A stretch of 64,000 nucleotides of DNA. Origin: Syntrophales bacterium (GTDB lineage: Bacteria; Desulfobacterota; Syntrophia; Syntrophales; UBA4778). The position numbers were made by a program, and so were the translations under genes. The stretch spans positions 40,302-104,301 of the forward strand of contig JAQTPK010000001.1 in the NCBI GenBank assembly GCA_028712885.1, read 5' to 3'. The notes beneath the pieces were generated by a model, which was not told the origin of the DNA, did not search any database, and saw only the letters and a program-made list of their open reading frames with translations. Within the stretch, counting starts at the first letter, position 1; each line of letters begins with the position of its first letter. Positions 1-64,000 of the stretch are shown in pieces.

Positions 1-227
1 TACAAGGGCTGATGACCATGGCCCCCTGGTCGGACAACCCGGAAGACGCCCGGCCAATTTTTCGGGGCTTAAGGCAATTGCGGGACAGAATCAGCGGCGA
101 AAAGATCGAGGGGATCTCGATGAAAGAGCTTTCGATGGGAATGTCTGACGATTTTCAGGTCGCCATAGAAGAGGGGGCGACCATCGTGCGCATCGGACGA
201 AGACTGTTTGGGGAAAGGCAAAAATAA
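1..227 (+). CDS. yggS: YggS/PROSC-family PLP-binding protein, C-terminal fragment (5' end off-window)
   Basis: The frame is open to the window edge. The C-terminal motif SMGMSDDFQVAIEEGATIVRIGRRLFG is typical of YggS-type PLP proteins. Confidence 0.75.
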   Translation, partial: QGLMTMAPWSDNPEDARPIFRGLRQLRDRISGEKIEGISMKELSMGMSDDFQVAIEEGATIVRIGRRLFGERQK

Positions 228-317
228 AGTTCAGAGTTCGGAGTTCAGTGTTATCTTCAGGGGGCTCCTTGTCTTCTTGAGACTAAACACTGAACTCGGA
301 ACTCGGAACTGTTTTTA
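228..317. terminator. bidirectional terminator-like long hairpin built from AGTTCAG-type heptamers
   Basis: Arms at 228-252 and 286-310 are complementary at 23 of 25 positions. The hairpin is flanked by AAAATAAA on the left and GTTTTTAT on the right, and lies between convergent genes. Confidence 0.65.
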
Positions 318-746
318 TGCCCGCCCGACCGGTTCCAGATTGCGGATCAGGGAGTCCTTCTTTTTCATGTCGAGGGCGAACATTTTGTTTTTCAGCGCCT
401 CGATCATATAGGTTATTTTAGAAATAATCAGCCCTCGGATCATAAAACTGATCGCGAACGACTGCGAATCGGACAGGTTTGCGGTATCCAGAACTTCCAG
501 TGTTTCCCGGATCACCGGAGTGATTCGGCGGTTGATTTCCTCCTGGTTCTCCGTAAGTTTTCCGTCCTTCGACGCCCCCCAGACTGCCGGGACAATGTAA
601 GTAATAGGTTCAGCCAGAAGGATGTCCTTATGCGCCAGGAAAACATCGTTGGCCGTTTTGTCGAGGAGGGGCCCGATAATCCTGGACAACCTGGTTATAT
701 CTTCATTGGGTTTTTTCCCGGAAAAAATTTTTTTCAGCAGGCTCAT
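315..746 (-). CDS. hypothetical protein (143 aa)
   Basis: Clean ORF downstream of the HD-GYP gene on the same strand. I recognised no motif. Confidence 0.5.
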   Translation of the reverse strand: MSLLKKIFSGKKPNEDITRLSRIIGPLLDKTANDVFLAHKDILLAEPITYIVPAVWGASKDGKLTENQEEINRRITPVIRETLEVLDTANLSDSQSFAISFMIRGLIISKITYMIEALKNKMFALDMKKKDSLIRNLEPVGRA

Positions 747-850
747 TTCTGTTCCCCCGATTGCCCGACCTTTATTTAATGAAACAATACTGACAATAAG
801 CTTGGACCGGGATCTGCACAGGCAGGAAAAGCGGATAAGACGTTAACACA

Positions 851-2341
851 TTATAATATTTTCAGGAATGCTTCCACAATTATTTTATCGAATTGCTTGT
901 CGACGTTCCTCTCCAGCTCCTCTACCGCCTCTCCGGTTTTCATCGCCCTCCTGTAGGGCCGGTTGTTGGTCATCGCATCAAAAGAGTCGACGACGGTCAG
1001 AATTCGCGCATTCAGGGGAATTTCGCACCCGGCAAGACCGTCAGGATAGCCCCTTCCGTCCCATCGTTCGTGATGGGACCTGATTATCCTGGATTCCTGT
1101 TCGAAAAGCAGAACGGGCTTCAGGATCATTTCGCCCGTGGCGCAGTGGCCCTTAATGACGGAGAATTCATCTTCCGAAAGCCCGTCCTTCTTGAGCAGGA
1201 TCTGGTCGGGGACGGAAATCTTGCCGATGTCGTGAAGCATGCCGGCAATTTTCAGAGACTCGATATCGTGCTGGGGAATCCCAATGACCTTCGCGGTCCT
1301 GACCGCCAGATCCGTAACCCGGATGGAATGTTCTTCCGTATAATAATCCCGGGCCTGAATGGAAGCCGCCAGGGAATAGAACGTATCCATGATGCTCGAA
1401 TACGTGCTTTCGTACAGGATCTTGTTCTCCAGGTTGAGGGAAGCCCTCCGGGTGAGACTCTGGATAAAATTGAGGTCCTTCTGGGTGAACTCTATGCCGT
1501 TTCTCTTTCTCGACAGCGTCATTACGCCGAATGCCGTATTTCTGATTTTCAGGGGAACGCAGATAAGAGAATTGACCATCTGGGTATGGCCGTGCGTATT
1601 CATCAATATGGGCTCTTTTTTCCGGACCGCCTCGCGGAAAACCGAATTCAGCGAGGGGAGGATCACATGAGAGTAAAGTTCATGTATGGAGCTTTTGACC
1701 ACTTTGGGTTCGAAGCGGTCGTTTCCCGCGTCATAGAGAAGAATGGCGCAGCTCTCGCCGTTTACCAGCTTGAGAGCGAGATCCACCATGTCTTCGAATA
1801 CCTGCTCGTTGCCCTCCCTTATGCTTTCTATCCTGTCGTAAATGTAGCTTTTTTTGGAGAGCTCGGAGATTTTGTCCCTCAGCCGGAGAGAGTCTATCCG
1901 ATCCCTCTTCAGGTCGTCGCTCAGCATCTTCTTTTCCCGCAGGTAAAGGTTTACCTTGTAAAGGAGCTCATCGATGTTGAAGGGCTTGGCGATGAAATCG
2001 GCCGCTCCCGTCTTGATCGCGGATACGGAAAGATCAAGCGTGGGGAAGCCGGTGATGAGGATCATGTGAATGGCCGGGTTGATCTTCATGATCTCGTTCA
2101 GCAGATCGATCCCGCTCATGCCCGGCATTTTGATATCGCTGATAATGAGATCGCAGGGGTGATTCTGGAAGATTTCCAGGGCCTCTATGCCGTTCTCGGC
2201 CTCGAATACGGGTGAGATTTTTGAGTCCTGGAGGGCATCGATGATCATGGACCGTGTGGATTCATCGTCATCCACGACAAGGACCGTTCCGCTATCAGAA
2301 AGAGAGAATTCCTTTTCCCTGATCATCCGAGAAGAAACCAT
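851..2341 (-). CDS. response regulator with receiver, GAF-like and HD-GYP domains (putative c-di-GMP phosphodiesterase)
   Basis: Receiver motifs VLVVDDD, DLIISDIKMPGMSG and KPF. HD-GYP motifs HDIGK and HHERWDGRGYPDG. Confidence 0.9.
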   Translation of the reverse strand: MVSSRMIREKEFSLSDSGTVLVVDDDESTRSMIIDALQDSKISPVFEAENGIEALEIFQNHPCDLIISDIKMPGMSGIDLLNEIMKINPAIHMILITGFPTLDLSVSAIKTGAADFIAKPFNIDELLYKVNLYLREKKMLSDDLKRDRIDSLRLRDKISELSKKSYIYDRIESIREGNEQVFEDMVDLALKLVNGESCAILLYDAGNDRFEPKVVKSSIHELYSHVILPSLNSVFREAVRKKEPILMNTHGHTQMVNSLICVPLKIRNTAFGVMTLSRKRNGIEFTQKDLNFIQSLTRRASLNLENKILYESTYSSIMDTFYSLAASIQARDYYTEEHSIRVTDLAVRTAKVIGIPQHDIESLKIAGMLHDIGKISVPDQILLKKDGLSEDEFSVIKGHCATGEMILKPVLLFEQESRIIRSHHERWDGRGYPDGLAGCEIPLNARILTVVDSFDAMTNNRPYRRAMKTGEAVEELERNVDKQFDKIIVEAFLKIL

Positions 2342-2406
2342 CTGAGTATCCGAATGCCGATTTCCAGCTGGCGCAGCCTGGAGCGGGCGGAGAGGGGTTT
2401 GAGGAA

Positions 2407-2622
2407 TTATTCCGACTTCCCTTTCAGAATAATATCCAGGAGACTGTATGAAATCTTCTTGTAAGCCCGTTCCATCCGTTCCTGCTCGGTGGAAAGCGAT
2501 ACAATGTCATTGTACTTGCTTCCCTGAGCAGTTTCGCCCTGGGATACCTCCCTTGGTTTTACCTTATTCTGTTTGCTGTAGGCCTGCAGAATACTGTTGA
2601 CCTGATAGGGCGAAATTGTCAT
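2407..2622 (-). CDS. small hypothetical protein (71 aa), sigma-28-dependent candidate
   Basis: ORF lies 37 nt downstream of a near-consensus sigma-28 promoter. Only a weak likeness (DIVSLSTEQ) to the VxLS segment of FlgM-type proteins. Confidence 0.5.
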   Translation of the reverse strand: MTISPYQVNSILQAYSKQNKVKPREVSQGETAQGSKYNDIVSLSTEQERMERAYKKISYSLLDIILKGKSE

Positions 2623-2658
2623 GGGCAGACTCTCATCATGGACTTCGGTCTATCAAAC

Positions 2659-2685
2659 TAATCGGCATCGGGAGGGAAAACTTTA
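2659..2685 (-). promoter_or_regulatory. sigma-28 (FliA) promoter candidate for the small ORF / HD-GYP unit
   Basis: Coding-strand sequence TAAAGTTTTCCCTCCCGATGCCGATTA, which is TAAA-N15-GCCGATTA against the consensus TAAA-N15-GCCGATAA. Lies 37 nt upstream of the ATG. Confidence 0.7.
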
Positions 2686-2689
2686 GAAA

Positions 2690-2768
2690 AAACGGCAAAA
2701 GACAAATGGCGAAAGTCAAAAGGCTGAAGGTCGGCGCTGCGTTTTCTTTATTTCTCTTGAGCCTTTAG
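2690..2768. repeat. heptamer-array palindrome (AAAGGCN family)
   Basis: AAAAGGCTGAAGG (2718-2730) faces CTCTTGAGCCTTTAG (2754-2768) and is preceded by related A-rich units. Lies in a divergent promoter region. Confidence 0.5.
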
Positions 2769-2781
2769 CTCTATATTTTGT

Positions 2782-2809
2782 TTGACTATTAATTTTTTTT
2801 TGTTATTAA
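2782..2809 (+). promoter_or_regulatory. sigma-70-type promoter candidate for the first sigma-54 activator gene
   Basis: TTGACT-N16-TATTAA, about 58 nt upstream of the 2867 start. Confidence 0.35.
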
Positions 2810-2866
2810 ATGATCGCGGTTCAAGGCGGAATCATAGTTTATTCAGGTCATTGCCGAAGGCTGATT

Positions 2867-4240
2867 ATGAGACGAGCCAGGATTCTCATCGCGGAAGACG
2901 ATGAACTGAACCGTGAGAATCTGAGAGAGCTTCTGGAAACAGGAGGTTACGATGTCCGGGCGGTTGAGGACGGCCAGGCAGCCATGGCGGCCGTTCTTGA
3001 GGAAAAATATGATCTGATCATCACAGATCTGAAAATGCCCAATGTCGACGGCCTCAAACTCCTGAAGTACGCCATCGATCTCAATCCCGAAAGCACCGTA
3101 ATCATGGTGACCGGCTACGGCAGCGTGGACACCGCGGTGGAAGCCATGAAATTCGGCGCTTTCGATTACATCACCAAGCCGCTGAAAGACGATCTCGTCA
3201 AACTCACCGTTGAACGCGCCCTTTCGTTCGCCCGCCTCAAAGAAGAAAACACCTCTCTGAAAGGGCAGCTCCGTCGCAAATACGATTTCGGGAACATGAT
3301 CGGCTACAGCGACAATATGAAGCAGATTTTCGACACCATCGAGAAAGTTGCCGCTTCGGACAGCACCGTCATTATCTACGGCGAAAGCGGCACCGGCAAA
3401 GAGCTGGTGGCCAAGGCGATACATTTCAACAGCGAGCGCAGCAATTACCCGCTTGTCGCGGTTAATTGCGGAGCTATCCCCGAGGAGCTCCTCGAGAGCG
3501 AGCTGTTCGGCCACGAGAAGGGGGCCTTTACGGGCGCGACCAGGAGCCGGATGGGCCGCTTTGAACTGGCGCACGGGGGCACGATTTTCCTCGACGAAAT
3601 AGGAGACATGAGCCCTGCCCTCCAGGTCAAGGTTCTCCGGGTGCTCCAGGAGAAGCAGTTCGAAAGGATCGGAGGAGTCAAGACGATCCAAGTCGACGTC
3701 CGGATCATTGCCGCGACAAATCAGGATCTGGAGCAGGCCATTACCGAGAAGAGATTCCGGGAGGATCTGTTTTACCGGCTGAACGTCATTCCCATCCATC
3801 TGCCGCCGCTGCGCGAGAGGAAAGTCGATATTCCGATCCTGGCCAATCATTTCCTGAATAAATTCTGCAAAATGAAAAGGAGATCGGAAAAAAGGATCAG
3901 TCCGGAATGCATGAATCTCCTGATCAGGTATGCATGGCCGGGGAATGTCCGCGAGCTCGAGAACCTCATCGAAATGCTCGTGGTAATGAAAGAAGATGAT
4001 GAAATCGGAGGCGGGGACCTTCCCGGGAAAATTCTGAATGCCGATTCAAGGGATTATCCCCATCAGATAGAATTGCCCGTGGAGGGTCTGAATTTTAATG
4101 ATTTGGTGGACAAGTTCGAGCGCGATCTCCTCTCCAAGGCCTTGCTCAGGACGGGAGGAGCAAAGAAGAAAGCTGCGGAGCTCCTGAACCTGAACCGGAC
4201 CACTTTCGTCGAAAAACTGAAGAGATTCAAAATAAACTGA
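2867..4240 (+). CDS. sigma-54-dependent response regulator (REC + AAA+ + Fis-type HTH)
   Basis: REC motifs ILIAEDDE, ITDLKMP and TKP. Walker A GESGTGKE and GAFTGA loop. C-terminal HTH. Start moved to MRRARIL from the ORF-track start at 2810. Confidence 0.9.
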   Translation: MRRARILIAEDDELNRENLRELLETGGYDVRAVEDGQAAMAAVLEEKYDLIITDLKMPNVDGLKLLKYAIDLNPESTVIMVTGYGSVDTAVEAMKFGAFDYITKPLKDDLVKLTVERALSFARLKEENTSLKGQLRRKYDFGNMIGYSDNMKQIFDTIEKVAASDSTVIIYGESGTGKELVAKAIHFNSERSNYPLVAVNCGAIPEELLESELFGHEKGAFTGATRSRMGRFELAHGGTIFLDEIGDMSPALQVKVLRVLQEKQFERIGGVKTIQVDVRIIAATNQDLEQAITEKRFREDLFYRLNVIPIHLPPLRERKVDIPILANHFLNKFCKMKRRSEKRISPECMNLLIRYAWPGNVRELENLIEMLVVMKEDDEIGGGDLPGKILNADSRDYPHQIELPVEGLNFNDLVDKFERDLLSKALLRTGGAKKKAAELLNLNRTTFVEKLKRFKIN

Positions 4241-4320
4241 TTTTCCACCGAGTACCCGAAATCCCGGGTGCTTGTCAAATATTTGTCGCCTCCCCCCTGT
4301 TTTTGACTCGGTTCACTCCG

Positions 4321-4420
4321 CTGTAAAAAGTGAAAAGTAAAATTGGAAAGTTATTTTCCATGAATTTCTAAGGATTAATCCCGCTTTTCGTCTTTGACGC
4401 TTTACTTTTCACTGTCAAAC
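4321..4420. repeat. inverted repeat with GTGAAAAGTAAA core
   Basis: Perfect 12-nt inverted repeat at 4330-4341 and 4401-4412, with A-rich periodic flanks. Confidence 0.6.
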
Positions 4421-4447
4421 TCCCGGCCCCATCCCCCTTTTCCCTAC

Positions 4448-4463
4448 TGGTATATATATTGCT
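4448..4463 (+). promoter_or_regulatory. sigma-54 (-24/-12) promoter, SPOR/TPR - histidine kinase unit
   Basis: TGGTATATATATTGCT, with GG and GC spaced exactly as in the consensus TGGCAC-N5-TTGCW. Confidence 0.7.
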
Positions 4464-4533
4464 TTGGATCAAAAAAACTCAGAACAACCTCTTATTGCGC
4501 GAAAGGGTCGGAACAGAGACCGGTTCGGTAACT

Positions 4534-7044
4534 ATGCGAAAACTAACCCTGGTTGTCGTTGCCCTGCTTATCTCATTTTTACTGATGCAGGACGGAGCTC
4601 ACGCCGCGAGAAAGAGCAGGCAGCAATTCCAGATTCAGGTATCGTCGTATAAAGACGAGCGGACGGCCAGAGAGCATGCCGGCAGTCTTAGAGAACTGGG
4701 CTATCCCGCCCGGTACGAGAAAATAGCAATTCGCGGAAAGGGGAACTGGTACAGAGTCTATATCGGAAAGTATCCCGACCGCGCGGTCGCCGCCGCTGCC
4801 GCGAAGAGGCTCAAAGCGTCCGGAATGCTGGAGAGTTTCTCGGTGCTGGAGGCGTCCCCCCAAACGGAAATCTCCGCCCGGAAAAAGGGCGCCGTCCGGC
4901 AGGCTTCCTCCGCCGCTGCTGAAAAAAAACGCGCGGTCAAGGTCGCACAGGAAGGGGCAAAACCCGCCCCCGAACCGAAAGAAGAGGAAACCCGCCCCGC
5001 CCAGCCGGCGCAGAAGGAGAAACCTGAGCAAGTCTCCCAACCTGCGCCCCCGGCGAAAGCCGCCGCCTCGACTCCGGCCGAGCCGGAATCGGAAAGCCAG
5101 TCCCGCATTTCGCTTTATAACTCCGCCCTGGCCGATTTCCAGCAGGAGAAATACCGGTCCGCCCTGGAGAAATTCAGCGCAGCGATGCGCGAGGACCTTG
5201 AGCCGGACAAGAAAGTGGCTGCCTATCGCAGGATGGCGGATTGCCGCTATTTTATCGGCCATAAGGAAGCGGACAATCAGGAGCTGCTCGCCGCCGTGGA
5301 CATGTTCAAGGAGATACTGCAGAAGTACCCCGAGGGCTTCGACAACATGCAGGCTCTGAATAAGCTGGCAAGAAGCTATGTATTCCTGAAATTCTATTAC
5401 GAGGCCAAGAGGGAGTTTCAGACCCTGTATACGCGATATCCCGACTCGCCCCATGCCGAAGAGGCCCTTTTCATGGCGGGAGACATGTCCGTCAGAACGA
5501 GAAATTTCACCGAGGCCGCAGAAAAGTTCAAAGAATACGTCTCAAGATATCCCAAGGGAAAGTTTATCAAGCAGGCCTATTTCGGCGCCGCGGACGCCTG
5601 CGCGCAACTGCAGCAGGACGAGCAGGCGGGAGTGTTTTACCGCGAGGCGCTGTCGCGCTGGACGATCGACGAGATACCGAAGGAATCCGTCCTGAATCTG
5701 GGTTACTACTACTTCCGCGTCCGGCATTACGGAAGCGCAGCGGATGTCTTCTTCCTGTACCTGAATCTGTATCCGGACGACGAGGGCATTCGGGAAGTCT
5801 ATTTCACCATAGCCCGTTCGTTTCTCGAAATGGAACAGTACGGGATCGCCGTCAAGTTTCTCAGCCTTCTCATGGAGAGATATCCGGACAGCCGGGAGGC
5901 GCTGGAAGGGTCCATCGTCATGGCCAATATCGGCGTGAAAAAACCCGGTTTGAAAATGCCCGACCTGGCGGGAGTAAGAAATTACCGGGATCCGATCAGC
6001 GCCTATAACGAGCTCCTTGCGAAACCGAACGCGGGCGAGCTGGTGGAGGGACTGCTGCTGCAGAAGTCATACGCCCTGTTTAAAACAGGCCGGTACGAGG
6101 ATGCTTTCAATACGAATGTTCTGCTGGTCCGGGCTTTCCCCCGAGGAAGGTACAGGGAGGAAGGCATCCGCAGCCTGATCTCCGTGTCGAACCATCTTGT
6201 CCATTCCTACCATTCCCGCGCGGATTATCTCCCGATCGCGAGGATCTATTTCCAGGCGTATGACGCGGCCCTGGCCAAAAGCGAAGACCGTCAGGCGTTA
6301 TATAAAATCGGGGACAGCCTGAAACGCACGGGACTCCTGTTCGACGCCAAGCGGGTTTTTGATCATCTCCTTTCGTCCGCTTCCGAAGACCGCAATTCCG
6401 TTCTCCTGGCCATGGCCGAGGTCGATTTCCTGCGGGGCAAATACGATGATGCGGAAAGAGGGGCCGGCGATCTTTCTCCCAGAGTGCCGGAAACCGGAGG
6501 GGCGGTCTTTGCGGCCCTGCAGAAGCTGAAGGGCGATCTCCTGACGCACAGGGGAGCCTATCCCCAGGCGGCCTCGGAATACGCCAAAGCCGTAAAGAGC
6601 GCGGAAGGCGACGCGCTGCTGAAGTGGAGCTACGCGAAAGCCCTCAAGGAGTCGGATGCATGCGCAGCTGCGATACCCGAACTGCGGCAGGTGCTGGCCC
6701 TCTGCGCAAAGGACAAGGAAAAATATCCCGCGGTCGTTCGGGCCGAATGGCAGAGGGCGCTTGCGCAGTGTCTCCTCAAGGAGCGCGATTATCCCGGGGC
6801 GATCGCGATGTATCGAGGCGCAGCGGCCGGCGCGGGGAGCAGCGAGAGCCTCTGGGCCCTTTTCGATACGGCCAAGGCTTACCATCGGATGAAGAACCAG
6901 GCCATGGCGGACAAGACCTTCGCCGAGATGAAGGGACAGGGCGGGGAGGAATTCTGGTCCAACCTGGCCGACTATTATCTGAGGGAGGAAGGCTGGAACG
7001 CGAAATACGGAAAATACTTGAAGCATCCGGAGGGCGGGAGATGA
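4534..7044 (+). CDS. exported SPOR-domain protein with Pro/Ala/Glu-rich linker and long TPR region
   Basis: Signal-like N-terminus MRKLTLVVVALLISFLLMQDGAHAA. SPOR-like segment FQIQVSSYKDERTAREHAGSLRELGYPARYEKI..WYRVYIGKY. Multiple TPR-like repeats. Start moved from 4459. Confidence 0.8.
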   Translation: MRKLTLVVVALLISFLLMQDGAHAARKSRQQFQIQVSSYKDERTAREHAGSLRELGYPARYEKIAIRGKGNWYRVYIGKYPDRAVAAAAAKRLKASGMLESFSVLEASPQTEISARKKGAVRQASSAAAEKKRAVKVAQEGAKPAPEPKEEETRPAQPAQKEKPEQVSQPAPPAKAAASTPAEPESESQSRISLYNSALADFQQEKYRSALEKFSAAMREDLEPDKKVAAYRRMADCRYFIGHKEADNQELLAAVDMFKEILQKYPEGFDNMQALNKLARSYVFLKFYYEAKREFQTLYTRYPDSPHAEEALFMAGDMSVRTRNFTEAAEKFKEYVSRYPKGKFIKQAYFGAADACAQLQQDEQAGVFYREALSRWTIDEIPKESVLNLGYYYFRVRHYGSAADVFFLYLNLYPDDEGIREVYFTIARSFLEMEQYGIAVKFLSLLMERYPDSREALEGSIVMANIGVKKPGLKMPDLAGVRNYRDPISAYNELLAKPNAGELVEGLLLQKSYALFKTGRYEDAFNTNVLLVRAFPRGRYREEGIRSLISVSNHLVHSYHSRADYLPIARIYFQAYDAALAKSEDRQALYKIGDSLKRTGLLFDAKRVFDHLLSSASEDRNSVLLAMAEVDFLRGKYDDAERGAGDLSPRVPETGGAVFAALQKLKGDLLTHRGAYPQAASEYAKAVKSAEGDALLKWSYAKALKESDACAAAIPELRQVLALCAKDKEKYPAVVRAEWQRALAQCLLKERDYPGAIAMYRGAAAGAGSSESLWALFDTAKAYHRMKNQAMADKTFAEMKGQGGEEFWSNLADYYLREEGWNAKYGKYLKHPEGGR

Positions 7045-8249
7045 ATCCTGCTTCAAAATCGGAAGATCTCCAGAGGTCGTTCAGGGATTTCAACAGCGCG
7101 GCGGAGCGCATCCAGAGCGCTTTTTCCAGCCTGGAGCATAAATTTGCGAAAATCAACCGCGAGCTTGAGGAGAAAAACCGGGAGCTGAAAAAAACAGTTT
7201 CCGAAAAAGAAGAGGTGCAGAGCTATCTCCAGAACATCATCGAGAGCCTGTCCACCGGGGTTATTGTCACCGACCTGGAGGGCCGGATCACCATCCTTAA
7301 CGGGTGCGCGGAGGCCTTCTGCGGCGTTCCGCACGCATCAGCGGCGGGAAGGCCGGTCGAGGAGCTGTTTCGGGGAATGCGTGCAAAATCTCCCAAGGGC
7401 GTCCTCGATGTCCGCCTGCTCACGGGGGAAGCGCCGCGCAGGATCCGCCTGGGCGAGAGGATCGTCGAACTCTTCGGATCCCTGGTGCGGGGCAACGGCG
7501 GCGAAGTGATCGGGCGCATTTATATCCTGCGGGACGTGACTCGTATGGAAAAACTGGAGGAAATGGCCAAACGGACGGAGAAACTGGCTGCGATGGGGGA
7601 GATGGCCGCCAATATCGCCCACGAGATCAGAAACCCGCTCGGGAGCATCGAGCTCTTCGCCTCCCTGGTCAGGAAGGATATCAAGGACAAGAAGAATCAG
7701 GACAGGCTCATGCAGGTCATCGCCTCCGTAAAAAACGTGGACAACAGGATCTCCAATCTTCTCCTGTTCGCCCGCAGGCGCAATCCGGTGATGCGAAGCA
7801 TGCGCCTGCACAAAATCCTGGACGATGTCCTTCACTTCACGCGCCAGATAACCGAGAGGGACGGGATAACCCTCCGGGAGAATTTTTCCCCCTGCGATCC
7901 GCTCGTCCGGGGGGACGCGGAAATGCTCAAGCAGGTTTTTCTCAACATTATCCTGAACGCGCTGCAGTCGATGCCGGAAGGCGGCCGGCTCACGATCTCC
8001 ACCGTTCAGCGGGAAGCGGGAACCGTGGAGATCAGCTTCGGCGATACGGGGGCGGGAATTCCGGAGGAGAACCTCGGAAAGATTTTCGACCCGCTGTTCA
8101 GTACGCGCGAAAGGGGCGCCGGGCTCGGACTGGCCATCGTCCACAATCTTGTCGATTTGCACGGCGGAGCCATTGAAGTGGAAAGCGGCCCGGAAGGGAC
8201 CGTCTTCACCGTTTCCCTGCCCGCGATCCGCAGGCAGCGGGGCAAATAA
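7041..8249 (+). CDS. soluble PAS sensor histidine kinase (FlrB/FleS-like position)
   Basis: Coiled coil plus PAS. H-box HEIRNPLGSI, with N, G1 and G2 boxes NIILNALQS, DTGAGI and GAGLGL. No TM segment. ATGA overlap with the SPOR/TPR gene. Confidence 0.9.
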   Translation: MNPASKSEDLQRSFRDFNSAAERIQSAFSSLEHKFAKINRELEEKNRELKKTVSEKEEVQSYLQNIIESLSTGVIVTDLEGRITILNGCAEAFCGVPHASAAGRPVEELFRGMRAKSPKGVLDVRLLTGEAPRRIRLGERIVELFGSLVRGNGGEVIGRIYILRDVTRMEKLEEMAKRTEKLAAMGEMAANIAHEIRNPLGSIELFASLVRKDIKDKKNQDRLMQVIASVKNVDNRISNLLLFARRRNPVMRSMRLHKILDDVLHFTRQITERDGITLRENFSPCDPLVRGDAEMLKQVFLNIILNALQSMPEGGRLTISTVQREAGTVEISFGDTGAGIPEENLGKIFDPLFSTRERGAGLGLAIVHNLVDLHGGAIEVESGPEGTVFTVSLPAIRRQRGK

Positions 8250-8398
8250 AAATGCGAGAGGGTCTGATGATTACGAGGTCCAGAAGGGGGTTGCAGAAGG
8301 GCACGAATCCGGAGGGATACCTCTGGGTGCTGTGGGTGTTTTGGGTGCTCGGCGTCCTTTTGTCGCTGTGTGAGTTTTTCAGGAACATTTAGGGAAAT

Positions 8399-9748
8399 AT
8401 GAAACCGATTCTGATCGTGGACGACGAGCCCTCCATGAGGATGGCCCTGTCGGAATCGCTGGTCTGCTGCGGGTACGAAGTCGACACCGCCTCCGACGGA
8501 ACGGATGCCCTGCGCAAGATCGGCAGAAGCAGATACGAGCTCGTGATCACCGACATGAGAATGCCCGGGGCGAGCGGGATGGAAGTCCTGCGGGGCGTAA
8601 AGAATAACTCGCCGGAAACCAGGGTAATCGTGATCACGGCTTACGGAACGGTCAACACGGCGGTTGAGGCAATGAAAGAAGGGGCCTCTGACTTCATCAT
8701 GAAGCCCTTCTCCCTGGAGGACCTGGAGCTTGTGGTGAAAAACGTCATCACGGGAGTTCAGCCTGAGCCGGAAAGGGAAACCGGCGAGGCGGTCGCCGTC
8801 AAGGAGATAATTACCCGGGACAAGCAGATGCTTTCGCTGCTTGAGACGCTGAAGGCCGTATCCAGGAGCAAATCTACGGTGCTGATCCAGGGCGAGAGCG
8901 GCACAGGCAAAGAGCTCGTGGCGCGTTTCGTCCACCGGCACAGCAACAGGTCCCGTATGCCGTTCGTGGCCATCAATTGCGCGGCGGTCCCCCATAACCT
9001 GCTCGAAAGCGAAATGTTCGGGTACGAGAAAGGGGCTTTCACCGGGGCCGCGCAGCGGCGGGTCGGAAAATTCGAACTGGCCGACGGGGGAACCCTGCTT
9101 CTGGACGAGATAAGCGAAATGGACATCCAGCTTCAGGCCAAGCTCCTGAGAGCAATACAGGAGTCCGAGATTGACCGGCTGGGCGGGAAGGGTCCCGTTG
9201 CCGTGGACGTGCGGATCATTGCCACAACCAATGCGGACCTGAAAAAGGAGATACAGGAAAAGAGATTCCGGGAGGACCTTTATTACAGGCTGAACGTCAT
9301 TCCGGTCAGGATCCCGCCCCTGCGCGAGAGGATAAGCGATGTCGGCCCGCTGGCGGAATTCTTCCTGGATAAACACAGCAGGGTCAACCAGCGGAAGAAA
9401 CCGGCGCTGAAAGAAGAGGTCCTGGAAAGAATGAAGGGATACCACTGGCCGGGCAATGTGCGTGAGCTGGAGAATGCAATCGAGCGCGCCGTGCTCATGT
9501 GCGCGGGCGGTGAGATCAATCCGGACCTGCCGTTTTCGGAAGAGGGCGGACCGCAGCCGGAGGAGACCGGGGGGGGACGGGAAAGCGGCGAAGAAGCCTC
9601 GGCCGCCGGGACTCTGCGGGATATGGAAAAAAGGCTCATCTGCGACACCCTTCGCCAGGTGCAGGGAAACAAGACGCAAGCGTCAAAAATCCTGGGCATC
9701 AGCGTCAGGACAATGCGGAACAAGCTGAATGAGTACAGGATGGAATAA
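8399..9748 (+). CDS. sigma-54-dependent response regulator (REC + AAA+ + HTH; FlrC/FleR-like position)
   Basis: REC motifs ILIVDDE, ITDMRMP and MKPF. GESGTGKE, GAFTGA and a C-terminal HTH. Lies directly upstream of flgB. Confidence 0.9.
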   Translation: MKPILIVDDEPSMRMALSESLVCCGYEVDTASDGTDALRKIGRSRYELVITDMRMPGASGMEVLRGVKNNSPETRVIVITAYGTVNTAVEAMKEGASDFIMKPFSLEDLELVVKNVITGVQPEPERETGEAVAVKEIITRDKQMLSLLETLKAVSRSKSTVLIQGESGTGKELVARFVHRHSNRSRMPFVAINCAAVPHNLLESEMFGYEKGAFTGAAQRRVGKFELADGGTLLLDEISEMDIQLQAKLLRAIQESEIDRLGGKGPVAVDVRIIATTNADLKKEIQEKRFREDLYYRLNVIPVRIPPLRERISDVGPLAEFFLDKHSRVNQRKKPALKEEVLERMKGYHWPGNVRELENAIERAVLMCAGGEINPDLPFSEEGGPQPEETGGGRESGEEASAAGTLRDMEKRLICDTLRQVQGNKTQASKILGISVRTMRNKLNEYRME

Positions 9749-9902
9749 AATAGTTCAGAGTTCAGGGCCGAAACCGGTGCAGACAGGTAAATGCCCGGAA
9801 TAAGTCCATTCTGTGCCGGGATGGGAGGAAAATTTTTCCCGCTTACAAAGAGCAACGGGTTCAATTACCGGTTGGGGAAGGCAAAAGAGGGTTTCCCGGG
9901 CA

Positions 9903-9918
9903 TGGTATATGGATTGCA
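9903..9918 (+). promoter_or_regulatory. sigma-54 promoter, flgB operon
   Basis: TGGTATATGGATTGCA, 68 nt upstream of the flgB ATG. Confidence 0.7.
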
Positions 9919-9929
9919 TGGAAATCTTT

Positions 9930-9980
9930 GGGAAACCGGAAACCAGAACCTGAAACCTGAAACCTGAGACTTGAGACTTA
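9930..9980 (+). repeat. one-armed tandem heptamer array in the flgB leader
   Basis: GGAAACC GGAAACC AGAACC TGAAACC TGAAACC TGAGACT TGAGACT. It fills the space between the sigma-54 promoter and the flgB ATG. Confidence 0.75.
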
Positions 9981-9985
9981 AGATT

Positions 9986-10372
9986 ATGGAAGCCCTGTTC
10001 AATAAGACGTTTCAATTCCTTTCGAAAGTCCTCGACTACCGGTCGGAACGGCACAAGCTGATCACGACCAATGTCGCCAATCTGGAGACGCCCGACTACA
10101 CAGCCAGGGAGCTTGCCTTTCCTGAGGAACTCAGGAGGGCTGCGGGGGGAAGCAGGAAGCTGGCGCTCGCCAAGACGCACGACGGACACCTTCCCGCCGA
10201 TATCATGAAGCCCGGCGCGATCTCGCACAAAATCGTCTCGACGGGAGAGAGGCCGGACATAGACAAGGAAATGATGAATGTCGCGGAAAATAACCTGATG
10301 TTCAATATGACCGTCGAGCTCCTGGCGAGAAAATTCAGGGGACTCAACAATGCTCTGAAGGAGACGAGATAA
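9986..10372 (+). CDS. flgB: flagellar basal-body rod protein FlgB
   Basis: N-terminal rod motif ITTNVANLETPDYTA. First gene of the flgBC-fliE set. An alternative TTG start exists at 9971. Confidence 0.9.
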   Translation: MEALFNKTFQFLSKVLDYRSERHKLITTNVANLETPDYTARELAFPEELRRAAGGSRKLALAKTHDGHLPADIMKPGAISHKIVSTGERPDIDKEMMNVAENNLMFNMTVELLARKFRGLNNALKETR

Positions 10373-10797
10373 TGGATTTCATGGTCAATTTCAGAATCTG
10401 CGCTTCGGGCCTCGCGGCGCAGAGGCACAAGATGAGCATTATTTCCACCAACCTCTCCAACGCCCAGACTACGCGCACGATGGAAGGAGGTCCTTACAAG
10501 AAGAAAATCCTCCTGCTCACGACGACTCCGGTCGAAGGCGCCTTCAAGGAGAAACTGAGGGACGCCCTGCGGGCCGTCAAGGTGCGCGGCGTTGTCGAAG
10601 ACAATCAGGGCATGAAGAGGATTTACGACCCGGGGCATCCTGATGCGGACCCGGCGGGATTTGTCACCATGCCCAACGTCAATGTCGTGACGGAAATGGC
10701 GGACATGATCCTCGCCAACCGCACGTACGAGGCGTGTGTGACGGCCTTCGATTCGGCGAAGAGCATGGCGCTCAAGACCATCGATATCGGAAGATAA
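10372..10797 (+). CDS. flgC: flagellar basal-body rod protein FlgC
   Basis: Motifs ISTNLSNAQTTR and YDPGHPDADPAGFVTMPNVN. TAATG overlap with flgB. Confidence 0.93.
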   Translation: MDFMVNFRICASGLAAQRHKMSIISTNLSNAQTTRTMEGGPYKKKILLLTTTPVEGAFKEKLRDALRAVKVRGVVEDNQGMKRIYDPGHPDADPAGFVTMPNVNVVTEMADMILANRTYEACVTAFDSAKSMALKTIDIGR

Positions 10798-10840
10798 CGC
10801 TTCGAAGCTGATGTGGAAAGGTTATTCAGGGGGAAAGCAA

Positions 10841-11134
10841 ATGAACGATCTTGTTATCCGGGGGGGGGCGCTTCCGGCGCCGCGCCTGGACAAACCTGCG
10901 GCGACGGGAGAGGCAAAAGGCTTCGGAACGATGCTGACCGATGCCATCAAGGAGATAAATCAGCTCCAGATCGACGCGGACCAGGCGATCTCGAAAGTCC
11001 AGATTGACGAGGCGGGGAGCATTCACGAAGCCATGATCGCGCTTGAGAAGGCGGACGTTTCCTTCCGGGCCATAATGCAGGTCCGCAACAAAATTATAGA
11101 AGCTTATCAGGAAATCATGAGGATGCAGGTATAA
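10841..11134 (+). CDS. fliE: flagellar hook-basal body complex protein FliE
   Basis: C-terminal motif EAMIALEKADVSFRAIMQVRNKIIEAYQEIMRMQV. Start set at MNDL, which has a GGGGGAAAG ribosome-binding site. Confidence 0.9.
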   Translation: MNDLVIRGGALPAPRLDKPAATGEAKGFGTMLTDAIKEINQLQIDADQAISKVQIDEAGSIHEAMIALEKADVSFRAIMQVRNKIIEAYQEIMRMQV

Positions 11135-11135
11135 C

Positions 11136-11225
11136 AAGGCAAAGGGCGAAAGGCGAAAGGTAAAAGGTGCCGGCAGCGCTCCGTGTGCCTTTAGTTTTTT
11201 GCCCTCAGCCTTGTGCCCCTTTTCC
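11136..11225. repeat. heptamer-array palindrome (AAAGGCN family), fliE|fliF
   Basis: The left arm AAGGCAA AGGGCGA AAGGCGA AAGGTAA AAGGTGC faces a right arm GTGCCTTTAG..GCCCTCAGCCTTGTGCCCCTTTT. Confidence 0.7.
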
Positions 11226-11239
11226 AGCGGAGTTTTAAT

Positions 11240-12796
11240 ATGGACCCACGTCAGTTCCTGTTGCAGCTCTGGAAGGGTTTCAATACGCTTGCGCCCCAGC
11301 GCAAAATGACCATCCTGGCGGTCACCGCCGCTTCCATCATCGGCATGGGCCTCCTCGTGTTCATGGCCGGGCAACACGATTACAAGGTGCTCTTTTCCAA
11401 TTTGTCTTCGGAGGACGCCGGCAATATCGTCGCGAAGCTCCAGGAGAAAAAGATACCGTACAAGGTCTCTGCATCCGGCGATTCGATCCTGGTGCCCCAG
11501 GAAAAAGTCTCCGAACTGCGGCTCGATCTGGCCGCGTCGGGCCTTCCCCAGGGGGGAGGAGTCGGCTTTGAAATCTTCGATACGAAAAGCCTGGGCGTCA
11601 CTGAGTTCGTGCAGCAGCTCAACTACCAGCGGGCGCTCCAGGGCGAGTTGTCCCGCACCATCAACAGCCTGGACGAGATCCAGCAGAGCCGGGTCCATAT
11701 AGTCATTCCCAAAAAATCCCTCTTCGCCGAAGAGCAGAAGAAGCCCACGGCATCGGTTATTCTCAAAATGAAGCCGGGCAGGAAGCTGAAAGGCCCTCAA
11801 ATCGAGGGTATTGCCCGCCTGGTTTCCAGCAGCGTCGAGGGGCTCAGTCCTTCGGATGTAATGGTAGTGGACAGCACGGGGAAAGTGCTCTCAAAAATCC
11901 AGGATGAATCGAAGATGGCGAGGATGTCGACCTCCCAGATCGAACATCAGCGCAACATCGAGAAAGACATCACGAACCGGCTCCAGACCATGCTGGAGAA
12001 GGTAGTGGGAGAGGGAAATGCCGTCGTGCGGGTGTCGGCGGATCTCGATTTCCGGATCATGGAGAAAACAGAGGAAAGATATGATCCGGAAGCGCCGGTC
12101 GTCCGCAGCACCCAGCGCCAGAGCGAAAAATCTACGACTGCGGCGCCCGCCGCCCCCGCTCCGGCATCCAAGGAGCCGGTCTCCTCCGCAACGGGCATCA
12201 ACGAAAAAACCGACGAAGTCATCAATTACGAAATCAATAAAGTCGTGAACAAGATGGTGATGCCGGTCGGGGAAATCAGGAAGCTCTCGATCGCCGTTCT
12301 GGTCGACGGCACTTATGTGAAGAACGACAAGGGCGTCGAAGAATACCAGCCGAGGTCGAAGAAGGAACTGGCCGATCTCGAAGACCTGGTCAAGAAATCC
12401 GCCGGATTCGATCCCAAGCGGGAGGATCAGGTCGTGGTCAACAATATCCCCTTCAAGAAAGTGGAAGCCGATGCCGATCTCGGCAAGGAAAGCTGGACGG
12501 AATCCGTCTCCGCATTCCTGCCCGTAATAAAATACCTGGTTCTTCTCGCCGTCGCCGTCGCATTCATCATGTTCTTCATGCGGCCGCTTATGCGCATGCT
12601 CCTCGTCAGGGGCCGCACGATTGAATTGCCGCGGGAAGTGCCGGCGGGAGCCGCCGGCGAGATAGAAGGGGCCGCCGTTCCGATGATCGGCGCGAGTGAG
12701 GGCAAGGCGTATCCCGAGGCGGATGTCGTCAAGCAGATGGCCAACACGGACGCGAGGAAATTTGCCGACCTCCTCAGAAACTGGATAAGGGAGTAA
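11240..12796 (+). CDS. fliF: flagellar MS-ring protein FliF
   Basis: Motifs YKVLFSNLSSEDAGNIVAKLQEKKIPY and QQLNYQRALQGELSRTI, plus a C-terminal TM. Start moved from 11213, which lies inside a repeat. Confidence 0.93.
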   Translation: MDPRQFLLQLWKGFNTLAPQRKMTILAVTAASIIGMGLLVFMAGQHDYKVLFSNLSSEDAGNIVAKLQEKKIPYKVSASGDSILVPQEKVSELRLDLAASGLPQGGGVGFEIFDTKSLGVTEFVQQLNYQRALQGELSRTINSLDEIQQSRVHIVIPKKSLFAEEQKKPTASVILKMKPGRKLKGPQIEGIARLVSSSVEGLSPSDVMVVDSTGKVLSKIQDESKMARMSTSQIEHQRNIEKDITNRLQTMLEKVVGEGNAVVRVSADLDFRIMEKTEERYDPEAPVVRSTQRQSEKSTTAAPAAPAPASKEPVSSATGINEKTDEVINYEINKVVNKMVMPVGEIRKLSIAVLVDGTYVKNDKGVEEYQPRSKKELADLEDLVKKSAGFDPKREDQVVVNNIPFKKVEADADLGKESWTESVSAFLPVIKYLVLLAVAVAFIMFFMRPLMRMLLVRGRTIELPREVPAGAAGEIEGAAVPMIGASEGKAYPEADVVKQMANTDARKFADLLRNWIRE

Positions 12797-12798
12797 AA

Positions 12799-13800
12799 AT
12801 GGATTCCCAGGAGAAAGCCGCCATCCTGCTCCTTTCCCTCGACGAAGACGTGGCCGCCCGGGTTATAAAGAATCTGACCGCCGAGGAAGTCGAGATTCTC
12901 GGCCGGTACATGGGGCGCATCGACTCCATGTCCATGGGCGAGGTGAATTCCGTAGCCAGGGAATTCTGCGATCTCGCCCGGACCAAGGGTAACATACTTT
13001 CCGTGACGGATGAATTCACGAAGAACATCTTTATCAAGGCCCTCGGCGAGACGAAGGCGCAGACGGTCCTGAGCATTATCGAAAAGGAGGGCCGCAGTTC
13101 CAGCTATAACCCGATCATAGAAAAACTGAAGGACATCGATCCCCAGATGTTGACCGATTTTACCAAAACCGAGCATCCCCAGACCATCGCGCTGATTCTC
13201 GCCCACCTCGATCCGCAGCAGGCGGCGGAAGTCCTGGAGAGCTTTTCCGTTGAAATGCAGTGCGAGGTCGCCAAGAGAATGGCGACCCTCAAGAGCGTGC
13301 CGAGCGAGCTCGTGGAAGAGATCGCCAGGACGCTCGAAAAGGAGATCACGGTCGGCAAGGTGAGCGGGAAAAAGGCCGGCGGCGCGCTGATGATGGCGGA
13401 GATCCTCAACAGGATGAGCCGCAACAGCGAGGGGACGATCATGCAGGCGCTCGACGAGGCCTTCCCGGGCATTGCCGCCGACATCCGCAGCCAGATGTTC
13501 ACGTTCGAGGACGTCCTGAAACTCGACGACAGGAGCATGCAGGAGCTGCTGAGGGAAGTGAGCACGGAGGATCTGGCCAGGGCTCTCAAGATCGTAGATG
13601 AGGAAGACAGGGGTAAAGTGTTCAGGAACATGTCCAAGCGCGGCGCCGAGATGCTGAAGGAAGATATCGAGCTCATGCCGCCGACGCGCCTCTCCGAGAT
13701 AGAAAAGAGCCAGATGGCGATCATTGAGATCACAAAGAGACTCGAGGCCGAGGGAAAGATATTCCTCGTCAGGAGCGAAGAGGAAGACAAACTTGTATGA
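12799..13800 (+). CDS. fliG: flagellar motor switch protein FliG
   Basis: Motifs EKAAILLLSLDEDVAARV, EHPQTIALILAHLDP and MFTFEDV. Confidence 0.95.
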   Translation: MDSQEKAAILLLSLDEDVAARVIKNLTAEEVEILGRYMGRIDSMSMGEVNSVAREFCDLARTKGNILSVTDEFTKNIFIKALGETKAQTVLSIIEKEGRSSSYNPIIEKLKDIDPQMLTDFTKTEHPQTIALILAHLDPQQAAEVLESFSVEMQCEVAKRMATLKSVPSELVEEIARTLEKEITVGKVSGKKAGGALMMAEILNRMSRNSEGTIMQALDEAFPGIAADIRSQMFTFEDVLKLDDRSMQELLREVSTEDLARALKIVDEEDRGKVFRNMSKRGAEMLKEDIELMPPTRLSEIEKSQMAIIEITKRLEAEGKIFLVRSEEEDKLV

Positions 13801-13950
13801 TAAATCCCAAATCCCAAGCACTAAATCCCAAACAAGCACCAATATCGAAATCCAAATGGTCGACAGTTGGATCGCGAAGCAGTGTTTGGGTATTTGAATT
13901 TAGATTTTCGAAATTGTTTGGGATTTGGAATTTGCAGTTTGGGATTTATT
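13801..13950. repeat. long imperfect palindrome of AAATCCC-type heptamers, fliG|fliH
   Basis: The left arm AAATCCCAAATCCCAAGCACTAAATCCCAAAC.. faces a right arm ..GTTTGGGATTTGGAATTTGCAGTTTGGGATTT. Shares exact blocks with 22205-22440. Confidence 0.8.
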
Positions 13951-13954
13951 ACAC

Positions 13955-14590
13955 ATGCTGATCAAGTCCGAACTGATTCAGATTATCGATACCCGCCAGG
14001 ATTTCGAGCCGGCAGACAGAATCGCCGGGGGAGGGCCGGAGCCTCCCCGCCGGGAAGAACAGAACAAGGCGGAGAGGGAAAGACAGGCAGCCTTGAAGGA
14101 GGCGTACGAAAAAGGATTTGCAGAAGGAGTGAAGGCGGGGATCGAATCCGAGAAAGCAAGATCGGCGTCCGCCGTCGCGGCCTCCTCCACGGCGCTGCGG
14201 GAGCTCGCCACGCTCCGGAAGAAAACCCTGGAACGGGTGGAGCCGGAAATCCTCGACCTGGCGGTTTCCATCGCGGAAAAAATAATTCAACGCGAAGTGA
14301 GCGCCGGCCGGGACGTCTTTGTCGGCGTTCTGAAATCAGCGGTCCGGGACATATTGGACCGGGAAGGGATCAGGATCAAGTTGAACCCCAAGGACTACCA
14401 GTATGTGATGGAAGTCGACCCGAATATCCTGGAAGGGCTCGAGGGGATCAAGAATCCGGAATTCGAATCGGACGCCGGCATCAGGGAAGGGGGCGTGGTT
14501 GTCGAGACGCGTTTCGGAGAGGTCGACGCGCGCATTGAAAAACAGCTCGAAGAAGTCAGGTCCGCCATGCACCACAAGGTGATCCCATGA
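13955..14590 (+). CDS. fliH: flagellar assembly protein FliH
   Basis: FliH-type C-terminal region between fliG and fliI. ATGA overlap with fliI. Start moved out of the repeat; the ORF-track start is 13925. Confidence 0.85.
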   Translation: MLIKSELIQIIDTRQDFEPADRIAGGGPEPPRREEQNKAERERQAALKEAYEKGFAEGVKAGIESEKARSASAVAASSTALRELATLRKKTLERVEPEILDLAVSIAEKIIQREVSAGRDVFVGVLKSAVRDILDREGIRIKLNPKDYQYVMEVDPNILEGLEGIKNPEFESDAGIREGGVVVETRFGEVDARIEKQLEEVRSAMHHKVIP

Positions 14591-15924
14591 GCCATGCCGC
14601 CGGAGTGGAGATAGATTTCCGCAGGTATCACGAGATACTGAGGACCGTCAAGCCGATACGGGTCAGCGGGAAAGTGAGCCAGGTAATAGGCCTCATTGTC
14701 GAGGGGCACGGCCCGGGCGCTTCAATCGGAGAGGCATGCCACATTTATCCGCATGGGGCGGACGGAGTAATCAATGCCGAGGTGGTCGGATTCAAGAGCG
14801 GAAAAATACTTCTCATGCCGCTCGAGTCGGTTCGCGGCATCGGTCCCGGGTGCAGAATAGTCTCCCTGGGGAAGAAGGCGGAAGTCAAAGTCGGCAGGAG
14901 ACTCCTGGGCAGGGTCATCGACGGCCTCGGTAATCCGATCGACAACAGGGGCCCGATAGAGCCGGATACCGAACACCCCATATACGCGGAGCCGATCAAC
15001 CCCCTCGAAAGGGGGCGCATCATCGAACCGATGGATCTCGGCGTCCGGGTCGTCAACTCCGTTCTCACGTTCGGGAAAGGGCAGAGGATGGGCATATTCT
15101 CCGGCTCCGGCGTGGGGAAGAGCGTGCTGCTCGGGATGATGGCGAGGCATACCAAAGCCGACGTGAACGTAATCGGGCTCATCGGCGAGAGGGGTCGCGA
15201 GGTTCGGGAATTCCTGGAAAAAGACCTCGGCGAGGAGGGGCTCTCGCGCTCGGTGGTGGTCGTGGCGACTTCCGATACGCATCCCCTCATCCGCATGCGC
15301 GCTGCTTATGTGGCGACGTCCCTCTCGGAATTTTTTCGGGACATGGGGAAAGACGTTCTGCTCATGATCGATTCGCTCACCCGGTTCGCGATGGCCCAGC
15401 GGGAGGTCGGCCTCTCCGTGGGCGAGCCGCCGACGACGAAAGGCTATACGCCATCCGTGTTCAGCCTGCTCCCCAAGCTGCTCGAGCGGGTGGGGACGCT
15501 GGAGGGCCGGGGCAGCATCACGGGGATATATACGGTTCTGGTGGAAGGAGGAGATTTCGACGAGCCGATTGCGGATGCCGCGAGGTCGATCCTTGACGGC
15601 CATATCTGTCTTACCCGGGACCTTGCCGTCAAGAATCACTATCCGGCCGTCGATGTGCTGGGGAGCATCAGCAGGGTCATGCGCGACGTCGTCGATGAAG
15701 AGCACATCAGAAAGGCCAATGACATTCTGAATATCGTTGCGACCTACCGCAAAGCGGAGGATCTCATCAACATCGGCGCCTATGCGGAAGGGAGCAATCC
15801 GGAAATAGATTACGCCATAAAGATGATAGACCGGGTGAATGCCTTTTTCCGGCAGGATATCGCAGAAAAAGCGGGCTTCGCGGAAAGCAGGCAGGCGATG
15901 TTCGAACTCTTCAAGCAAGAGTAG
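14587..15924 (+). CDS. fliI: flagellum-specific ATPase FliI
   Basis: Walker A GSGVGKSVLLGMM. F1/T3SS-ATPase-like sequence throughout. Confidence 0.96.
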   Translation: MSHAAGVEIDFRRYHEILRTVKPIRVSGKVSQVIGLIVEGHGPGASIGEACHIYPHGADGVINAEVVGFKSGKILLMPLESVRGIGPGCRIVSLGKKAEVKVGRRLLGRVIDGLGNPIDNRGPIEPDTEHPIYAEPINPLERGRIIEPMDLGVRVVNSVLTFGKGQRMGIFSGSGVGKSVLLGMMARHTKADVNVIGLIGERGREVREFLEKDLGEEGLSRSVVVVATSDTHPLIRMRAAYVATSLSEFFRDMGKDVLLMIDSLTRFAMAQREVGLSVGEPPTTKGYTPSVFSLLPKLLERVGTLEGRGSITGIYTVLVEGGDFDEPIADAARSILDGHICLTRDLAVKNHYPAVDVLGSISRVMRDVVDEEHIRKANDILNIVATYRKAEDLINIGAYAEGSNPEIDYAIKMIDRVNAFFRQDIAEKAGFAESRQAMFELFKQE

Positions 15925-16001
15925 TTCCTGGTTTCTCGTTTTAAGTTCAGGCAGCACTGAAACTGAAAACCAGAAACCAGAAACCTAAAAGCAGAAACCG
16001 G
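15925..16001. repeat. heptamer-array hairpin (GAAACC/AGTTCAG family), fliI|fliJ
   Basis: TTCCTGGTTTCTCGTTTTAAGTTCAG, a 6-nt loop, then CTGAAACTGAAAACCAGAAACCAGAAACC plus extra CAGAAAC units. Confidence 0.75.
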
Positions 16002-16005
16002 ATTT

Positions 16006-16470
16006 ATGTTCAAATTCGAGTTCCAGCAGGTACTGGATTTCCGGAAAAACGTGGAGGAAAGGCGCCTGATCGAGCATTCGGACCAGCAGAAAGAGGTGAA
16101 GAAAGAGAGGCTGGCGCTCGCGCAGCTCCGGAAAAAGAAGACGCAGTTGACGGCGCAGTTCCTCCGGATACAGGAAGAGGGGATGCAGGCGTCCGACGCC
16201 GCGCATTATGTTTCCTACATTCAGCATGTCAATGAAAAAGAGCGCCTGCAGCAGGAAGCCGTAGTTAAAGCGGAAGCCGTCCTCGAAGAGAAAAAAGCGG
16301 CGCTGCTCGAAGCAGTGAAAAAGAGGAAGGCCATGGAACGGCTCAGGGAAAAGAGACTGGCCGAACACCGGTCCGCGCAAGCGGCGAAAGAGCGGAGAAA
16401 CTTGGATGAATTCGGAATCAGGAGTTTCCAGAGGAAAACAGGGAATGAGGAAACTGATCATTCTTTGTGA
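16006..16470 (+). CDS. fliJ: flagellar export chaperone-like protein FliJ
   Basis: N-terminus FKFEFQQVLDFRKNVEE followed by a long coiled coil, located after fliI. Confidence 0.85.
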   Translation: MFKFEFQQVLDFRKNVEERRLIEHSDQQKEVKKERLALAQLRKKKTQLTAQFLRIQEEGMQASDAAHYVSYIQHVNEKERLQQEAVVKAEAVLEEKKAALLEAVKKRKAMERLREKRLAEHRSAQAAKERRNLDEFGIRSFQRKTGNEETDHSL

Positions 16471-17044
16471 GATCGCGATAGTCGTTTTTTTTGCGGTCAA
16501 GTTCCTGGCGCTGGGAGGGATCATCAGTAAGGCCGATTCGCCCGCCGGCTTATCGGCCCTTTCCATCGGGCACGCCCTTGCAGAGCCGGCCGTCAATGTC
16601 CTGCGCGGGGGACCCGTTCAGGACGTAGACGAAATTCTGGCTCAGGAAAAGAAACTGCTGGCGGGCCTTACGGAACGGCAGCAGCAGCTGGAAAGCCGGG
16701 AAAACGCGTTGAAGACGGAGGAGAAGCGTCTCGATGCGCTGAAGAAGGAGATCCTCGAAAAAATGGAAAAGCTTCGCGAGCTCGAGGACCGGCTGAAGAC
16801 CAGTCTCGAGGCGGTCAGCGCTGAAGACGACAGGCGCTACAAGGATCTTGCCAAAGTATATGAGGCGACGCCCCCCAATCAGGTCAGCGCAATCCTGGAA
16901 AAAATGGACATAAAAACCGCCGCAGCCATCCTGATGAATATGAACAAAACGAAAGCGGGCCCGGTCTGGGGACATCTGACGCCCGCCAAATCGGTGGAAC
17001 TGGCGAAAGAAATAACGCAGTCGAAACTGGCCAACATGAAGTAA
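16445..17044 (+). CDS. MotE/YlxF/FlbB-like protein (N-terminal TM, coiled coil, MgtE-N-like C-terminus)
   Basis: TM segment LIILCEIAIVVFFAVKF. C-terminal motif PPNQVSAILEKMDIKTAAAILMNM. Occupies the position between fliJ and fliK, as ylxF does in B. subtilis. Confidence 0.7.
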   Translation: MRKLIILCEIAIVVFFAVKFLALGGIISKADSPAGLSALSIGHALAEPAVNVLRGGPVQDVDEILAQEKKLLAGLTERQQQLESRENALKTEEKRLDALKKEILEKMEKLRELEDRLKTSLEAVSAEDDRRYKDLAKVYEATPPNQVSAILEKMDIKTAAAILMNMNKTKAGPVWGHLTPAKSVELAKEITQSKLANMK

Positions 17045-17048
17045 TTTT

Positions 17049-17127
17049 CGTAAAGCGTAAATCGTAAGGCGTAAGGAGGGGACCCTGGGACCCTGACAGC
17101 TTACGCTTTACACCTCACGCCTCACGG
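17049..17127. repeat. heptamer-array palindrome (GTAAGGC family) at convergent gene ends
   Basis: CGTAAAG CGTAAAT CGTAAGG CGTAAGG, a loop containing GGGACCCT twice, then CTTACG CTTTACA CCTCACG CCTCACG. Confidence 0.75.
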
Positions 17128-17230
17128 CTTTGTTCGGGCGGTTCGCATGCCTGCGCCACGAAAACCGAATTTTCGGTCCTGTTTTCTTTATGAAAAGCCG
17201 GCAGGCGCATAATCGCCCTCTCTTCCGGCT

Positions 17231-18181
17231 TCAGATCGTCCGCCGCGTCCGCGGCTTCCCGGAAAAAGGAGGATAAGACTCCCCCCCGTAGGCGTTCATG
17301 ACGGCGGGATGGATATAATATTTCAAGCAGGTGGCCGGACGGTTTACCAGCCGACCGGCGGCCGTTTCCACCGCCTTACTTATCTTCTTTATGGCGTCCC
17401 GCTCCGATAACGGCGGGCCCATCTCGTGGAGCGCCGTTGCGGCGATAACCGTTCCTCCCCAGGTCCGAAAGTCTTTGGCCGTGAAATCACCCCGGGCTAT
17501 CTCGGACAGGTATTCATTGACTTCCGAGGAGTCGACTTCCCGGTGGACGTTCCGGCCGTCATAATATTGAAAGAGCTTCTGCCCGGACAGTTCGCTGAGG
17601 CGCCGGATGATCCGGGCCAGCCGGGGGTCGCGGACGGAAAGGTCGATTTCCTTCCCTCCTTTTCCATGGAAATGAAAATGCATCAGGTCGGTATATACGC
17701 TCAAATGATCTCCCCGAAGCGTGGACAGTCCATAGGAGCGGTTTTTCCGGACGTATTCCTTGCCTCCGATCCGGATCAGGGTCTTGTCCAGCAGGATGAC
17801 GATGACGGCCAGGACCTTGCGGCGCGGTATCCCGCGCGCGCGGGCGTCGGCGGCGGTTTTTCTGCGGATTGCCGGAAGGGAGTTCCCGAACGCGAGAAGC
17901 TGATGAAATTTCCTGTCGGACTGAAGTCTGCGCCATAGCGGATGGTAGATGTACTGCTTTCTGATTTTAGCGTCCCGGCCCGTCGCCTGAAGGTGGGAAT
18001 GGGCATAGGGTGAAATCCAGACGTCGGTCCAGGCGGGGGGGATCGCCAGTTTCCGGATCCTGTCCAGTTCCGCGGCTTCGGTGATAGCCTTCCCGGCCGA
18101 ATCGAGAAAAACCGTTTCGTCTCCTTCCTTCTTCCTGCTGATTCCCGGGATGCTGTTATCAAGACAGTAACTGAGTTGCAT
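17231..18181 (-). CDS. type IB DNA topoisomerase (bacterial/poxvirus-like TopIB)
   Basis: Motifs HFHGKGGKE and FTAKDFRTWGGTV. The C-terminal segment NRPATCLKYYIHP places the catalytic Tyr in its usual context. Confidence 0.85.
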   Translation of the reverse strand: MQLSYCLDNSIPGISRKKEGDETVFLDSAGKAITEAAELDRIRKLAIPPAWTDVWISPYAHSHLQATGRDAKIRKQYIYHPLWRRLQSDRKFHQLLAFGNSLPAIRRKTAADARARGIPRRKVLAVIVILLDKTLIRIGGKEYVRKNRSYGLSTLRGDHLSVYTDLMHFHFHGKGGKEIDLSVRDPRLARIIRRLSELSGQKLFQYYDGRNVHREVDSSEVNEYLSEIARGDFTAKDFRTWGGTVIAATALHEMGPPLSERDAIKKISKAVETAAGRLVNRPATCLKYYIHPAVMNAYGGESYPPFSGKPRTRRTI

Positions 18182-18188
18182 GGATGTA

Positions 18189-18217
18189 ATCTTAGTTTAA
18201 ATCCCGAGTACTATCAA
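18189..18217 (-). promoter_or_regulatory. sigma-70-type promoter candidate for topIB (possibly a leaderless mRNA)
   Basis: Coding strand reads TTGATA-N17-TAAGAT. Only 7 nt separate the -10 element from the ATG, and there is no SD. Confidence 0.35.
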
Positions 18218-18339
18218 TGGCACCCCGTCACTTCTATTTGGTGATTTTTTCCCCTGGTACGGAAATATTTGCCCTTCACGAAGCGCTTCGAAATAATTCA
18301 TCAAACGATAAAATTTTGAAAATACAAGGTATTTTCCAA

Positions 18340-18355
18340 TGGCATATCTCTTGCT
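18340..18355 (+). promoter_or_regulatory. sigma-54 promoter, fliK-flgDE
   Basis: TGGCATATCTCTTGCT, 33 nt upstream of the fliK ATG. A GGGAGGG ribosome-binding site lies between them. Confidence 0.75.
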
Positions 18356-18387
18356 CAACTATCGTCAAACCGGGAGGGCAGGCAGAT

Positions 18388-19860
18388 ATGCAGGACATAA
18401 ATATTCAGGGCGTTTCTAAAGGAATCCTGTCCAGGCGAGCGCGAAAAGCGGCCAGGAAGGTACAGGGCGATCAGGCCCTGATGTTCATGTCCATGATCCA
18501 GGGCTCCGGCCATGTCCCGGCCCATACAAAAGCCCGCTCAGCCGCGTGCAGGAAGTCCCTCCAGTGCGAACTGCCCGCGCCCGGAATGCGTTCCGCAGAA
18601 AACAACGGCAAGAAAATTCCGGCCCTGAAAATGCCGGCAGCTGCAAAAACCGAGGCAAAAATACCAGCCGTCCCCGCTCCCGCTGAAAAGGCGAAGGAAG
18701 CAGCGGCCGCGGGAGTGCAGGTAAAAGAAGATCTGTTCAAGACCGCCGCTGAATCACTCAAGCCGCCCCCGGACGGCAAGCAAGCAGCAGTCGCGGCGAA
18801 GAAAGAGCGGATTGAACCGGGTAAAATCCCCCAGGAAGCGGCGAAGGAAGCCCGCGCCGGGCGAGCCGTTGCGGAAGAAGTAAAAAAGCAGGCCACGGCG
18901 GACCTCCGTCCGGAAAACGCGAATAAGGCCGCCATCCCCCCGGAGCGGCCGGACATTTTCGGGCAGGCGCTTAAAGCGACCATCGGTACGGAAAGAGGCA
19001 GGTCCGGCCGCAGGGAAGCCGCAGCGGGGGCGAATTCCGCCCCGGCAGGAGCCGCATCGGACAATGCCGAGCGGCCCGCCATGGTAATGATGCAGGAAAA
19101 AACGGCTGCGAAAACGGCCTTCCTGCAGCCGGAACAAAACAGCCCCGCTTCACCGGCGCCGGCAAATCCGAAAAATAAGACAGCTCCGGAAACGGCGGAG
19201 AAAAAGGCCGAGGAGACGCGCGCATCAAACATGCCGCGCAAACCGGAGGGCGCCCAGCAGTTTGCGGAATCTATGCGCCGGAAGGAGATAGAAACTGTTC
19301 CGGCCGACCGGGAGTCTGCGCCCGTGCGGACGGTGAAAATCGATTCCGCCCGCCCCGAAGTAAACCAGGCGCTCAAAATGGAAACGGCGGCAAGACCGGC
19401 GGAGGCAAGCGCGGCGGTAAAACCGGAACCGGTGATAACCCAGGTTGCCGCGGGCGTGCAAACGGCGGTCGATAGGGGAGTGAGCCGCATTCGCCTGGAG
19501 ATCCAGCCTCCCAATCTCGGCATTCTCGACATGGACCTCGTCGTGAACCGGGACAAGGTCAGGATGGTCATCATGGCGGATAATCAGGAAGTGGGCGAAG
19601 TGCTCAGGTCCAATGCGGAGCAGCTGAAGGCCGCTCTCGAGGGGCAGGGGTTGAAAATGGACTCCCTGGACGTGTTTGTCCAGGATCGTTCCGCCGGGGA
19701 GCGCTCCGGCGGGTTCCGCGAATTTGCGTCGTTCCGGGACGGGTCCGGCAGCGGGCAGCGCAATCCGGAGCCGAGCGGGGAACAGAAACTCCGGTCTTCG
19801 GCCCCGAACGCCCAGCCGGGAATGTATCTCGAAACAGGTCTCCTGAATCTATTTGCATAA
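18388..19860 (+). CDS. fliK: flagellar hook-length control protein FliK
   Basis: Ala/Pro/Lys/Glu-rich ruler region. C-terminal Flg_hook-like segment IRLEIQPPNLGILDMDLVVNRDKVRMVIMADNQEV. Start set at MQDINI, which has a GGGAGGG ribosome-binding site. Confidence 0.88.
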   Translation: MQDINIQGVSKGILSRRARKAARKVQGDQALMFMSMIQGSGHVPAHTKARSAACRKSLQCELPAPGMRSAENNGKKIPALKMPAAAKTEAKIPAVPAPAEKAKEAAAAGVQVKEDLFKTAAESLKPPPDGKQAAVAAKKERIEPGKIPQEAAKEARAGRAVAEEVKKQATADLRPENANKAAIPPERPDIFGQALKATIGTERGRSGRREAAAGANSAPAGAASDNAERPAMVMMQEKTAAKTAFLQPEQNSPASPAPANPKNKTAPETAEKKAEETRASNMPRKPEGAQQFAESMRRKEIETVPADRESAPVRTVKIDSARPEVNQALKMETAARPAEASAAVKPEPVITQVAAGVQTAVDRGVSRIRLEIQPPNLGILDMDLVVNRDKVRMVIMADNQEVGEVLRSNAEQLKAALEGQGLKMDSLDVFVQDRSAGERSGGFREFASFRDGSGSGQRNPEPSGEQKLRSSAPNAQPGMYLETGLLNLFA

Positions 19861-19873
19861 TGCGAGGCAATCC

Positions 19874-20512
19874 ATGAGCACGATCACATCGACAGGCGCG
19901 GCGACGGCCGGCGCTAATAAAACCATCGGCAAGGATGAATTTTTCAAAATGCTCATTGCCCAGCTCAAGAATCAGAACCCCTTGAGCCCGCTGGACGGGG
20001 CCGATTTCGCCGCCCAGCTTGCCCAGTTCTCCACGGTGGAGAAGCTGGGCAATATCAGCGACCAGATGGACGTGCTCAGCGCCTTCGGCAATTACCTGAG
20101 CGGCGTCCAGACCGCCGGGCTGATCGGCAACGAGGTCACGGCGGAGGGCGACCAGATCCAGCTCAATGGGGAGACAAGCCGCACAATAAATTACATGCTG
20201 AGCGCCAACGTCCAGAAGGGGGCGGTCAGCATTTTCGACAGCAGCGGCGCCCTGGTCAAGACGATTGAATTCGGGAGCCAGAACGCAGGCATGAATTCGG
20301 TTACGTGGAACTGTTCCGGCCAGTCCGCCGGCACGTATAATGTAGCGATCACGGCGTTCGACAAGAACGGGGCAGGCGTGAACGCCAGCTCGCTGGTAAC
20401 GGGCGTTGTGGACGGCGTCCTCTTCAGGGACGGCCTCACCTACGTAACCGTGAACGGAATGGAGATCACGCCGGCGGGCATTATTTCGGTCAAAAAACCG
20501 GCTTCGTCATAA
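19874..20512 (+). CDS. flgD: flagellar hook capping/assembly protein FlgD
   Basis: Motif KDEFFKMLIAQLKNQNPLSPLD. An alternative ATG at 19853 overlaps fliK. Confidence 0.92.
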   Translation: MSTITSTGAATAGANKTIGKDEFFKMLIAQLKNQNPLSPLDGADFAAQLAQFSTVEKLGNISDQMDVLSAFGNYLSGVQTAGLIGNEVTAEGDQIQLNGETSRTINYMLSANVQKGAVSIFDSSGALVKTIEFGSQNAGMNSVTWNCSGQSAGTYNVAITAFDKNGAGVNASSLVTGVVDGVLFRDGLTYVTVNGMEITPAGIISVKKPASS

Positions 20513-20556
20513 TTTTTGAACTTAATTAAAGACAAGACACAGACAGGAGGTTCACC

Positions 20557-22098
20557 ATGGGAAGTTCATTGTGGGCGGGCATTTCGGGCTTGAACGCAAG
20601 CGCGAAGCAGATGGACGTCATCGGCAACAACATCGCGAACGTCAATACCATCGGCTTCCGGGCGGGCAAGGTCTTCTTCTCGGACGTTCTGAGCCAGAGC
20701 CTCTCCGGCGGCGCATCCGGCTCGATGCAGGTCGGCCGCGGCGTGGCCGTGGAAGACATCGCCACCCAGTTCGGATCGGGCTCATTCGAAACGACGTCGA
20801 ACGCCACCGACGTGGCGGTGGACGGCGACGGATTCTTCATGGTGAACGACGCCCTCGGCGCGACCTATTTTACGCGCGCCGGAGCGTTCCACATGGACAA
20901 CGAAGGTTATCTCGTGGACACGAACGGCTACAAGGTCCAGGGATACTGCTACGACACCGCTACGGGCGCGCTGGGCAGCACCATAGAGGACATCTCCCTG
21001 AGAAACGTTCAGTCGGCCCCCTCGGCCACCACCGTTTTTTCAGTGGGCGTCAACCTCAATTCAGACACCGCCGCGGGCGATACCTTCAATGCAACCCAGA
21101 CAGTGTACGACTCGCTCGGCGACAAGCACACCCTGAATATAGCTTTCCGGAAAACGGAAGGGGACGGATACTGGGGGATCGAAGCCACGCTGGATAACGC
21201 AGCGGTCTCCTCGCAGTCCATGCACGGAGTAACTTTCGATTCCGATGGAAACCTTGATGACGTCTATACCGCTACCGCCATCCCCACCGCCGCGTATGAC
21301 GGATCGGCCGGCGACGGGACCTATACGGTGGCGGTAAACACCAACAAGGAGGGGCAGCTCTGGAAGGACGCTGCGGGCCTTATCCTTACAAGGACCGGGG
21401 CGACAACCTGGGGGGTGACTACTCCGCAAGGGTATACGAATGCGACTGCAACAGCGGACGCAACCCACATCTACCTGGACCTTGACGGCGCCGGCGGCGC
21501 CGACATCACCGTAACGCTTGCAGACACATGGGCGAACAACGACACTGTAAGCATCGACATCAACCAGTCCGGCACAGCCGCAACGGATCTTACCCTGACG
21601 ATTCCGACGCTTCCCAACGGCGCCACTATCGGCACGGCAAACGTGATCGACTGGAACCTGGTCGGGTCGGACGCACTTTCCATTACAGGTTACGCCAGCA
21701 CATCCGTCATCAAGTCTCTCTCCAACGACGGCTACGCCTCGGGTCTCCTGAAGAGCCTCTCCGTAGAGAGTGACGGGATTATCAGCGGGTTCTTCACCAA
21801 CGGTCAGACTGCCGAAGTCGGGCAGATCTGCCTGGCGGACTTCGACAACCCCTGGGGCCTGAAGCGCATGGGGTCCAACCTCTTCGCGGAAACGGTCACC
21901 TCCGGAGCGGCGATCATGAACACGCCGGGCGCTTCCGGTCTGGGCGAGCTGACCGCCAACAGTCTCGAGATGTCAAATACGGATATCGCCACCGAGTTCA
22001 TCAACATGATCACCGCCCAGAAAGCGTATCAGGCGAGCGCGCGCGTGATCACGACCACAGACGCGATGATGTCGGAACTTATGAATATTCGGCGTTAA
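20557..22098 (+). CDS. flgE: flagellar hook protein FlgE
   Basis: Motifs LWAGISGLNASAKQMDVIGNNIANVNTIGFR and a C-terminal EMSNTDIATEFINMITAQKAYQASARVI. Confidence 0.95.
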   Translation: MGSSLWAGISGLNASAKQMDVIGNNIANVNTIGFRAGKVFFSDVLSQSLSGGASGSMQVGRGVAVEDIATQFGSGSFETTSNATDVAVDGDGFFMVNDALGATYFTRAGAFHMDNEGYLVDTNGYKVQGYCYDTATGALGSTIEDISLRNVQSAPSATTVFSVGVNLNSDTAAGDTFNATQTVYDSLGDKHTLNIAFRKTEGDGYWGIEATLDNAAVSSQSMHGVTFDSDGNLDDVYTATAIPTAAYDGSAGDGTYTVAVNTNKEGQLWKDAAGLILTRTGATTWGVTTPQGYTNATATADATHIYLDLDGAGGADITVTLADTWANNDTVSIDINQSGTAATDLTLTIPTLPNGATIGTANVIDWNLVGSDALSITGYASTSVIKSLSNDGYASGLLKSLSVESDGIISGFFTNGQTAEVGQICLADFDNPWGLKRMGSNLFAETVTSGAAIMNTPGASGLGELTANSLEMSNTDIATEFINMITAQKAYQASARVITTTDAMMSELMNIRR

Positions 22099-22204
22099 TT
22101 CCAGTACCCTTCCTGCCGGGGGGCTTTGCCGTCAGCACTGAAGCTGACGACAGGGCTCCCCGGTCTCTCCTTCCGTCAAATTGTTGACCCTCCGGTCAAA
22201 AAAA

Positions 22205-22440
22205 AGAAATTCCAAATCCCAAAACCCAAATCCCAAGCAAATCACAATTTCAGAATTCAAATCCAAATGACTCCAATAGAAGCAAAATATACTGTTATTA
22301 TTAAACATTTTTTTCACTTAAAGCTCCGCGGATGAAACGACGTTTCGCGCCCGGATTTCTGTTCACATTTTGAATCTGAATTCCAATAAGTGCTTATATG
22401 ATTGAATCCATTTGGGATTTGGGATTTGGGATTTGGGGTT
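22205..22440. repeat. MITE-like element: AAATCCC-family arms of about 64 and 78 nt around an AT-rich core of about 95 nt, flgE|motA
   Basis: The left arm (22205-22268) and right arm (22363-22440) are imperfect reverse complements. The element shares AAATCCCAAGCA and AAATCCAAATG exactly with the 13801 element. Confidence 0.75.
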
Positions 22441-22449
22441 TCCTGTCAG

Positions 22450-22465
22450 TGGTACGCAAATTGCT
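22450..22465 (+). promoter_or_regulatory. sigma-54 promoter candidate, motA operon
   Basis: TGGTACGCAAATTGCT. It ends 13 nt before the motA ATG, which would make the transcript nearly leaderless. Confidence 0.55.
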
Positions 22466-22478
22466 CTGATCGGTCCTC

Positions 22479-23240
22479 ATGGACCTAGCGACTATATTCG
22501 GAATATTCACCGGCTTCGGCCTGGTGATTGCGGCCATGTTGACCGGCGGGGGATTGTCCTGGTTCGTGGACACTCCGGCGGCCATGATCGTCGGCGGAGG
22601 CACGCTCGGGGCCCTGCTGATCAACTATTCCCTGGGCGACATCTTTCGCGTCCTGAACGTGGCAAAAAACGCCTTTCTGCAGAAAGGACAGAAGGTCGAG
22701 GAAGTGATCGAACAACTGCTTGCCATGTCCAGGCTGGCGCGCAAGGAAGGCATCCTGTCGCTGCAGAAAATCAGCGGGCGGGTCCGCGACCCTTTTTTCC
22801 GCAAGGGGACCGAGCTCGTCATGGACGGGGTGGAGCCGAACACGCTCAGCCATATCATGGAAACCGAGCTTGACTCCATCGCGGAGCGGCACCGGCTGGG
22901 AGCGGAGATATTCACTTCCCTGGGCAATTTCGCTCCTGCCATGGGGATGACGGGCACCCTCATCGGCCTCGTCAAGATGCTTATGCAGATGAACGATCCG
23001 AGCTCGATCGGCCCCTCCATGTCGATGGCTTTCGTGGCGACCTTTTACGGGGTGGTCCTGGCCAATCTAGTCTTCCTGCCGATTGCCGGAAAGCTGAAGA
23101 TGAGGAGCTCGCAGGAGCTGCTGGTCAAACAGCTGATCATCGGTGGGATCATGTCCATCCAGATGGGCGATAACCCCCGGGTGCTCGAACAGAAACTCCA
23201 ATCTTATATCTCTCCCGTGAAAAGGAAGACCATATTCTGA
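22479..23240 (+). CDS. motA: flagellar stator protein MotA
   Basis: N-terminus MDLATIFGIFTGFGLVIAAM, MotA/ExbB-type TM pattern, motif TLIGLVKML. Confidence 0.93.
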   Translation: MDLATIFGIFTGFGLVIAAMLTGGGLSWFVDTPAAMIVGGGTLGALLINYSLGDIFRVLNVAKNAFLQKGQKVEEVIEQLLAMSRLARKEGILSLQKISGRVRDPFFRKGTELVMDGVEPNTLSHIMETELDSIAERHRLGAEIFTSLGNFAPAMGMTGTLIGLVKMLMQMNDPSSIGPSMSMAFVATFYGVVLANLVFLPIAGKLKMRSSQELLVKQLIIGGIMSIQMGDNPRVLEQKLQSYISPVKRKTIF

Positions 23241-24004
23241 TGCAGCCGGTTCAGCATAAAGAAGATGGCATAGGCGAGCGCAATCCGTCCGATATCATGT
23301 CGGAGGGAAACTGGCTGGTAACTTACTGCTCGCTGATCATCACGCTGGTGTCCGTCTTCATGATGCTCGTGTCCTATTCCAATCAGGCTGGGGGCAAGCT
23401 GAAGAAATACCGGCAGAGTCTGGGAATCACTACCGCCGCGGCCGTCGTCCCCTCCCGCACCGTCGATATCGTTGAGCCCTCCCTGGAGTCGATGAGGAAG
23501 GCAGTTGATGAGAACGGCTATTCGGGAAGAGTGAAGTTCATCAGGTCGAAGCACGGCTTCAAGGCCATCATGGAAAGCGGGATTTTTTTTCCGCCGGGCT
23601 CGGCGGTGCTCAAAGAGGAAAGCCGGCCCTTTCTCGAGGACGTCGGCAAGATAATCCGCCGGAGATGCTTTTCGCTCGGGCTGGGCGGGCACCTCAGCAG
23701 CTCCGCCTCGCCCTCGGCGGAGTTTCCTTCCGGGTGGGAGCTGTCGATCGCGCGGGCTACGCGGATCATGAGGTATTTCCAGGAAAGAGAGAAGATCCCG
23801 GCGGGCCGCCTTGCCGCAGCCGGTTTCGGCCAGTACCGTCCGATTGCGGCCGAAACCACTTCCGAGGAGAGCGCCAGGAACGACCGTATTGAATTTCTTT
23901 TTGTTCGGGAGGGAGTTGAAGCGGATGAAAGCGCTCCCGTTCAGGTTCAGCAGACGGCCGGGTCGAAAACGGATCAGACCGCCGGGACGGCCTCCCTGCA
24001 ATGA
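23240..24004 (+). CDS. MotB-like OmpA-family protein lacking the conserved TM aspartate
   Basis: TM segment WLVTYCSLIITLVSVF has Ser (codon 23330-23332) where MotB proteins carry the proton-relay Asp. C-terminus is OmpA-like (NDRIEF). Confidence 0.8.
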   Translation: MQPVQHKEDGIGERNPSDIMSEGNWLVTYCSLIITLVSVFMMLVSYSNQAGGKLKKYRQSLGITTAAAVVPSRTVDIVEPSLESMRKAVDENGYSGRVKFIRSKHGFKAIMESGIFFPPGSAVLKEESRPFLEDVGKIIRRRCFSLGLGGHLSSSASPSAEFPSGWELSIARATRIMRYFQEREKIPAGRLAAAGFGQYRPIAAETTSEESARNDRIEFLFVREGVEADESAPVQVQQTAGSKTDQTAGTASLQ

Positions 24005-24044
24005 CGGCGGGGACTTGTTCCGGAGAGGTCATGAAGGAGCGGCG

Positions 24045-24755
24045 ATGAAGAGTCACCGTATAAGGGTTCCTGTATCGACGGGAGGCAGAAACTGGCTGCT
24101 CCCCTTCAACGATATGATGACCCTGCTGCTGACTTTTTTCGTGCTGATCATCTCCCTTTCCACCATCGATTCCGCCAAAGTGCAGACCGCTTCCGGATCG
24201 CTGGGCGAGGCCCTTGGATACGTCCAGGAGAAGGTCGCGGCCAGAGTATTCGATCCTTTCATTCTGCCGGCGGGCCAGGATGAAAAACCGGGGGAACCGC
24301 TGCAGACGGAGCCCGCGAAAATCCTGTCGGCGCAGGAAAAGGATGCGCTGGCGGCGGCCTTGAACGCGATGGAAGGGACCAGGGTCCAGACTTCGGCCGG
24401 GGGCATGACCGTATCTCTGTCGGCCGGTATTTTATTCCGCCCGGGTTCGGCCGATATCTCCCCGGCGAATCTCCCGGCGATCGAGATACTCGCCCCGGTT
24501 CTGGCCAGGACGGAGGCGATGGTGCGGGTAGAGGGAAACACGTCGGATGCCTCCCATAACCGGAGATATGCATCACCCTGGGAATTGTCCGCGGCAAGGG
24601 CGGTCGCCGTGGTGGAGCGGCTGATCGGGAAGGGACTGCAGCCGCAGAGGCTGTCTGCAGCCGGCTACGGCGGATTAAGACCGGCGCTTCCGGGAACGGT
24701 AAAGATGCGCGATTCGCATGACAATCGAATAGACTTGGTTATCCAATTTTCATGA
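24045..24755 (+). CDS. motB: flagellar stator protein MotB (Asp-containing paralog)
   Basis: TM segment WLLPFNDMMTLLLTFFVLI retains Asp (codon 24111-24113). OmpA-like C-terminus. Start moved from 23811. Confidence 0.85.
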   Translation: MKSHRIRVPVSTGGRNWLLPFNDMMTLLLTFFVLIISLSTIDSAKVQTASGSLGEALGYVQEKVAARVFDPFILPAGQDEKPGEPLQTEPAKILSAQEKDALAAALNAMEGTRVQTSAGGMTVSLSAGILFRPGSADISPANLPAIEILAPVLARTEAMVRVEGNTSDASHNRRYASPWELSAARAVAVVERLIGKGLQPQRLSAAGYGGLRPALPGTVKMRDSHDNRIDLVIQFS

Positions 24756-24770
24756 CAGCGAGGGAATAAA

Positions 24771-25274
24771 ATGGCCAGAGACGAGGAGCGTAAAACGCAG
24801 GAAGCGGCCAGGGAAGAGGCCCCGCAGGCGCCCAAAAAACCGATGCTGAAAATGCTGATCATTGCCGGGGTTGTTGTCGCCGTTCTTGCCGGTCTGGGCG
24901 TCGGCGGCTTCATTTTCTACCAGAAGGTCGTCCTGGGGAAAAAAGAAGCCCCCAAAAAGGAGCAGCAGATCGAGAGCGCGATGTGGACGATGGATCCGTT
25001 CATCGTCAACCTCGTCGACAATGCGGGAGAGCGGTATCTGAAAGTTTCAATCGAGCTGGAAGTATCGGACAAGAACATTATTCCCGAGCTGAACAAGCTC
25101 AAGCCCAAGCTCCGGGACAACGTTCTCGACCTGCTGACTTCCAAGTCCTACAAGGACCTGGTGGACATGGTCGGAAAACAGCGGCTGCGGGAGGAAATAA
25201 TGATGCGGCTGAACAGCTTCATCACCGGCGGGAAGATCGTAAAGGTGTATTTCACGGAATTCGTCATCCAATAG
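24771..25274 (+). CDS. fliL: flagellar basal body-associated protein FliL
   Basis: Single TM and a FliL C-terminal pattern ending KVYFTEFVIQ. Confidence 0.9.
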   Translation: MARDEERKTQEAAREEAPQAPKKPMLKMLIIAGVVVAVLAGLGVGGFIFYQKVVLGKKEAPKKEQQIESAMWTMDPFIVNLVDNAGERYLKVSIELEVSDKNIIPELNKLKPKLRDNVLDLLTSKSYKDLVDMVGKQRLREEIMMRLNSFITGGKIVKVYFTEFVIQ

Positions 25275-25289
25275 GCGGGAGTCGGGCAG

Positions 25290-26297
25290 ATGACCAACAT
25301 TCTGACACAGGAAGAAGTTGATGCCCTGTTGAGGGGAATCTCCGGCGGGGAGATCGAGACGGAAGTAATCAAGGAGCCGCTGGATCCCTCGGAGGCCATG
25401 CCCTACGACCTTACCAGCCAGGACCGGATCATCCGGGGACGGATGCCGACCCTTGAGATGCTCAACGAGCGTTTCGTCCGGATGTTCAGGACAAGTCTCT
25501 CTTCCCTGCTGAGAAAGGTCGTAAGCTTCAGCACGCTCTCGATCGAGATGATCAAATTCGGCGATTTTCTCAAGACCCTTCCGGTTCCCACGAGCCTGCA
25601 CGTTTTCCGGATGGAGCCCCTGAAGGGGAGCGCGATTTTCGTGGTTGAATCCAAGGTCATTTTTACCCTGGTCGATGTCTTCTTCGGCGGGACGGGACGA
25701 GACCCCTACCGGGTGGAGGGAAGGGACTTCAGCGCCATTGAAAACAATCTTATCAAACGGGTGATAATCAGCGCGATGTCCGATCTCGAAAAGGCCTGGT
25801 CGGCGCTGATCGGAATAAAAATGTCGTATCAGCGGTCGGAGACCAACCCACAGTTCGCGCAGATCGTTCCGCCGACCGACCTGGTTATTCTCATCAATTA
25901 TGAAATTGAAATGGAATTTTCCTCCGGCGGGCTCTCGCTCTGTATTCCCTATTCAACGCTGGAGCCGGTGCGCGAAAAGCTGCAGGCGGGCTTCCAGAGC
26001 GACACCTTCGAAGTCGACAAGGTCTGGCAGACCAGGTTCAAGGAAGGGTTGATGGCTTCGAAAGTGGAAATTCAGGTGGAGCTCGGAAAAGCGGAAATCC
26101 GGGCCAGGGAGGTGGTCAGCCTGCAGAAAGGGGACGTGGTGATCCTGGACCAGTTCGCCGCGGATCCCTTGGGCGTGTTCGTTCAGGGCATTCTGAAATT
26201 CGGGGGACAGGCCGGCAATTACAAGGGGAACCAGGCCGTCAAGATACAGGAATTGATAACGGGCAAAGAGGAGGCTCATCAATATGGAACAGAGTGA
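25290..26297 (+). CDS. fliM: flagellar motor switch protein FliM
   Basis: N-terminal LTQEEVDALL motif. Motifs LHVFRMEPLKGSA and a SpoA-like C-terminus. Confidence 0.95.
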   Translation: MTNILTQEEVDALLRGISGGEIETEVIKEPLDPSEAMPYDLTSQDRIIRGRMPTLEMLNERFVRMFRTSLSSLLRKVVSFSTLSIEMIKFGDFLKTLPVPTSLHVFRMEPLKGSAIFVVESKVIFTLVDVFFGGTGRDPYRVEGRDFSAIENNLIKRVIISAMSDLEKAWSALIGIKMSYQRSETNPQFAQIVPPTDLVILINYEIEMEFSSGGLSLCIPYSTLEPVREKLQAGFQSDTFEVDKVWQTRFKEGLMASKVEIQVELGKAEIRAREVVSLQKGDVVILDQFAADPLGVFVQGILKFGGQAGNYKGNQAVKIQELITGKEEAHQYGTE

Positions 26298-26727
26298 AGT
26301 CGACGCCCTGTTGAGCGGAGTCACGCCGGAGCAAAAGGGCGATGAAGAGCTGAGCTGGGACGACGTCGAAAAGGAAATGGAGGAATCCCGGAAACCCGCG
26401 CCTAAGGTTGAGGCAAGCGTGGCCGAGTTCGAAGAGCTGAAAAGACCCGATCGTAAGACGGGCGCCCAGCTCGACCTCGATTTCATTCTGGACATCCCGC
26501 TTACGCTCAGCGCCGAACTGGGCAGGAGCAAGCTCCTGATCAGCGAGCTGCTTCAGCTCGGGCAGGGATCGGTAATCGAGCTGAGCAAGATCGCGGGCGA
26601 GCCGATGGACATTTATGTCAACCAGCGGTTGATCGCCCGGGGGGAGGTCGTCGTGGTCAATGAGAAGTTCGGGGTCCGCCTTACGGACATAGTCTCTCCC
26701 CAGGAAAGAATAAGCAAACTGAAATAA
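26284..26727 (+). CDS. fliN: flagellar motor switch protein FliN
   Basis: SpoA-domain C-terminus GEPMDIYVNQRLIARGEVVVVNEKFGVRLTDI. Confidence 0.93.
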   Translation: MEQSEVDALLSGVTPEQKGDEELSWDDVEKEMEESRKPAPKVEASVAEFEELKRPDRKTGAQLDLDFILDIPLTLSAELGRSKLLISELLQLGQGSVIELSKIAGEPMDIYVNQRLIARGEVVVVNEKFGVRLTDIVSPQERISKLK

Positions 26728-26738
26728 GAGGCGAGGAC

Positions 26739-27137
26739 ATGGGCTCGGTTGACGTGTTTGCTTCCCTTTTGAAGCTTTTTTCCGCTCTGGCCGTCGTGCT
26801 CGGACTCATGATCGGCGGCATGTACCTTTTTCGCGGCCTGATGAAACGGGCGGGGCAGGGGTCCGACGACATGATCCGGATCCTGTCCACCAAGTATCTC
26901 GGCCCAAAAGCGAGCATCATGCTGATGGACATTCTCGGGCAGATCGTCGTCGTGGGCGTAGCCGGAGGCAAAATTACGATGCTGACGACAATAACCGATT
27001 CGGCTTCCCTGGATCGGCTGCGCGGCTTCCATGTGGCGGGCGGAGCCAGGCCCTCGGTAGCGGATCAACTTGCGCATTACAGATCGAAATTTAACGCAAT
27101 GCGGCAGCTTGCGGGGAAAATCGGGCAGGGCAAATGA
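26739..27137 (+). CDS. fliO: flagellar biosynthesis protein FliO
   Basis: Single TM LLKLFSALAVVLGLMIGGMYLF, located upstream of fliP. Confidence 0.8.
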   Translation: MGSVDVFASLLKLFSALAVVLGLMIGGMYLFRGLMKRAGQGSDDMIRILSTKYLGPKASIMLMDILGQIVVVGVAGGKITMLTTITDSASLDRLRGFHVAGGARPSVADQLAHYRSKFNAMRQLAGKIGQGK

Positions 27138-27916
27138 AGTTTCGGGACAGGAAATTCCGCTGGATCATCGGGATCGCACTGGCGGCCGCTATCCTCCTCG
27201 CGTCCGCCTCTCCGCTCTCCTCGGAGCCGTTTCCCATTCCGACGGTGAACCTGAGCATATCGAACGGGGCCAATCAGGCGGATCAGGTTTCAACCCTGCT
27301 GCAGCTTATTCTGATCCTGACGGTCCTTTCGCTGGCTCCGGCCATTCTCATCATGCTCACTTCGTTCACGCGGATAATCATTGTCCTGTCGCTGCTCCGG
27401 CAGGCCCTCGGGACGCAGTCTTTGCCCCCGAACCAGATCCTGATCGGGCTTTCCCTCTTTCTCACTTTCTTCATCATGGGTCCGGTCTGGGAAAAGGTAA
27501 ATTCACAGGCGCTGCAGCCCTATTTCAGCAAACAGATTACCGCGGAGCAGGCGTTCGACAAGGCGTCCCATCCTCTCCGGAGCTTCATGCTCAAGCAGAC
27601 GAAGGAAAAGGACCTGGAGCTCTTTGTGAAAATCTCCCGGGACAAAAGACCCGCCAAACCGGCCGACGTCTCCATGACGACGCTCATTCCCGCATTCGTC
27701 ATCAGCGAATTGAGGACGGCTTTTCAGATAGGATTCCTGATCTATATGCCTTTCCTGGTTCTGGACATGGTCATCGCGAGCGTTCTCCTGTCCATGGGAA
27801 TGCTCATGCTTCCGCCGGTCATGGTGAGCCTGCCTTTCAAGCTCCTCCTCTTTGTCCTGGTGGATGGATGGTACCTGATCGTCGGATCGCTGGTCCAGAG
27901 CTTCGGAACGGTATGA
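27134..27916 (+). CDS. fliP: flagellar export apparatus protein FliP
   Basis: Motifs LTSFTRIIIVLSLLRQALG and FLIYMPFLVLDMVIASVLLSMGM. Confidence 0.96.
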   Translation: MKFRDRKFRWIIGIALAAAILLASASPLSSEPFPIPTVNLSISNGANQADQVSTLLQLILILTVLSLAPAILIMLTSFTRIIIVLSLLRQALGTQSLPPNQILIGLSLFLTFFIMGPVWEKVNSQALQPYFSKQITAEQAFDKASHPLRSFMLKQTKEKDLELFVKISRDKRPAKPADVSMTTLIPAFVISELRTAFQIGFLIYMPFLVLDMVIASVLLSMGMLMLPPVMVSLPFKLLLFVLVDGWYLIVGSLVQSFGTV

Positions 27917-27926
27917 GGGCGGGGAT

Positions 27927-28196
27927 TTGAGTACGGATCTCATTATGGGTATTGCGTTTGAGACGATTAAAGTGACGCTGCTTGTTTCCGCGCCGATGCT
28001 GCTGATCGGCCTGGTGGTCGGGCTGATCATCAGCATCTTCCAGGCCGTGACCCAGATTCAGGAAATGACGCTTGTTTTCGTGCCGAAGATCATCGCAGTC
28101 CTGCTGGCGCTCGTTTTTGCGCTCCCGTGGATGCTGGATATCCTGGTCACTTACACGCAGAACATATTCATGAACATTCCGATATACGTCCGGTAG
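27927..28196 (+). CDS. fliQ: flagellar export apparatus protein FliQ
   Basis: An 89-aa two-TM protein with motif IISIFQAVTQIQEMTLVFVPKI. TTG start. Confidence 0.93.
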   Translation: MSTDLIMGIAFETIKVTLLVSAPMLLIGLVVGLIISIFQAVTQIQEMTLVFVPKIIAVLLALVFALPWMLDILVTYTQNIFMNIPIYVR

Positions 28197-28229
28197 GCAA
28201 GGGCGGAGGATTGAAGAGAAGAGCGGATC

Positions 28230-29006
28230 ATGACAATGCCGATGGTCACAACGGAGCAGGTGGAGGCGTTCATGCTTGTATTCCTGCGGGTGAGCGCCCT
28301 GATTGCGACGGTACCCATCCTGGGCGACCGGTCGGTGCCCGCGCGGGTCAAAGCCGGCCTTTCGTTCCTCGTCGCCGCGCTCCTGTATCCCGTGGTCCCG
28401 ATGCCGACGGCGGGCGCCTGCGAGGACGTCTTCGCGCTTTTCCTGCGCATGACCGGGGAAGTGATGATCGGCGCCGTAATCGGCATGATCGCGCGGCTGA
28501 TCTTTGCCGGAATCCAGCTTGCCGGCCAGCTGATCGGTTTTCAGATGGGGTTTGCGATCGTGAACGTGATCGACCCGGCGTTCAGCCTGCAGGTTTCGAT
28601 CATCGCCCAGTTCCAGTATCTGATCGCACTGCTCCTGTTCCTCAGCCTGAATGGGCATCACATGTTCCTGTACGCAGTCGCGGAAAGCTTCCGGATCCTG
28701 CCGCCGCTGGCGTTCCATTTTTCGGGCGGGCTCATGCAGGCGATAACGGGATTCGTCCGGGACATGTTCGAGATCGGGATAAAAGTCGGGGCGCCCATTA
28801 TTGCGATCCTGTTCTTCATGAGCGTGGGTCTCGGCCTGGTGGCGAGGACAGTTCCCCAGATCAATATCTTCATCGTGGGATTTCCCCTGCAGATTGCGAT
28901 CGGGCTGATAGGCGTGGGAGTCACCATGCCTTACTTCGTGGGCATGATCGAGAAATACATAATCCAGATGGAGAGAGAGATAACGGTCGTTCTCTCACTC
29001 ATGTGA
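28230..29006 (+). CDS. fliR: flagellar export apparatus protein FliR
   Basis: Polytopic membrane protein with motif FLRVSALIATVPILG, located between fliQ and flhB. Confidence 0.92.
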   Translation: MTMPMVTTEQVEAFMLVFLRVSALIATVPILGDRSVPARVKAGLSFLVAALLYPVVPMPTAGACEDVFALFLRMTGEVMIGAVIGMIARLIFAGIQLAGQLIGFQMGFAIVNVIDPAFSLQVSIIAQFQYLIALLLFLSLNGHHMFLYAVAESFRILPPLAFHFSGGLMQAITGFVRDMFEIGIKVGAPIIAILFFMSVGLGLVARTVPQINIFIVGFPLQIAIGLIGVGVTMPYFVGMIEKYIIQMEREITVVLSLM

Positions 29007-29033
29007 GATGCGACCAGGTGAAAGTGTGACGAT

Positions 29034-30107
29034 ATGGCGGAGAACCAGGAACAGGAAAGGACCGAACAAGCCTCCCCGCGAAGGAAGGAGGAGGCCCGGA
29101 AAAAAGGCCAGGTGGCCAAAAGCCAGGAAATCGCTTCCGTAGCTGTCCTCCTGGGCTGCCTGACGTATTTCTATTTCGGCGCCGCCGGCCTGGTTCGTCA
29201 AATAATGGAGATGATGCGCCGGCACCTGCGGGACGCCGGCACAACCGTGATCAGCAATGACACGGTGCAGGGCTTTGTCTTCGGGGTCGTTTACGATTGC
29301 TTTATCATGGTCTTCCCGCTGCTCATGACCGTCGTTGCGGCGGCGATCGCCGCAAATGTGATCCAGGTCGGCTTCATGTTTTCCACGGAAGCGCTGACCC
29401 CGACCTTCTCCAAGATAGACCCGATCAAGGGATTCCGGCGGCTCTTTTCGCTCAAGTCCCTCGCGGAGCTCACAAAGAATATACTCAAGCTGATCATCGT
29501 GGGCTACGTGGCATACTATACCGTTTCGACGGAGGTGGACAACCTCATCCCGCTCATGCATCAGAGCGTCTGGGGCATCACAACGTATTTCGGGGAGGTA
29601 TCGTTCAAGATAATCTTACGGACCTGTTGGGTGCTGATCATCCTGGCCGCGCTCGACTACATGTACCAGCGCTGGGAATTCGAAAGAGGGCTCAGGATGA
29701 CGAAACAGGAGGTCAAGGATGAATTCAAGCAGACGGAAGGGGAGCCGCTCGTCAAGGCGAGGATAAGAAGGCTGCAGCGGGAAGCCGCCCGCAGGCGCAT
29801 GATGGCCAAGGTGCCCAAGGCGGACGTGGTGATTACGAACCCGGAACATCTGGCTGTTGCGCTTCTGTACGAGCAGAGCGGAATGGCCGCCCCGGTGGTC
29901 GTTGCTAAAGGGGCGGGATACATGGCGGAGAGGATCAGGGAAATAGCCCGGAAAAGCGGCGTGCCCCTGGTCGAGAACAAGCCGCTCGCGCGGATACTGT
30001 ACCGGACGGTCGATGTCGACCAGGTCATCCCGGAGAACCTCTACCGGGCGGTGGCGGAAGTGCTGGCTTATGTCTACGGCCTGAAGAAAAGAAAGGCTGC
30101 GGTGTAA
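29034..30107 (+). CDS. flhB: flagellar export switch protein FlhB
   Basis: N-terminus EQERTEQASPRRKEEARKKGQVAKSQE. Autocleavage-site variant NPEH. C-terminal motif LYRAVAEVLAYVY. Confidence 0.96.
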   Translation: MAENQEQERTEQASPRRKEEARKKGQVAKSQEIASVAVLLGCLTYFYFGAAGLVRQIMEMMRRHLRDAGTTVISNDTVQGFVFGVVYDCFIMVFPLLMTVVAAAIAANVIQVGFMFSTEALTPTFSKIDPIKGFRRLFSLKSLAELTKNILKLIIVGYVAYYTVSTEVDNLIPLMHQSVWGITTYFGEVSFKIILRTCWVLIILAALDYMYQRWEFERGLRMTKQEVKDEFKQTEGEPLVKARIRRLQREAARRRMMAKVPKADVVITNPEHLAVALLYEQSGMAAPVVVAKGAGYMAERIREIARKSGVPLVENKPLARILYRTVDVDQVIPENLYRAVAEVLAYVYGLKKRKAAV

Positions 30108-30110
30108 GGA

Positions 30111-32189
30111 ATGGCGAATACGGTTGCATCAGCGGAAACTCTGCCCGAATCGACTAAAAACGCGACGCTGGTACTGGGTCTCGGGGTAGTCGGGATTCTC
30201 GTGATCATGATGGTCCCGCTGCCGACGATCGTCATCGACCTTCTTTTGTCCCTGAGCATCACGCTATCGATAGTAATCCTGCTCATGTCGATGTACGTCC
30301 TGAAGCCGCTCGATTTTTCCGTGTTCCCCTCCATTCTCCTTACCGTGACGCTGCTCAGGCTCTCGCTCAACGTTGCCTCAACGCGTCTTATCCTGCTGTA
30401 CGGACACGAGGGGACCGACGCGGCCGGACAGGTCATCAAGTCCTTCGGAACCTTCGTGGTCGGGGGAAATTACGTCGTCGGCCTGATCGTCTTTCTCGTC
30501 CTCGTCATCATCAACTTCATCGTCATCACAAAAGGCGCCACGCGGATCGCCGAAGTGGCCGCCCGCTTCACGCTGGATGCAATGCCGGGAAAGCAGATGA
30601 GCATTGACGCCGATCTTAACGCGGGACTGATCAACGATTCGGAGGCGCGCAGGAGGCGCCGCGATATCGAAAGAGAGGCCGATTTTTACGGGGCAATGGA
30701 CGGCGCCAGCAAGTTCGTGCGGGGCGATGCGATCGCCGCGGTCATCATCATCTTCATCAACGTTATCGGCGGGCTCATTGTCGGCGTGCTGCAGAAGGGG
30801 ATGAAAGTAACCGACGCCGCGCTGAATTACACCCTGCTGACGGTGGGAGACGGGCTGGTCACCCAGATTCCCGCCCTGATCGTTTCCACCGCCGCCGGCA
30901 TGCTCGTCACGCGCTCGACGGCAGGGTCCAACCTGGGAACGGAGATGAGCGGGCAGCTGCTCCTTCAGCCCCGCGCCCTCGCGACCGCATCCATTATGCT
31001 CCTTGTCTTCGCCCTGATTCCCGGGATGCCGAAGGTGTCTTTCCTGGCCATTTCCGCCGTCACCGGCTTCCTTGCCGTTTCGCTGCTGCGCTCGGCCAAA
31101 AAGGCGGAAGCCGTCCGTGTCGAGGAGGCGCCGGCCGCGCCCGCTCCGGAAAAGATCGAAGCGGCGCTCGTCCCGCTGGATCTCCTCGAGCTGGAAGTGG
31201 GCTACGGCCTGATCCCGATGGTCGACGCCGGCCAGGGAGGAGAACTGCTCGGCAGGATACGAGCCGTGCGCAAGCAGCTTGCCCAGGAAATGGGGTTCAT
31301 CGTCCCGGCCATCCACATTCGTGACAACCTCCAGCTGAAGCCGAATTCATATTCGATCATTCTGAAGGGCGTCGAGGTGGCGAAAGGCGAGCTCATGCCG
31401 GGCCACTTCCTTGCGATCACGGCGGAAGACAGGGGAGCCAAGCTCAGGGGTATTGAGACAAAAGAGCCCACCTTCGGCCTGCCGGCCGTCTGGATCACCG
31501 AAAAAGAGAAGGAAAGCGTGCAGGCCAGGGGCTTCGTGGTCGTGGATCCGGCGACGGTCATCACGACGCACCTGACCGAGATCATCAAGTCCCACGCCGA
31601 TGAACTCGTCGGGCGGGAGGAAGTCCGCACCCTCCTCGATAACCTCTCCCGGAATTATCCGAAGGTCGTGGAGGAGCTTGTGCCCAAGGTCGTTTCCGTC
31701 GGACTGCTCCAGAAAATTCTGCAGAAACTGCTCAGGGAAAGAGTTCCCGTCCGGGATCTGCTGACGATCCTGGAGACCACGGGCGACTACGCCGCTGCGA
31801 CCGGCAATTCGGATATCCTGCTGGGCTATGTGCGGCAGGCGCTGGCGCGCTCGATCACCAAACAGCACAAGGATGCCGGGGGCAACATCACCGTCGTGAC
31901 GCTTTCGCCGGACATTGAAGACCACCTGGGGCGTTCCATCCAGCATACGGACCTCGAATCATATGTGACGGTGGACCCCAATTACGTTCAGAGAATCGTT
32001 TCCGGACTGCAGAAACATGTCTATTCGTTTACTTCCCGGGGTCTCCAGCCGGTCATCCTGTGCTCTCCCCAGGTCCGGCTTCAGCTCCGAAAGCTTCTGG
32101 AGAGGTTTTTCCCGCATATCATTCTTCTTTCGCATAACGAAATAACGAGGGACGTAAACATAAAGTCCCTCGGCATGGTGGAGATCTGA
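30111..32189 (+). CDS. flhA: flagellar export gate protein FlhA
   Basis: FHIPEP motifs ITKGATRIAEVAARFTLDAMPGKQMSIDADL, plus a large cytoplasmic domain. Confidence 0.97.
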   Translation: MANTVASAETLPESTKNATLVLGLGVVGILVIMMVPLPTIVIDLLLSLSITLSIVILLMSMYVLKPLDFSVFPSILLTVTLLRLSLNVASTRLILLYGHEGTDAAGQVIKSFGTFVVGGNYVVGLIVFLVLVIINFIVITKGATRIAEVAARFTLDAMPGKQMSIDADLNAGLINDSEARRRRRDIEREADFYGAMDGASKFVRGDAIAAVIIIFINVIGGLIVGVLQKGMKVTDAALNYTLLTVGDGLVTQIPALIVSTAAGMLVTRSTAGSNLGTEMSGQLLLQPRALATASIMLLVFALIPGMPKVSFLAISAVTGFLAVSLLRSAKKAEAVRVEEAPAAPAPEKIEAALVPLDLLELEVGYGLIPMVDAGQGGELLGRIRAVRKQLAQEMGFIVPAIHIRDNLQLKPNSYSIILKGVEVAKGELMPGHFLAITAEDRGAKLRGIETKEPTFGLPAVWITEKEKESVQARGFVVVDPATVITTHLTEIIKSHADELVGREEVRTLLDNLSRNYPKVVEELVPKVVSVGLLQKILQKLLRERVPVRDLLTILETTGDYAAATGNSDILLGYVRQALARSITKQHKDAGGNITVVTLSPDIEDHLGRSIQHTDLESYVTVDPNYVQRIVSGLQKHVYSFTSRGLQPVILCSPQVRLQLRKLLERFFPHIILLSHNEITRDVNIKSLGMVEI

Positions 32190-32190
32190 A

Positions 32191-33318
32191 ATGCAGGTAA
32201 AAAGATACGAGGCGTCGAACGTGCAGGAAGCCATGGAGAAGATTCGCACCGATCTGGGGGACGATGCCGTCGTTCTGTCAACGAAGCGGCTGAGGAGAGG
32301 TAAGACAACCTTTATCGAGGTCACCGCGGCGCGCGACTTGCCGGTCAAGGCCTGTTCCCGCGAAGAGAATCGGGACCGGACTCCTGCTTCGGGCCGGGAA
32401 GAGATCCGCGCTGAAATCGATGAGATCAGGAAAATAGCGGAGAGCCTCCGGGGCGAAAATCCCTTCCGCGCCCAGATGTCGGAACTTAAAGAAATGATGA
32501 GCAGCCTTTTCGACCTGGTCGGATCGCTCCGCGAGGAGACCGGCCTTTCGGCGGTTTACCGCCGCCTGGTTTCAGGGGGGATGTCGAGAGAACGGGCATA
32601 CGGTCTGGTAAAGGAAACCCCCTGCGGCCGGGGGGGGAACAGGCCCGAGGACTACGAAAAAGCCCTGCGCTCGGTGGAAGAGTCGATCGGCAGGAGCATC
32701 GCGGTCCCGCGGGACAGGATCGATCCGGACAGGGTCGTTGTCTTTATCGGGCCGACAGGCGTTGGGAAAACGACAACCCTGGCCAAGGTGGCGGCACGAT
32801 ACGCCATTGATTTCAAGAAGAAAGTAGGGCTGATCACGACGGATACGTACCGGATCGCGGCGGCCGAGCAGATCAGGACTTACGCAAAGATAATGGGGCT
32901 CCCGCTCGAAATCGCCACGGAAAAGGAATCGTACCGGAAAGCCCTCGCGAAATTTTCCGACAAGGATTGCATCCTGGTGGATACGCCCGGGAGGAGCCAT
33001 CTGGATTCCAGGCACCTGAAGAAAATAGCGGAAATCCTGGCGGCGGACACGCCTGCCAGGGCGCACCTGCTCCTGAGTCTTACCTCCAGCACGCGGAATC
33101 TGCTGGAGGCTGCGGATAGATACTCGACAATTAATTACGACAGCATCATTTTCACGAAACTGGACGAGACAAGATCATTCGGCGCCATGTTCGACGTAGT
33201 TGCGCAGTCTGAAAAGCCGGTCTCGTACCTTACCACGGGACAGAACGTACCCAAGGACATTGAAAGGGCGAACCCGGACAGGATCGCGAAACTGATCGTA
33301 GGTCACGGAATGAATTAA
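32191..33318 (+). CDS. flhF: flagellar SRP-type GTPase FlhF
   Basis: G-motifs GPTGVGKTTT, DTPGRS and TKLDET. Confidence 0.93.
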   Translation: MQVKRYEASNVQEAMEKIRTDLGDDAVVLSTKRLRRGKTTFIEVTAARDLPVKACSREENRDRTPASGREEIRAEIDEIRKIAESLRGENPFRAQMSELKEMMSSLFDLVGSLREETGLSAVYRRLVSGGMSRERAYGLVKETPCGRGGNRPEDYEKALRSVEESIGRSIAVPRDRIDPDRVVVFIGPTGVGKTTTLAKVAARYAIDFKKKVGLITTDTYRIAAAEQIRTYAKIMGLPLEIATEKESYRKALAKFSDKDCILVDTPGRSHLDSRHLKKIAEILAADTPARAHLLLSLTSSTRNLLEAADRYSTINYDSIIFTKLDETRSFGAMFDVVAQSEKPVSYLTTGQNVPKDIERANPDRIAKLIVGHGMN

Positions 33319-33329
33319 GGAGGAATTCT

Positions 33330-34244
33330 GTGGATCAGGCTGCTGGGCTGAGGCGCATAAAAGGAAAAGGAAAGGGGAGTTCTCCCATGGGCACAATCAA
33401 CCCCGGACTCAATGAAATCACTCGCTGCATGTCGGATGACCAGATCAGGGTGATTTCGATAACCAGCGGAAAAGGAGGGGTCGGCAAGACTCATATCGCG
33501 GCCAATCTTGCCTATATTTTTTCCAGAATGGGAAAGAGGACCCTTGTGCTCGACGCGGACATGGGATTGGCCAACATCGACGTGATCCTGGGACTTGCTC
33601 CCCGTTTCAATCTGCACCACGTCCTCTCCGGAGAAAAGAGAATGGAGGAAATTCTCGTCCGGGGCCCCGGTGACATGATGATCCTGCCGTCTGCCTCGGG
33701 CATTCAGGAGATGGCGAACCTGTCGGCGGGGCAGAAACTGACGCTTCTCGACGAGATCAACGGGATGAACACGGGGTTTGATTTCGTCCTGATCGATACC
33801 GCCGCCGGGATTGCAGGCAACGTCATGTATTTCAACATGGCGGCCAAGGAAATCATTGTCGTCGTTTCACCGGAACCGACCTCGCTTACGGATGCTTATG
33901 CACTGATCAAGCTCCTGTACCGGGGGCATAACGAGAAGCGGATCATGGTTCTGGTGAACATGGTCAAAAATCCGGGCGAAGCCCGGGACGTATACAGGAA
34001 GCTGAGCAAGGCAGTGGAACATTTCCTTGATCTGTCAATTGAATACCTGGGTTACATTCTGTACGACGAGAAAGTTACGGATGCGGTAAAGCAGCAGAGG
34101 GTTCTGGCGGAGGTGTACCCCTCGTGCCAGGCAAGCAGATGTCTATTGACTATAGCGGAAAAGATGAATCATGAACAGCCGGCAAATTACAACTGCGGAA
34201 GTCTCAAGTTCTTCTCCAAGGCGACCGTCGACAGGGGACGATGA
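33330..34244 (+). CDS. flhG: MinD/ParA-type ATPase FlhG (FleN/YlxH)
   Basis: Deviant Walker A SGKGGVGKT. Amphipathic C-terminus GSLKFFSKA. GTG start preceded by AAGGAGGA. Confidence 0.9.
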   Translation: MDQAAGLRRIKGKGKGSSPMGTINPGLNEITRCMSDDQIRVISITSGKGGVGKTHIAANLAYIFSRMGKRTLVLDADMGLANIDVILGLAPRFNLHHVLSGEKRMEEILVRGPGDMMILPSASGIQEMANLSAGQKLTLLDEINGMNTGFDFVLIDTAAGIAGNVMYFNMAAKEIIVVVSPEPTSLTDAYALIKLLYRGHNEKRIMVLVNMVKNPGEARDVYRKLSKAVEHFLDLSIEYLGYILYDEKVTDAVKQQRVLAEVYPSCQASRCLLTIAEKMNHEQPANYNCGSLKFFSKATVDRGR

Positions 34245-34953
34245 CAAGAAAAAGCGGGATGAGCTGATTCTCAAGTACGCTCCTCTTGTCAAGAGCATCG
34301 TGGACAGGGTGGCCGCGAAAGTTCCGCCCCATATCGCCGCCAAGGAGGACCTCATCAACGTCGGGGTGATCGGTTTGATCTCAGCCCTCTCGAAGTTTGA
34401 TGAAAAGAGAAACGTCCAGTTCGAGACGTATGCGCGCTACCGCATCCGGGGAGCCGTCCTGGACGAGCTGAGGGCGAGGGACTGGGTGCCGCGTTCGACG
34501 CGAAGCAAAAACGCCCGGCTGGAAGAGGCGTTTCAGCGGCTCCAGAAGGAACTCGGGCGTCCCCCGGACGACAGGGAGGTTTCGCTTCATCTGAACGTCT
34601 CTCTCGAGGAATATTATGAAATGCTCGAAGAGGCGAGGGGAGTGACGCTTCTCAGCAGCGAGGACCTTCCGCCGGACTACTGCGAAAAATACAGCAGCCG
34701 GGAAGTAATGGAAGGGATCGAGCAGGGCAATCCCCTTTCCCTTCTGGCCAAGAGGGAACTCAAGGAAGTGCTGAAAAAATCCATCGACTCTCTCCCGGAG
34801 AAGGAAAAACTCGTCCTTTCTCTTTACTACTATGAAGAGCTTACCATGAAGGAAATCGGCCTGATCCTCAAGCTTACGGAGTCAAGGGTCTGCCAGCTCC
34901 ATTCGAAGGCAATCCTCCGGCTCCGGGGCGAGCTTAACGAAAAGAGACTTTGA
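34171..34953 (+). CDS. fliA: flagellar sigma factor FliA (sigma-28)
   Basis: Sigma-70-family regions 2-4 (YAPLVKSIV, IRGAVLDELR, LTMKEIGLILKLTESRVCQLHSKAI). The only in-frame ATG or GTG start overlaps flhG by 74 nt. Confidence 0.9.
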   Translation: MNSRQITTAEVSSSSPRRPSTGDDDKKKRDELILKYAPLVKSIVDRVAAKVPPHIAAKEDLINVGVIGLISALSKFDEKRNVQFETYARYRIRGAVLDELRARDWVPRSTRSKNARLEEAFQRLQKELGRPPDDREVSLHLNVSLEEYYEMLEEARGVTLLSSEDLPPDYCEKYSSREVMEGIEQGNPLSLLAKRELKEVLKKSIDSLPEKEKLVLSLYYYEELTMKEIGLILKLTESRVCQLHSKAILRLRGELNEKRL

Positions 34954-34959
34954 AAATTT

Positions 34960-35115
34960 GGCGAAAGGCTAAAGGCGAAGGGCGGAAGAGTAAAGAGCCA
35001 TATTGAACAAAGATAAATTCGGCAGGAAAAGCGGAGAAAGAAGCTTTATGGGGCTGCTCCGTCAGGAATCTCGCTATCTGATCTTTTTCCCTTTAGCCTT
35101 AGCCTTTAGCCCCTT
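34960..35115. repeat. heptamer-array palindrome (AAAGGCN family) with a spacer of about 85 nt, after fliA
   Basis: GGCGAAA GGCTAAA GGCGAAG GGCGGAAG faces CCTTTAG CCTTAG CCTTTAG CCCCTT. Confidence 0.7.
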
Positions 35116-35133
35116 CAACAAACAGGCTGCATA

Positions 35134-35670
35134 ATGGTCCGCAAGGTACAATTAGATTTACTGGACATCGCCGAGGAGCAGGTTGCCGGTCCTCCGCCGA
35201 AGATCGAACCGGATGGCGCCGGTACGGTGTCCAGGAAATGGGGGCTGAAGAGCAAGATTCTGGTCGCCGTTTCTGCCGTTTTCCTGGTTACGTCCATCGC
35301 CGTTACCGTCTGGTTCCATTCCGGAAAGGAAACGGCCAGGAAGACGGACGCGGGAAGGACGGACACCGTTTCGGCCGAGGGTGCGGAAGTCCTCGACCAT
35401 TTTGCCGTCGATCTGAGGGATGATCGGGGAAATTACAAGGTGCTGGTCTGCAGCCTTGCCCTGGAATTGAACCAGGGCGCCAGCATCGCGAGCAGCCGCA
35501 CGGATATACGGCGGATGATTTACCGGACATTGAGGGCAAAATCGCCCGCATACCTGACCGCTCCGAAATCGAAAAAGATGCTGAAGAAGGAAATTGAAGA
35601 AAAACTGGAGAAGCTGATGGGCGGTAAGTTGGTGAAACATGTTTATTTTACTAAATTCGTCTTGCTTTAA
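35134..35670 (+). CDS. FliL-family paralog
   Basis: Single TM and a C-terminal half alignable by eye to fliL (ends KHVYFTKFVLL, compared with KVYFTEFVIQ). Confidence 0.75.
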   Translation: MVRKVQLDLLDIAEEQVAGPPPKIEPDGAGTVSRKWGLKSKILVAVSAVFLVTSIAVTVWFHSGKETARKTDAGRTDTVSAEGAEVLDHFAVDLRDDRGNYKVLVCSLALELNQGASIASSRTDIRRMIYRTLRAKSPAYLTAPKSKKMLKKEIEEKLEKLMGGKLVKHVYFTKFVLL

Positions 35671-35760
35671 ACCGGGAACGGGGGTATGTGCGGGTTAGCC
35701 GCCCCATCCGGGGGAACCGCGAAGCGTTTTGTCGGAATAATCTTTTCTGAGGTGACGAGG

Positions 35761-36087
35761 ATGAAAACTAAAATGACGGCTGCGGCGGTCCTGGTCCTTT
35801 TTCTGTCCGCTCCCGCTTTGGCGCTCACGACACAGGAGATTCTCGAGCTTAAGAAAGCGGGCGTCAGCGACAAGACGATCCAGATCATGTTGAAACAGGA
35901 GAAAGGAGCCAAAGGCGGTGATCCCGCCGACCGGATCGGCAAGAGAGAGGTGAAGGACAAGGACGGGAATACAACAATCCTTTACTCTACCGGGGCAGCC
36001 ACAGTAGAGGACGATGAGAAGGAACAGGTCGAGAACGCCTGGAAGATGCTGCAGAACATGTATATCGAGAAGAGGATTACCAGATGA
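35761..36087 (+). CDS. small exported hypothetical protein (108 aa)
   Basis: Signal-like N-terminus MKTKMTAAAVLVLFLSAPALA. Start moved from 35686. Confidence 0.55.
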   Translation: MKTKMTAAAVLVLFLSAPALALTTQEILELKKAGVSDKTIQIMLKQEKGAKGGDPADRIGKREVKDKDGNTTILYSTGAATVEDDEKEQVENAWKMLQNMYIEKRITR

Positions 36088-36127
36088 TAAACCGGTTCCG
36101 GATGAAGTCATCGGAGAGGTAGGGGAA

Positions 36128-36892
36128 ATGGAGTCGCTGCACCGTCTGCTGGCATCGGACTTCGAATCGACTCTGCGCGAGGAAGTGATCCCCGGTCTGC
36201 TCCATAATTTTGCCAATCCGCTCAACGGCATCATGGGCAGGTCAAGACTCCTTCAGAAGAGGCTGCAGGATCATTCACAGGAAAAGGAAAAGGCCGTCGA
36301 GATCGCATTGCCGGTATTTGAAAAGGTCATCAACGATGTGGGCCTGATCGCGCGGGATTCCGACAAGCTGTCGGTGATGCTGCAGATAGTGGCGGAAAAG
36401 ATGCATTGCGTTTTCAACACGGAACGGCAGGCGATTAATCTTTCGAGTCTCGCCGATCTCGAGATCCGCTTTCTCGATTTTTATCTGGATTTCAAGCACA
36501 ACGTTAAAAAAACGGCCGACCTCGACCGGGGCGTTCCGAACGTAATGGGGATTCCTTCCGATTTCTCTCTCTCTTTCTGGGGTCTTTTCCGGCACTGCAT
36601 GGAAACGCTGAGACCCTCTCCGGTCAAAGAGTTTTCCATCTCCACCGGCGCCGCCGGCGGGTGCGTCCGGATAGAAATCAGGGACAGCGGCGAGCCGCTG
36701 CCGGGAATCGAGCCCGGCTCAAAAATCGAAGGTTTCGACCCCCAGGAATTTTTTTCGAGCCCGGCGGGGCCGTGCCCGCGGCTCCTTCGCTCTCTCTCGC
36801 TGCTCAAACGATATGATGCAAATTTCGAGGCGGAAGTTTCCGGGGGGATAAATCGGATATGCATCGCCATACCAACAAAGGCTAAGGGCTAA
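36128..36892 (+). CDS. histidine-kinase-like protein with H-box but degenerate ATPase boxes, no sensor domain
   Basis: H-box-like LLHNFANPLNGIMGRSRLL. C-terminal segment IEIRDSGEPLPGIE resembles a G1 box. No clear N-box Asn or GxGLGL motif. Start moved from 36014. Confidence 0.5.
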   Translation: MESLHRLLASDFESTLREEVIPGLLHNFANPLNGIMGRSRLLQKRLQDHSQEKEKAVEIALPVFEKVINDVGLIARDSDKLSVMLQIVAEKMHCVFNTERQAINLSSLADLEIRFLDFYLDFKHNVKKTADLDRGVPNVMGIPSDFSLSFWGLFRHCMETLRPSPVKEFSISTGAAGGCVRIEIRDSGEPLPGIEPGSKIEGFDPQEFFSSPAGPCPRLLRSLSLLKRYDANFEAEVSGGINRICIAIPTKAKG

Positions 36893-36905
36893 AGATTAAA
36901 GATTT
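36882..36905 (+). repeat. short one-armed heptamer array (AAGGCTA AGGGCTA AAGATTA AAGATTT)
   Basis: Four 7-nt units spanning the stop codon of the kinase-like gene. Confidence 0.5.
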
Positions 36906-36968
36906 TGTCCAATTGTGACGATCTTCCCTTAGAGGACTCTTTGTCATTCCGGAGGGAGGCGGCGGGTT

Positions 36969-37286
36969 ATGGTCCGCGGAGTCGACATTCAGCAGGTCTT
37001 AATCCAATCCAATTCCGTGGAGCGCGTTCAGCAGGTCCAGCAGCAGCATCCCGACCTGCAGCAGAGATACCTTGAGGTGCAGATAAAGGAAGAGAGAAAA
37101 ATCTCCAAAGAGTCGGTGAAAAACACTCCGGAATCGGAGCATGCCCGGATTCAGGAGAAGCCCGAACAGGAGAAATCACCTCGGCAGGAGGCCGGAGGTC
37201 GTCAGGCCGGGGCAGGGGAAAAAGAAGACGGGGTTGAAGGAGACGATCCGGAAGGGGAAAAGCACCTGATCGATATCCGGGTTTGA
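36969..37286 (+). CDS. hypothetical Gln-rich/charged protein (105 aa)
   Basis: ORF with a GGAGGGAGG ribosome-binding site upstream. No motif recognised. Confidence 0.5.
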   Translation: MVRGVDIQQVLIQSNSVERVQQVQQQHPDLQQRYLEVQIKEERKISKESVKNTPESEHARIQEKPEQEKSPRQEAGGRQAGAGEKEDGVEGDDPEGEKHLIDIRV

Positions 37287-37300
37287 CAACGGGTTCTCTG

Positions 37301-37753
37301 ATGAATTTTCAGACACTGCTCATATTTCAACTGGCCGCAGATATCGCCCTTTTTGTCGGTTTTGTTCTGCTGTTCATCCTTATAACCAGGGAAGTACGCA
37401 ACAAACCTCCAGTAATCGATCAGGAAACGGCCGTCCAGCTGAAGCAGATGCTGGACGACTCCCATGCTGCCGCTGCAGAACTCGCCAGGACTGTAGAGGA
37501 AAGCAGGCGGTCTCTCAAGGAACTTGCGCTTGCTCTCGACCAGAAAGAATCCAGACTCAGGGAACTGCTGGAAAAAGCGGATGCCCTCCGGAGTAATCCG
37601 GAGAAACGTCCGGGTGCGGAAGATGCTCTGATGGATCCCCGTTACAGGGAGGTCCTCCGGATGGTGCGGGAGGGCCTGGATACCGGGGAAATATCCCGCC
37701 TTTCCGGATTGACGGAAGGCGAGGTCCTGCTGGTTTCCGATCTGTACAAATAA
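37301..37753 (+). CDS. membrane-anchored protein with coiled coil and C-terminal HTH-like segment (DUF2802-like, tentative)
   Basis: TM segment LLIFQLAADIALFVGFVLLFILI. C-terminal segment YREVLRMVREGLDTGEISRLSGLTEGEVLLV. An alternative TTG start exists at 37283. Confidence 0.55.
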   Translation: MNFQTLLIFQLAADIALFVGFVLLFILITREVRNKPPVIDQETAVQLKQMLDDSHAAAAELARTVEESRRSLKELALALDQKESRLRELLEKADALRSNPEKRPGAEDALMDPRYREVLRMVREGLDTGEISRLSGLTEGEVLLVSDLYK

Positions 37754-37767
37754 AATATCGATTAATT

Positions 37768-37857
37768 GTATCGGGTATCGGGTGTCAGGTAAGATAGTTG
37801 TATTTGGAATTCATTATCTTGGAAGAGACCTGATGTCTGAAGCCAGATACCCGGAGC
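37768..37857. repeat. heptamer-array palindrome (TATCGGG family)
   Basis: GTATCGGGTATCGGGTGTCAGGTAAGATA faces TATCTTGG..CCTGATGTCTGAAGCCAGATACCCGGAG. Confidence 0.65.
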
Positions 37858-37867
37858 CAAAAGATAC

Positions 37868-38962
37868 ATGTCCATCCTCCCCCCTAAAATATCAGGCCAG
37901 ATAAAAATCCCCGGTGGTGAAAGTTCGGCGAGAACGGCGGTCCCCGGGATGGCCCTCGGCGAAACACTGGATGCCTTGATCGCGGGGAGGACCGACTACA
38001 AAAATGTCCTGATCCGTATACGGGGTGCGGCGATTGCAGCGGAAACGGAAGTGCCGCTGGAAGTGGGGGAAAAAATCCAGGTCCGGGTGGATTCCCTCCA
38101 GCCCAGAGTAGTCCTGAGCGTTATCGGCAGGACGAACCCGGAAACATCCATCCTCAACGATTACCTGCGCCTGTTCCGTTCAAGCCCGAAGGGGATGGCG
38201 GACCTCATGGGCGCCCTGCTCGAACGGATTCGAACCCTGGAAGCGGCCGGCCGGCTGCTGCAGGGCGGCATGCAGGGAGAACTCCGGCAGCTTCTTGAAT
38301 CACTGCTGTTGACCAAAGAAACCGTGAAAGACCCGCTCTGGCTTCAGAGATATATTGCCGGTCTCGGGCTCCTCTGGGAAAAAGGCCTGCTGAAGGCCGC
38401 CCGGGAAAGGAGCTCGGAGATTGGAGGAAAGAGCCTCAAGTCCGTGCTGATGAATCTGATCGCCGAAAGCCCGGCAGCCGCGGGAGATCCGGCTGCGGCC
38501 GTGGAGATAAAGGGCCTGGCGGAACTTCTGCTGAAGACGATTGAGGCTCACCAGGTCGTGAATATCCTGTCTCAGGAACGGGACGGAAGATTTTTTATCC
38601 AGGTGCCGTTCCTCACTCCCGGCGGCGTGGGCGCGGGCGATATCCTGATCGAAACGGAAGAGAGGGAAGGGAAGGGAAAACGCGATGCGCGGAAATTCAA
38701 TATCAGAATCTCCGTCGAAATGGACGTGCTCGGCAGGCTGAACATCGATGCGGGGATCTCGGCAGGGGCCCTCAGCTGTTCGATCCGCTGCTGCGATGAT
38801 ACTGCGCGCGATTTCATAACCGGCTCTCTGGATTCTCTTGCCGACGGGCTGAAGGCGCTGGGGTACCGGATTGAACGGCTGGAATGTTATGTCGGGAAAG
38901 ATAATCCGGAGGAGTCGATGACGGTTCTGGCCGAAGTGGGCTCACTGGACATAAAGATATGA
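37868..38962 (+). CDS. FliK-C-terminal-domain-like (Flg_hook-like) protein
   Basis: The C-terminal segment IRISVEMDVLGRLNIDAGISAGALSCSIRCCDDTARDF..LADGLKALGYRIERLECYV aligns by eye with the FliK C-terminus in this window. Confidence 0.6.
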   Translation: MSILPPKISGQIKIPGGESSARTAVPGMALGETLDALIAGRTDYKNVLIRIRGAAIAAETEVPLEVGEKIQVRVDSLQPRVVLSVIGRTNPETSILNDYLRLFRSSPKGMADLMGALLERIRTLEAAGRLLQGGMQGELRQLLESLLLTKETVKDPLWLQRYIAGLGLLWEKGLLKAARERSSEIGGKSLKSVLMNLIAESPAAAGDPAAAVEIKGLAELLLKTIEAHQVVNILSQERDGRFFIQVPFLTPGGVGAGDILIETEEREGKGKRDARKFNIRISVEMDVLGRLNIDAGISAGALSCSIRCCDDTARDFITGSLDSLADGLKALGYRIERLECYVGKDNPEESMTVLAEVGSLDIKI

Positions 38963-38971
38963 GGGTTCAAG

Positions 38972-39271
38972 GTGGTTATGACTGAGAATGATAAACAGAA
39001 CCTGACCGCGGCGGCGATTCAGTACGACCCGAAGAAAGATGCGGCGCCCCGCCTGACGGCCAAGGGGAGAGGAGAGATTGCGGAAAAAATCCTCGAAATC
39101 GCGCGCAAATACGACATCCCCGTCCGGCAGGACACTAATCTTGTCAAAATACTCTGGAAACTCGACCTTGACGAGCAGATCCCGCCCGAACTTTACAAGG
39201 CAGTCGCCGAAATTCTTGCCTATGTGTACTCCCTGAACGAAAAGATGCGAAGCAGGCAAAAATTTCCCTGA
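38972..39271 (+). CDS. stand-alone FlhB C-terminal-domain-like protein (YlqH-like)
   Basis: A 99-aa protein colinear with FlhB residues after the NPEH site. Shares IPPELYKAVAEILAYVYSL with flhB IPENLYRAVAEVLAYVYGL. Confidence 0.8.
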   Translation: MVMTENDKQNLTAAAIQYDPKKDAAPRLTAKGRGEIAEKILEIARKYDIPVRQDTNLVKILWKLDLDEQIPPELYKAVAEILAYVYSLNEKMRSRQKFP

Positions 39272-39440
39272 TAAACAAAATTTTCCCTGCTTTTTTTCAT
39301 CTCCTTCCCATGTCCCGCTCCTCGTTTCACGGGGGGATCGCGCCCGCCCTTCCGCCCAAATATTTATTAATAAAATCAGCAACATGAAAAGTGCTTGCGG
39401 GTGGAGCATTTTTTTCGCCGTAAGCATCTCCGGGGATGCG

Positions 39441-39456
39441 TGGCATGTGAATTGCT
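39441..39456 (+). promoter_or_regulatory. sigma-54 promoter, flgFGAHI
   Basis: TGGCATGTGAATTGCT, 31 nt upstream of the flgF ATG. A GGAGG ribosome-binding site lies between them. Confidence 0.75.
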
Positions 39457-39486
39457 CCTCCTCAAGATCAAACGGAGGTTCCGGAT

Positions 39487-40206
39487 ATGCCCAATCCCAT
39501 GGAATCGATTGTAAATGCCTTCAATACGAGGATGCCCCAGCTCGACTGCATGGCGCACAATATAGCCAACATCCATACCCCGGGATTTAAAACGGAAAGG
39601 CTTTTTTACCTTGTGGAGCATGTTGAGGATCCTTTCACCAGAGAGAGGAAACTCTCCTATATCCCGAAGACGTGCATAGATTTCACCCCGGGGGCAATGC
39701 AGCAGACCGGAAACCCCCTCGATATGGCTCTCCAGGGGGAAGGTTTTTTCGCCGTCCGGTCGCCCGAAGGCGAAATATATACCCGCAGAGGAAATTTTAC
39801 CCTGAACCGGAACAATGAGCTTGTAACCCAGGAGGGCTACTATGTCCTGGGCGAGAGCGGCCCTATTACAATTCAGGGCGTCGACATCAAAATCGGCGAA
39901 AAAGGCGGGATCTCGGCCGACGGCACGGATGTCGGAAAATTGAAAATAGTCCGTTTCAAGAACAAAGAAGCCCTCAGCAAGAGACAGGGATGCTATTTTG
40001 AAAACAGCGGCGAAAACCCTCCCGTTCCCGAGACTGACCCCGAACCCGGGGTAAGATCCGGGAACGTCGAGAACTCTAACGTGCAGGCGCTGCGCGAAAT
40101 GATCGAGATGATCAACATCCAGCGCTCGATCGAGTCGTATCAGAAGGTGATACTGACGCTGGGTGACCAGGACAAGCTTTCGACGAACCGTCTGGGCAAA
40201 CTGTAA
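39487..40206 (+). CDS. flgF: flagellar proximal rod protein FlgF
   Basis: Motifs MAHNIANIHTPGFK and a C-terminal NVENSNVQALREMIEMINIQRSIESYQKV. Confidence 0.9.
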   Translation: MPNPMESIVNAFNTRMPQLDCMAHNIANIHTPGFKTERLFYLVEHVEDPFTRERKLSYIPKTCIDFTPGAMQQTGNPLDMALQGEGFFAVRSPEGEIYTRRGNFTLNRNNELVTQEGYYVLGESGPITIQGVDIKIGEKGGISADGTDVGKLKIVRFKNKEALSKRQGCYFENSGENPPVPETDPEPGVRSGNVENSNVQALREMIEMINIQRSIESYQKVILTLGDQDKLSTNRLGKL

Positions 40207-40221
40207 ACGGAGGAAAGATTT

Positions 40222-41004
40222 ATGATCAGGGCACTTTGGACCGCGGCCACCGGAATGGAAGCAAAACAGATCTCTCTCGACGTCATTGCCAACAACCTGG
40301 CCAACATGAGCACGACCGGATTCAAGAAATCCCGGCCCGAGTTCCAGGATCTCATGTACCAGATCCTGAAAAAGCCCGGAACCGACACTTCGACCGGGTC
40401 ACAGCTGGCGGTCGGCATCGAGGTCGGGATGGGGACAAAGCTCGGCGCCATCCAGAAATTCTATACCCAGGGCGATTATGTCCAGACCGGGAACAAATTC
40501 GACTGGTCCATCGAAGGCGAAGGCTTCTTTCAGCTTGATAACGACGGGCGGACCGTGTACTCCCGGGCGGGAAATTTCAAGGTCAACAAGGACGGTGTCC
40601 TCTGTAACGCCGAGGGTCTGAGGCTCATGCCGGAAATATCCATCCCCGCGGATACAATAGACTTCACGATTGACAGCGGGGGAACCTGGACTGCCACGGA
40701 CGCCACGGGCACCTCGCTCGCCTCGGGGCGGATCGAGATAGCCAAATTCGTCAACCCGGCGGGCCTGACGAGCATCGGGCGGAATCTCTTCGATGCCACC
40801 CAGGGATCGGGGGACGCCACGACCGGCAACCCCGGGACGACAGGCTACGGGACGATTTCGCAGCATTATCTTGAAATGTCCAATGTCAATGCCATTGACG
40901 AGATGGTCAATATGATCGAGCTCCTGCGGGCGTATGAGTTGAACAGCAAGGCGATCCAGTCTGCGGATCAGATGCTGCAGACCGTAAGCAATCTCAAGAG
41001 GTGA
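40222..41004 (+). CDS. flgG: flagellar distal rod protein FlgG
   Basis: Motifs MIRALWTAATGMEAKQISLDVIANNLANMSTTGFK and a C-terminal YLEMSNVNAIDEMVNMIELLRAYE. Confidence 0.96.
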   Translation: MIRALWTAATGMEAKQISLDVIANNLANMSTTGFKKSRPEFQDLMYQILKKPGTDTSTGSQLAVGIEVGMGTKLGAIQKFYTQGDYVQTGNKFDWSIEGEGFFQLDNDGRTVYSRAGNFKVNKDGVLCNAEGLRLMPEISIPADTIDFTIDSGGTWTATDATGTSLASGRIEIAKFVNPAGLTSIGRNLFDATQGSGDATTGNPGTTGYGTISQHYLEMSNVNAIDEMVNMIELLRAYELNSKAIQSADQMLQTVSNLKR

Positions 41005-41756
41005 TCATGAACTGCCGTAAAGACAGATCTGAAGCGCCGCATGCTGCGGCCGCCGTTTCCCTCCTCCTCTTACTCCTCTTCTTCCCGGCATCGGATGGGG
41101 TGTGCGCCGAAGTGCGCAAGGTCTTCAAGGACAGAGAAATAAGAAATATTATCCGCGATTACATCCACAAAAACATGCCGTGGCAGGCCGACGCCATCCG
41201 GATTACTTTTCCCGTCCGCGCGGGCGATGTGGAGATAAAAGGAGAGCAGATCTCATGGACGGTCCAGGGCCGCAAGGAGGAGCCGTTTATCGGCGACTCC
41301 ACGTTCACTATCCGCTTCTATGACCGCGACATCCTGGCCAGAGAGATAGCCGTCCGCGCCTCGCTCGAGGTCCTCATGGACGTAGTCGTAAGCTCGAGGC
41401 CGATCAACAGGAATGCGGAGATCGGACCCGATGACGTTCGCGTGGTCAAAAAGGCTTTTTTGAGGACGCCGCGGGAATTGGTTTCCAATCCCGACGAGGT
41501 AATCGGGAAGATGCTCGGCAGATCCGTGGGAAGGAATGAAGAGATCACCCGGGGCATGGCCAGAAGCCTTCTGCTTGTCCGGAAGGGCCGGCTCGTCAAG
41601 ATTATTCTGGAGAGCGGCCAGCTGTCGGTAAGCACGATCGGCTTATCGGAAGAGGACGGCGAAAGGGGAGATACGATCAGGGTCAAAAACATAGCTTCCA
41701 AAAAGACCGTCTATGCCAGGATTCTCGACCCGTCCCTGGTCAAAGTTGAGTTCTGA
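41001..41756 (+). CDS. flgA: flagellar P-ring assembly chaperone FlgA
   Basis: Signal-like N-terminus and a SAF-like C-terminal region, located between flgG and flgH. GTGA overlap with flgG. Confidence 0.8.
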   Translation: MIMNCRKDRSEAPHAAAAVSLLLLLLFFPASDGVCAEVRKVFKDREIRNIIRDYIHKNMPWQADAIRITFPVRAGDVEIKGEQISWTVQGRKEEPFIGDSTFTIRFYDRDILAREIAVRASLEVLMDVVVSSRPINRNAEIGPDDVRVVKKAFLRTPRELVSNPDEVIGKMLGRSVGRNEEITRGMARSLLLVRKGRLVKIILESGQLSVSTIGLSEEDGERGDTIRVKNIASKKTVYARILDPSLVKVEF

Positions 41757-41767
41757 CGAGGTGTGCA

Positions 41768-42493
41768 ATGGAATCCGGATCTAACACTGCAAAAAAAATT
41801 ATGGACAGCAGCCGGGGAAAGGCTTTGCGGCTGGCGGGGGTTTTGGTTGCCGGCTGTATTTTTTCGGCATGCGCGTCGGACCTTCATCTGGAAAAAAGCG
41901 ATTACGCCTATACGGTCCCCCAGGAGTTCCGGCCTCCTCCCCCGGTGCCCGGATCGATCTGGACCGGACCCAGTGCGAACAACACATTTTTTTCCGATAA
42001 AAAGGCGCGCAACGTCAACGACGTGGTCACAATCCTGATTGCGGAGACATCCAAGGGTGAGAACAACGCGAAGATCGACACGACGCGCGATTCAACCGTG
42101 GCGGCCGGTATCGCCGGATTTACGCAGACAGCCCCGAACAATACGATGATATCCAGGTTCGACCTCGGGGGATCGCATAAAAACAACTTGAAGGGAGAGG
42201 GGAAAACCAGCCGGGACAGCACCCTCTCCGCGGTCATAACGGCCCGGGTGATCTCCGTCCTGGATAACGGCAATTTGGTCATCCAGGGGAGGCGCCAGCT
42301 TTCCGTCAATGCCGAGGATCAGTACATCGTGCTTACGGGCGTTATCCGCCCGGACGACATCAGCTCGGATAACACTGTTTCGTCCCAGTATGTGGCCGAC
42401 GCCAAGATCGTATACGGCGGCCGGGGAGTGGTCAATGACAAGATGCGGCCGGGATGGCTGGCCCGCGTGCTTGACTGGGCGTGGCCGTTCTAA
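41768..42493 (+). CDS. flgH: flagellar L-ring lipoprotein FlgH
   Basis: Lipobox-like LVAGC. Motifs VNDVVTILIAETSKGE and ITARVISVLDNGNLVIQGRRQL. Confidence 0.93.
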   Translation: MESGSNTAKKIMDSSRGKALRLAGVLVAGCIFSACASDLHLEKSDYAYTVPQEFRPPPPVPGSIWTGPSANNTFFSDKKARNVNDVVTILIAETSKGENNAKIDTTRDSTVAAGIAGFTQTAPNNTMISRFDLGGSHKNNLKGEGKTSRDSTLSAVITARVISVLDNGNLVIQGRRQLSVNAEDQYIVLTGVIRPDDISSDNTVSSQYVADAKIVYGGRGVVNDKMRPGWLARVLDWAWPF

Positions 42494-42522
42494 GCAATGG
42501 GGTGAATAACCCCTTACAAATT

Positions 42523-42559
42523 CCCTCTCCCCTTGTGGGAGAGGGGCAGGGGTGAGGGG
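42523..42559. repeat. REP-like GC hairpin overlapping a G-run tract, flgH|flgI
   Basis: CCCTCTCCC (42523-42531) pairs with GGGAGAGGG (42537-42545) in a 9-bp stem. GGGAGAGGGGCAGGGGTGAGGGG contains four G3+ runs. Confidence 0.6.
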
Positions 42560-42614
42560 ATTAAGATAGGAAGCGGTTTTCAAAGGAAGCGCCATAATAA
42601 AGTTGAGGCTGGAA

Positions 42615-43778
42615 ATGAGAGAAGAAATCGGAAAAGGACTGGTGGTTCTGATTACCCTGGCGGTTTTTGCCGGAACGGCGGAAGCTGCGAGGATAAAGGA
42701 TATCGCCTCGATCGGGGGCGTCCGCGACAACCAGCTGATCGGGTACGGGCTGGTCGTGGGCCTGAACGGGACCGGCGACAATATAAAGAACGGCTTCACG
42801 AAGGAGTCCCTCGCCAACCTGCTCAACCGGCACGGCCTGGCCATGAAAGACAAGGATCTGAAGTCGAACAACGTCGCTTCGGTTATCGTGACGGCAAAAC
42901 TGCCGCCGTTTGCCAAGATCGGCACGAAGATAGACGTTGCAGTCTCGTCCATCGGCGATGCCAAGAGCCTCCAGGGCGGGACGCTGCTGATGACCCCGCT
43001 GAAGGGATCCGACGGAGAAGTATACGCCGTAAGCCAGGGGGCGGTTGCCATCGGGGGGTTTACGGCGGGAGGCGCCGCCGGCGGAGGGATCACAAAAAAC
43101 CATACGACCGTAGGCAGGATCGCCAACGGGGCGTTCATCGAGAAGGAACTGAAACACGACTTCTCGAAAATACGCAACCTGCTCGTCAATCTTTACCAGC
43201 CCGACTTCACGACGTCGACCCGTCTGGCCTCTGCGATCAATACTTCGATTAAGGACGCCGATGCGCGCCTGATAGACTCCACTTCCATCATGATCGCCCT
43301 TAAGGAGTCCTTCTCCGGAGATATAGTCAGACTGGTATCCATGGTGGAGAACCTGGATGTGCCCGTCGACAGCGCGGCGGTGGTGGTTATGAACGAAAAG
43401 ACCGGGACCGTTGTCATGGGGGAAAAGGTCAGGATTTCCACCGTGGCGATCGCCCATGGAAACCTGAGCATAGAGATCAAGGAAGAAAAGAAGGTGTCCC
43501 AGCCGATGCCGTTTGCGCCGCAGCCGCCGATCGGCTCCGCTCCGGCCGCGTCGGGAGGCACAGTTGTTGCTCCGGGCGGGCAGACCGTGGTGACGCCCGA
43601 AACCAAGGTCGCCGTGCAGGAAGACAAGCGCCAGATCGTAGTGGTCCCGATGGGCATAACCATCCAGGAGGTCGTCCGCGCCCTTAACGCCATCGGCGTT
43701 TCTCCCAGGGACCTGATAACGATTATCCAGGCTATCAAGGCCGCCGGGGCGCTTCAGGCCGATCTGAAAATAATATAA
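42615..43778 (+). CDS. flgI: flagellar P-ring protein FlgI
   Basis: Motifs RIKDIASIGGVRDNQLIGYGLVVGLNGTGD and a C-terminal ALNAIGVSPRDLITIIQAIKAAGALQADLKII. An alternative TTG start exists at 42603. Confidence 0.95.
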   Translation: MREEIGKGLVVLITLAVFAGTAEAARIKDIASIGGVRDNQLIGYGLVVGLNGTGDNIKNGFTKESLANLLNRHGLAMKDKDLKSNNVASVIVTAKLPPFAKIGTKIDVAVSSIGDAKSLQGGTLLMTPLKGSDGEVYAVSQGAVAIGGFTAGGAAGGGITKNHTTVGRIANGAFIEKELKHDFSKIRNLLVNLYQPDFTTSTRLASAINTSIKDADARLIDSTSIMIALKESFSGDIVRLVSMVENLDVPVDSAAVVVMNEKTGTVVMGEKVRISTVAIAHGNLSIEIKEEKKVSQPMPFAPQPPIGSAPAASGGTVVAPGGQTVVTPETKVAVQEDKRQIVVVPMGITIQEVVRALNAIGVSPRDLITIIQAIKAAGALQADLKII

Positions 43779-43810
43779 GGCGTGAGGCGTAAGGCGTAAG
43801 AGGTAAGGTG
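43776..43810 (+). repeat. one-armed heptamer array (GTAAGGC family), flgI|flgJ
   Basis: TAAGGCG TGAGGCG TAAGGCG TAAGAGG TAAGGTG, starting at the flgI stop codon. Confidence 0.7.
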
Positions 43811-43826
43811 ATTTGTAGAGGTTGCA

Positions 43827-44168
43827 ATGGATTCAATGATTTCAGCGGATGCAGTGAGTTCCGCCAGGCCGGCGGGCGCAGAAGATGCAAAAAAGGCCGC
43901 CGAAAAACAGGTGCAGGAAAAACAGAAAAAACTGAAAAAGGCCTGTGCGGATTTCGAATCCGTGTTTCTTTATACACTTTTCAAGACCATGCGCCAGACC
44001 ATCCCCGAGAGCGGTCTCCTGGGGAAGTCGTCGGGGCGGGACAAGTATGAAATGTGGTTTGATACCAAAGTTGCGGAAAATATTTCAGAAAAGAAAGGAG
44101 GAGCGGGTCTGCAGGATGTGCTGTTCAAGCAGCTGAGCAGGATACCGGGCATGACCGGGCAGCACTAA
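43827..44168 (+). CDS. flgJ: rod-binding protein (FlgJ N-terminal domain only, no muramidase domain)
   Basis: Rod_binding-like segment ACADFESVFLYTLFKTMRQTIPE. Only 113 aa long. Confidence 0.85.
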   Translation: MDSMISADAVSSARPAGAEDAKKAAEKQVQEKQKKLKKACADFESVFLYTLFKTMRQTIPESGLLGKSSGRDKYEMWFDTKVAENISEKKGGAGLQDVLFKQLSRIPGMTGQH

Positions 44169-44192
44169 AGTTTCGCTGCTTCCTGCCGATAA
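44166..44192 (+). promoter_or_regulatory. sigma-28 promoter, flgM
   Basis: TAAAGTTTCGCTGCTTCCTGCCGATAA is an exact match to TAAA-N15-GCCGATAA. It overlaps the flgJ stop codon. Confidence 0.85.
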
Positions 44193-44226
44193 AGAGAGTA
44201 TCAAGATTCAAAGGGGAGTCAGAGAC

Positions 44227-44535
44227 ATGAAAATTACGAAAACCGACGAAACCAATCTCCAGATAATTCAACAATATCAGAAGAGTGAAGGCGCCAAAGC
44301 TGATGCGGAGAAAAAGGTCCTCGGTAGCGCCGCTGCCCCCGAAGAAAGGGTCGATCTCTCCACGACGGCAAGGGATATCCAGAAGCTCAAGTCGGCCATC
44401 AGCGAGCTCCCCGAAACCCGTGATGCGCGGGTGCAGGAGCTGAAAGAGCAGGTAGACAAGGGCGCATACAAGGTGGATGCGGAAAAGCTTGCCGAAAAGA
44501 TCGTGGGAGAGGCCCTCATAGACATTTTTGCCTGA
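44227..44535 (+). CDS. flgM: anti-sigma-28 factor FlgM
   Basis: Motifs ERVDLSTTARD and RVQELKEQVDKGAYKVDAEKLAEKIV. A consensus sigma-28 promoter lies upstream. Confidence 0.9.
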   Translation: MKITKTDETNLQIIQQYQKSEGAKADAEKKVLGSAAAPEERVDLSTTARDIQKLKSAISELPETRDARVQELKEQVDKGAYKVDAEKLAEKIVGEALIDIFA

Positions 44536-44597
44536 ATTCCCATCCGATCCTTCCCTTTTTCCGTCATCTGATCGCCCTGTCCAAGTCACGGCTGTGA

Positions 44598-44640
44598 ACT
44601 CGAACTGTTCCTGCTGCCCGATACCCGAAGCCGGATACCT
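44598..44640 (+). repeat. partial copy of TATCGGG-family sequence, flgM|flgN
   Basis: GCCCGATACCCGAAGCCGGATACC resembles GCCAGATACCCGGAGCC at 37842-37857. It is preceded by GAACTCGAACTG. Confidence 0.45.
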
Positions 44641-44654
44641 TTTGGGGTCAGTAT

Positions 44655-45191
44655 ATGGACACAATAAACGATGTGACAGATGAGGCTGCCGTTGCGGATC
44701 TTTTCGAAGGACTTGTCGGCGTCCTCCGGAAGGAAATAGAAGTCTACGGGGAACTCCTCTCGGCCGTCAGGCAGGAGAGGGCGATCCTGATCAGGCCCGC
44801 CGTGGATAAAATCCAGGAGAGCAACGCCCGCAAGGAGACGTGCGTCTTGAAGGCCAAAATGCTCGAAGAGGTCAGGCTGAAGGGGCTAAGGAAAATCGCG
44901 GGGGCGCTCGGAATCGACCCGGCCGGGATCAATATCAGTCTTCTGCTGAATTATGCCGGATACAGGCATCGCGATGAGCTCAGGGATTGCCAGTTGATGT
45001 TGAGGCCCCTCCTGGAGGAGGTCCGGAAAGCAAACGAAGCGAACCGGCTGTTCCTTGAGTCTTCCATCGGCTCCGTCGAGGGCTCGATCCGGTTCATTCA
45101 GAGTATCCTTTATCCGGGGACCACCTACCTCGATTCGGGTGAAATGAAACGGCAGGCGGGGAGCGGAAGCTTCCTGCGCACGGAAGGGTAG
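44655..45191 (+). CDS. flgN: FlgN-family flagellar chaperone
   Basis: Helical 178-aa protein located directly upstream of flgK. FlgN-like pattern LLSAVRQERAILI. Confidence 0.75.
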   Translation: MDTINDVTDEAAVADLFEGLVGVLRKEIEVYGELLSAVRQERAILIRPAVDKIQESNARKETCVLKAKMLEEVRLKGLRKIAGALGIDPAGINISLLLNYAGYRHRDELRDCQLMLRPLLEEVRKANEANRLFLESSIGSVEGSIRFIQSILYPGTTYLDSGEMKRQAGSGSFLRTEG

Positions 45192-45199
45192 GAGGGGAT

Positions 45200-46891
45200 A
45201 TGGCGGACATTCTTCGCATACTGAGCACTTCCAGGGACGCCCTTCTTGCAAATCTGACCGCTATCAATGTGACCGGCTCCAACGTCGCCAACGTGAACAC
45301 GCCCGGATACTCCCGGGTGCGGCCGATCTTCGGCTCGATAAGCCAGTCCGGGATCGGGATCGACCGCAGCTCCGTCGGGGTCAACATCCAGGAGATCCAG
45401 AGGATATACGACAAGTATCTCGAAGCGCAGATCGTCCAGCAGCAGCAGGAAATCGGCTACCACGACATGCGCAAGAGCATGCTCGACCGCGTCGAGTCCT
45501 CCCTCAACGAAAGCGACGGAGGCGGCATAAACGAGCTCCTGTCTAAATTCTGGAATGCATGGAACGACCTTGCGGCGAACCCCTCCGGCTCGACGGAGCG
45601 CGACGTGCTGCTGAAGACCTCGGAGAGCCTCGCGTACAGATTCCGGCAGCAGGGGGACGATCTGCTCGACATTCAGCAGGACGCGAACACGACGATCGCC
45701 GATCTCATCACCGAGACCAATGCCGACCTGGTGGAATTCGCCTCTCTCAACGACAAGATCGTTACGATCGAAATCGACGGGGGGAATGCGAATTCGCTCC
45801 GCGATACCCGGGCGCAGCTGCTAAAGGAAATCGGCACTACGCTCGATATTCAATATTATGAGACCTCCGACGGCGCGGTAAACATTTACCTGGCCAACGG
45901 GAACGCCCTTGTCCAGGGCGATATCTACTGGCAGCTGGATGCTGTGGAGAACGTCGACAATTCGAGCTATTACGACATTGTGATCACGACCAGTCCGGGA
46001 GAAGTCCTGAACGGCGTCATCACCGGGGGCAAGATCGGCGCGCTCCTTGAGCTCCGGGACGCCACCCTGGTGGGCTATATCAATCAGCTGAACGATCTGG
46101 CCATAAACGTCGCGAATAAAGTCAATTCGCAGCACCGGCTCGGGTACGACATGTACAACAACGCAGGGGGCCTTTTCTTCAGCGAGATCACCGATGCAAG
46201 GGACATGCAGGTAGCCGCGGCGATCGCCGCCGATTCCCAGAAGATCGCCGCCGCCTCGACGGTGAACGGTGACGGGGGAAACGCACTGGCCATGGGAACG
46301 CTCAAAGACGAGCGGATGTACATGTCTCTGAGCGCGATAACGGCGACGGACTTTGACGCGGGGGGCGACAATCCCGCGGCGAGGGCGGTGCTGAACAACC
46401 GGGCGGAGGCGTACAAGGCTACGACCTCAAACATCGTCCTGACGCGAGGCGCCGCCCCGGGCGACTGGACCGTGACAGGCAACGGCGGCTATGCGGGCCT
46501 GGCGGTCCTTTCCGCCGATGCGACCACGATCGTCCTCGATCTGGACAATTCGGGTACGGCGGACATTACGATAACCCTGACCGGGACCTGGGAGCAGGAC
46601 GATACGCTCAGTTTCAGCATGTCCGCGGACGAGACCTCGTCGACGCAATCAGATTACTTCAGCAATCTCCTGAGCCGGGTAGGTCAGGACGTGCTGAGCG
46701 CCGGGCAGAATGCAGACCGGCAGGAGGATGTAATGACCCAGCTCGAGAACCAGCGCGAATCGGTCTCGGGGGTGTCCATCGACGAAGAGATGATGCAGCT
46801 GATGAAGTACCAGTTTGCCTACAGCGCGGCGGGACAGCTCGTCACAACGGTTAAAGAGATGCTGGACCTGCTGATTGAACTGGGAAGATAG
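45200..46891 (+). CDS. flgK: hook-filament junction protein FlgK (HAP1)
   Basis: Motifs ALLANLTAINVTGSNVANVNTPGYSR and a C-terminal GVSIDEEMMQLMKYQFAYSAAGQLV. Confidence 0.95.
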   Translation: MADILRILSTSRDALLANLTAINVTGSNVANVNTPGYSRVRPIFGSISQSGIGIDRSSVGVNIQEIQRIYDKYLEAQIVQQQQEIGYHDMRKSMLDRVESSLNESDGGGINELLSKFWNAWNDLAANPSGSTERDVLLKTSESLAYRFRQQGDDLLDIQQDANTTIADLITETNADLVEFASLNDKIVTIEIDGGNANSLRDTRAQLLKEIGTTLDIQYYETSDGAVNIYLANGNALVQGDIYWQLDAVENVDNSSYYDIVITTSPGEVLNGVITGGKIGALLELRDATLVGYINQLNDLAINVANKVNSQHRLGYDMYNNAGGLFFSEITDARDMQVAAAIAADSQKIAAASTVNGDGGNALAMGTLKDERMYMSLSAITATDFDAGGDNPAARAVLNNRAEAYKATTSNIVLTRGAAPGDWTVTGNGGYAGLAVLSADATTIVLDLDNSGTADITITLTGTWEQDDTLSFSMSADETSSTQSDYFSNLLSRVGQDVLSAGQNADRQEDVMTQLENQRESVSGVSIDEEMMQLMKYQFAYSAAGQLVTTVKEMLDLLIELGR

Positions 46892-46905
46892 GGAGGATAA
46901 GCCTG

Positions 46906-48108
46906 ATGCTTACCCGTGTTTCCGATAACATGAAATTCAGAACCATGGTGAACAACCTGTTTTCCGCCCAGGAGAAGTACACGACCCTGGCCGAAAAGAT
47001 GGCGACGCAGAAAAACGTGAACCGGCCGAGCGACGACCCGATCGGAATGAGCAAGATTCTCGATTACCGGAGCACAAAGGCATCCCTCGGCCAGTACGCG
47101 AGCAACGTCGACCATGCCGAGTCGTGGCTCACCATGTCCGAATCCAAGCTGACGAGTGCGGAAGACCTGCTCATCAGGGCGCGGGAGATCGCGGTGACCC
47201 AGTCGAGCGCGACGGCGAGTGAACAGAGCAGGGAAACGGCGGCGGTCGAGGTCGACTCGATCATCGACGAGTTGAGGTCGATCGCCAATTCCAAACTCGG
47301 CAACAGATATATCTTCGCCGGGACCATGACCGATACCGAGCCTTTTTTCGAGATTGCCGGCATTCCCGCGATCGGAACGGCGGAGGCCGCGGGCGGGAAC
47401 GCCTTTGACGGGACCGTCGCATCCGGCGGGACATATACGGGCGCGGTCAACAAGACTTACGTCGTCAAAATCATCACCGGCGGGACGCTGGCGGACGCCA
47501 CATACAAGGTGTCCTCGGACGGGGGCGCCACCTGGGGAAGCGAACAGACGGACCTGGACGCCGGCACGATAACGCTGGGCGACGGTATTACCATGACTTT
47601 TGCTGATACCGGGGCGAACCGCCTGGCCGCAAATGATATTTTCCATGTCAACGCCCTGGCCGCAGGCTATTTCCGGGGGAACGGCTCGGAGATGTCGATC
47701 GAGGTCAGCAAAGGAACGACCTTCAGTTACGGCATTTCCGGCGAGGCGGTATTCACGGACAAGGGAAGCGGCGAAGTGGATATTTTCGACGTCCTGAACG
47801 ACCTCAAAATGGGGCTGGAGAACAACGATGCAGACGGGATATCCACCCAGATCAACCGGCTGAAGGACGGCCGCGATCAGGTCTCGAAATACACGGCCAT
47901 GTGCGGGAGCCGGATAGCGAGCCTCGACGTCACCAGGACGAACCTGACTGCGATCGACGAGAAACTCACAAGCATGTGCTCGGACATTGAAGACGCGGAC
48001 CTGGTCAAACTGGCAACCGATTTTGCGATGAAAGAGGTCGCGCTTCAGGCGTCGTACGCCATAGCGGCTTCCATCCAGGAAACCTCGATTCTTAAATTTC
48101 TGGGCTAA
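46906..48108 (+). CDS. flgL: hook-filament junction protein FlgL (HAP3)
   Basis: Flagellin-like termini: [13 protein letters not shown] and [28 protein letters not shown]. Confidence 0.93.
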
Positions 48109-48118
48109 AGGAGAACGC

Positions 48119-48391
48119 ATGCTGATCCTGACACGGAAGTTGGGCGAATCGATCAAGATTGGAGACAACGTAAAGGTAACGTTTCTGGGGATCAAGGGGC
48201 GGCAGGTCCGCATCGGGATCGAGGCCCCGCCTGAGGTGGCCGTGCACCGGGAGGAGATTTACAATGCCATCCAGGAACAGAATATCCGGGCGGCAAGGAT
48301 TGAAAACGACAGGCTGCTCGAGGAGATCTGGAACCGCTTTCAGAACGCAGCCGCGGGGAACAAAGGAAAAAAAGAAGCAGTGGAGGAATAA
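48119..48391 (+). CDS. csrA: carbon storage regulator CsrA with long C-terminal extension (90 aa)
   Basis: Sequence [48 protein letters not shown]. Confidence 0.95.
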
Positions 48392-48392
48392 C

Positions 48393-48887
48393 GTGAAGAT
48401 TGCGACGACGCGATTCGGTGAGATTGAAGCCGACGAATCAAGAATAATCGAGATGAAAGGGGAAATCCTCGGCTTCGAGAAGCTGAAGAGATACATCCTT
48501 CTCGCGCAGAATGAAAAGACCCCCTTCGGCTGGCTCCAGTCGATTGATGACGGAGCCGTCGCATTCGTCGTCATCAATCCTCAGATTGTTAAATCCGATT
48601 ATGAGCCCGAGATAAAAGATGTTGATGTGAACCTGCTCAAAATAGAACAGGCCGCGGACGTGCTTCTCATGTCGATTGTGACGATCCGGCAGAATCCCGT
48701 TTCGATTTCCGTTAATTTAAGAGCTCCTATCGTAATAAACGCCAAAAAGCGGCTGGCCAAGCAGATTGTCCTCGACGACCCGGCTCAACCCGTACAGTTC
48801 TTTGTCGAAACGGGCAAACCGGTGAGAATACCTCCTCCCGGAAAAGGCAGCATCGGAGGAGAAGACAGGAGCGCCGCGGCGAGGTAA
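48393..48887 (+). CDS. fliW: flagellar assembly factor FliW (CsrA antagonist)
   Basis: Motifs TTRFGEIEADESRIIEMKGEILGFE and PFGWLQSIDDGAVAFVVINP. The GTG start lies 1 nt after the csrA stop. Confidence 0.9.
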   Translation: MKIATTRFGEIEADESRIIEMKGEILGFEKLKRYILLAQNEKTPFGWLQSIDDGAVAFVVINPQIVKSDYEPEIKDVDVNLLKIEQAADVLLMSIVTIRQNPVSISVNLRAPIVINAKKRLAKQIVLDDPAQPVQFFVETGKPVRIPPPGKGSIGGEDRSAAAR

Positions 48888-48888
48888 T

Positions 48889-48915
48889 CGAGGCGTCAGG
48901 CGTCAGGCGTTGGGC
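48889..48915 (+). repeat. one-armed heptamer array (GTCAGGC variant), after fliW
   Basis: CGAGGCG TCAGGCG TCAGGCG TTGGGCA. Confidence 0.6.
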
Positions 48916-48950
48916 AAAAAAGAGCGGACACCTGCCGCTCATTTCGGTTT
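48915..48950. terminator. weak bidirectional terminator candidate between fliW and the convergent GT-B/TPR gene
   Basis: GAGCGG-N7-CCGCTC stem flanked by an A6 run and ATTTCGGTTT. The stem is only 6 bp. Confidence 0.3.
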
Positions 48951-50708
48951 CTTCCCGTCATTTTTATCCAGTATTCTTTCCGCCAGAGAAACAGCGGGTT
49001 CCCAGGAAGGGTCTATTTCCAGACCACGGATGCAGTACGGAACCGCTTCTCTTTCCTTTCCCGTCCCGGCCAGGAATTCCGCATAGGCGATCTGCGCCTC
49101 CTGGAAATTGGGCGCCATCTCGGCCGCAGCCTCGAAGAACTTGTTCGCCTCGCCGGATAGCCCCGTCCTCCTGCAGATATTTCCGATACCCAGGGCGGCC
49201 CGGCTCGAATACGGATTCGCCCGCAGGGCGCATTGGTACAGCTCGGCGGCGCGCTCCCATTCCCCTTCTTTCTCGCACAAGGAGGCAATCGCCTCAAAGG
49301 AGGGTGCGTGCGCGGCGGAAACATTCAGGGCGGACCTGTACGCGGCGACGGCAGCTTCGCGGTCGCGGTCCCGCAGAGCGTCTCCCAAACAGCGGAGGGA
49401 GCGTATCGATCGGGGATTCTTCCGGGCGGCCCTTTCAAAATGGCCGGCCGCCTCCGGAGAGCCTTCCCGGGCCAGGCTGTGCCCCAGCCGGAACGCGGGA
49501 AGGTAATAACCCTCGGCGGCGCGTTCGGCTTCCGCATATATTTCCCTCGCCGTCTGCGCATCTCCCTGCGCCTCTGCTTCGATGCCCCGGATCAGCAGCA
49601 GCTCGGCTTCCGTCCGGGTCACATTGAATGATCTGCTCCCCTCGCATGCTGCAAGCGGCACTCCGCTCAGGTCGCGGGGAACCTCTGCGCAGCGAAGTCC
49701 GGCATAAAATTCACGCCGCGGGCGGGCGTGCTGATCCTCCATCCTGTTGCGCGCCGCGTAATCATATGCGCCGAAAGATATTTTTTGCCTGAGCCCTGAA
49801 TCGCGGGCCAGCACTTCCAGAATAGAGGCGAGCTCGCCGGGGGTGGAGAAGAGCAGGGCGTTTTCGCCATGCCGTCCGTGGATCTGGTAGGGCAGGATCG
49901 AAGAGAGCACCGGGACCGCGCCCCGCGAGGCGTATTCAATAAATTTCACGTCCGAACGGCAGAGGTTGTACGGCGTTTCCAGGAGCGGAGCGATGCCCGC
50001 ATCGAGGCCATCCAGGAATTCGAGATAATCCGAAAGGGCGCCGGCCGGCCGATAGCTTGCCCGGCCCCTCGGCAGCCGGGAAAAAAGCTGCTCGAATTGC
50101 CCGGCATTTCCCATGAAGGCGAATTCCAGGGCGGGATTCTCCGCCATCGCTGCCGCAACGGCTTCCCGGAAAGAAAACAGGTCTTCCGTATGTCCGACGG
50201 AACCCGCCCAGCCGATCCTTACCCGGCCCGATCCTGCCGCGCGCGGTGCGCCGAGGCGCGCGACCTGGTTTTCCAGAACGGCCGTATGAGGATTCAGAAA
50301 ACCGAACATTTTTTTCAGTCCTTCGCCTGTAACCTGCATCGCGTCCGCAAGGCCGGCATACTGGAGGGCGGATGCGGTATGGAGAGGATCGCTGAACCAG
50401 CCCCTCCGCCCCACGCCGGGGTGAGGGGCGAGTATATTGTCGGACATTTCGAAAACAGTGGCCAGGCCGCGGCGCTTCCTTTCCTCGATAACGGGAAGGA
50501 GGTCCTCCTCCGTCAGTAGATGCAGGACCAGGACGTCGGCCTGCAGGCACAGCTTCCCGAAGAAAGGGGATATTGTGCTTACGGTTATTACCGCCGTCTC
50601 CGGCAGCTTGCCCAGGGCAGCGGCAGGCTGCTCGACGCGATAAACGTAATCGCCCGTAGCAACGGACTGCATAGCCACGGCGTTAACGATGAGAAGTTCT
50701 TTTTTCAT
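48939..50708 (-). CDS. GT-B-like glycosyltransferase fused to C-terminal TPR repeats
   Basis: The N-terminal roughly 380 aa is glycosyltransferase-like (RIGWAGSVGH.., IEYASRGAVPVLS). The C-terminal roughly 200 aa is TPR. Start moved to MKKELLIV from 50786. Confidence 0.7.
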   Translation of the reverse strand: MKKELLIVNAVAMQSVATGDYVYRVEQPAAALGKLPETAVITVSTISPFFGKLCLQADVLVLHLLTEEDLLPVIEERKRRGLATVFEMSDNILAPHPGVGRRGWFSDPLHTASALQYAGLADAMQVTGEGLKKMFGFLNPHTAVLENQVARLGAPRAAGSGRVRIGWAGSVGHTEDLFSFREAVAAAMAENPALEFAFMGNAGQFEQLFSRLPRGRASYRPAGALSDYLEFLDGLDAGIAPLLETPYNLCRSDVKFIEYASRGAVPVLSSILPYQIHGRHGENALLFSTPGELASILEVLARDSGLRQKISFGAYDYAARNRMEDQHARPRREFYAGLRCAEVPRDLSGVPLAACEGSRSFNVTRTEAELLLIRGIEAEAQGDAQTAREIYAEAERAAEGYYLPAFRLGHSLAREGSPEAAGHFERAARKNPRSIRSLRCLGDALRDRDREAAVAAYRSALNVSAAHAPSFEAIASLCEKEGEWERAAELYQCALRANPYSSRAALGIGNICRRTGLSGEANKFFEAAAEMAPNFQEAQIAYAEFLAGTGKEREAVPYCIRGLEIDPSWEPAVSLAERILDKNDGKKPK

Positions 50709-50774
50709 GAGAGTTTGCGGCCCCCGGGGATATTCAGGCGAATGCGGAATCGAAGATCTCTCCGCCGCGCGGGG

Positions 50775-50803
50775 AGCATAGGACAAAATACGGGGGCAGT
50801 CAA
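50775..50803 (-). promoter_or_regulatory. sigma-70-type promoter candidate for the GT-B/TPR gene
   Basis: Coding strand reads TTGACT-N17-TATGCT, about 67 nt upstream of the 50708 start. Confidence 0.35.
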
Positions 50804-50847
50804 GAAAGGCGATGCGGCTGAATCGGATTCGACGGCTTTGGCGCGGA

Positions 50848-51198
50848 TCAGGCGGTATGGTTGAAAATCATGCCGATCAGCTCGTTCATCTTCAAGTAAA
50901 GATTCTGGAGCTCCTTGGGAGGGATTTCGCGGATGACCTTGCCGGTTTCCTTGTCCGTGACAGTCACGGCTACCCGCTCGTTGTTCTTTCCGTATGTGGA
51001 GAAGTTCAGGCTGATGTTCATAAAGCCGATCCGGTCGGCCATATCCTTCACCAGAGCCGCGATCTGCTGGTTGTCGAGCTTCGGTTGGTGCTCTTTCTCC
51101 CTGGGCAGATCCGGGGGGGGTGCGCACCTTACCGGCGCCGGCTGGGATGCCGGTTCGGAAATCAAGTCCTTGCTCGCGGGAACAGGGTTGACATTCAT
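50848..51198 (-). CDS. flaG: flagellar protein FlaG
   Basis: FlaG-type C-terminus LNFSTYGKNNERVAVTVTDKETGKVIREIPPKELQNLYLKMNEL. Confidence 0.88.
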   Translation of the reverse strand: MNVNPVPASKDLISEPASQPAPVRCAPPPDLPREKEHQPKLDNQQIAALVKDMADRIGFMNISLNFSTYGKNNERVAVTVTDKETGKVIREIPPKELQNLYLKMNELIGMIFNHTA

Positions 51199-51235
51199 GA
51201 CAACTTCCTCCTGACGGATTGCTCCTCCAATCGTT

Positions 51236-51263
51236 ATATCGGATTATATCTGTATATTCTTTA
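51236..51263 (-). promoter_or_regulatory. sigma-28-like promoter candidate, flaG
   Basis: Coding strand reads TAAAGAATATACAGATATAATCCGATAT (TAAA-N16-TCCGATAT). Confidence 0.4.
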
Positions 51264-51266
51264 ACC

Positions 51267-51689
51267 TCACGATCTTACGTCGAGAAATCTGGGGGAAGCC
51301 GGCTTCGTATTCCACCGGGATTTTGCTATCTCCATACTCTGCTCCGCGCTACCGGCCATTTTTCGCTCAAGATCAAGCAGAAGCGTCCCGAGCCGGTCCA
51401 TGCAGCCGCGGTCTGCTTCCGCAGCCTCTTTCAGGAGGTTCAGGATCTCGCGGGCAATCCGGCCGGCCGGGGAAGAGGCCGGGTGTTTTCCGCCGGCCGC
51501 CTCTTCCGCGTTCAACCTGTCCAATTCCCGCATGTAAAATTCTCGCTTCATAATCTGCGCCTCTACGGCGGCCATGTCCTCCCGCTCTATGCCATCGGAG
51601 AGGCCGTAGGTGGCCGACAGGAATCCCCGGGCCAGATCGCGCTTGCCCAGGAGCCGCTCAATTTCCTGCGTGTGCGCCATTTTTTCCAT
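51267..51689 (-). CDS. hypothetical helical protein in the fliT position
   Basis: A 140-aa ORF starting 7 nt after the fliS stop. No motif recognised, so the call rests on position only. Confidence 0.5.
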   Translation of the reverse strand: MEKMAHTQEIERLLGKRDLARGFLSATYGLSDGIEREDMAAVEAQIMKREFYMRELDRLNAEEAAGGKHPASSPAGRIAREILNLLKEAAEADRGCMDRLGTLLLDLERKMAGSAEQSMEIAKSRWNTKPASPRFLDVRS

Positions 51690-51695
51690 TTTGCC

Positions 51696-52142
51696 TCACC
51701 CGGTGACCGCGGCCGCCATGCCCTCCTCCCGGGCAGGCGCGATATTGACGGCCAGAGCGGCGGCACGGGGCGCGCCGAAGAAAATTTCCTGCCAGGCGCT
51801 CCTGAGTTCCTCGAGCATCCTGATTGTTTCATCGAAACCTTTCATGTCCCGGTTCAGATCGGCTTCCGTAAGCCGGCGCACCATGAAATTGTAAAGCGCC
51901 TCCAGGTTCCTGGCCACCTCGCCGCCCTTATCGAAATCCAGGGCGCTGATCAGTGCGCACAGAATGTCAATCGCCCTCTGGAGCGATCGGGCCTTTTCTT
52001 CGAATTCGTCCGCCCGGTAATGGTCCCGGGCGGAAATGAGGCTGCTGATCACCGCGTCGTAAGACATTATGACCAGTCTTTTCGGGTCGGCGGTTTCCAC
52101 ATTGGCCTGTCTGTAGGCGTTTATCCCGTTGCCGTTCATCAA
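51696..52142 (-). CDS. fliS: flagellin-specific chaperone FliS
   Basis: Motifs AYRQANVETADPKRLVIMSYDAVI, ALDFDKGGEVARNLEALYNFM and ELRSAWQEI. Confidence 0.93.
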   Translation of the reverse strand: MMNGNGINAYRQANVETADPKRLVIMSYDAVISSLISARDHYRADEFEEKARSLQRAIDILCALISALDFDKGGEVARNLEALYNFMVRRLTEADLNRDMKGFDETIRMLEELRSAWQEIFFGAPRAAALAVNIAPAREEGMAAAVTG

Positions 52143-52179
52143 TTACCTCCTGTCCTGGAGAATTAAACTCTTCAATTCA

Positions 52180-55100
52180 CTATTCCCACATGTTTTGCGC
52201 GGCGTTTATCTGGCTCGCCAGCCAGTTGCTCTGGTTCTGAATTTTGCTCAGCGCCAGCTCCATCGCGACAAACCGGTTGATCATCTGCTCCTGCTTCCGC
52301 GCGAGCGTCGCCTCGAGCAGCTCGATCTGGTCTTCGTAACGTTCTATGCTGCCGTCAAGTGAGGTCTGCTTGAACGCGACGTAACCGTCGGTCGAATCCG
52401 TGATAAAACCCAGCTGCCGGTCAAGGATGTCGGCGATGCCGAGCGTCAAAGTGAAATCGGCGGTCTGGGCCGTCGTGCCCGTATACAGGATCGACAATCC
52501 GTCCGCGTTGTTCCCGCTGCTGGACAGCGTCAAAACCTGACCCTTCCCGGTCGCGTCGATCCCGTTGATCTTGCCCGCGACATCCATCCCCCAGACCTTG
52601 GTGGCGGCCGCATTGGTGAGTCCGAGTACGGCGCCCCCGGATTCGCTTACACCGATCATATGACCGGTGCCGTAAGAATTGTGAGTAAGGAGGACTTTGT
52701 TCTCCGCCGTTTTCGACGCAGTGATCCTCATGGCATTGCGGCCGGAGGTGAAAACGCCGACCACTCCGAAATCGAGACCCGATACTGATGAGGAATCGAT
52801 ATTCAGGGTAAGCTGGCTCGCCCCCGACTGCTTGTCCGTGATGACGATTTTCCCGCCGCTCATACTTGCCGTGACTTCATTATCGAAGGTGTCCTCGATC
52901 TCCGAAAGAAGGGCGCCGAGGTTCTGGGACGTGCCGACCGTATAAGAGCCGCTCACGGCCAACCCGTTCCGCTTGGTGCCGGTGAAACTGATTACATCGC
53001 CGTTTTCGGCGCCGGCTATATCGCTGAAGAGCGTGGCGGCGGTGAAGCCCGTATTGTTGGATCCCTGGAGCTGCTCCGTATACGTCTTTTCCATTTCCGA
53101 GTTGATCGCGTTGACCACGTCGTCGATATCCATCCCGGCGGTGAGGGTAACCGCGCCCGTTGTGAGAGCGTTCAAATCCTCGATCGTGAGTGTTTCGTCC
53201 GCGCCCAGGGTCCCTGCCAGGGAATTGGCGCCGGTCACGGTAGACCGGGTTGCCGCAGTCGATATGACGGTCGAGTACGTCCCCCCCTCCGTATTCTCCG
53301 TATGGCCGACGTACTGGAACTGAGAATTGGCGCTGGAACCGAGCGCGATGAAGAGCTTCTTCACGTCGTTGAAATTCGTTTCCAGTGCGTCCGTGAGGTC
53401 TTCGTCATCCACCGTGAGATTAACGTCGTCGTTCAGGGATATCCCGATCAGCGGCAGGCGGTTGTATCCTTCCGAAACCCCCGTGACCGTGCTCGTGACC
53501 GCGTCGATCAGCTCCGATTTTACGGTGTAGAGCGTCCCATCCCCGAACAGAATCCCTCCCGTTTTGCTCGTTTTCTCGTCGTAGCTGAACTGCTTGTTGA
53601 TGTAAGTCATAAGCGTGTTGAAGCTGGACGTCATCGTCGTGATTTTCGACTTTATCGAACTGAGGTTGCGGCTCACGTTGAGGGTCACCGTCGTGGAAGA
53701 GCTGGCGCCGGTGAGGTTCAGCGTCACACCCGCGATGACATCGTCGATGCTGTTGGAAGATTTCTGCATGGTGACGCCGTCGACGACTATTTCCGCGTCC
53801 TGCCCCGCCGTGATCTGCATATCCCGTCCCTCAGTGGTCTGGGATATCGCGCCGAAATTCAAAGTGCCCCCCCCCTGGTTGTTGGCGATAAGGGATAAGG
53901 CAAGCTGGCTGTCGCCGGCGGTGAGGTCCTTGAGGACGATCTGTCCCGCGGTGTTGCCGTCCGTGCCGTCGCTTACATAGGCGCTGACATGGTGGTCGGT
54001 GGCGTGCTTGTTGTATTGGGTTTCTATTTCCGCCAGGAGATTGCTTATCTGGTCTGTGGTCGTGATCGTATAAATGGACGAGAAGGTTTCGTAAGCGCCG
54101 GCGGCGTTATAACGTGTTCCGGATATCGAGACGGTGTCGCTGTTACTGATATTGTTGCCGAAGGAGCCGAAACTGAGGGCGGTCCCCGTACAGGTGAGGG
54201 GACCGACGCTCAACTGGCTCGCCCCCGTCGCCAGATCCTGCACGATCAGCCGGCCGGTGGAATCCAAGTACGCGTCCACGGCTGTTGCGCCGCCGTACTG
54301 GGTTTCCACCCAGCTCAGGAAATTGCTGAGCTGTTCGGTGTTGTCCGCTATGTTGTAAGTGGCGTCGACCGCTGCACCGCTGTGGGTAGTCCCCTGGACG
54401 CGGATGGAATCGCCGATGTCGATGTCGTTGGCGTCTCCGCCGGTATTGATCAGGTTCCACTGGGTCGTGGAGGAAATATAGCCGCCTCCCGCCGCAGTTG
54501 TTTGCATGTTCTGGGTGGCGCCGCGCAGAGCCCCGGTAAACAGGTCGGCGAAGGTGCTCGCGGCCGTAATGGCCGCCCCCGTTCCCAGGACGCGCTGGAC
54601 GTCCCCCGTGTGCATCTCGTTGATCTCGCCGTACGTGCCTTCCAGCACCCCCAGGATCTGGAGGACGTTGCCGTTGTCCGTGAAAGAGGTAGTGCCGCTT
54701 ACGTCTATCCGGTATTTGGTCTCCCCGCCTATTACCTCGGAGACAACGGATGCGGAAATCCCGGCGAGGGCGTCAATTTTGGCTGCGATATCGGTGATGG
54801 AATCGTCGGCAAGACTTATACTGACGGAATTGCCGCCGATCGTGACGGAAGTCGCGCCGGGCGCGCTCGTCAAGCCCAGCAGTGTTCCGACCTCGGTGCT
54901 CGAATTGCTGAAAGCACTGCTCATTGCCCCGTCGCTCGTAACGGTTTTTATCTGGACCGTCGAAGCGATGAAGCCCATGGACTGGAGGACGCCGGCGGAG
55001 GACCCCTCAAGGATTTCTATTCCGTCGACCCCTGTCTCGTCGCTCGTCAGGACGAGATGATAGTCGGTCGAGGAATGCTGGACGATGCTGGCCGTCACAT

Positions 55101-55602
55101 TGGAGGGGTCCGATCCGGTATTGAGGGCGTTTATCTTGTCCCGGATATTGGTCAGCGTATCGGTGGAAACGACCTCGATCGCTCTGCCGGAAATGATGAT
55201 GTCGCCCGAGAGGGAAAGCGCCGTCTCCTTTGCGCTGTAGCTTTTAGAGGAAATTTTTTCCGACTGGGCCGTCCTGTTCACCTTTATGGAATAGGTCCCG
55301 GAAGATGCGGAGGCGCTGGTGGAAACAGTGAACAGGTCGTCCGGGTCGGTACTCGTATTGGATGTAGTAGTCGCCGCGAACACGTTGAACGCATCTACAT
55401 CGGCCAGGGCCGCAGAGGCGGTTTTCAGCGAAAGAAGCATGGTATTCACGCTCTGCCATTCCGTCAGCTTGCTCTTGTATTCACCCTGCCGGTCCTTTAA
55501 AAGGTCGACCTTCTTCTGGTCGATGGCGATGAGCTGGTCGACAACGCTTCTCCAGTCGAAGCCGCTCACTAAACCGCTGATCATGCTCGTGCTGCTGGAC
55601 AT
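52180..55602 (-). CDS. fliD: flagellar filament cap protein FliD, unusually large (1140 aa)
   Basis: FliD N-terminus ISGLVSGFDWRSVVDQLIAIDQKKV and C-terminus ERYEDQIELLEATLARKQEQMINRFVAMELALSKIQ. Start set at MSSSTS, which has a GAGAGGAAG ribosome-binding site. Confidence 0.92.
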   Translation of the reverse strand: MSSSTSMISGLVSGFDWRSVVDQLIAIDQKKVDLLKDRQGEYKSKLTEWQSVNTMLLSLKTASAALADVDAFNVFAATTTSNTSTDPDDLFTVSTSASASSGTYSIKVNRTAQSEKISSKSYSAKETALSLSGDIIISGRAIEVVSTDTLTNIRDKINALNTGSDPSNVTASIVQHSSTDYHLVLTSDETGVDGIEILEGSSAGVLQSMGFIASTVQIKTVTSDGAMSSAFSNSSTEVGTLLGLTSAPGATSVTIGGNSVSISLADDSITDIAAKIDALAGISASVVSEVIGGETKYRIDVSGTTSFTDNGNVLQILGVLEGTYGEINEMHTGDVQRVLGTGAAITAASTFADLFTGALRGATQNMQTTAAGGGYISSTTQWNLINTGGDANDIDIGDSIRVQGTTHSGAAVDATYNIADNTEQLSNFLSWVETQYGGATAVDAYLDSTGRLIVQDLATGASQLSVGPLTCTGTALSFGSFGNNISNSDTVSISGTRYNAAGAYETFSSIYTITTTDQISNLLAEIETQYNKHATDHHVSAYVSDGTDGNTAGQIVLKDLTAGDSQLALSLIANNQGGGTLNFGAISQTTEGRDMQITAGQDAEIVVDGVTMQKSSNSIDDVIAGVTLNLTGASSSTTVTLNVSRNLSSIKSKITTMTSSFNTLMTYINKQFSYDEKTSKTGGILFGDGTLYTVKSELIDAVTSTVTGVSEGYNRLPLIGISLNDDVNLTVDDEDLTDALETNFNDVKKLFIALGSSANSQFQYVGHTENTEGGTYSTVISTAATRSTVTGANSLAGTLGADETLTIEDLNALTTGAVTLTAGMDIDDVVNAINSEMEKTYTEQLQGSNNTGFTAATLFSDIAGAENGDVISFTGTKRNGLAVSGSYTVGTSQNLGALLSEIEDTFDNEVTASMSGGKIVITDKQSGASQLTLNIDSSSVSGLDFGVVGVFTSGRNAMRITASKTAENKVLLTHNSYGTGHMIGVSESGGAVLGLTNAAATKVWGMDVAGKINGIDATGKGQVLTLSSSGNNADGLSILYTGTTAQTADFTLTLGIADILDRQLGFITDSTDGYVAFKQTSLDGSIERYEDQIELLEATLARKQEQMINRFVAMELALSKIQNQSNWLASQINAAQNMWE

Positions 55603-55624
55603 AAGCTTCCTCTCTTGAAGATAA

Positions 55625-55652
55625 TTATCGGAAAAATTTGCCCGGTTCTTTA
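55625..55652 (-). promoter_or_regulatory. sigma-28 promoter candidate, fliD-fliS operon
   Basis: Coding strand reads TAAAGAACCGGGCAAATTTTTCCGATAA (TAAA-N16-TCCGATAA), 22 nt upstream of the fliD ATG. Confidence 0.65.
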
Positions 55653-55765
55653 CCTCCGGAAGACTAAAAAGCAAAATCCCTGCCATATATAAATATTTAT
55701 TATTATTGCAGAAAAAAAGAAATAGGGGCTGGGTGTTTCATCGGTTTCAAGAGGTTCACGGCTTG

Positions 55766-55885
55766 GATAGACATATGACATTGGACATTAGACGTAAGGC
55801 GCCGGGGGCGGATATGATGCGGGAGGAATTTGCTGAAGTGGAAGATTTCTTGATCCAATGTCTAAGGTCTGAAGTCTAACGTCTC
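55766..55885. repeat. heptamer-array palindrome (GACATNN family), between the fliC terminator and the fliD promoter
   Basis: GACATAT GACATTG GACATTA GACGT faces CAATGTC TAAGGTC TGAAGTC TAACGTC, with a spacer of about 55 nt. Confidence 0.7.
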
Positions 55886-55894
55886 TTTCAGCAT

Positions 55895-55922
55895 AAAAAA
55901 CCCGCGCCCTTGCGGGCGCGGG
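55895..55922 (-). terminator. Rho-independent terminator of fliC
   Basis: Minus-strand RNA reads CCCGCGCCC-GCAA-GGGCGCGGG followed by U6. The stem is a perfect 9 bp, 33 nt after the fliC stop. Confidence 0.85.
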
Positions 55923-55955
55923 GCTGAAGTTGGTATGTAAGTAGACGGGCTGCTG

Positions 55956-57416
55956 TTACCGGCCGAGCAGCGTAAGTATAAGCTGCGGGGCCTGGTTCGC
56001 CTGGGCGAGCATTGCGGTGCCGGCCTGGACGAGTATCTGGTTCTTGGTGAACGTGGTCATTTCGTCCGCCATATCGACGTCGCGGATGACCGATTCGGCC
56101 GCCTGCGTGTTCTCGATCGTGGTGGCGAGGTTAGCGGCGGCGTAGGAGAGCCGGTTCATCGAGGCGCCGATCGTGCCTCTGGCGCTGGCCAGAGTGCTGA
56201 TAGCCGCGTCCACGGTATCGAGCATGCTCTGGGCATCTGCTGCAGTATCGAGATAATCGAACTCCAGACTGAGGCCCGCAGCAACCGAACCCTTAACGTT
56301 GCCGATGGCGAGCGATATCCTGTTATTGTCGTTGTTTTCCGCACCGATCTGGAAAGTCGATCCGCTGGAGCCCGTGTCGCTGACAACAAAGCTGACCGCT
56401 TCGAGATCGTTTTCCGTGTAGACGGCGCCGAGCGAGAATGTGACGTTGAGGAGATCGAAATTGACTTCCTGGGCCGTCCCCGGGTTGATGTTGCTGATGG
56501 TCTGTTTCGCGCCTGTAGCCGTATTGACCAGGGTGAGCGCTCCGGTTCCGGCGCCCGTAGAGAACTCGTATGAGCCGGTAGCCGCGCCGGTCACGTTAAG
56601 GTTCGTGACGCCCGTATCCCTGACGGTCAATGTCGCGCCGCACCAGGACGCGCTGACGGCGCCGGTCAGCGCCACTGTGAACGTCAGGCCCAGATTGGCG
56701 AATCTGACTGTCTGGCTGGCAGTGGTCGCGAAAGAGATGCACGCGATGTCGCTCATGGTGCCGTTGTATATCTTCAGCTGTCCGGCTGCGGCACCATCTG
56801 CGCTGAACGTGTACGCCCCGGAAACCTGGGTTGCAGCCAGCGAGGTGATCGTGAATCCCGATCCGGAAATACCGGTGGACTGACCTACGACCACTGTATA
56901 TACATATTTCATGTCCCCGTAAACTCCGGCCATTGAGGCGGAGAAAGTCGCTCCTGAAAACTGGTACGTCCCCGCCGTCTTCGAGGCGCCGAAGGTGCCG
57001 TCGAGCAGGGCGGTGCTGCCGTACTTCGTCGAGTTCGCGATCCGGTCGATTTCGGAGATCAGCGCGTTTCCTTCCGCGTTGATCTTCGCACGCTCGTTTA
57101 CGCCGACGTTCGCCGAAGCGGCCTGCGTGGCCAGCTCTTTCAGACGGGTGAGCATGTTCTCGATCTGCTCCATACCGCCTTCGGCGACCTGCAGCAGAGC
57201 GTTCGCTTCCGAAGTGTTGCGGGACGCGACCTTGAAGCTCGCGATATCCGCACGGAAGCCCGATGAAATAGAGAGTCCCGCCGCGTCGTCAGCCGCTCGG
57301 TTTATCCGGTAACCGGACGAGAGCCTTTCCAACGATTTCGACATGCCCGCGTCTGAAAGCTGCAACTGCTTGTGGGCGTTCATCGCGGCGATGTTATTCT
57401 GAATACGAAGTCCCAT
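55956..57416 (-). CDS. fliC: flagellin
   Basis: N-terminus MGLRIQNNIAAMNAHKQLQ..LERLSSGYRINRAADDAAGL and C-terminus DMADEMTTFTKNQILVQAGTAMLAQANQAPQLILTLL. Confidence 0.97.
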   Translation of the reverse strand: MGLRIQNNIAAMNAHKQLQLSDAGMSKSLERLSSGYRINRAADDAAGLSISSGFRADIASFKVASRNTSEANALLQVAEGGMEQIENMLTRLKELATQAASANVGVNERAKINAEGNALISEIDRIANSTKYGSTALLDGTFGASKTAGTYQFSGATFSASMAGVYGDMKYVYTVVVGQSTGISGSGFTITSLAATQVSGAYTFSADGAAAGQLKIYNGTMSDIACISFATTASQTVRFANLGLTFTVALTGAVSASWCGATLTVRDTGVTNLNVTGAATGSYEFSTGAGTGALTLVNTATGAKQTISNINPGTAQEVNFDLLNVTFSLGAVYTENDLEAVSFVVSDTGSSGSTFQIGAENNDNNRISLAIGNVKGSVAAGLSLEFDYLDTAADAQSMLDTVDAAISTLASARGTIGASMNRLSYAAANLATTIENTQAAESVIRDVDMADEMTTFTKNQILVQAGTAMLAQANQAPQLILTLLGR

Positions 57417-57553
57417 GGTGTAATCCTCCTTGATATTGTGTTCCGCTTTTTGCGGGTTTCAGGCTTCCATGCCTTGTGCAACCAAAAACCTCACGTTAGC
57501 TTCGCGTTTATGTTCACCTCCTTCCCGCTGATTTCGTTGGCGTTTTTGGTTTG
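57417..57553 (-). promoter_or_regulatory. fliC 5' leader with a 5'-terminal long-range stem and repeated GGA/AAGGAGG motifs (candidate CsrA sites)
   Basis: AAGGAGG occurs twice, at 57517-57523 and at the SD 57425-57431. AUGGAA sits in a 3-bp hairpin loop at 57462-57473. The stem pairs CAAACCAAAAAC (57542-57553) with GGTTTTTGGTTG (57479-57490). Confidence 0.5.
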
Positions 57554-57559
57554 ACTATA

Positions 57560-57587
57560 TTATCGGGCAGGGGGGAGAGGAACTTTA
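57560..57587 (-). promoter_or_regulatory. sigma-28 promoter candidate, fliC
   Basis: Coding strand reads TAAAGTTCCTCTCCCCCCTGCCCGATAA (TAAA-N16-CCCGATAA), about 145 nt upstream of the fliC ATG. Confidence 0.7.
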
Positions 57588-57640
57588 GCTCAAGGCAATA
57601 TCGGAAAAGATTGTCCCATGAAAAAAGCAAGGAATTCTTT

Positions 57641-59185
57641 TTACCGAAGTTCGTTCTGAACCGGGGATGCAATCTCTTGGAGGAAGGGATCCAGCCTGTA
57701 CTGGAGTATATCCTTCAATGACACCAGATCCCGGGATTGCATGGCGGCGGTTGCGCTGCCTATATACGGCAGAATGCTCTCGAAAGCGTTTCTGATGTCC
57801 GGGGCGGTGTCCGGCGCCTGCAGGCATCCGGCGAGACAAATGAGATCGTCGATGTAGGAAGAGAATTCAGAGAAAAACGCGTCGCTGTGGGCCAGATAAA
57901 ATGACCGGATCATATCCTTTTTCTTTTTTTGGAGATTCGCGGCGATTTCCCCGACCGTATTTCCGGGAACAACTTCGGGTCTCCGCAGAGCGTTTCCAGG
58001 CCGGGCGGACCGATCGGGGAAAGGAATGAGCTCCTGTCCCGTTCCCTCCCTCACTGCGGTTATATACAGATCCACGTCTTCTCCAAGCCCGGCGGAGCGA
58101 GCAGTCCCCCCGGCGGAAATGGCTTCCTGGATTTCAAAGGCCCGCCAGACGTGATCCGGTTTTATCGCGGAACGGCATTTCTGTCCCGAGCCGCATTTTT
58201 CCGGCTCCCGGCAGGGGGCGCATTGATTCCGGGAATAAAGGATAAGATGGCCGTCTCCGTACGGTCCCGTTTCCCAGGGATAGGCGGTCCCGTAAAATAT
58301 GGCTATAACGCGTGTCCCAACGGCGGCGGCCATGTGCATCGTCCCCGTGTCGCCGGTAATCAGAACGCGGCACCACTCCAGGACCCCCCGCAGGGTCTTG
58401 AGCGGCGTTCGGCCCGCCAGATTGACGATCCGCCCCTGCGGCAGGGACGGGTCGCCCAGGATCGAATCCGCGGCTTCCTTTTCCTCTCCGGTCCCCAGCA
58501 GGACGATCCGGTAATTCGTCCTTTCCAGTATTGTCCTTATCACCTTCCTGTAGTTTTCCGTTCCCCACTGCCGGAAAGACCTTCCGGCGCCCATCTGCAC
58601 AGCGGCAATCGGCGCCGATCTCTCCGACTCCGCGATCAGTTCTTCCGCCCGGATCCGGTCGGCTTCCGTAACGGGAAGATTCATCGGCGCGCAGCCCGGC
58701 GCAAGTCCCGCGATCAGCAGCGACCAGTCAGCGAGGTTCATCCTGTTTCCTTTTCTGTCGCTCTTGACATTCTGATAGAGTTCCCGGGAAGCGCTGTCCT
58801 CCATGACAAATGACCGCTCCGGAGAATATGATCCTCCCCGGACCGCGCGGGCTCCGGCCAGGAAAGAAATGAGGGAGCCGACTTCATACTGGCGGTTTAT
58901 AACCAGGTCGAATTTCCTCCTTCCGAGCAGGCGGCAGAAATCGTACATTTCATTATAAACGCAAGGGAAGCGGTCGGGGCGATCAGCCAGCAGGTACCGA
59001 TATTCCCTCTCAGGAATAGCAAGGAGCTCGTCAATGCCGGGATGATCGTCCAGGATCCCGGCGAAATTGTCGCCGGTGATCCAGGTTATTTCCGCACCGG
59101 AATATTTTTTCTTGAGTCCCGGCAGGAGCGGCGTGAGCTGGAGAATATCTCCCAGGCGGTGGGTGCGGATAATGAGAATTTTCAT
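57641..59185 (-). CDS. GT9-family (heptosyltransferase-like) glycosyltransferase with a C-terminal extension of about 170 aa
   Basis: N-terminus MKILIIRTHRLGDILQLTPLLPGLKKKYSGAEITW and motif ITGDTGTMHMAAAVG. Confidence 0.8.
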   Translation of the reverse strand: MKILIIRTHRLGDILQLTPLLPGLKKKYSGAEITWITGDNFAGILDDHPGIDELLAIPEREYRYLLADRPDRFPCVYNEMYDFCRLLGRRKFDLVINRQYEVGSLISFLAGARAVRGGSYSPERSFVMEDSASRELYQNVKSDRKGNRMNLADWSLLIAGLAPGCAPMNLPVTEADRIRAEELIAESERSAPIAAVQMGAGRSFRQWGTENYRKVIRTILERTNYRIVLLGTGEEKEAADSILGDPSLPQGRIVNLAGRTPLKTLRGVLEWCRVLITGDTGTMHMAAAVGTRVIAIFYGTAYPWETGPYGDGHLILYSRNQCAPCREPEKCGSGQKCRSAIKPDHVWRAFEIQEAISAGGTARSAGLGEDVDLYITAVREGTGQELIPFPDRSARPGNALRRPEVVPGNTVGEIAANLQKKKKDMIRSFYLAHSDAFFSEFSSYIDDLICLAGCLQAPDTAPDIRNAFESILPYIGSATAAMQSRDLVSLKDILQYRLDPFLQEIASPVQNELR

Positions 59186-59784
59186 TTACGTATTTCGTCC
59201 AGGAGGATCTTTACCGTTTCCGAAAAATCGTCTTTTGCCGAGATCCGCAATTCGAAAAGACGCATATGACATGTATCGAGAATGCGGCGGAAGAATTCCC
59301 GGTGGGCGTTAAAGGCGGGGAGGAAGGCGCATATGGAGAAGGGGCCGGCCATTCGCGATATCCTCTTCTCAATTGGTTCCGGGTCCGGGCCGATCAGGAA
59401 TTCAATGCCGGGGCGGATCAGATCGGAAAAATCATCGCCCGCGAGGGCAAGGCGGAACAGGCTTGCATCTTCCACGACCAGGATCGAATCCCAATCTGTA
59501 TTTTCTGCAAGCTCTCGGAGGGGGTAGCCCAGGCCCATTCCGAGCAGGATAATCATTTTTTCCGGGATATCCTGGCACGCCAGCCATTCCGCGGCTTCCC
59601 GCCGCGGGTCCATGGAGCTGTGGATGAGATAAAATCCTTCCGGCAGGTTTCTTCCGGCTGTCAGATCCCCGGATGGGGAATGGACAAGCTCCCAGCCGGC
59701 TTCCGGAGGCGGCGGGGTCAACCGGTCCGCCAGGTCCGGGTCCTTCCGGCGCAATTTATTGATGTTCGTTTCAAGCTGCGCCAT
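59182..59784 (-). CDS. hypothetical protein paralogous to the N-terminal region of the adjacent Maf-like protein
   Basis: The segment LGMGLGYPL..ILVVEDASLFRLALAGDDFSDLIRPGIEFLIGPDP matches Maf MGFGLGYHL..IIVFEENLNLFHLALRIIDLTEVLAHPHIHFFVGPDP. Overlaps both neighbouring genes. Confidence 0.65.
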   Translation of the reverse strand: MAQLETNINKLRRKDPDLADRLTPPPPEAGWELVHSPSGDLTAGRNLPEGFYLIHSSMDPRREAAEWLACQDIPEKMIILLGMGLGYPLRELAENTDWDSILVVEDASLFRLALAGDDFSDLIRPGIEFLIGPDPEPIEKRISRMAGPFSICAFLPAFNAHREFFRRILDTCHMRLFELRISAKDDFSETVKILLDEIRK

Positions 59785-61696
59785 CCAGGGCCGCCAGCTC
59801 CTTTACCAGAAGGTTTTCCGTTTTCTCCATCGAATCCAGCGTGGATAAATACATCTGGCCCACCACGCCGAGCCAGTCCTTGATCATGAGCACCTGGGCT
59901 GCGCGCAGGCATTCCTCATCCGGATATATCTCCGGAAGGGTGTTGAATCTGTTGTTGAACCATAGGGAATAAGCCTGCAGAGTATGCCACATGGCGTCCG
60001 ATACGTTCTCGTCTTTTATGTATCTGTCCATCAGGCCGATAAAATCCACGATGAGCGACTCCGCCGCCTTTTTATCCATTGCCCCGTTCCCCTGCAGAAA
60101 GGGGTGGACGGAGTTTTTTTCGAGAAGCCTTGTCCTGGCGAGCATTGTCTTGAATTCCCCGATCATGTTCCTGATACCCGAGGCGGTGAGGCGGGTTTTA
60201 TCCAGCAGCAGGGAATAATCGCGCTGCGGATCGGCGTTTCCCTGGAATCCGGAAATCGCATCCTCGATCATGGACACGGGATCGAATTCCTGCGTGCAGT
60301 ACCTGTCTATGGCCGCCCTGAGCGGCATCACTTCCGCACCGCGTATCTTTGCTCCTCCTTCCGTGGCATTGATGCAGGTGCCGGAGAGATTCCGGAGGTC
60401 CTCTTCGAAAGCGACGCGAAAAGAATCCCAGGGAATGCAGGTTTTAATCGGGGATCCGTCGTTTCCTTCCACCTCGAGGACGTCCTTGTGATAGAAATCG
60501 TCCTTCTCTCCAAAAGGCATGTCTTTCGCATGGGTGTTTCCGTCCGGGGCGAACGCGAGGTCCTGACCGATCAGTATGATCGGGTCGCACCCGAGGACCT
60601 CCGAAACCTTGTATGCCATGTTTCCAACGGAGGGGCCTATCGTCAGTTCGCCCCTGGAAATGCCGAGCCACAGAAAATGGGAAAACCTGCGATGCACGAT
60701 AATTTTTTTTCCTTTGAAATAATCGAAGGTCCGGGGCCTGACCAGGGGGCAGATGGCGTAATAGATCCCGTCGAAATCGGAAATGCCCCGGTAGAAGTGT
60801 TCCGTTCCGTCCGTCCGCTCGAACCCGACGACGATATGGGGGCGGATCCCTCTGTTCATCAATGGGAGGAAACTCGCGTCGCAGCAAACGATCAGCGCCC
60901 TGTTCGAGATCTCCTTGAGCAGGTGTATGTTCTTGTTCAGTGAAGGTCCGGCCGCCACGGATACGGCGGGCCTTCCCTTGAAACGGTCGAACAGGAGGTC
61001 TATTCCCGGATTGTTCACAATCTTGGGGATGTTCATGAGGATGTTGTCCAGGCCGAGGAGGGAATCCAGAGGATCGTTTCCCGTCATCATGGCCATCTGC
61101 CGGCAGGCCCGTCGCATGACATACATGGCTTTCCGGTAAAAGTCCGGATTCAGCGACACGCCGGAGGGAACGGGAATGACCTTCACGGATCGCATGAAAT
61201 TGACAGCTTCGTTCTCCACCAGGACCTCCGCCCGGATCGGCGCGAGGGCGGCTCCCGGATCGGGTCCCACGAAGAAATGAATATGCGGATGGGCCAGGAC
61301 TTCCGTCAGATCTATTATTCGCAGCGCCAGATGGAAGAGATTGAGGTTTTCCTCAAAAACGATTATCTTCCTGGTCTGGAGCCGGTTGGCGAAGAGCCGG
61401 ACGAAAGCGAGCAGGTGGTAGCCGAGTCCGAAACCCATGAACACGGTGATGTTGGCGAATGTCATCTTAAGGTTTTCCAGGTAATCCCGGCAGTAAGCCA
61501 ATGGGTCGCCGTATTCGTAATAAAGAATGAACGAGGAGCCGGAAGGAACGAGCAGATTAGGCCCTTTTCCTCCTTCGCTCAGAACGACCTTGAATTTTGA
61601 TTGATCCAGCTCGCGCATCCTGATCGATTTCGCCAATTCAGGGAATCTCTTTGACAGGGCCGCTAAATTATTTTCATATATGGCTGATGAATCCAT
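59771..61696 (-). CDS. Maf-like (motility accessory factor, MptE/DUF115-like) putative flagellin glycosyltransferase
   Basis: N-terminus YENNLAALSKRFPEL. Central block RPAVSVAAGPSLNKNIHLLKE..ALIVCCDAS, typical of Maf/DUF115 proteins. Located beside fliC. Confidence 0.75.
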   Translation of the reverse strand: MDSSAIYENNLAALSKRFPELAKSIRMRELDQSKFKVVLSEGGKGPNLLVPSGSSFILYYEYGDPLAYCRDYLENLKMTFANITVFMGFGLGYHLLAFVRLFANRLQTRKIIVFEENLNLFHLALRIIDLTEVLAHPHIHFFVGPDPGAALAPIRAEVLVENEAVNFMRSVKVIPVPSGVSLNPDFYRKAMYVMRRACRQMAMMTGNDPLDSLLGLDNILMNIPKIVNNPGIDLLFDRFKGRPAVSVAAGPSLNKNIHLLKEISNRALIVCCDASFLPLMNRGIRPHIVVGFERTDGTEHFYRGISDFDGIYYAICPLVRPRTFDYFKGKKIIVHRRFSHFLWLGISRGELTIGPSVGNMAYKVSEVLGCDPIILIGQDLAFAPDGNTHAKDMPFGEKDDFYHKDVLEVEGNDGSPIKTCIPWDSFRVAFEEDLRNLSGTCINATEGGAKIRGAEVMPLRAAIDRYCTQEFDPVSMIEDAISGFQGNADPQRDYSLLLDKTRLTASGIRNMIGEFKTMLARTRLLEKNSVHPFLQGNGAMDKKAAESLIVDFIGLMDRYIKDENVSDAMWHTLQAYSLWFNNRFNTLPEIYPDEECLRAAQVLMIKDWLGVVGQMYLSTLDSMEKTENLLVKELAALDGAA

Positions 61697-61714
61697 TTCC
61701 TCTCCTCAGGTACA

Positions 61715-64000
61715 TCAATTCACGGACCGCATCATTTCCGGCCTTCTTCCCGCAATCATTTCCTCTACGAGTCGTTGCATAACCGCGGACTCTTCAAGAA
61801 GTTCTTTTTCCAGAAAGACCTCCCCGAGTCTGACAAGAATAAATCCCAGGCCGTCCAGACTGTCTATCGTCCCTTCGAGGTCGATGCGCTCGCTCCTGAT
61901 TACATGATCGAGGGCTTCCACGACACCTTCCCAATGGCCGCTTTTACCCATGGCGTATATCCCGCCCAGCTTGTAAAGGAGTTCTCTGGGCTCGATCTCC
62001 CTCGCGGAGATCATGCGTTCGATCCCTTCCTCGAGGCGGCCCTCGTCGAGCAAGGCCGTCCCCAGCAGGTAATCGGCGCGGGCGAGGTCCTTTCCGTCCA
62101 TCGTCCCGGGAAAACCGCCCCCCCCGAGCAGCCGGATGGCTTCATGATGCCGCGCCTCGCGGTGGGCCAGCTCGGCCGCGGCCAGTTTCAAATAGGGATC
62201 ATCGGGAAATCTCTTCCTCGATGATTCGATCTGGCCGCGAATTTCCATTCCCTGCTGAATGAAGAAAGTAATCAATCTTCCCCGCAGTCTCGGGTCCGCA
62301 AAATCAGAATCCAGGAAAAGCCCCCGCGCCTCCTCCAGATCTCCGGCCTTGATAAAATATAAAATGCCCTTTAAAAGATTGTTTGTCTCCCGCATATGGC
62401 CGAAAGATTTCCGGATCGCGGGCTTTTTCCTGTCTTCCCTCCATTCCCGGTCCTCAACGGAATGGGTTATACGGAAGAAATCCGCCCACTCAATTTTCAT
62501 TCCGGCCGCACGCAGAGATGATTCCGGAGTTTCGAAGGCGGCGCCCTCGAAATTCAGGTCCTTTCCGAGAGGAAGCAGGCGGATCGGGAATACCGGTTTA
62601 TCCGTTTTGGGAAGGCGGAGCATGATCGTCATCTCCTCGTCTTCCAGCTCCTCGTCGATCGCGATGGTAAAGGCGGTGTCTTTTTCCGCGGGCAAATGGA
62701 ATCTGGCCAGGGCCATCCTGATTCTCTGCCGGGGATCAATGAATTCATCGGCATCCAGGAACAGGACGTAGTCTCCCGACAGTTCCCGCAGCCCCGCGTT
62801 TCTGGCCTTGGCGAAATCGTCTTCCCACGGGATCTGAATCACCCGGCACCCGTACTCGGCCGCGATTTCCCGGGTCCGGTCGCTCGAACCGGTATCCACG
62901 ACCAGGATTTCATCGGCCGCATGCCGGACAGACTCGATGGCCCTGGCCAGGGATGCGCTTTCATCCCGGACTATCATGCAGACGCTCAGCCGGGAGCGGG
63001 TTTGATTGCGCTTCTTTACCTCTTCCAGAAGAGTCCTGTCGTAATAGTCATCCCGAAGGGCGAGCGCCTGCTCCAGCATGGAGATCCCCTCCGGGATTTC
63101 TCCCATGATCAGGCGGCATTTGCCCAGGGCGGATAAGGTTTCGGCCCTGTTGTTCATAATGCCAGATTCAATGAACTTCTCCAGATTCTTGACCGCTTTT
63201 TCCATCTCAAAGAGCTGGGCGTAAATGAGGCCGGCCGCCCGGTACGGGTCCGCGGTATCGAAGAATTCCCAGCTTGCTTCCCATTTTTCAAAGAAATTCC
63301 TGGCCTCTTCGAAACGCCCGAACTGATTCAAATAATGGATCATGATAAGGTACATCCGCTCGCTGCCGAAACCCTCTTCCATCCCACGGTAGTATCGGCC
63401 CATATCTTCGCTTGTAAGGACGCCGAAGCTCAGGAAGTTATCGCAGAACTCGTTCATCCGCTCTATGTCCTTGGAGTCGGGCGGCAAGTCCCCCCGCAGG
63501 TGTCGAATCTGATCTCTTATCTCTTCCGCGGGATCAGTCTCCTTCTCCTTTTCGCGGCAACAGTGCACTTCGATCCCCTTAAATAGCCTGCTCTCGAAGG
63601 AAAAAACATTATCCGGAGTGGAAATCATCAGTTTCAGCCCATTTGCGAAAAATTTCCGGCGGACCAGGCGTGCCTCCATTTTACAGTAAGCATAAGCGTG
63701 TCTGGATGGATGTCTGTAGCCGGAATCCTTCATCCAGATAAATTCGTCGAGCAGTTCAGGAGCCAGGTCTTCCCGGATGATCAAACTGTAACCCTTGGGC
63801 TCCCGATCGATATTCGCCAGGAGGTGAGGACGCTGCTCCACTGTGAGCTTCTCGTTCGGCCGGAGGAAAAGCGCCCAGTCCGACTTGCAGACAGTTTTCG
63901 GCGACGCCAGCGGGTTACGCTCTGTCTTGATCCCCGCCCGTTCGGCCGCTGCGATGCTCCCATCTTTCGATCCGAGGTCCAGATAGATTATGTCCCCGGT
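61715..64000 (-). CDS. multi-domain GT2 glycosyltransferase / TPR protein (5' end off-window)
   Basis: Complete GT2 domain LSVCMIVRDESASL..ILVVDTGSSDRT..FLDADEFI, flanked by TPR-like helices. The frame stays open upstream of the GTG at 63841 to the window end and encodes a second GT2-like start (IIYLDLGSKDGSIAAAERAG). Confidence 0.8.
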   Translation of the reverse strand, partial: TGDIIYLDLGSKDGSIAAAERAGIKTERNPLASPKTVCKSDWALFLRPNEKLTVEQRPHLLANIDREPKGYSLIIREDLAPELLDEFIWMKDSGYRHPSRHAYAYCKMEARLVRRKFFANGLKLMISTPDNVFSFESRLFKGIEVHCCREKEKETDPAEEIRDQIRHLRGDLPPDSKDIERMNEFCDNFLSFGVLTSEDMGRYYRGMEEGFGSERMYLIMIHYLNQFGRFEEARNFFEKWEASWEFFDTADPYRAAGLIYAQLFEMEKAVKNLEKFIESGIMNNRAETLSALGKCRLIMGEIPEGISMLEQALALRDDYYDRTLLEEVKKRNQTRSRLSVCMIVRDESASLARAIESVRHAADEILVVDTGSSDRTREIAAEYGCRVIQIPWEDDFAKARNAGLRELSGDYVLFLDADEFIDPRQRIRMALARFHLPAEKDTAFTIAIDEELEDEEMTIMLRLPKTDKPVFPIRLLPLGKDLNFEGAAFETPESSLRAAGMKIEWADFFRITHSVEDREWREDRKKPAIRKSFGHMRETNNLLKGILYFIKAGDLEEARGLFLDSDFADPRLRGRLITFFIQQGMEIRGQIESSRKRFPDDPYLKLAAAELAHREARHHEAIRLLGGGGFPGTMDGKDLARADYLLGTALLDEGRLEEGIERMISAREIEPRELLYKLGGIYAMGKSGHWEGVVEALDHVIRSERIDLEGTIDSLDGLGFILVRLGEVFLEKELLEESAVMQRLVEEMIAGRRPEMMRSVN

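Follow-up and report, generated by a model that had tools for sequence, protein, structure and literature searches.

Heptamer arrays in the gaps of a flagellar gene region

The window analysed here, a continuous stretch of 64 kb from the metagenome-assembled genome of an uncultured Syntrophales bacterium, contains flagellar genes with σ54 promoters, and many of its intergenic gaps hold tandem arrays of degenerate 7-nt units. Two-armed elements are given below without strand and the remaining arrays on the plus strand. The first of them, an AGTTCAG-family palindrome between convergent genes (E1, 228-310), has arms at 228-252 and 286-310 with a 33-nt spacer, and direct comparison of these arms confirmed the complementarity at 23 of 25 positions claimed in the initial annotation. 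Flanked by A5 and T5 runs, which as originally stated occur only here, and with an MFE of -54.8 (z -9.4), E1 alone resembles a bidirectional terminator. The divergent gap between hyp71 and a σ54 response regulator (2623-2866) contains very degenerate AAAGGCN-type arrays (E2, 2685-2768), for which Tandem Repeats Finder (TRF) reported a period of 14 with 76% matches, the best stem was 11 nt, and the lag-7 scan gave no array above threshold. An AAAAGTG-family palindrome (E3, 4326-4413; z -2.9) sits between a conserved GTCAAATATTTGTC motif (4274-4287) and a σ54 promoter at 4448; a perfect 13-nt inverted repeat was found in it (4329-4341/4401-4413), where a 12-mer had been described for 4321-4420, and a homologous array is present in the related locus L098. 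This relative also carries the AGTTCAG family at the position of two such units (9752-9765) that start 3 nt past the stop codon of the second σ54 regulator. The 5′-UTR of flgB, between its σ54 promoter (9903-9918) and its ATG (9986), is filled by a one-armed GAAACCT/GAGACTT array (E4, 9931-9983) with no reverse-complement partner above control level.

Three palindromes fill gaps further downstream: an AAAGGCN-family element in fliE/fliF (E5, 11135-11213; arms 11135-11160/11188-11213; z -4.4), an AAATCCC…GGGATTT element in fliG/fliH (E6, 13801-13948; z -7.1), with arms (13801-13857/13892-13948) that match across 57 nt, non-consensus units included, and a GGTTTC…GAAACC element in fliI/fliJ (E7, 15925-15999; arms 15925-15947/15961-15983; z -4.5), whose array continues beyond the right arm to 15999. 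A CGTAAGG-family palindrome (E8, 17049-17127; z -3.0) marks the convergent end of a flbB-like and a topoisomerase IB gene. In the flgE/motA gap, AAATCCC…GGGATTT arms (E9, 22206-22442; z -5.3) lie 175 nt apart (22206-22236/22412-22442) and are 90% complementary; the left one begins 17 nt past a conserved GTCAAATTGTTGAC motif and the right one stops 8 nt short of the motA σ54 promoter (22450). AAAGGCN…GCCTTTA arrays follow fliA (E10, 34960-35111; best arms 34967-34981/35097-35111, 115-nt spacer), a GTATCGG-family palindrome lies upstream of a fliK-like gene (E11, 37768-37853; arms 37772-37788/37837-37853; z -2.2), and a GACATNN-family palindrome separates the minus-strand flagellin gene and fliD (E12, 55768-55878; arms 55768-55792/55854-55878), next to the canonical flagellin terminator (55901-55922). 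Of the two-armed elements originally listed, the one at 2690-2768 is very degenerate (z -0.5) and those at 34960-35115 and 55766-55885 are only loosely paired (z -1.6 and -0.7, the latter reaching -2.2 on the minus strand).

Among the one-armed arrays listed, those at 9930-9980, 43776-43810 and 48889-48915 stood. A TAAGGCG array (43778-43807) fills flgI/flgJ, overlapping the flgI stop codon by a single base, and an AGGCGTC array (48891-48910) has the fliW stop on one side and a distinct canonical bidirectional terminator (48922-48940) on the other. The other two are weak, with only 2-3 degenerate units: an AAGGCTA/TAAAGAT array (36882-36905) that overlaps the stop of the upstream gene, and a CCCGATA-type array in flgM/flgN (44598-44640) that falls below the lag-scan threshold. 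At the former site, a run of Ns marks a scaffold gap in one assembly. The gene map agreed with the flagellar contexts previously assigned (fliE/fliF, fliG/fliH, fliI/fliJ, flgE/motA, after fliA and flgI/flgJ), as well as with the convergent ends (228, 17049, 48889) and the single divergent gap. Element sites include operon-internal gaps, one 5′-UTR (E4) and spacers upstream of σ54 promoters (E3, E9), and in eight gaps the first array begins 0-6 nt downstream of the preceding stop codon. We also agree that simple terminators do not explain the elements, which adjoin canonical terminators rather than substitute for them.

Period, symmetry and arm mismatches

The pattern of mirrored heptamer arrays is real and far beyond chance. 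Period-7 rows made up 20 of the 45 TRF rows in the window, 19 of them in gaps between genes. A strict lag-k scan detected six arrays, all at lag 7 and all intergenic, with none at lags 4-6 or 8-12, whereas a loose scan found 14 at lag 7, about 35 times the 0.4 obtained from composition-preserving block shuffles, and 0-5 at each of the other lags, all five lag-6 arrays being coding. Two of the 14 had initially been labelled as coding owing to spurious or over-extended ORF calls; with a proper gene map all 14 are intergenic, confined to the non-coding part that amounts to roughly 9% of the window. Eleven of the 14 arrays are mirrored within their own gap by a reverse-complement array, the truly one-armed ones being those at 9947, 43778 and 48891, and the best partner within 300 nt had a mean identity of 0.74 versus 0.55 in reverse-only or shuffled controls (p<0.001). 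Moreover, the longest inverted repeats of the entire window coincide with the listed elements (13794-13955, 217-321, 22206-22442, 15924-15984 and 17050-17111). TRF, lag scan and inverted-repeat search therefore bear out the 7-nt period, the mirrored arms and the locus-specific units, restricted to intergenic sequence. An assembly artefact was rejected, as identical element sequences recur in independent NCBI, JGI, ENA and Logan assemblies.

A signature of RNA selection was sought in the arm mismatches of 26 co-directional hairpins and none was found: next to 633 Watson-Crick pairs and 54 transversion oppositions, G·U-type and A·C-type oppositions are equally frequent (38:38). Neither strand is consistently the better-folding one. 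Mismatches accumulate symmetrically in the arms, as neutral decay predicts.

Turnover in relatives and relation to described repeats

The period of 7 nt is a property of the lineage and not of the locus. Some loci of Syntrophales and Desulfobacterales are rich in lag-7 arrays (up to 18 in 21 kb), which are nearly absent from close FliF relatives and from Helicobacter, and some lineages have lag-8 arrays in addition. Among 118 arrays of relatives there are 76 canonical units, and on unrelated metagenome contigs that carry one family, 84 further arrays represent 68 other units. When members of the same family from different loci are aligned, similarity is limited to the array itself. In metagenomes the AAATCCC…GGGATTT family occurs widely and its polarity is fixed (59 versus 2, and 37 of 37 strongly mirrored pairs), its outer units and end phase being conserved across contigs with GC contents of 40-67%; in other families the 5′ arm tends to be the G-rich one (24:9).

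Orthologous gaps did not reveal a conserved regulatory element, since in relatives the element is absent, different or replaced. Gaps without it measure 1 nt (fliG/fliH) and 8 nt (fliI/fliJ) in L099 and 46 nt (fliE/fliF) in L101; in L098 the fliG/fliH element is half-replaced, and other gaps carry another family. Gaps in which elements vary retain the σ54 promoters and a GTCAAA…TTGAC motif, and the flgE/motA gap of L099 and L101 keeps motif and promoter with the array absent. Between strains about 99.5% identical, the E5 and E7 gaps are replaced wholesale. The 82 nt upstream of the E7 swap contain three SNPs and the 120 nt downstream of the E5 swap two, compared with roughly 1 per 200 nt in the background, so that by their sequence the swaps look like short recombination imports. 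The swapped-in alleles are imperfect palindromes (72% and 88% paired) and therefore did not arise de novo at these sites. Nine elements (E2, E3, E4, E6, E8, E10, E11, 43776 and 44598) showed no change in unit number between strains 98.8-99.9% identical, and the earlier suggestion of slippage-prone tracts is thus unsupported on this timescale.

The architecture had not been recognised in the initial annotation as belonging to a described class, but the literature shows that it does. As Mrázek 2007 is summarized in later papers (PMC4679880, PMC4692102), noncoding heptanucleotide repeats are a genome-level trait and, among the long simple-sequence repeats of repeat-rich prokaryotes, the most frequent kind; the trait is reported in Burkholderia, Xanthomonas, cyanobacteria and Geobacter (PMC4679880, PMC4692102, PMC2700814). 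Xanthomonas has 70-75 inverted pairs of GGGAATC arrays per genome (Rehm 2015, PMC4692102) and Geobacter metallireducens inverted pairs of 7-9-nt repeats (Aklujkar 2009, PMC2700814), and neither report established a function. The present elements, which match no Rfam family, are a new example of this little-studied and still unexplained class. What they add is the number of unit families in one genome (about 8 in 64 kb), their gain, loss and replacement beside conserved σ54 promoters, the complete swap of two gaps between nearly identical strains with copy number unchanged elsewhere, arm mismatches devoid of an RNA signature, and the metagenomic spread of AAATCCC…GGGATTT with fixed polarity.

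Possible origins of the palindromes

Our tentative preference, which falls somewhat short of a probable conclusion, is that these palindromic repeats arise at the DNA level and occupy unconstrained spacer, RNA hairpins being a consequence. They are noncoding heptanucleotide tandem arrays, i.e., long simple-sequence repeats, which in some bacterial lineages build up in every unconstrained intergenic stretch and are usually followed by a reverse-complement copy of themselves. The arrays would be created and homogenised by replication slippage that favours steps of 7 nt, and intrastrand template switching (quasi-palindrome conversion) would produce the inverted arm and keep both arms similar; as the two keep the same order of degenerate units, the second is a copy of an already degenerated array. 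Since a unit of 7 nt would cause frameshifts within genes, elements would persist only between stop and start codons, in 5′-UTRs and in spacers upstream of promoters, and short homologous-recombination tracts may carry them between strains. Several observations count against a neutral, symmetric process, namely the fixed polarity within a family, the conserved outer units and end phase of AAATCCC elements and the reappearance of a small set of families at different gaps of related genomes. Constant unit number counts against active slippage, whose tracts should vary, and array starts so close to stop codons could reflect function rather than tight gene packing. DNA-level generation explains neither the 7-nt period nor the fixed polarity.

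The REP/BIME-like alternative of the initial annotation takes the palindromes in polycistronic flagellar mRNAs as selected intercistronic stabilisers, RNase III-type processing sites or partial terminators that would adjust how strongly neighbouring cistrons are expressed relative to each other. According to the folding models, elements would indeed form very stable hairpins in any transcript containing them (z -3 to -9.4 for 7 of 11), E5-E7 lie within one σ54 transcription unit directly after stop codons, E1 has terminator-type flanks, and fliE/fliF differs between L098 (GGCATT/AATGCC) and L082 (GGTATT/AATGTC) by two transitions after which the sense strand still pairs, as G·U; in Xanthomonas, the majority of such repeats are transcribed (PMC4692102). 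Yet the balanced mismatches leave this proposal unsupported, for E7, E8, E9 and E12 the sense strand folds less stably than its complement, one-armed arrays cannot form a hairpin, spacers of up to 175 nt are atypical, and Rfam offers no match. Moreover, elements missing from L099 and L101 where the window has them, and the reverse, are therefore dispensable, and E3 and E9, upstream of σ54 promoters, are outside the transcripts started there, although read-through from the upstream gene is possible. We thus consider selected stem-loops unlikely. On DNA-level generation, a transcript crossing an element would still fold into a long hairpin and mRNA stability or translational coupling may change; such effects on RNA are plausible from the folding models, as a side effect and not as a conserved regulatory device of flagellar operons.

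Non-autonomous mobile DNA, in the form of REPIN- or MITE-like palindromes recognised by structure and moved in trans (e.g., by a HUH/RAYT-type single-strand transposase), would account for family recurrence, presence/absence differences and fixed polarity. AAATCCC elements, with defined outer ends in many taxa, occupy fliG/fliH and flgE/motA here and fliE/fliF in L099, AGTTCAG is found at E1 here and at fliG/fliH in L101, and otherwise tight operons show insertion-like differences (1-8 nt versus 81-154 nt). HUH-type mobilisation (IS200/IS605, REPINs) is compatible with the lack of target-site duplications. It is nevertheless improbable: loops and spacers are unrelated between copies, extended copies of window elements were not found in about 2 Mb of related DNA nor the loop of the derived E5 allele in the metagenome collection, no terminal motif is common to all families, swaps extend beyond the hairpin to the entire gap, with the Shine-Dalgarno region and the final fliI codons, and the window holds no candidate transposase. 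Cooperative protein binding to tandem heptads, for which ribbon-helix-helix proteins set a precedent (one binds the 7-bp heptads of plasmid pSM19035), would let paired arrays bend or loop DNA, as in the stretch from activator sites to σ54 promoters. For the analogous Geobacter repeats, Aklujkar et al. suggested binding by global regulators or by nucleoid-associated proteins of the IHF/HU type (PMC2700814), E3 and E9 arms bracket the spacer between upstream motif and promoter, and the AAATCCC family conserves outer units and polarity. Against this, the 76 units share no core, most elements lie inside operons away from promoters, the flgE/motA gap of L099 and L101 dispenses with the array, and A-tracts spaced by 7 bp would be out of helix phase with no intrinsic bend expected, which makes protein binding very improbable. 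Scarcely credible is the folding of G-tract heptamers (GGGATTT) into a G-quadruplex or i-motif in DNA or RNA, which would concern one family only, as AAAGGCN, GAAACC, AGTTCAG, CGTAAGG, GACATNN and most others have no G-tracts; the E6 arm has only two GGG tracts, and the complementary arm would compete through a hairpin. Quadruplexes of GGGAATC and GGGGATT are documented in vitro (PMC4692102), the units of E6 and E9 conform to the (GGGANTN)n definition of Rehm et al., and the right arm of E9 contains four G3-4 tracts (22410-22441).

Mirrored heptamer arrays between genes

The gaps between genes, which amount to about 9% of the window, hold short and degenerate tandem arrays of 3-6 heptamers that mostly face their own reverse complement. 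Such period-7 mirrored arrays had been described from reading the sequence in the initial annotation, and the observation was confirmed by a repeat finder, lag scans and an inverted-repeat search, with the interpretation then attached to it being only partly supported. Tandem Repeats Finder returned a period of 7 in 20 of 45 rows, 19 of the 20 in gaps between genes, and a strict lag-k identity scan (lags 4-12) gave six arrays, all of lag 7 and all intergenic, with none at other lags. A looser scan found 14 lag-7 arrays versus 0.4 in composition-preserving block shuffles, and on a gene map made from called genes all 14 lay in gaps, so that no similar density was seen in coding or shuffled DNA; other lags gave 0-5 arrays, the five at lag 6 being all coding.

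Mirrored arms are the rule in 11 of the 14 arrays, and only those starting at 9947, 43778 and 48891 are truly one-armed. The best reverse-complement partner within 300 nt showed a mean identity of 74% versus 55% in reverse-only or shuffled controls (p<0.001), with spacers of 13-175 nt between arms, and the elements are the longest inverted repeats of the window. In the first of them (E1, 228-310) the arms are complementary at 23 of 25 positions, as originally reported, and the perfect inverted repeat pointed out in E3 (4326-4413) is also present, but extends over 13 nt instead of 12. When the gaps were folded as RNA and compared with dinucleotide shuffles, E1, E3, E5 (11135-11213, fliE|fliF), E6 (13801-13948, fliG|fliH), E7 (15925-15999, fliI|fliJ), E8 (17049-17127) and E9 (22206-22442, flgE|motA) were far stabler (z = -2.9 to -9.4), and the result was marginal for E2 (2685-2768), E10 (34960-35111) and E12 (55768-55878). 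The gene contexts originally assigned to the elements agree with the gene map. In eight gaps (E1, E5, E6, E7, E8, E10 and those of the arrays at 43779 and 48891) the first array starts 0-6 nt past the upstream stop codon, and E11 (37768-37853) begins 14 nt past it; the heptamer element is essentially the gap itself.

About eight unit families coexist in the 64 kb, most of them without G-tracts, and 76 canonical units were counted among the 118 arrays of the window and related loci. Between flgI and flgJ (43779-43826), the one-armed array TAAGGCG/TAAGAGG/TAAGGTG resembles a repeated Shine-Dalgarno sequence (TAAGGAGGTGAT), and complementary units found elsewhere, CGCCTTA and, in E8, ACCTCAC, look like the 16S rRNA anti-Shine-Dalgarno tail; this likeness, which other families do not show, may be a coincidence.

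The genes around these gaps form a flagellar cluster with two σ54 response regulators, flgBC, fliEFGHIJ, fliK, flgDE, motAB, fliLMNOPQR, flhBAFG, fliA, flgFGAHIJMNKL, fliW, fliD and the flagellin gene. Contig JAQUPW010000002.1 (MAG GCA_028716425.1) is 100% identical to the window, and the nearest FliF relatives are Syntrophales/Syntrophaceae MAGs with identities of at most 66%. The σ54 promoter consensus TGGYAY-N5-TTGCW has five matches, where 0.09 would be expected; all are on the + strand and precede the SPOR/TPR gene (4448-4463), flgB (9903-9918), fliK (18340-18355), motA (22450-22465) and flgF (39441-39456), and these five predicted promoters would define the transcription units of the cluster. 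Since σ54-type promoters are recognisable at the same places in three graded relatives (L098, L099 and L101, with FliG identities of 94%, 86% and 74%), σ54 appears to drive at least five units of the cluster. Two of the promoters are preceded, at a distance of 170-270 nt, by the near-palindrome GTCAAA-N2-KTTGWC (4274-4287 and 22175-22188), which is kept at these gaps in relatives with FliG identities as low as 74% and is a candidate site for binding by one of the window's two σ54 activators. In E3 and E9 the arms sit between this motif and the promoter, that is, upstream of the promoters.

Three other features of the cluster deserve mention. Directly after flgE there is a strong GC-rich stem-loop (22115-22162), probably an attenuator or terminator separating flgE from the motA unit; L099 and L101 have a GC-rich stem-loop at the same position, followed by a T-run in L101 only. 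A bacterial type IB topoisomerase gene (17231-18181, - strand; Pfam Top1B_N_bact and Topoisom_I) is lodged on the opposite strand between the flbB-like gene and fliK, in all strains of the species and not at that position in L098, L099 or L101. The homologue of the filament cap protein FliD (52180-55686, - strand) is unusually long, with 1168 aa, its Pfam N- and C-terminal domain matches being limited to residues 41-142 and 628-784.

Turnover in strains and relatives

Close strains of the species (L082, L083, L085, L088, L089, L096 and L097) share 98.8-99.9% identity, and among them unit number was unchanged at E2, E3, E4 (9931-9983), E6, E8, E10, E11 and the arrays at 43776 and 44598, a small sample at shallow divergence. 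The slippage-prone tracts proposed at the outset thus find no support at these nine elements. What changes instead is the whole gap. The fliE|fliF and fliI|fliJ gaps are swapped between close strains, from stop codon to ATG, for non-homologous palindromes of other families, in tracts that take in the Shine-Dalgarno region and, at fliI, also the last few codons. That a diverged allele came in with long tracts on either side was rejected, since SNPs in the coding sequence flanking the swaps are about as dense as in the background. Small clusters do exist, with three SNPs in the 82 nt that precede the fliI|fliJ swap and two in the 120 nt that follow the fliE|fliF swap, and the window's own alleles are imperfect palindromes (72% and 88% paired), so that short recombination imports fit better than synthesis in place and short recombination tracts are the likely route of the swaps. 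At both gaps the alternative alleles have homologues in L098, and at fliI|fliJ also in L101, which makes the window alleles the derived ones; a metagenome scan for a donor with the loop sequence of the derived fliE|fliF allele gave 0 matches.

In the graded relatives, L099 has no element at fliG|fliH (a gap of 1 nt) or at fliI|fliJ (8 nt), and L101 has none at fliE|fliF and carries arrays at fliF|fliG, which is a 2-nt gap in the window. At fliG|fliH of L098 one AAATCCC-type arm is kept and the place of the other is taken by a different family. Families also recur elsewhere, such as AAATCCC at fliE|fliF of L099 and AGTTCAG at fliG|fliH of L101, and even in gaps that share the conserved promoters or motif the heptamer elements are not recognisable in relatives. 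Altogether, elements are gained, lost, half-replaced and replaced, with a limited set of families persisting in the lineage.

Two local structures were noted in these comparisons. Inside the E3 homologue of L098 (about 1390-1500, in the gap that separates the σ54 regulator from the SPOR/TPR gene) there is an extra long and nearly perfect hairpin, CGTCATTCCGGCGAAAGCCGGAATCC…GGAATGACG, bracketed by GTAAAAAGTCC and GGACTTTTTAC and not built of heptamers, which may be another, REP-like element that has entered the palindrome. In strain assembly GCA_035394645.1 a 100-N scaffold gap (L096 12706-12805, window 36876-36941) falls precisely on the short array that follows the gene with its end at 36892; since a second N gap lies in the flgH coding sequence, this may be a coincidence rather than repeat-driven heterogeneity.

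Distribution and previously described repeats

Among the loci compared, lag-7 arrays are abundant in L011, L012, L015, L016, L019-L023 and L035 and essentially absent from the close relatives L001-L005 and from Helicobacter, a patchy lineage trait of some Syntrophales and Desulfobacterales loci. The richest locus, from the Desulfobacteraceae MAG Eth-SRB1 (L021), has up to 18 lag-7 arrays in 21 kb plus mirrored arrays of 8-nt units (1068-1170, 8370-8442, 11604-11678 and 18189-18265; for example GGTGAGAA / TTCTCATC). L022 and L023 likewise hold mirrored 8-nt arrays alongside 7-nt ones, so that the preferred period varies between lineages.

A metagenome scan with the query AAATCCCAAATCCCAAG gave matches in at least 120 contigs of 40-67% GC. 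Among the matches listed, a GGGATTT array occurred within 400 nt downstream in 59 of 129 and upstream in 2, the C-rich arm of the AAATCCC family coming first; under stricter criteria all 37 mirrored AAATCCC pairs listed had the same polarity. Of the 51 delimited palindromes among these matches, 22 start exactly at AAATCCCA and end in …GGGATTT, with loops of 6-141 nt. In addition, the same contigs carried at least 84 lag-7 arrays built of 68 unrelated units, and array counts on these contigs were at least 324 for lag 7, 37 for lag 6, 43 for lag 8 and 59 for lag 9. Crude ORF calling proved unreliable on the high-GC contigs, placing 22 of 56 elements inside ORFs that are probably spurious, and gene context was left out. 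The polarity is specific to each family: on the contigs listed, 24 of 33 non-AAATCCC elements have a G-rich 5′ arm (p = 0.013), opposite to AAATCCC, which together with a non-significant A versus T count of 19:14 led us to reject a universal, terminator-like rule of A-rich 5′ and U-rich 3′ edges. Readings of the units as telomere-like or integron attC-like were also discarded, since polarity or core motifs did not fit across families.

The architecture had been presented in the initial annotation as an undescribed class of element, which can no longer be sustained. Published cases of heptanucleotide arrays come from cyanobacteria, Xanthomonas, Burkholderia, Beggiatoaceae and Geobacter (PMC4679880, PMC4692102, PMC2700814). 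As summarised in later papers, Mrázek (2007) described prokaryotes rich in noncoding repeats of 5-11-nt units, heptanucleotides being the most abundant, and suggested a polymerase-slippage step of 7 nt (PMC4679880, PMC4692102). As far as those summaries go, the likeness covers the dominant 7-nt unit, the longer-than-chance arrays (14 versus 0.4 here), the noncoding bias and the patchy genome- or lineage-level occurrence, both of the latter found in the window and related loci; the difference is the variation in unit number between close strains expected of slippage, which our nine elements do not show. The long simple repeats, cyanobacterial STRR heptamers and Beggiatoaceae repeats, in the account of PMC4679880, often lie directly upstream of start codons, as here, and MacGregor (2015) reported TAACTGA direct repeats just upstream of start codons in Beggiatoaceae, with inverted sets in 1 of 170 (PMC4679880). 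In the same account these are direct arrays in which mirrored arms are exceptional, whereas ours are mirrored, short and degenerate.

Closer counterparts exist in two groups. Rehm et al. (2015) described GGGAATC and GGGGA(C/T)T heptameric repeats, typically of about four copies, in Xanthomonas and Nostoc, with about 185 (GGGANTN)n arrays per Xanthomonas genome, 89-93% of them intergenic, at a mean of 28 nt from the upstream ORF, near its stop, and under-represented between divergent genes (PMC4692102). Xanthomonas genomes have 70-75 opposite-strand array pairs in one fixed orientation, which are potential stem-loops; the repeats usually persist between the same genes, with sequence and length shifting between species, and no regulatory role was found (PMC4692102). 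With at least two units required, E6 and E9 (GGGATTT) match the (GGGANTN)n definition and the other 14 window elements do not; both, like the metagenome pairs, also keep one orientation. That study dealt with a single G-rich family, read in terms of G-quadruplexes (PMC4692102), whereas about eight families are found here in 64 kb, and the present host is an anaerobic Syntrophales MAG. In Geobacter metallireducens, Aklujkar et al. (2009) found dozens of intergenic paired sites, named global regulator binding sites (classes 1-3), in which 3-5 copies of a 7-, 8- or 9-nt unit are matched by a further set on the other strand at variable distance, one pair lying between the co-directional proB and proA; G. 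sulfurreducens lacks them (PMC2700814). The pairing of 3-5 tandem 7-9-nt units across a variable spacer (13-175 nt in the window) and the 8-nt units of L021-L023 agree with ours. However, no window unit matches the consensus MTYCTGA, GTTGCTYN or TCTCCGTS, the closest being E1 (ACTCTGA, 6 of 7). Geobacter and Syntrophales were both formerly classed among the deltaproteobacteria.

In view of these reports the architecture was already described, though obscurely, and the present case is an instance in a new lineage with several families. In literature searches no published report was found of literal GGGATTT/AAATCCC repeats or of heptamer repeats in Syntrophus, and the exact E1 sequence had no match in a set of species-representative genomes without this species. 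What is new is an anaerobic, syntrophic lineage with many coexisting unit families, mirrored arms as the rule, metagenome evidence of fixed polarity within a family, and population data over a short timescale with gain, loss and whole-gap replacement in place of slippage or conserved positions.

Origin of the arrays

Tentatively, the most likely explanation would be that palindromic heptanucleotide arrays are generated at the DNA level, pile up wherever sequence is unconstrained and pass between strains by recombination, their RNA hairpins being a consequence and no selected device. Over 57 nt the two E6 arms have their non-consensus units in identical order, so that one arm is a copy of an already degenerated array, which points to inverted duplication or inter-arm conversion of DNA followed by neutral decay. 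Selected RNA stem-loops, which the stable folds could suggest, seem unlikely: pairing selection in the sense transcript should raise G·U over A·C, and the 26 hairpins between co-directional genes of the window and relatives contain 633 Watson-Crick pairs, plus 38 oppositions of G·U type, 38 of A·C type and 54 transversions. The RNA role raised originally thus lacks its arm-pairing signature; moreover, neither strand folds consistently better, and Rfam gave no match over the whole window at the gathering threshold. In the case of REPs, a genome carries one to three conserved sequences of 20-40 nt, repeated almost identically hundreds of times and linked to a RAYT gene. Mobile elements like the REPs, BIMEs and REPINs of enterobacteria and pseudomonads share with ours the intergenic, often operon-internal palindromes just past stop codons, the mRNA hairpins, the variable presence between strains and the absence of target-site duplication. 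Here, however, a 7-nt period is common to many unit sequences and copies share the array alone: eight AAATCCC arms from four loci align over the array only, and blastn-short with all 17 window elements found no extended paralogues in about 2 Mb of related DNA. A REPIN-like origin is accordingly quite unlikely; no RAYT (HUH Y1 transposase) gene occurs within the 64-kb window. MITEs were rejected as well, the 51 AAATCCC palindromes among the matches listed having heterogeneous flanks, unrelated loops and no target-site duplication.

Binding of proteins, as proposed with IHF or HU for the G. metallireducens classes, which are sequence families at BLAST level (PMC2700814), is very unlikely here. 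G-quadruplexes could concern one family only, with four G-tracts in the right arm of E9 and two in an arm of E6, and are an extremely doubtful explanation. Apart from generation in unconstrained DNA as favoured above, the 7-nt period, the strict family-specific polarity and the outer units conserved across phyla leave room for a dedicated mechanism. Mirrored heptad arrays might then be a distinct class of element, set by structure, diverse in sequence, occurring across phyla with ends that are defined and a polarity fixed within each family, and written or propagated at the DNA level, which we consider improbable. A hairpin-recognising single-strand transposase or break-induced reiterative synthesis may be candidates, and the arrays may then be no passive by-product of slippage, with turnover as whole-gap cassettes between near-identical strains. 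Should a specific enzyme or a property of replication lie behind the polarity and the 7-nt step, a new mutational or mobile process would be shaping bacterial intergenic DNA.

Whatever their origin, the elements place hairpins of 80-150 nt inside tightly packed flagellar operons, which in relatives may be translationally coupled, judging from gaps of 1-8 nt, and they could mislead the annotation of terminators, small RNAs and regulatory sites. In agreement with the initial annotation, intrinsic terminators do not explain them in general: a consensus scan stayed at chance level and flagged no element save an incidental inner stem of E1, the only one with A/T-run flanks. Beside two of the arrays there are canonical terminators as separate structures: at 55901-55922, following the flagellin gene, a GC-rich stem with a T-run, and at 48922-48940 a bidirectional terminator.
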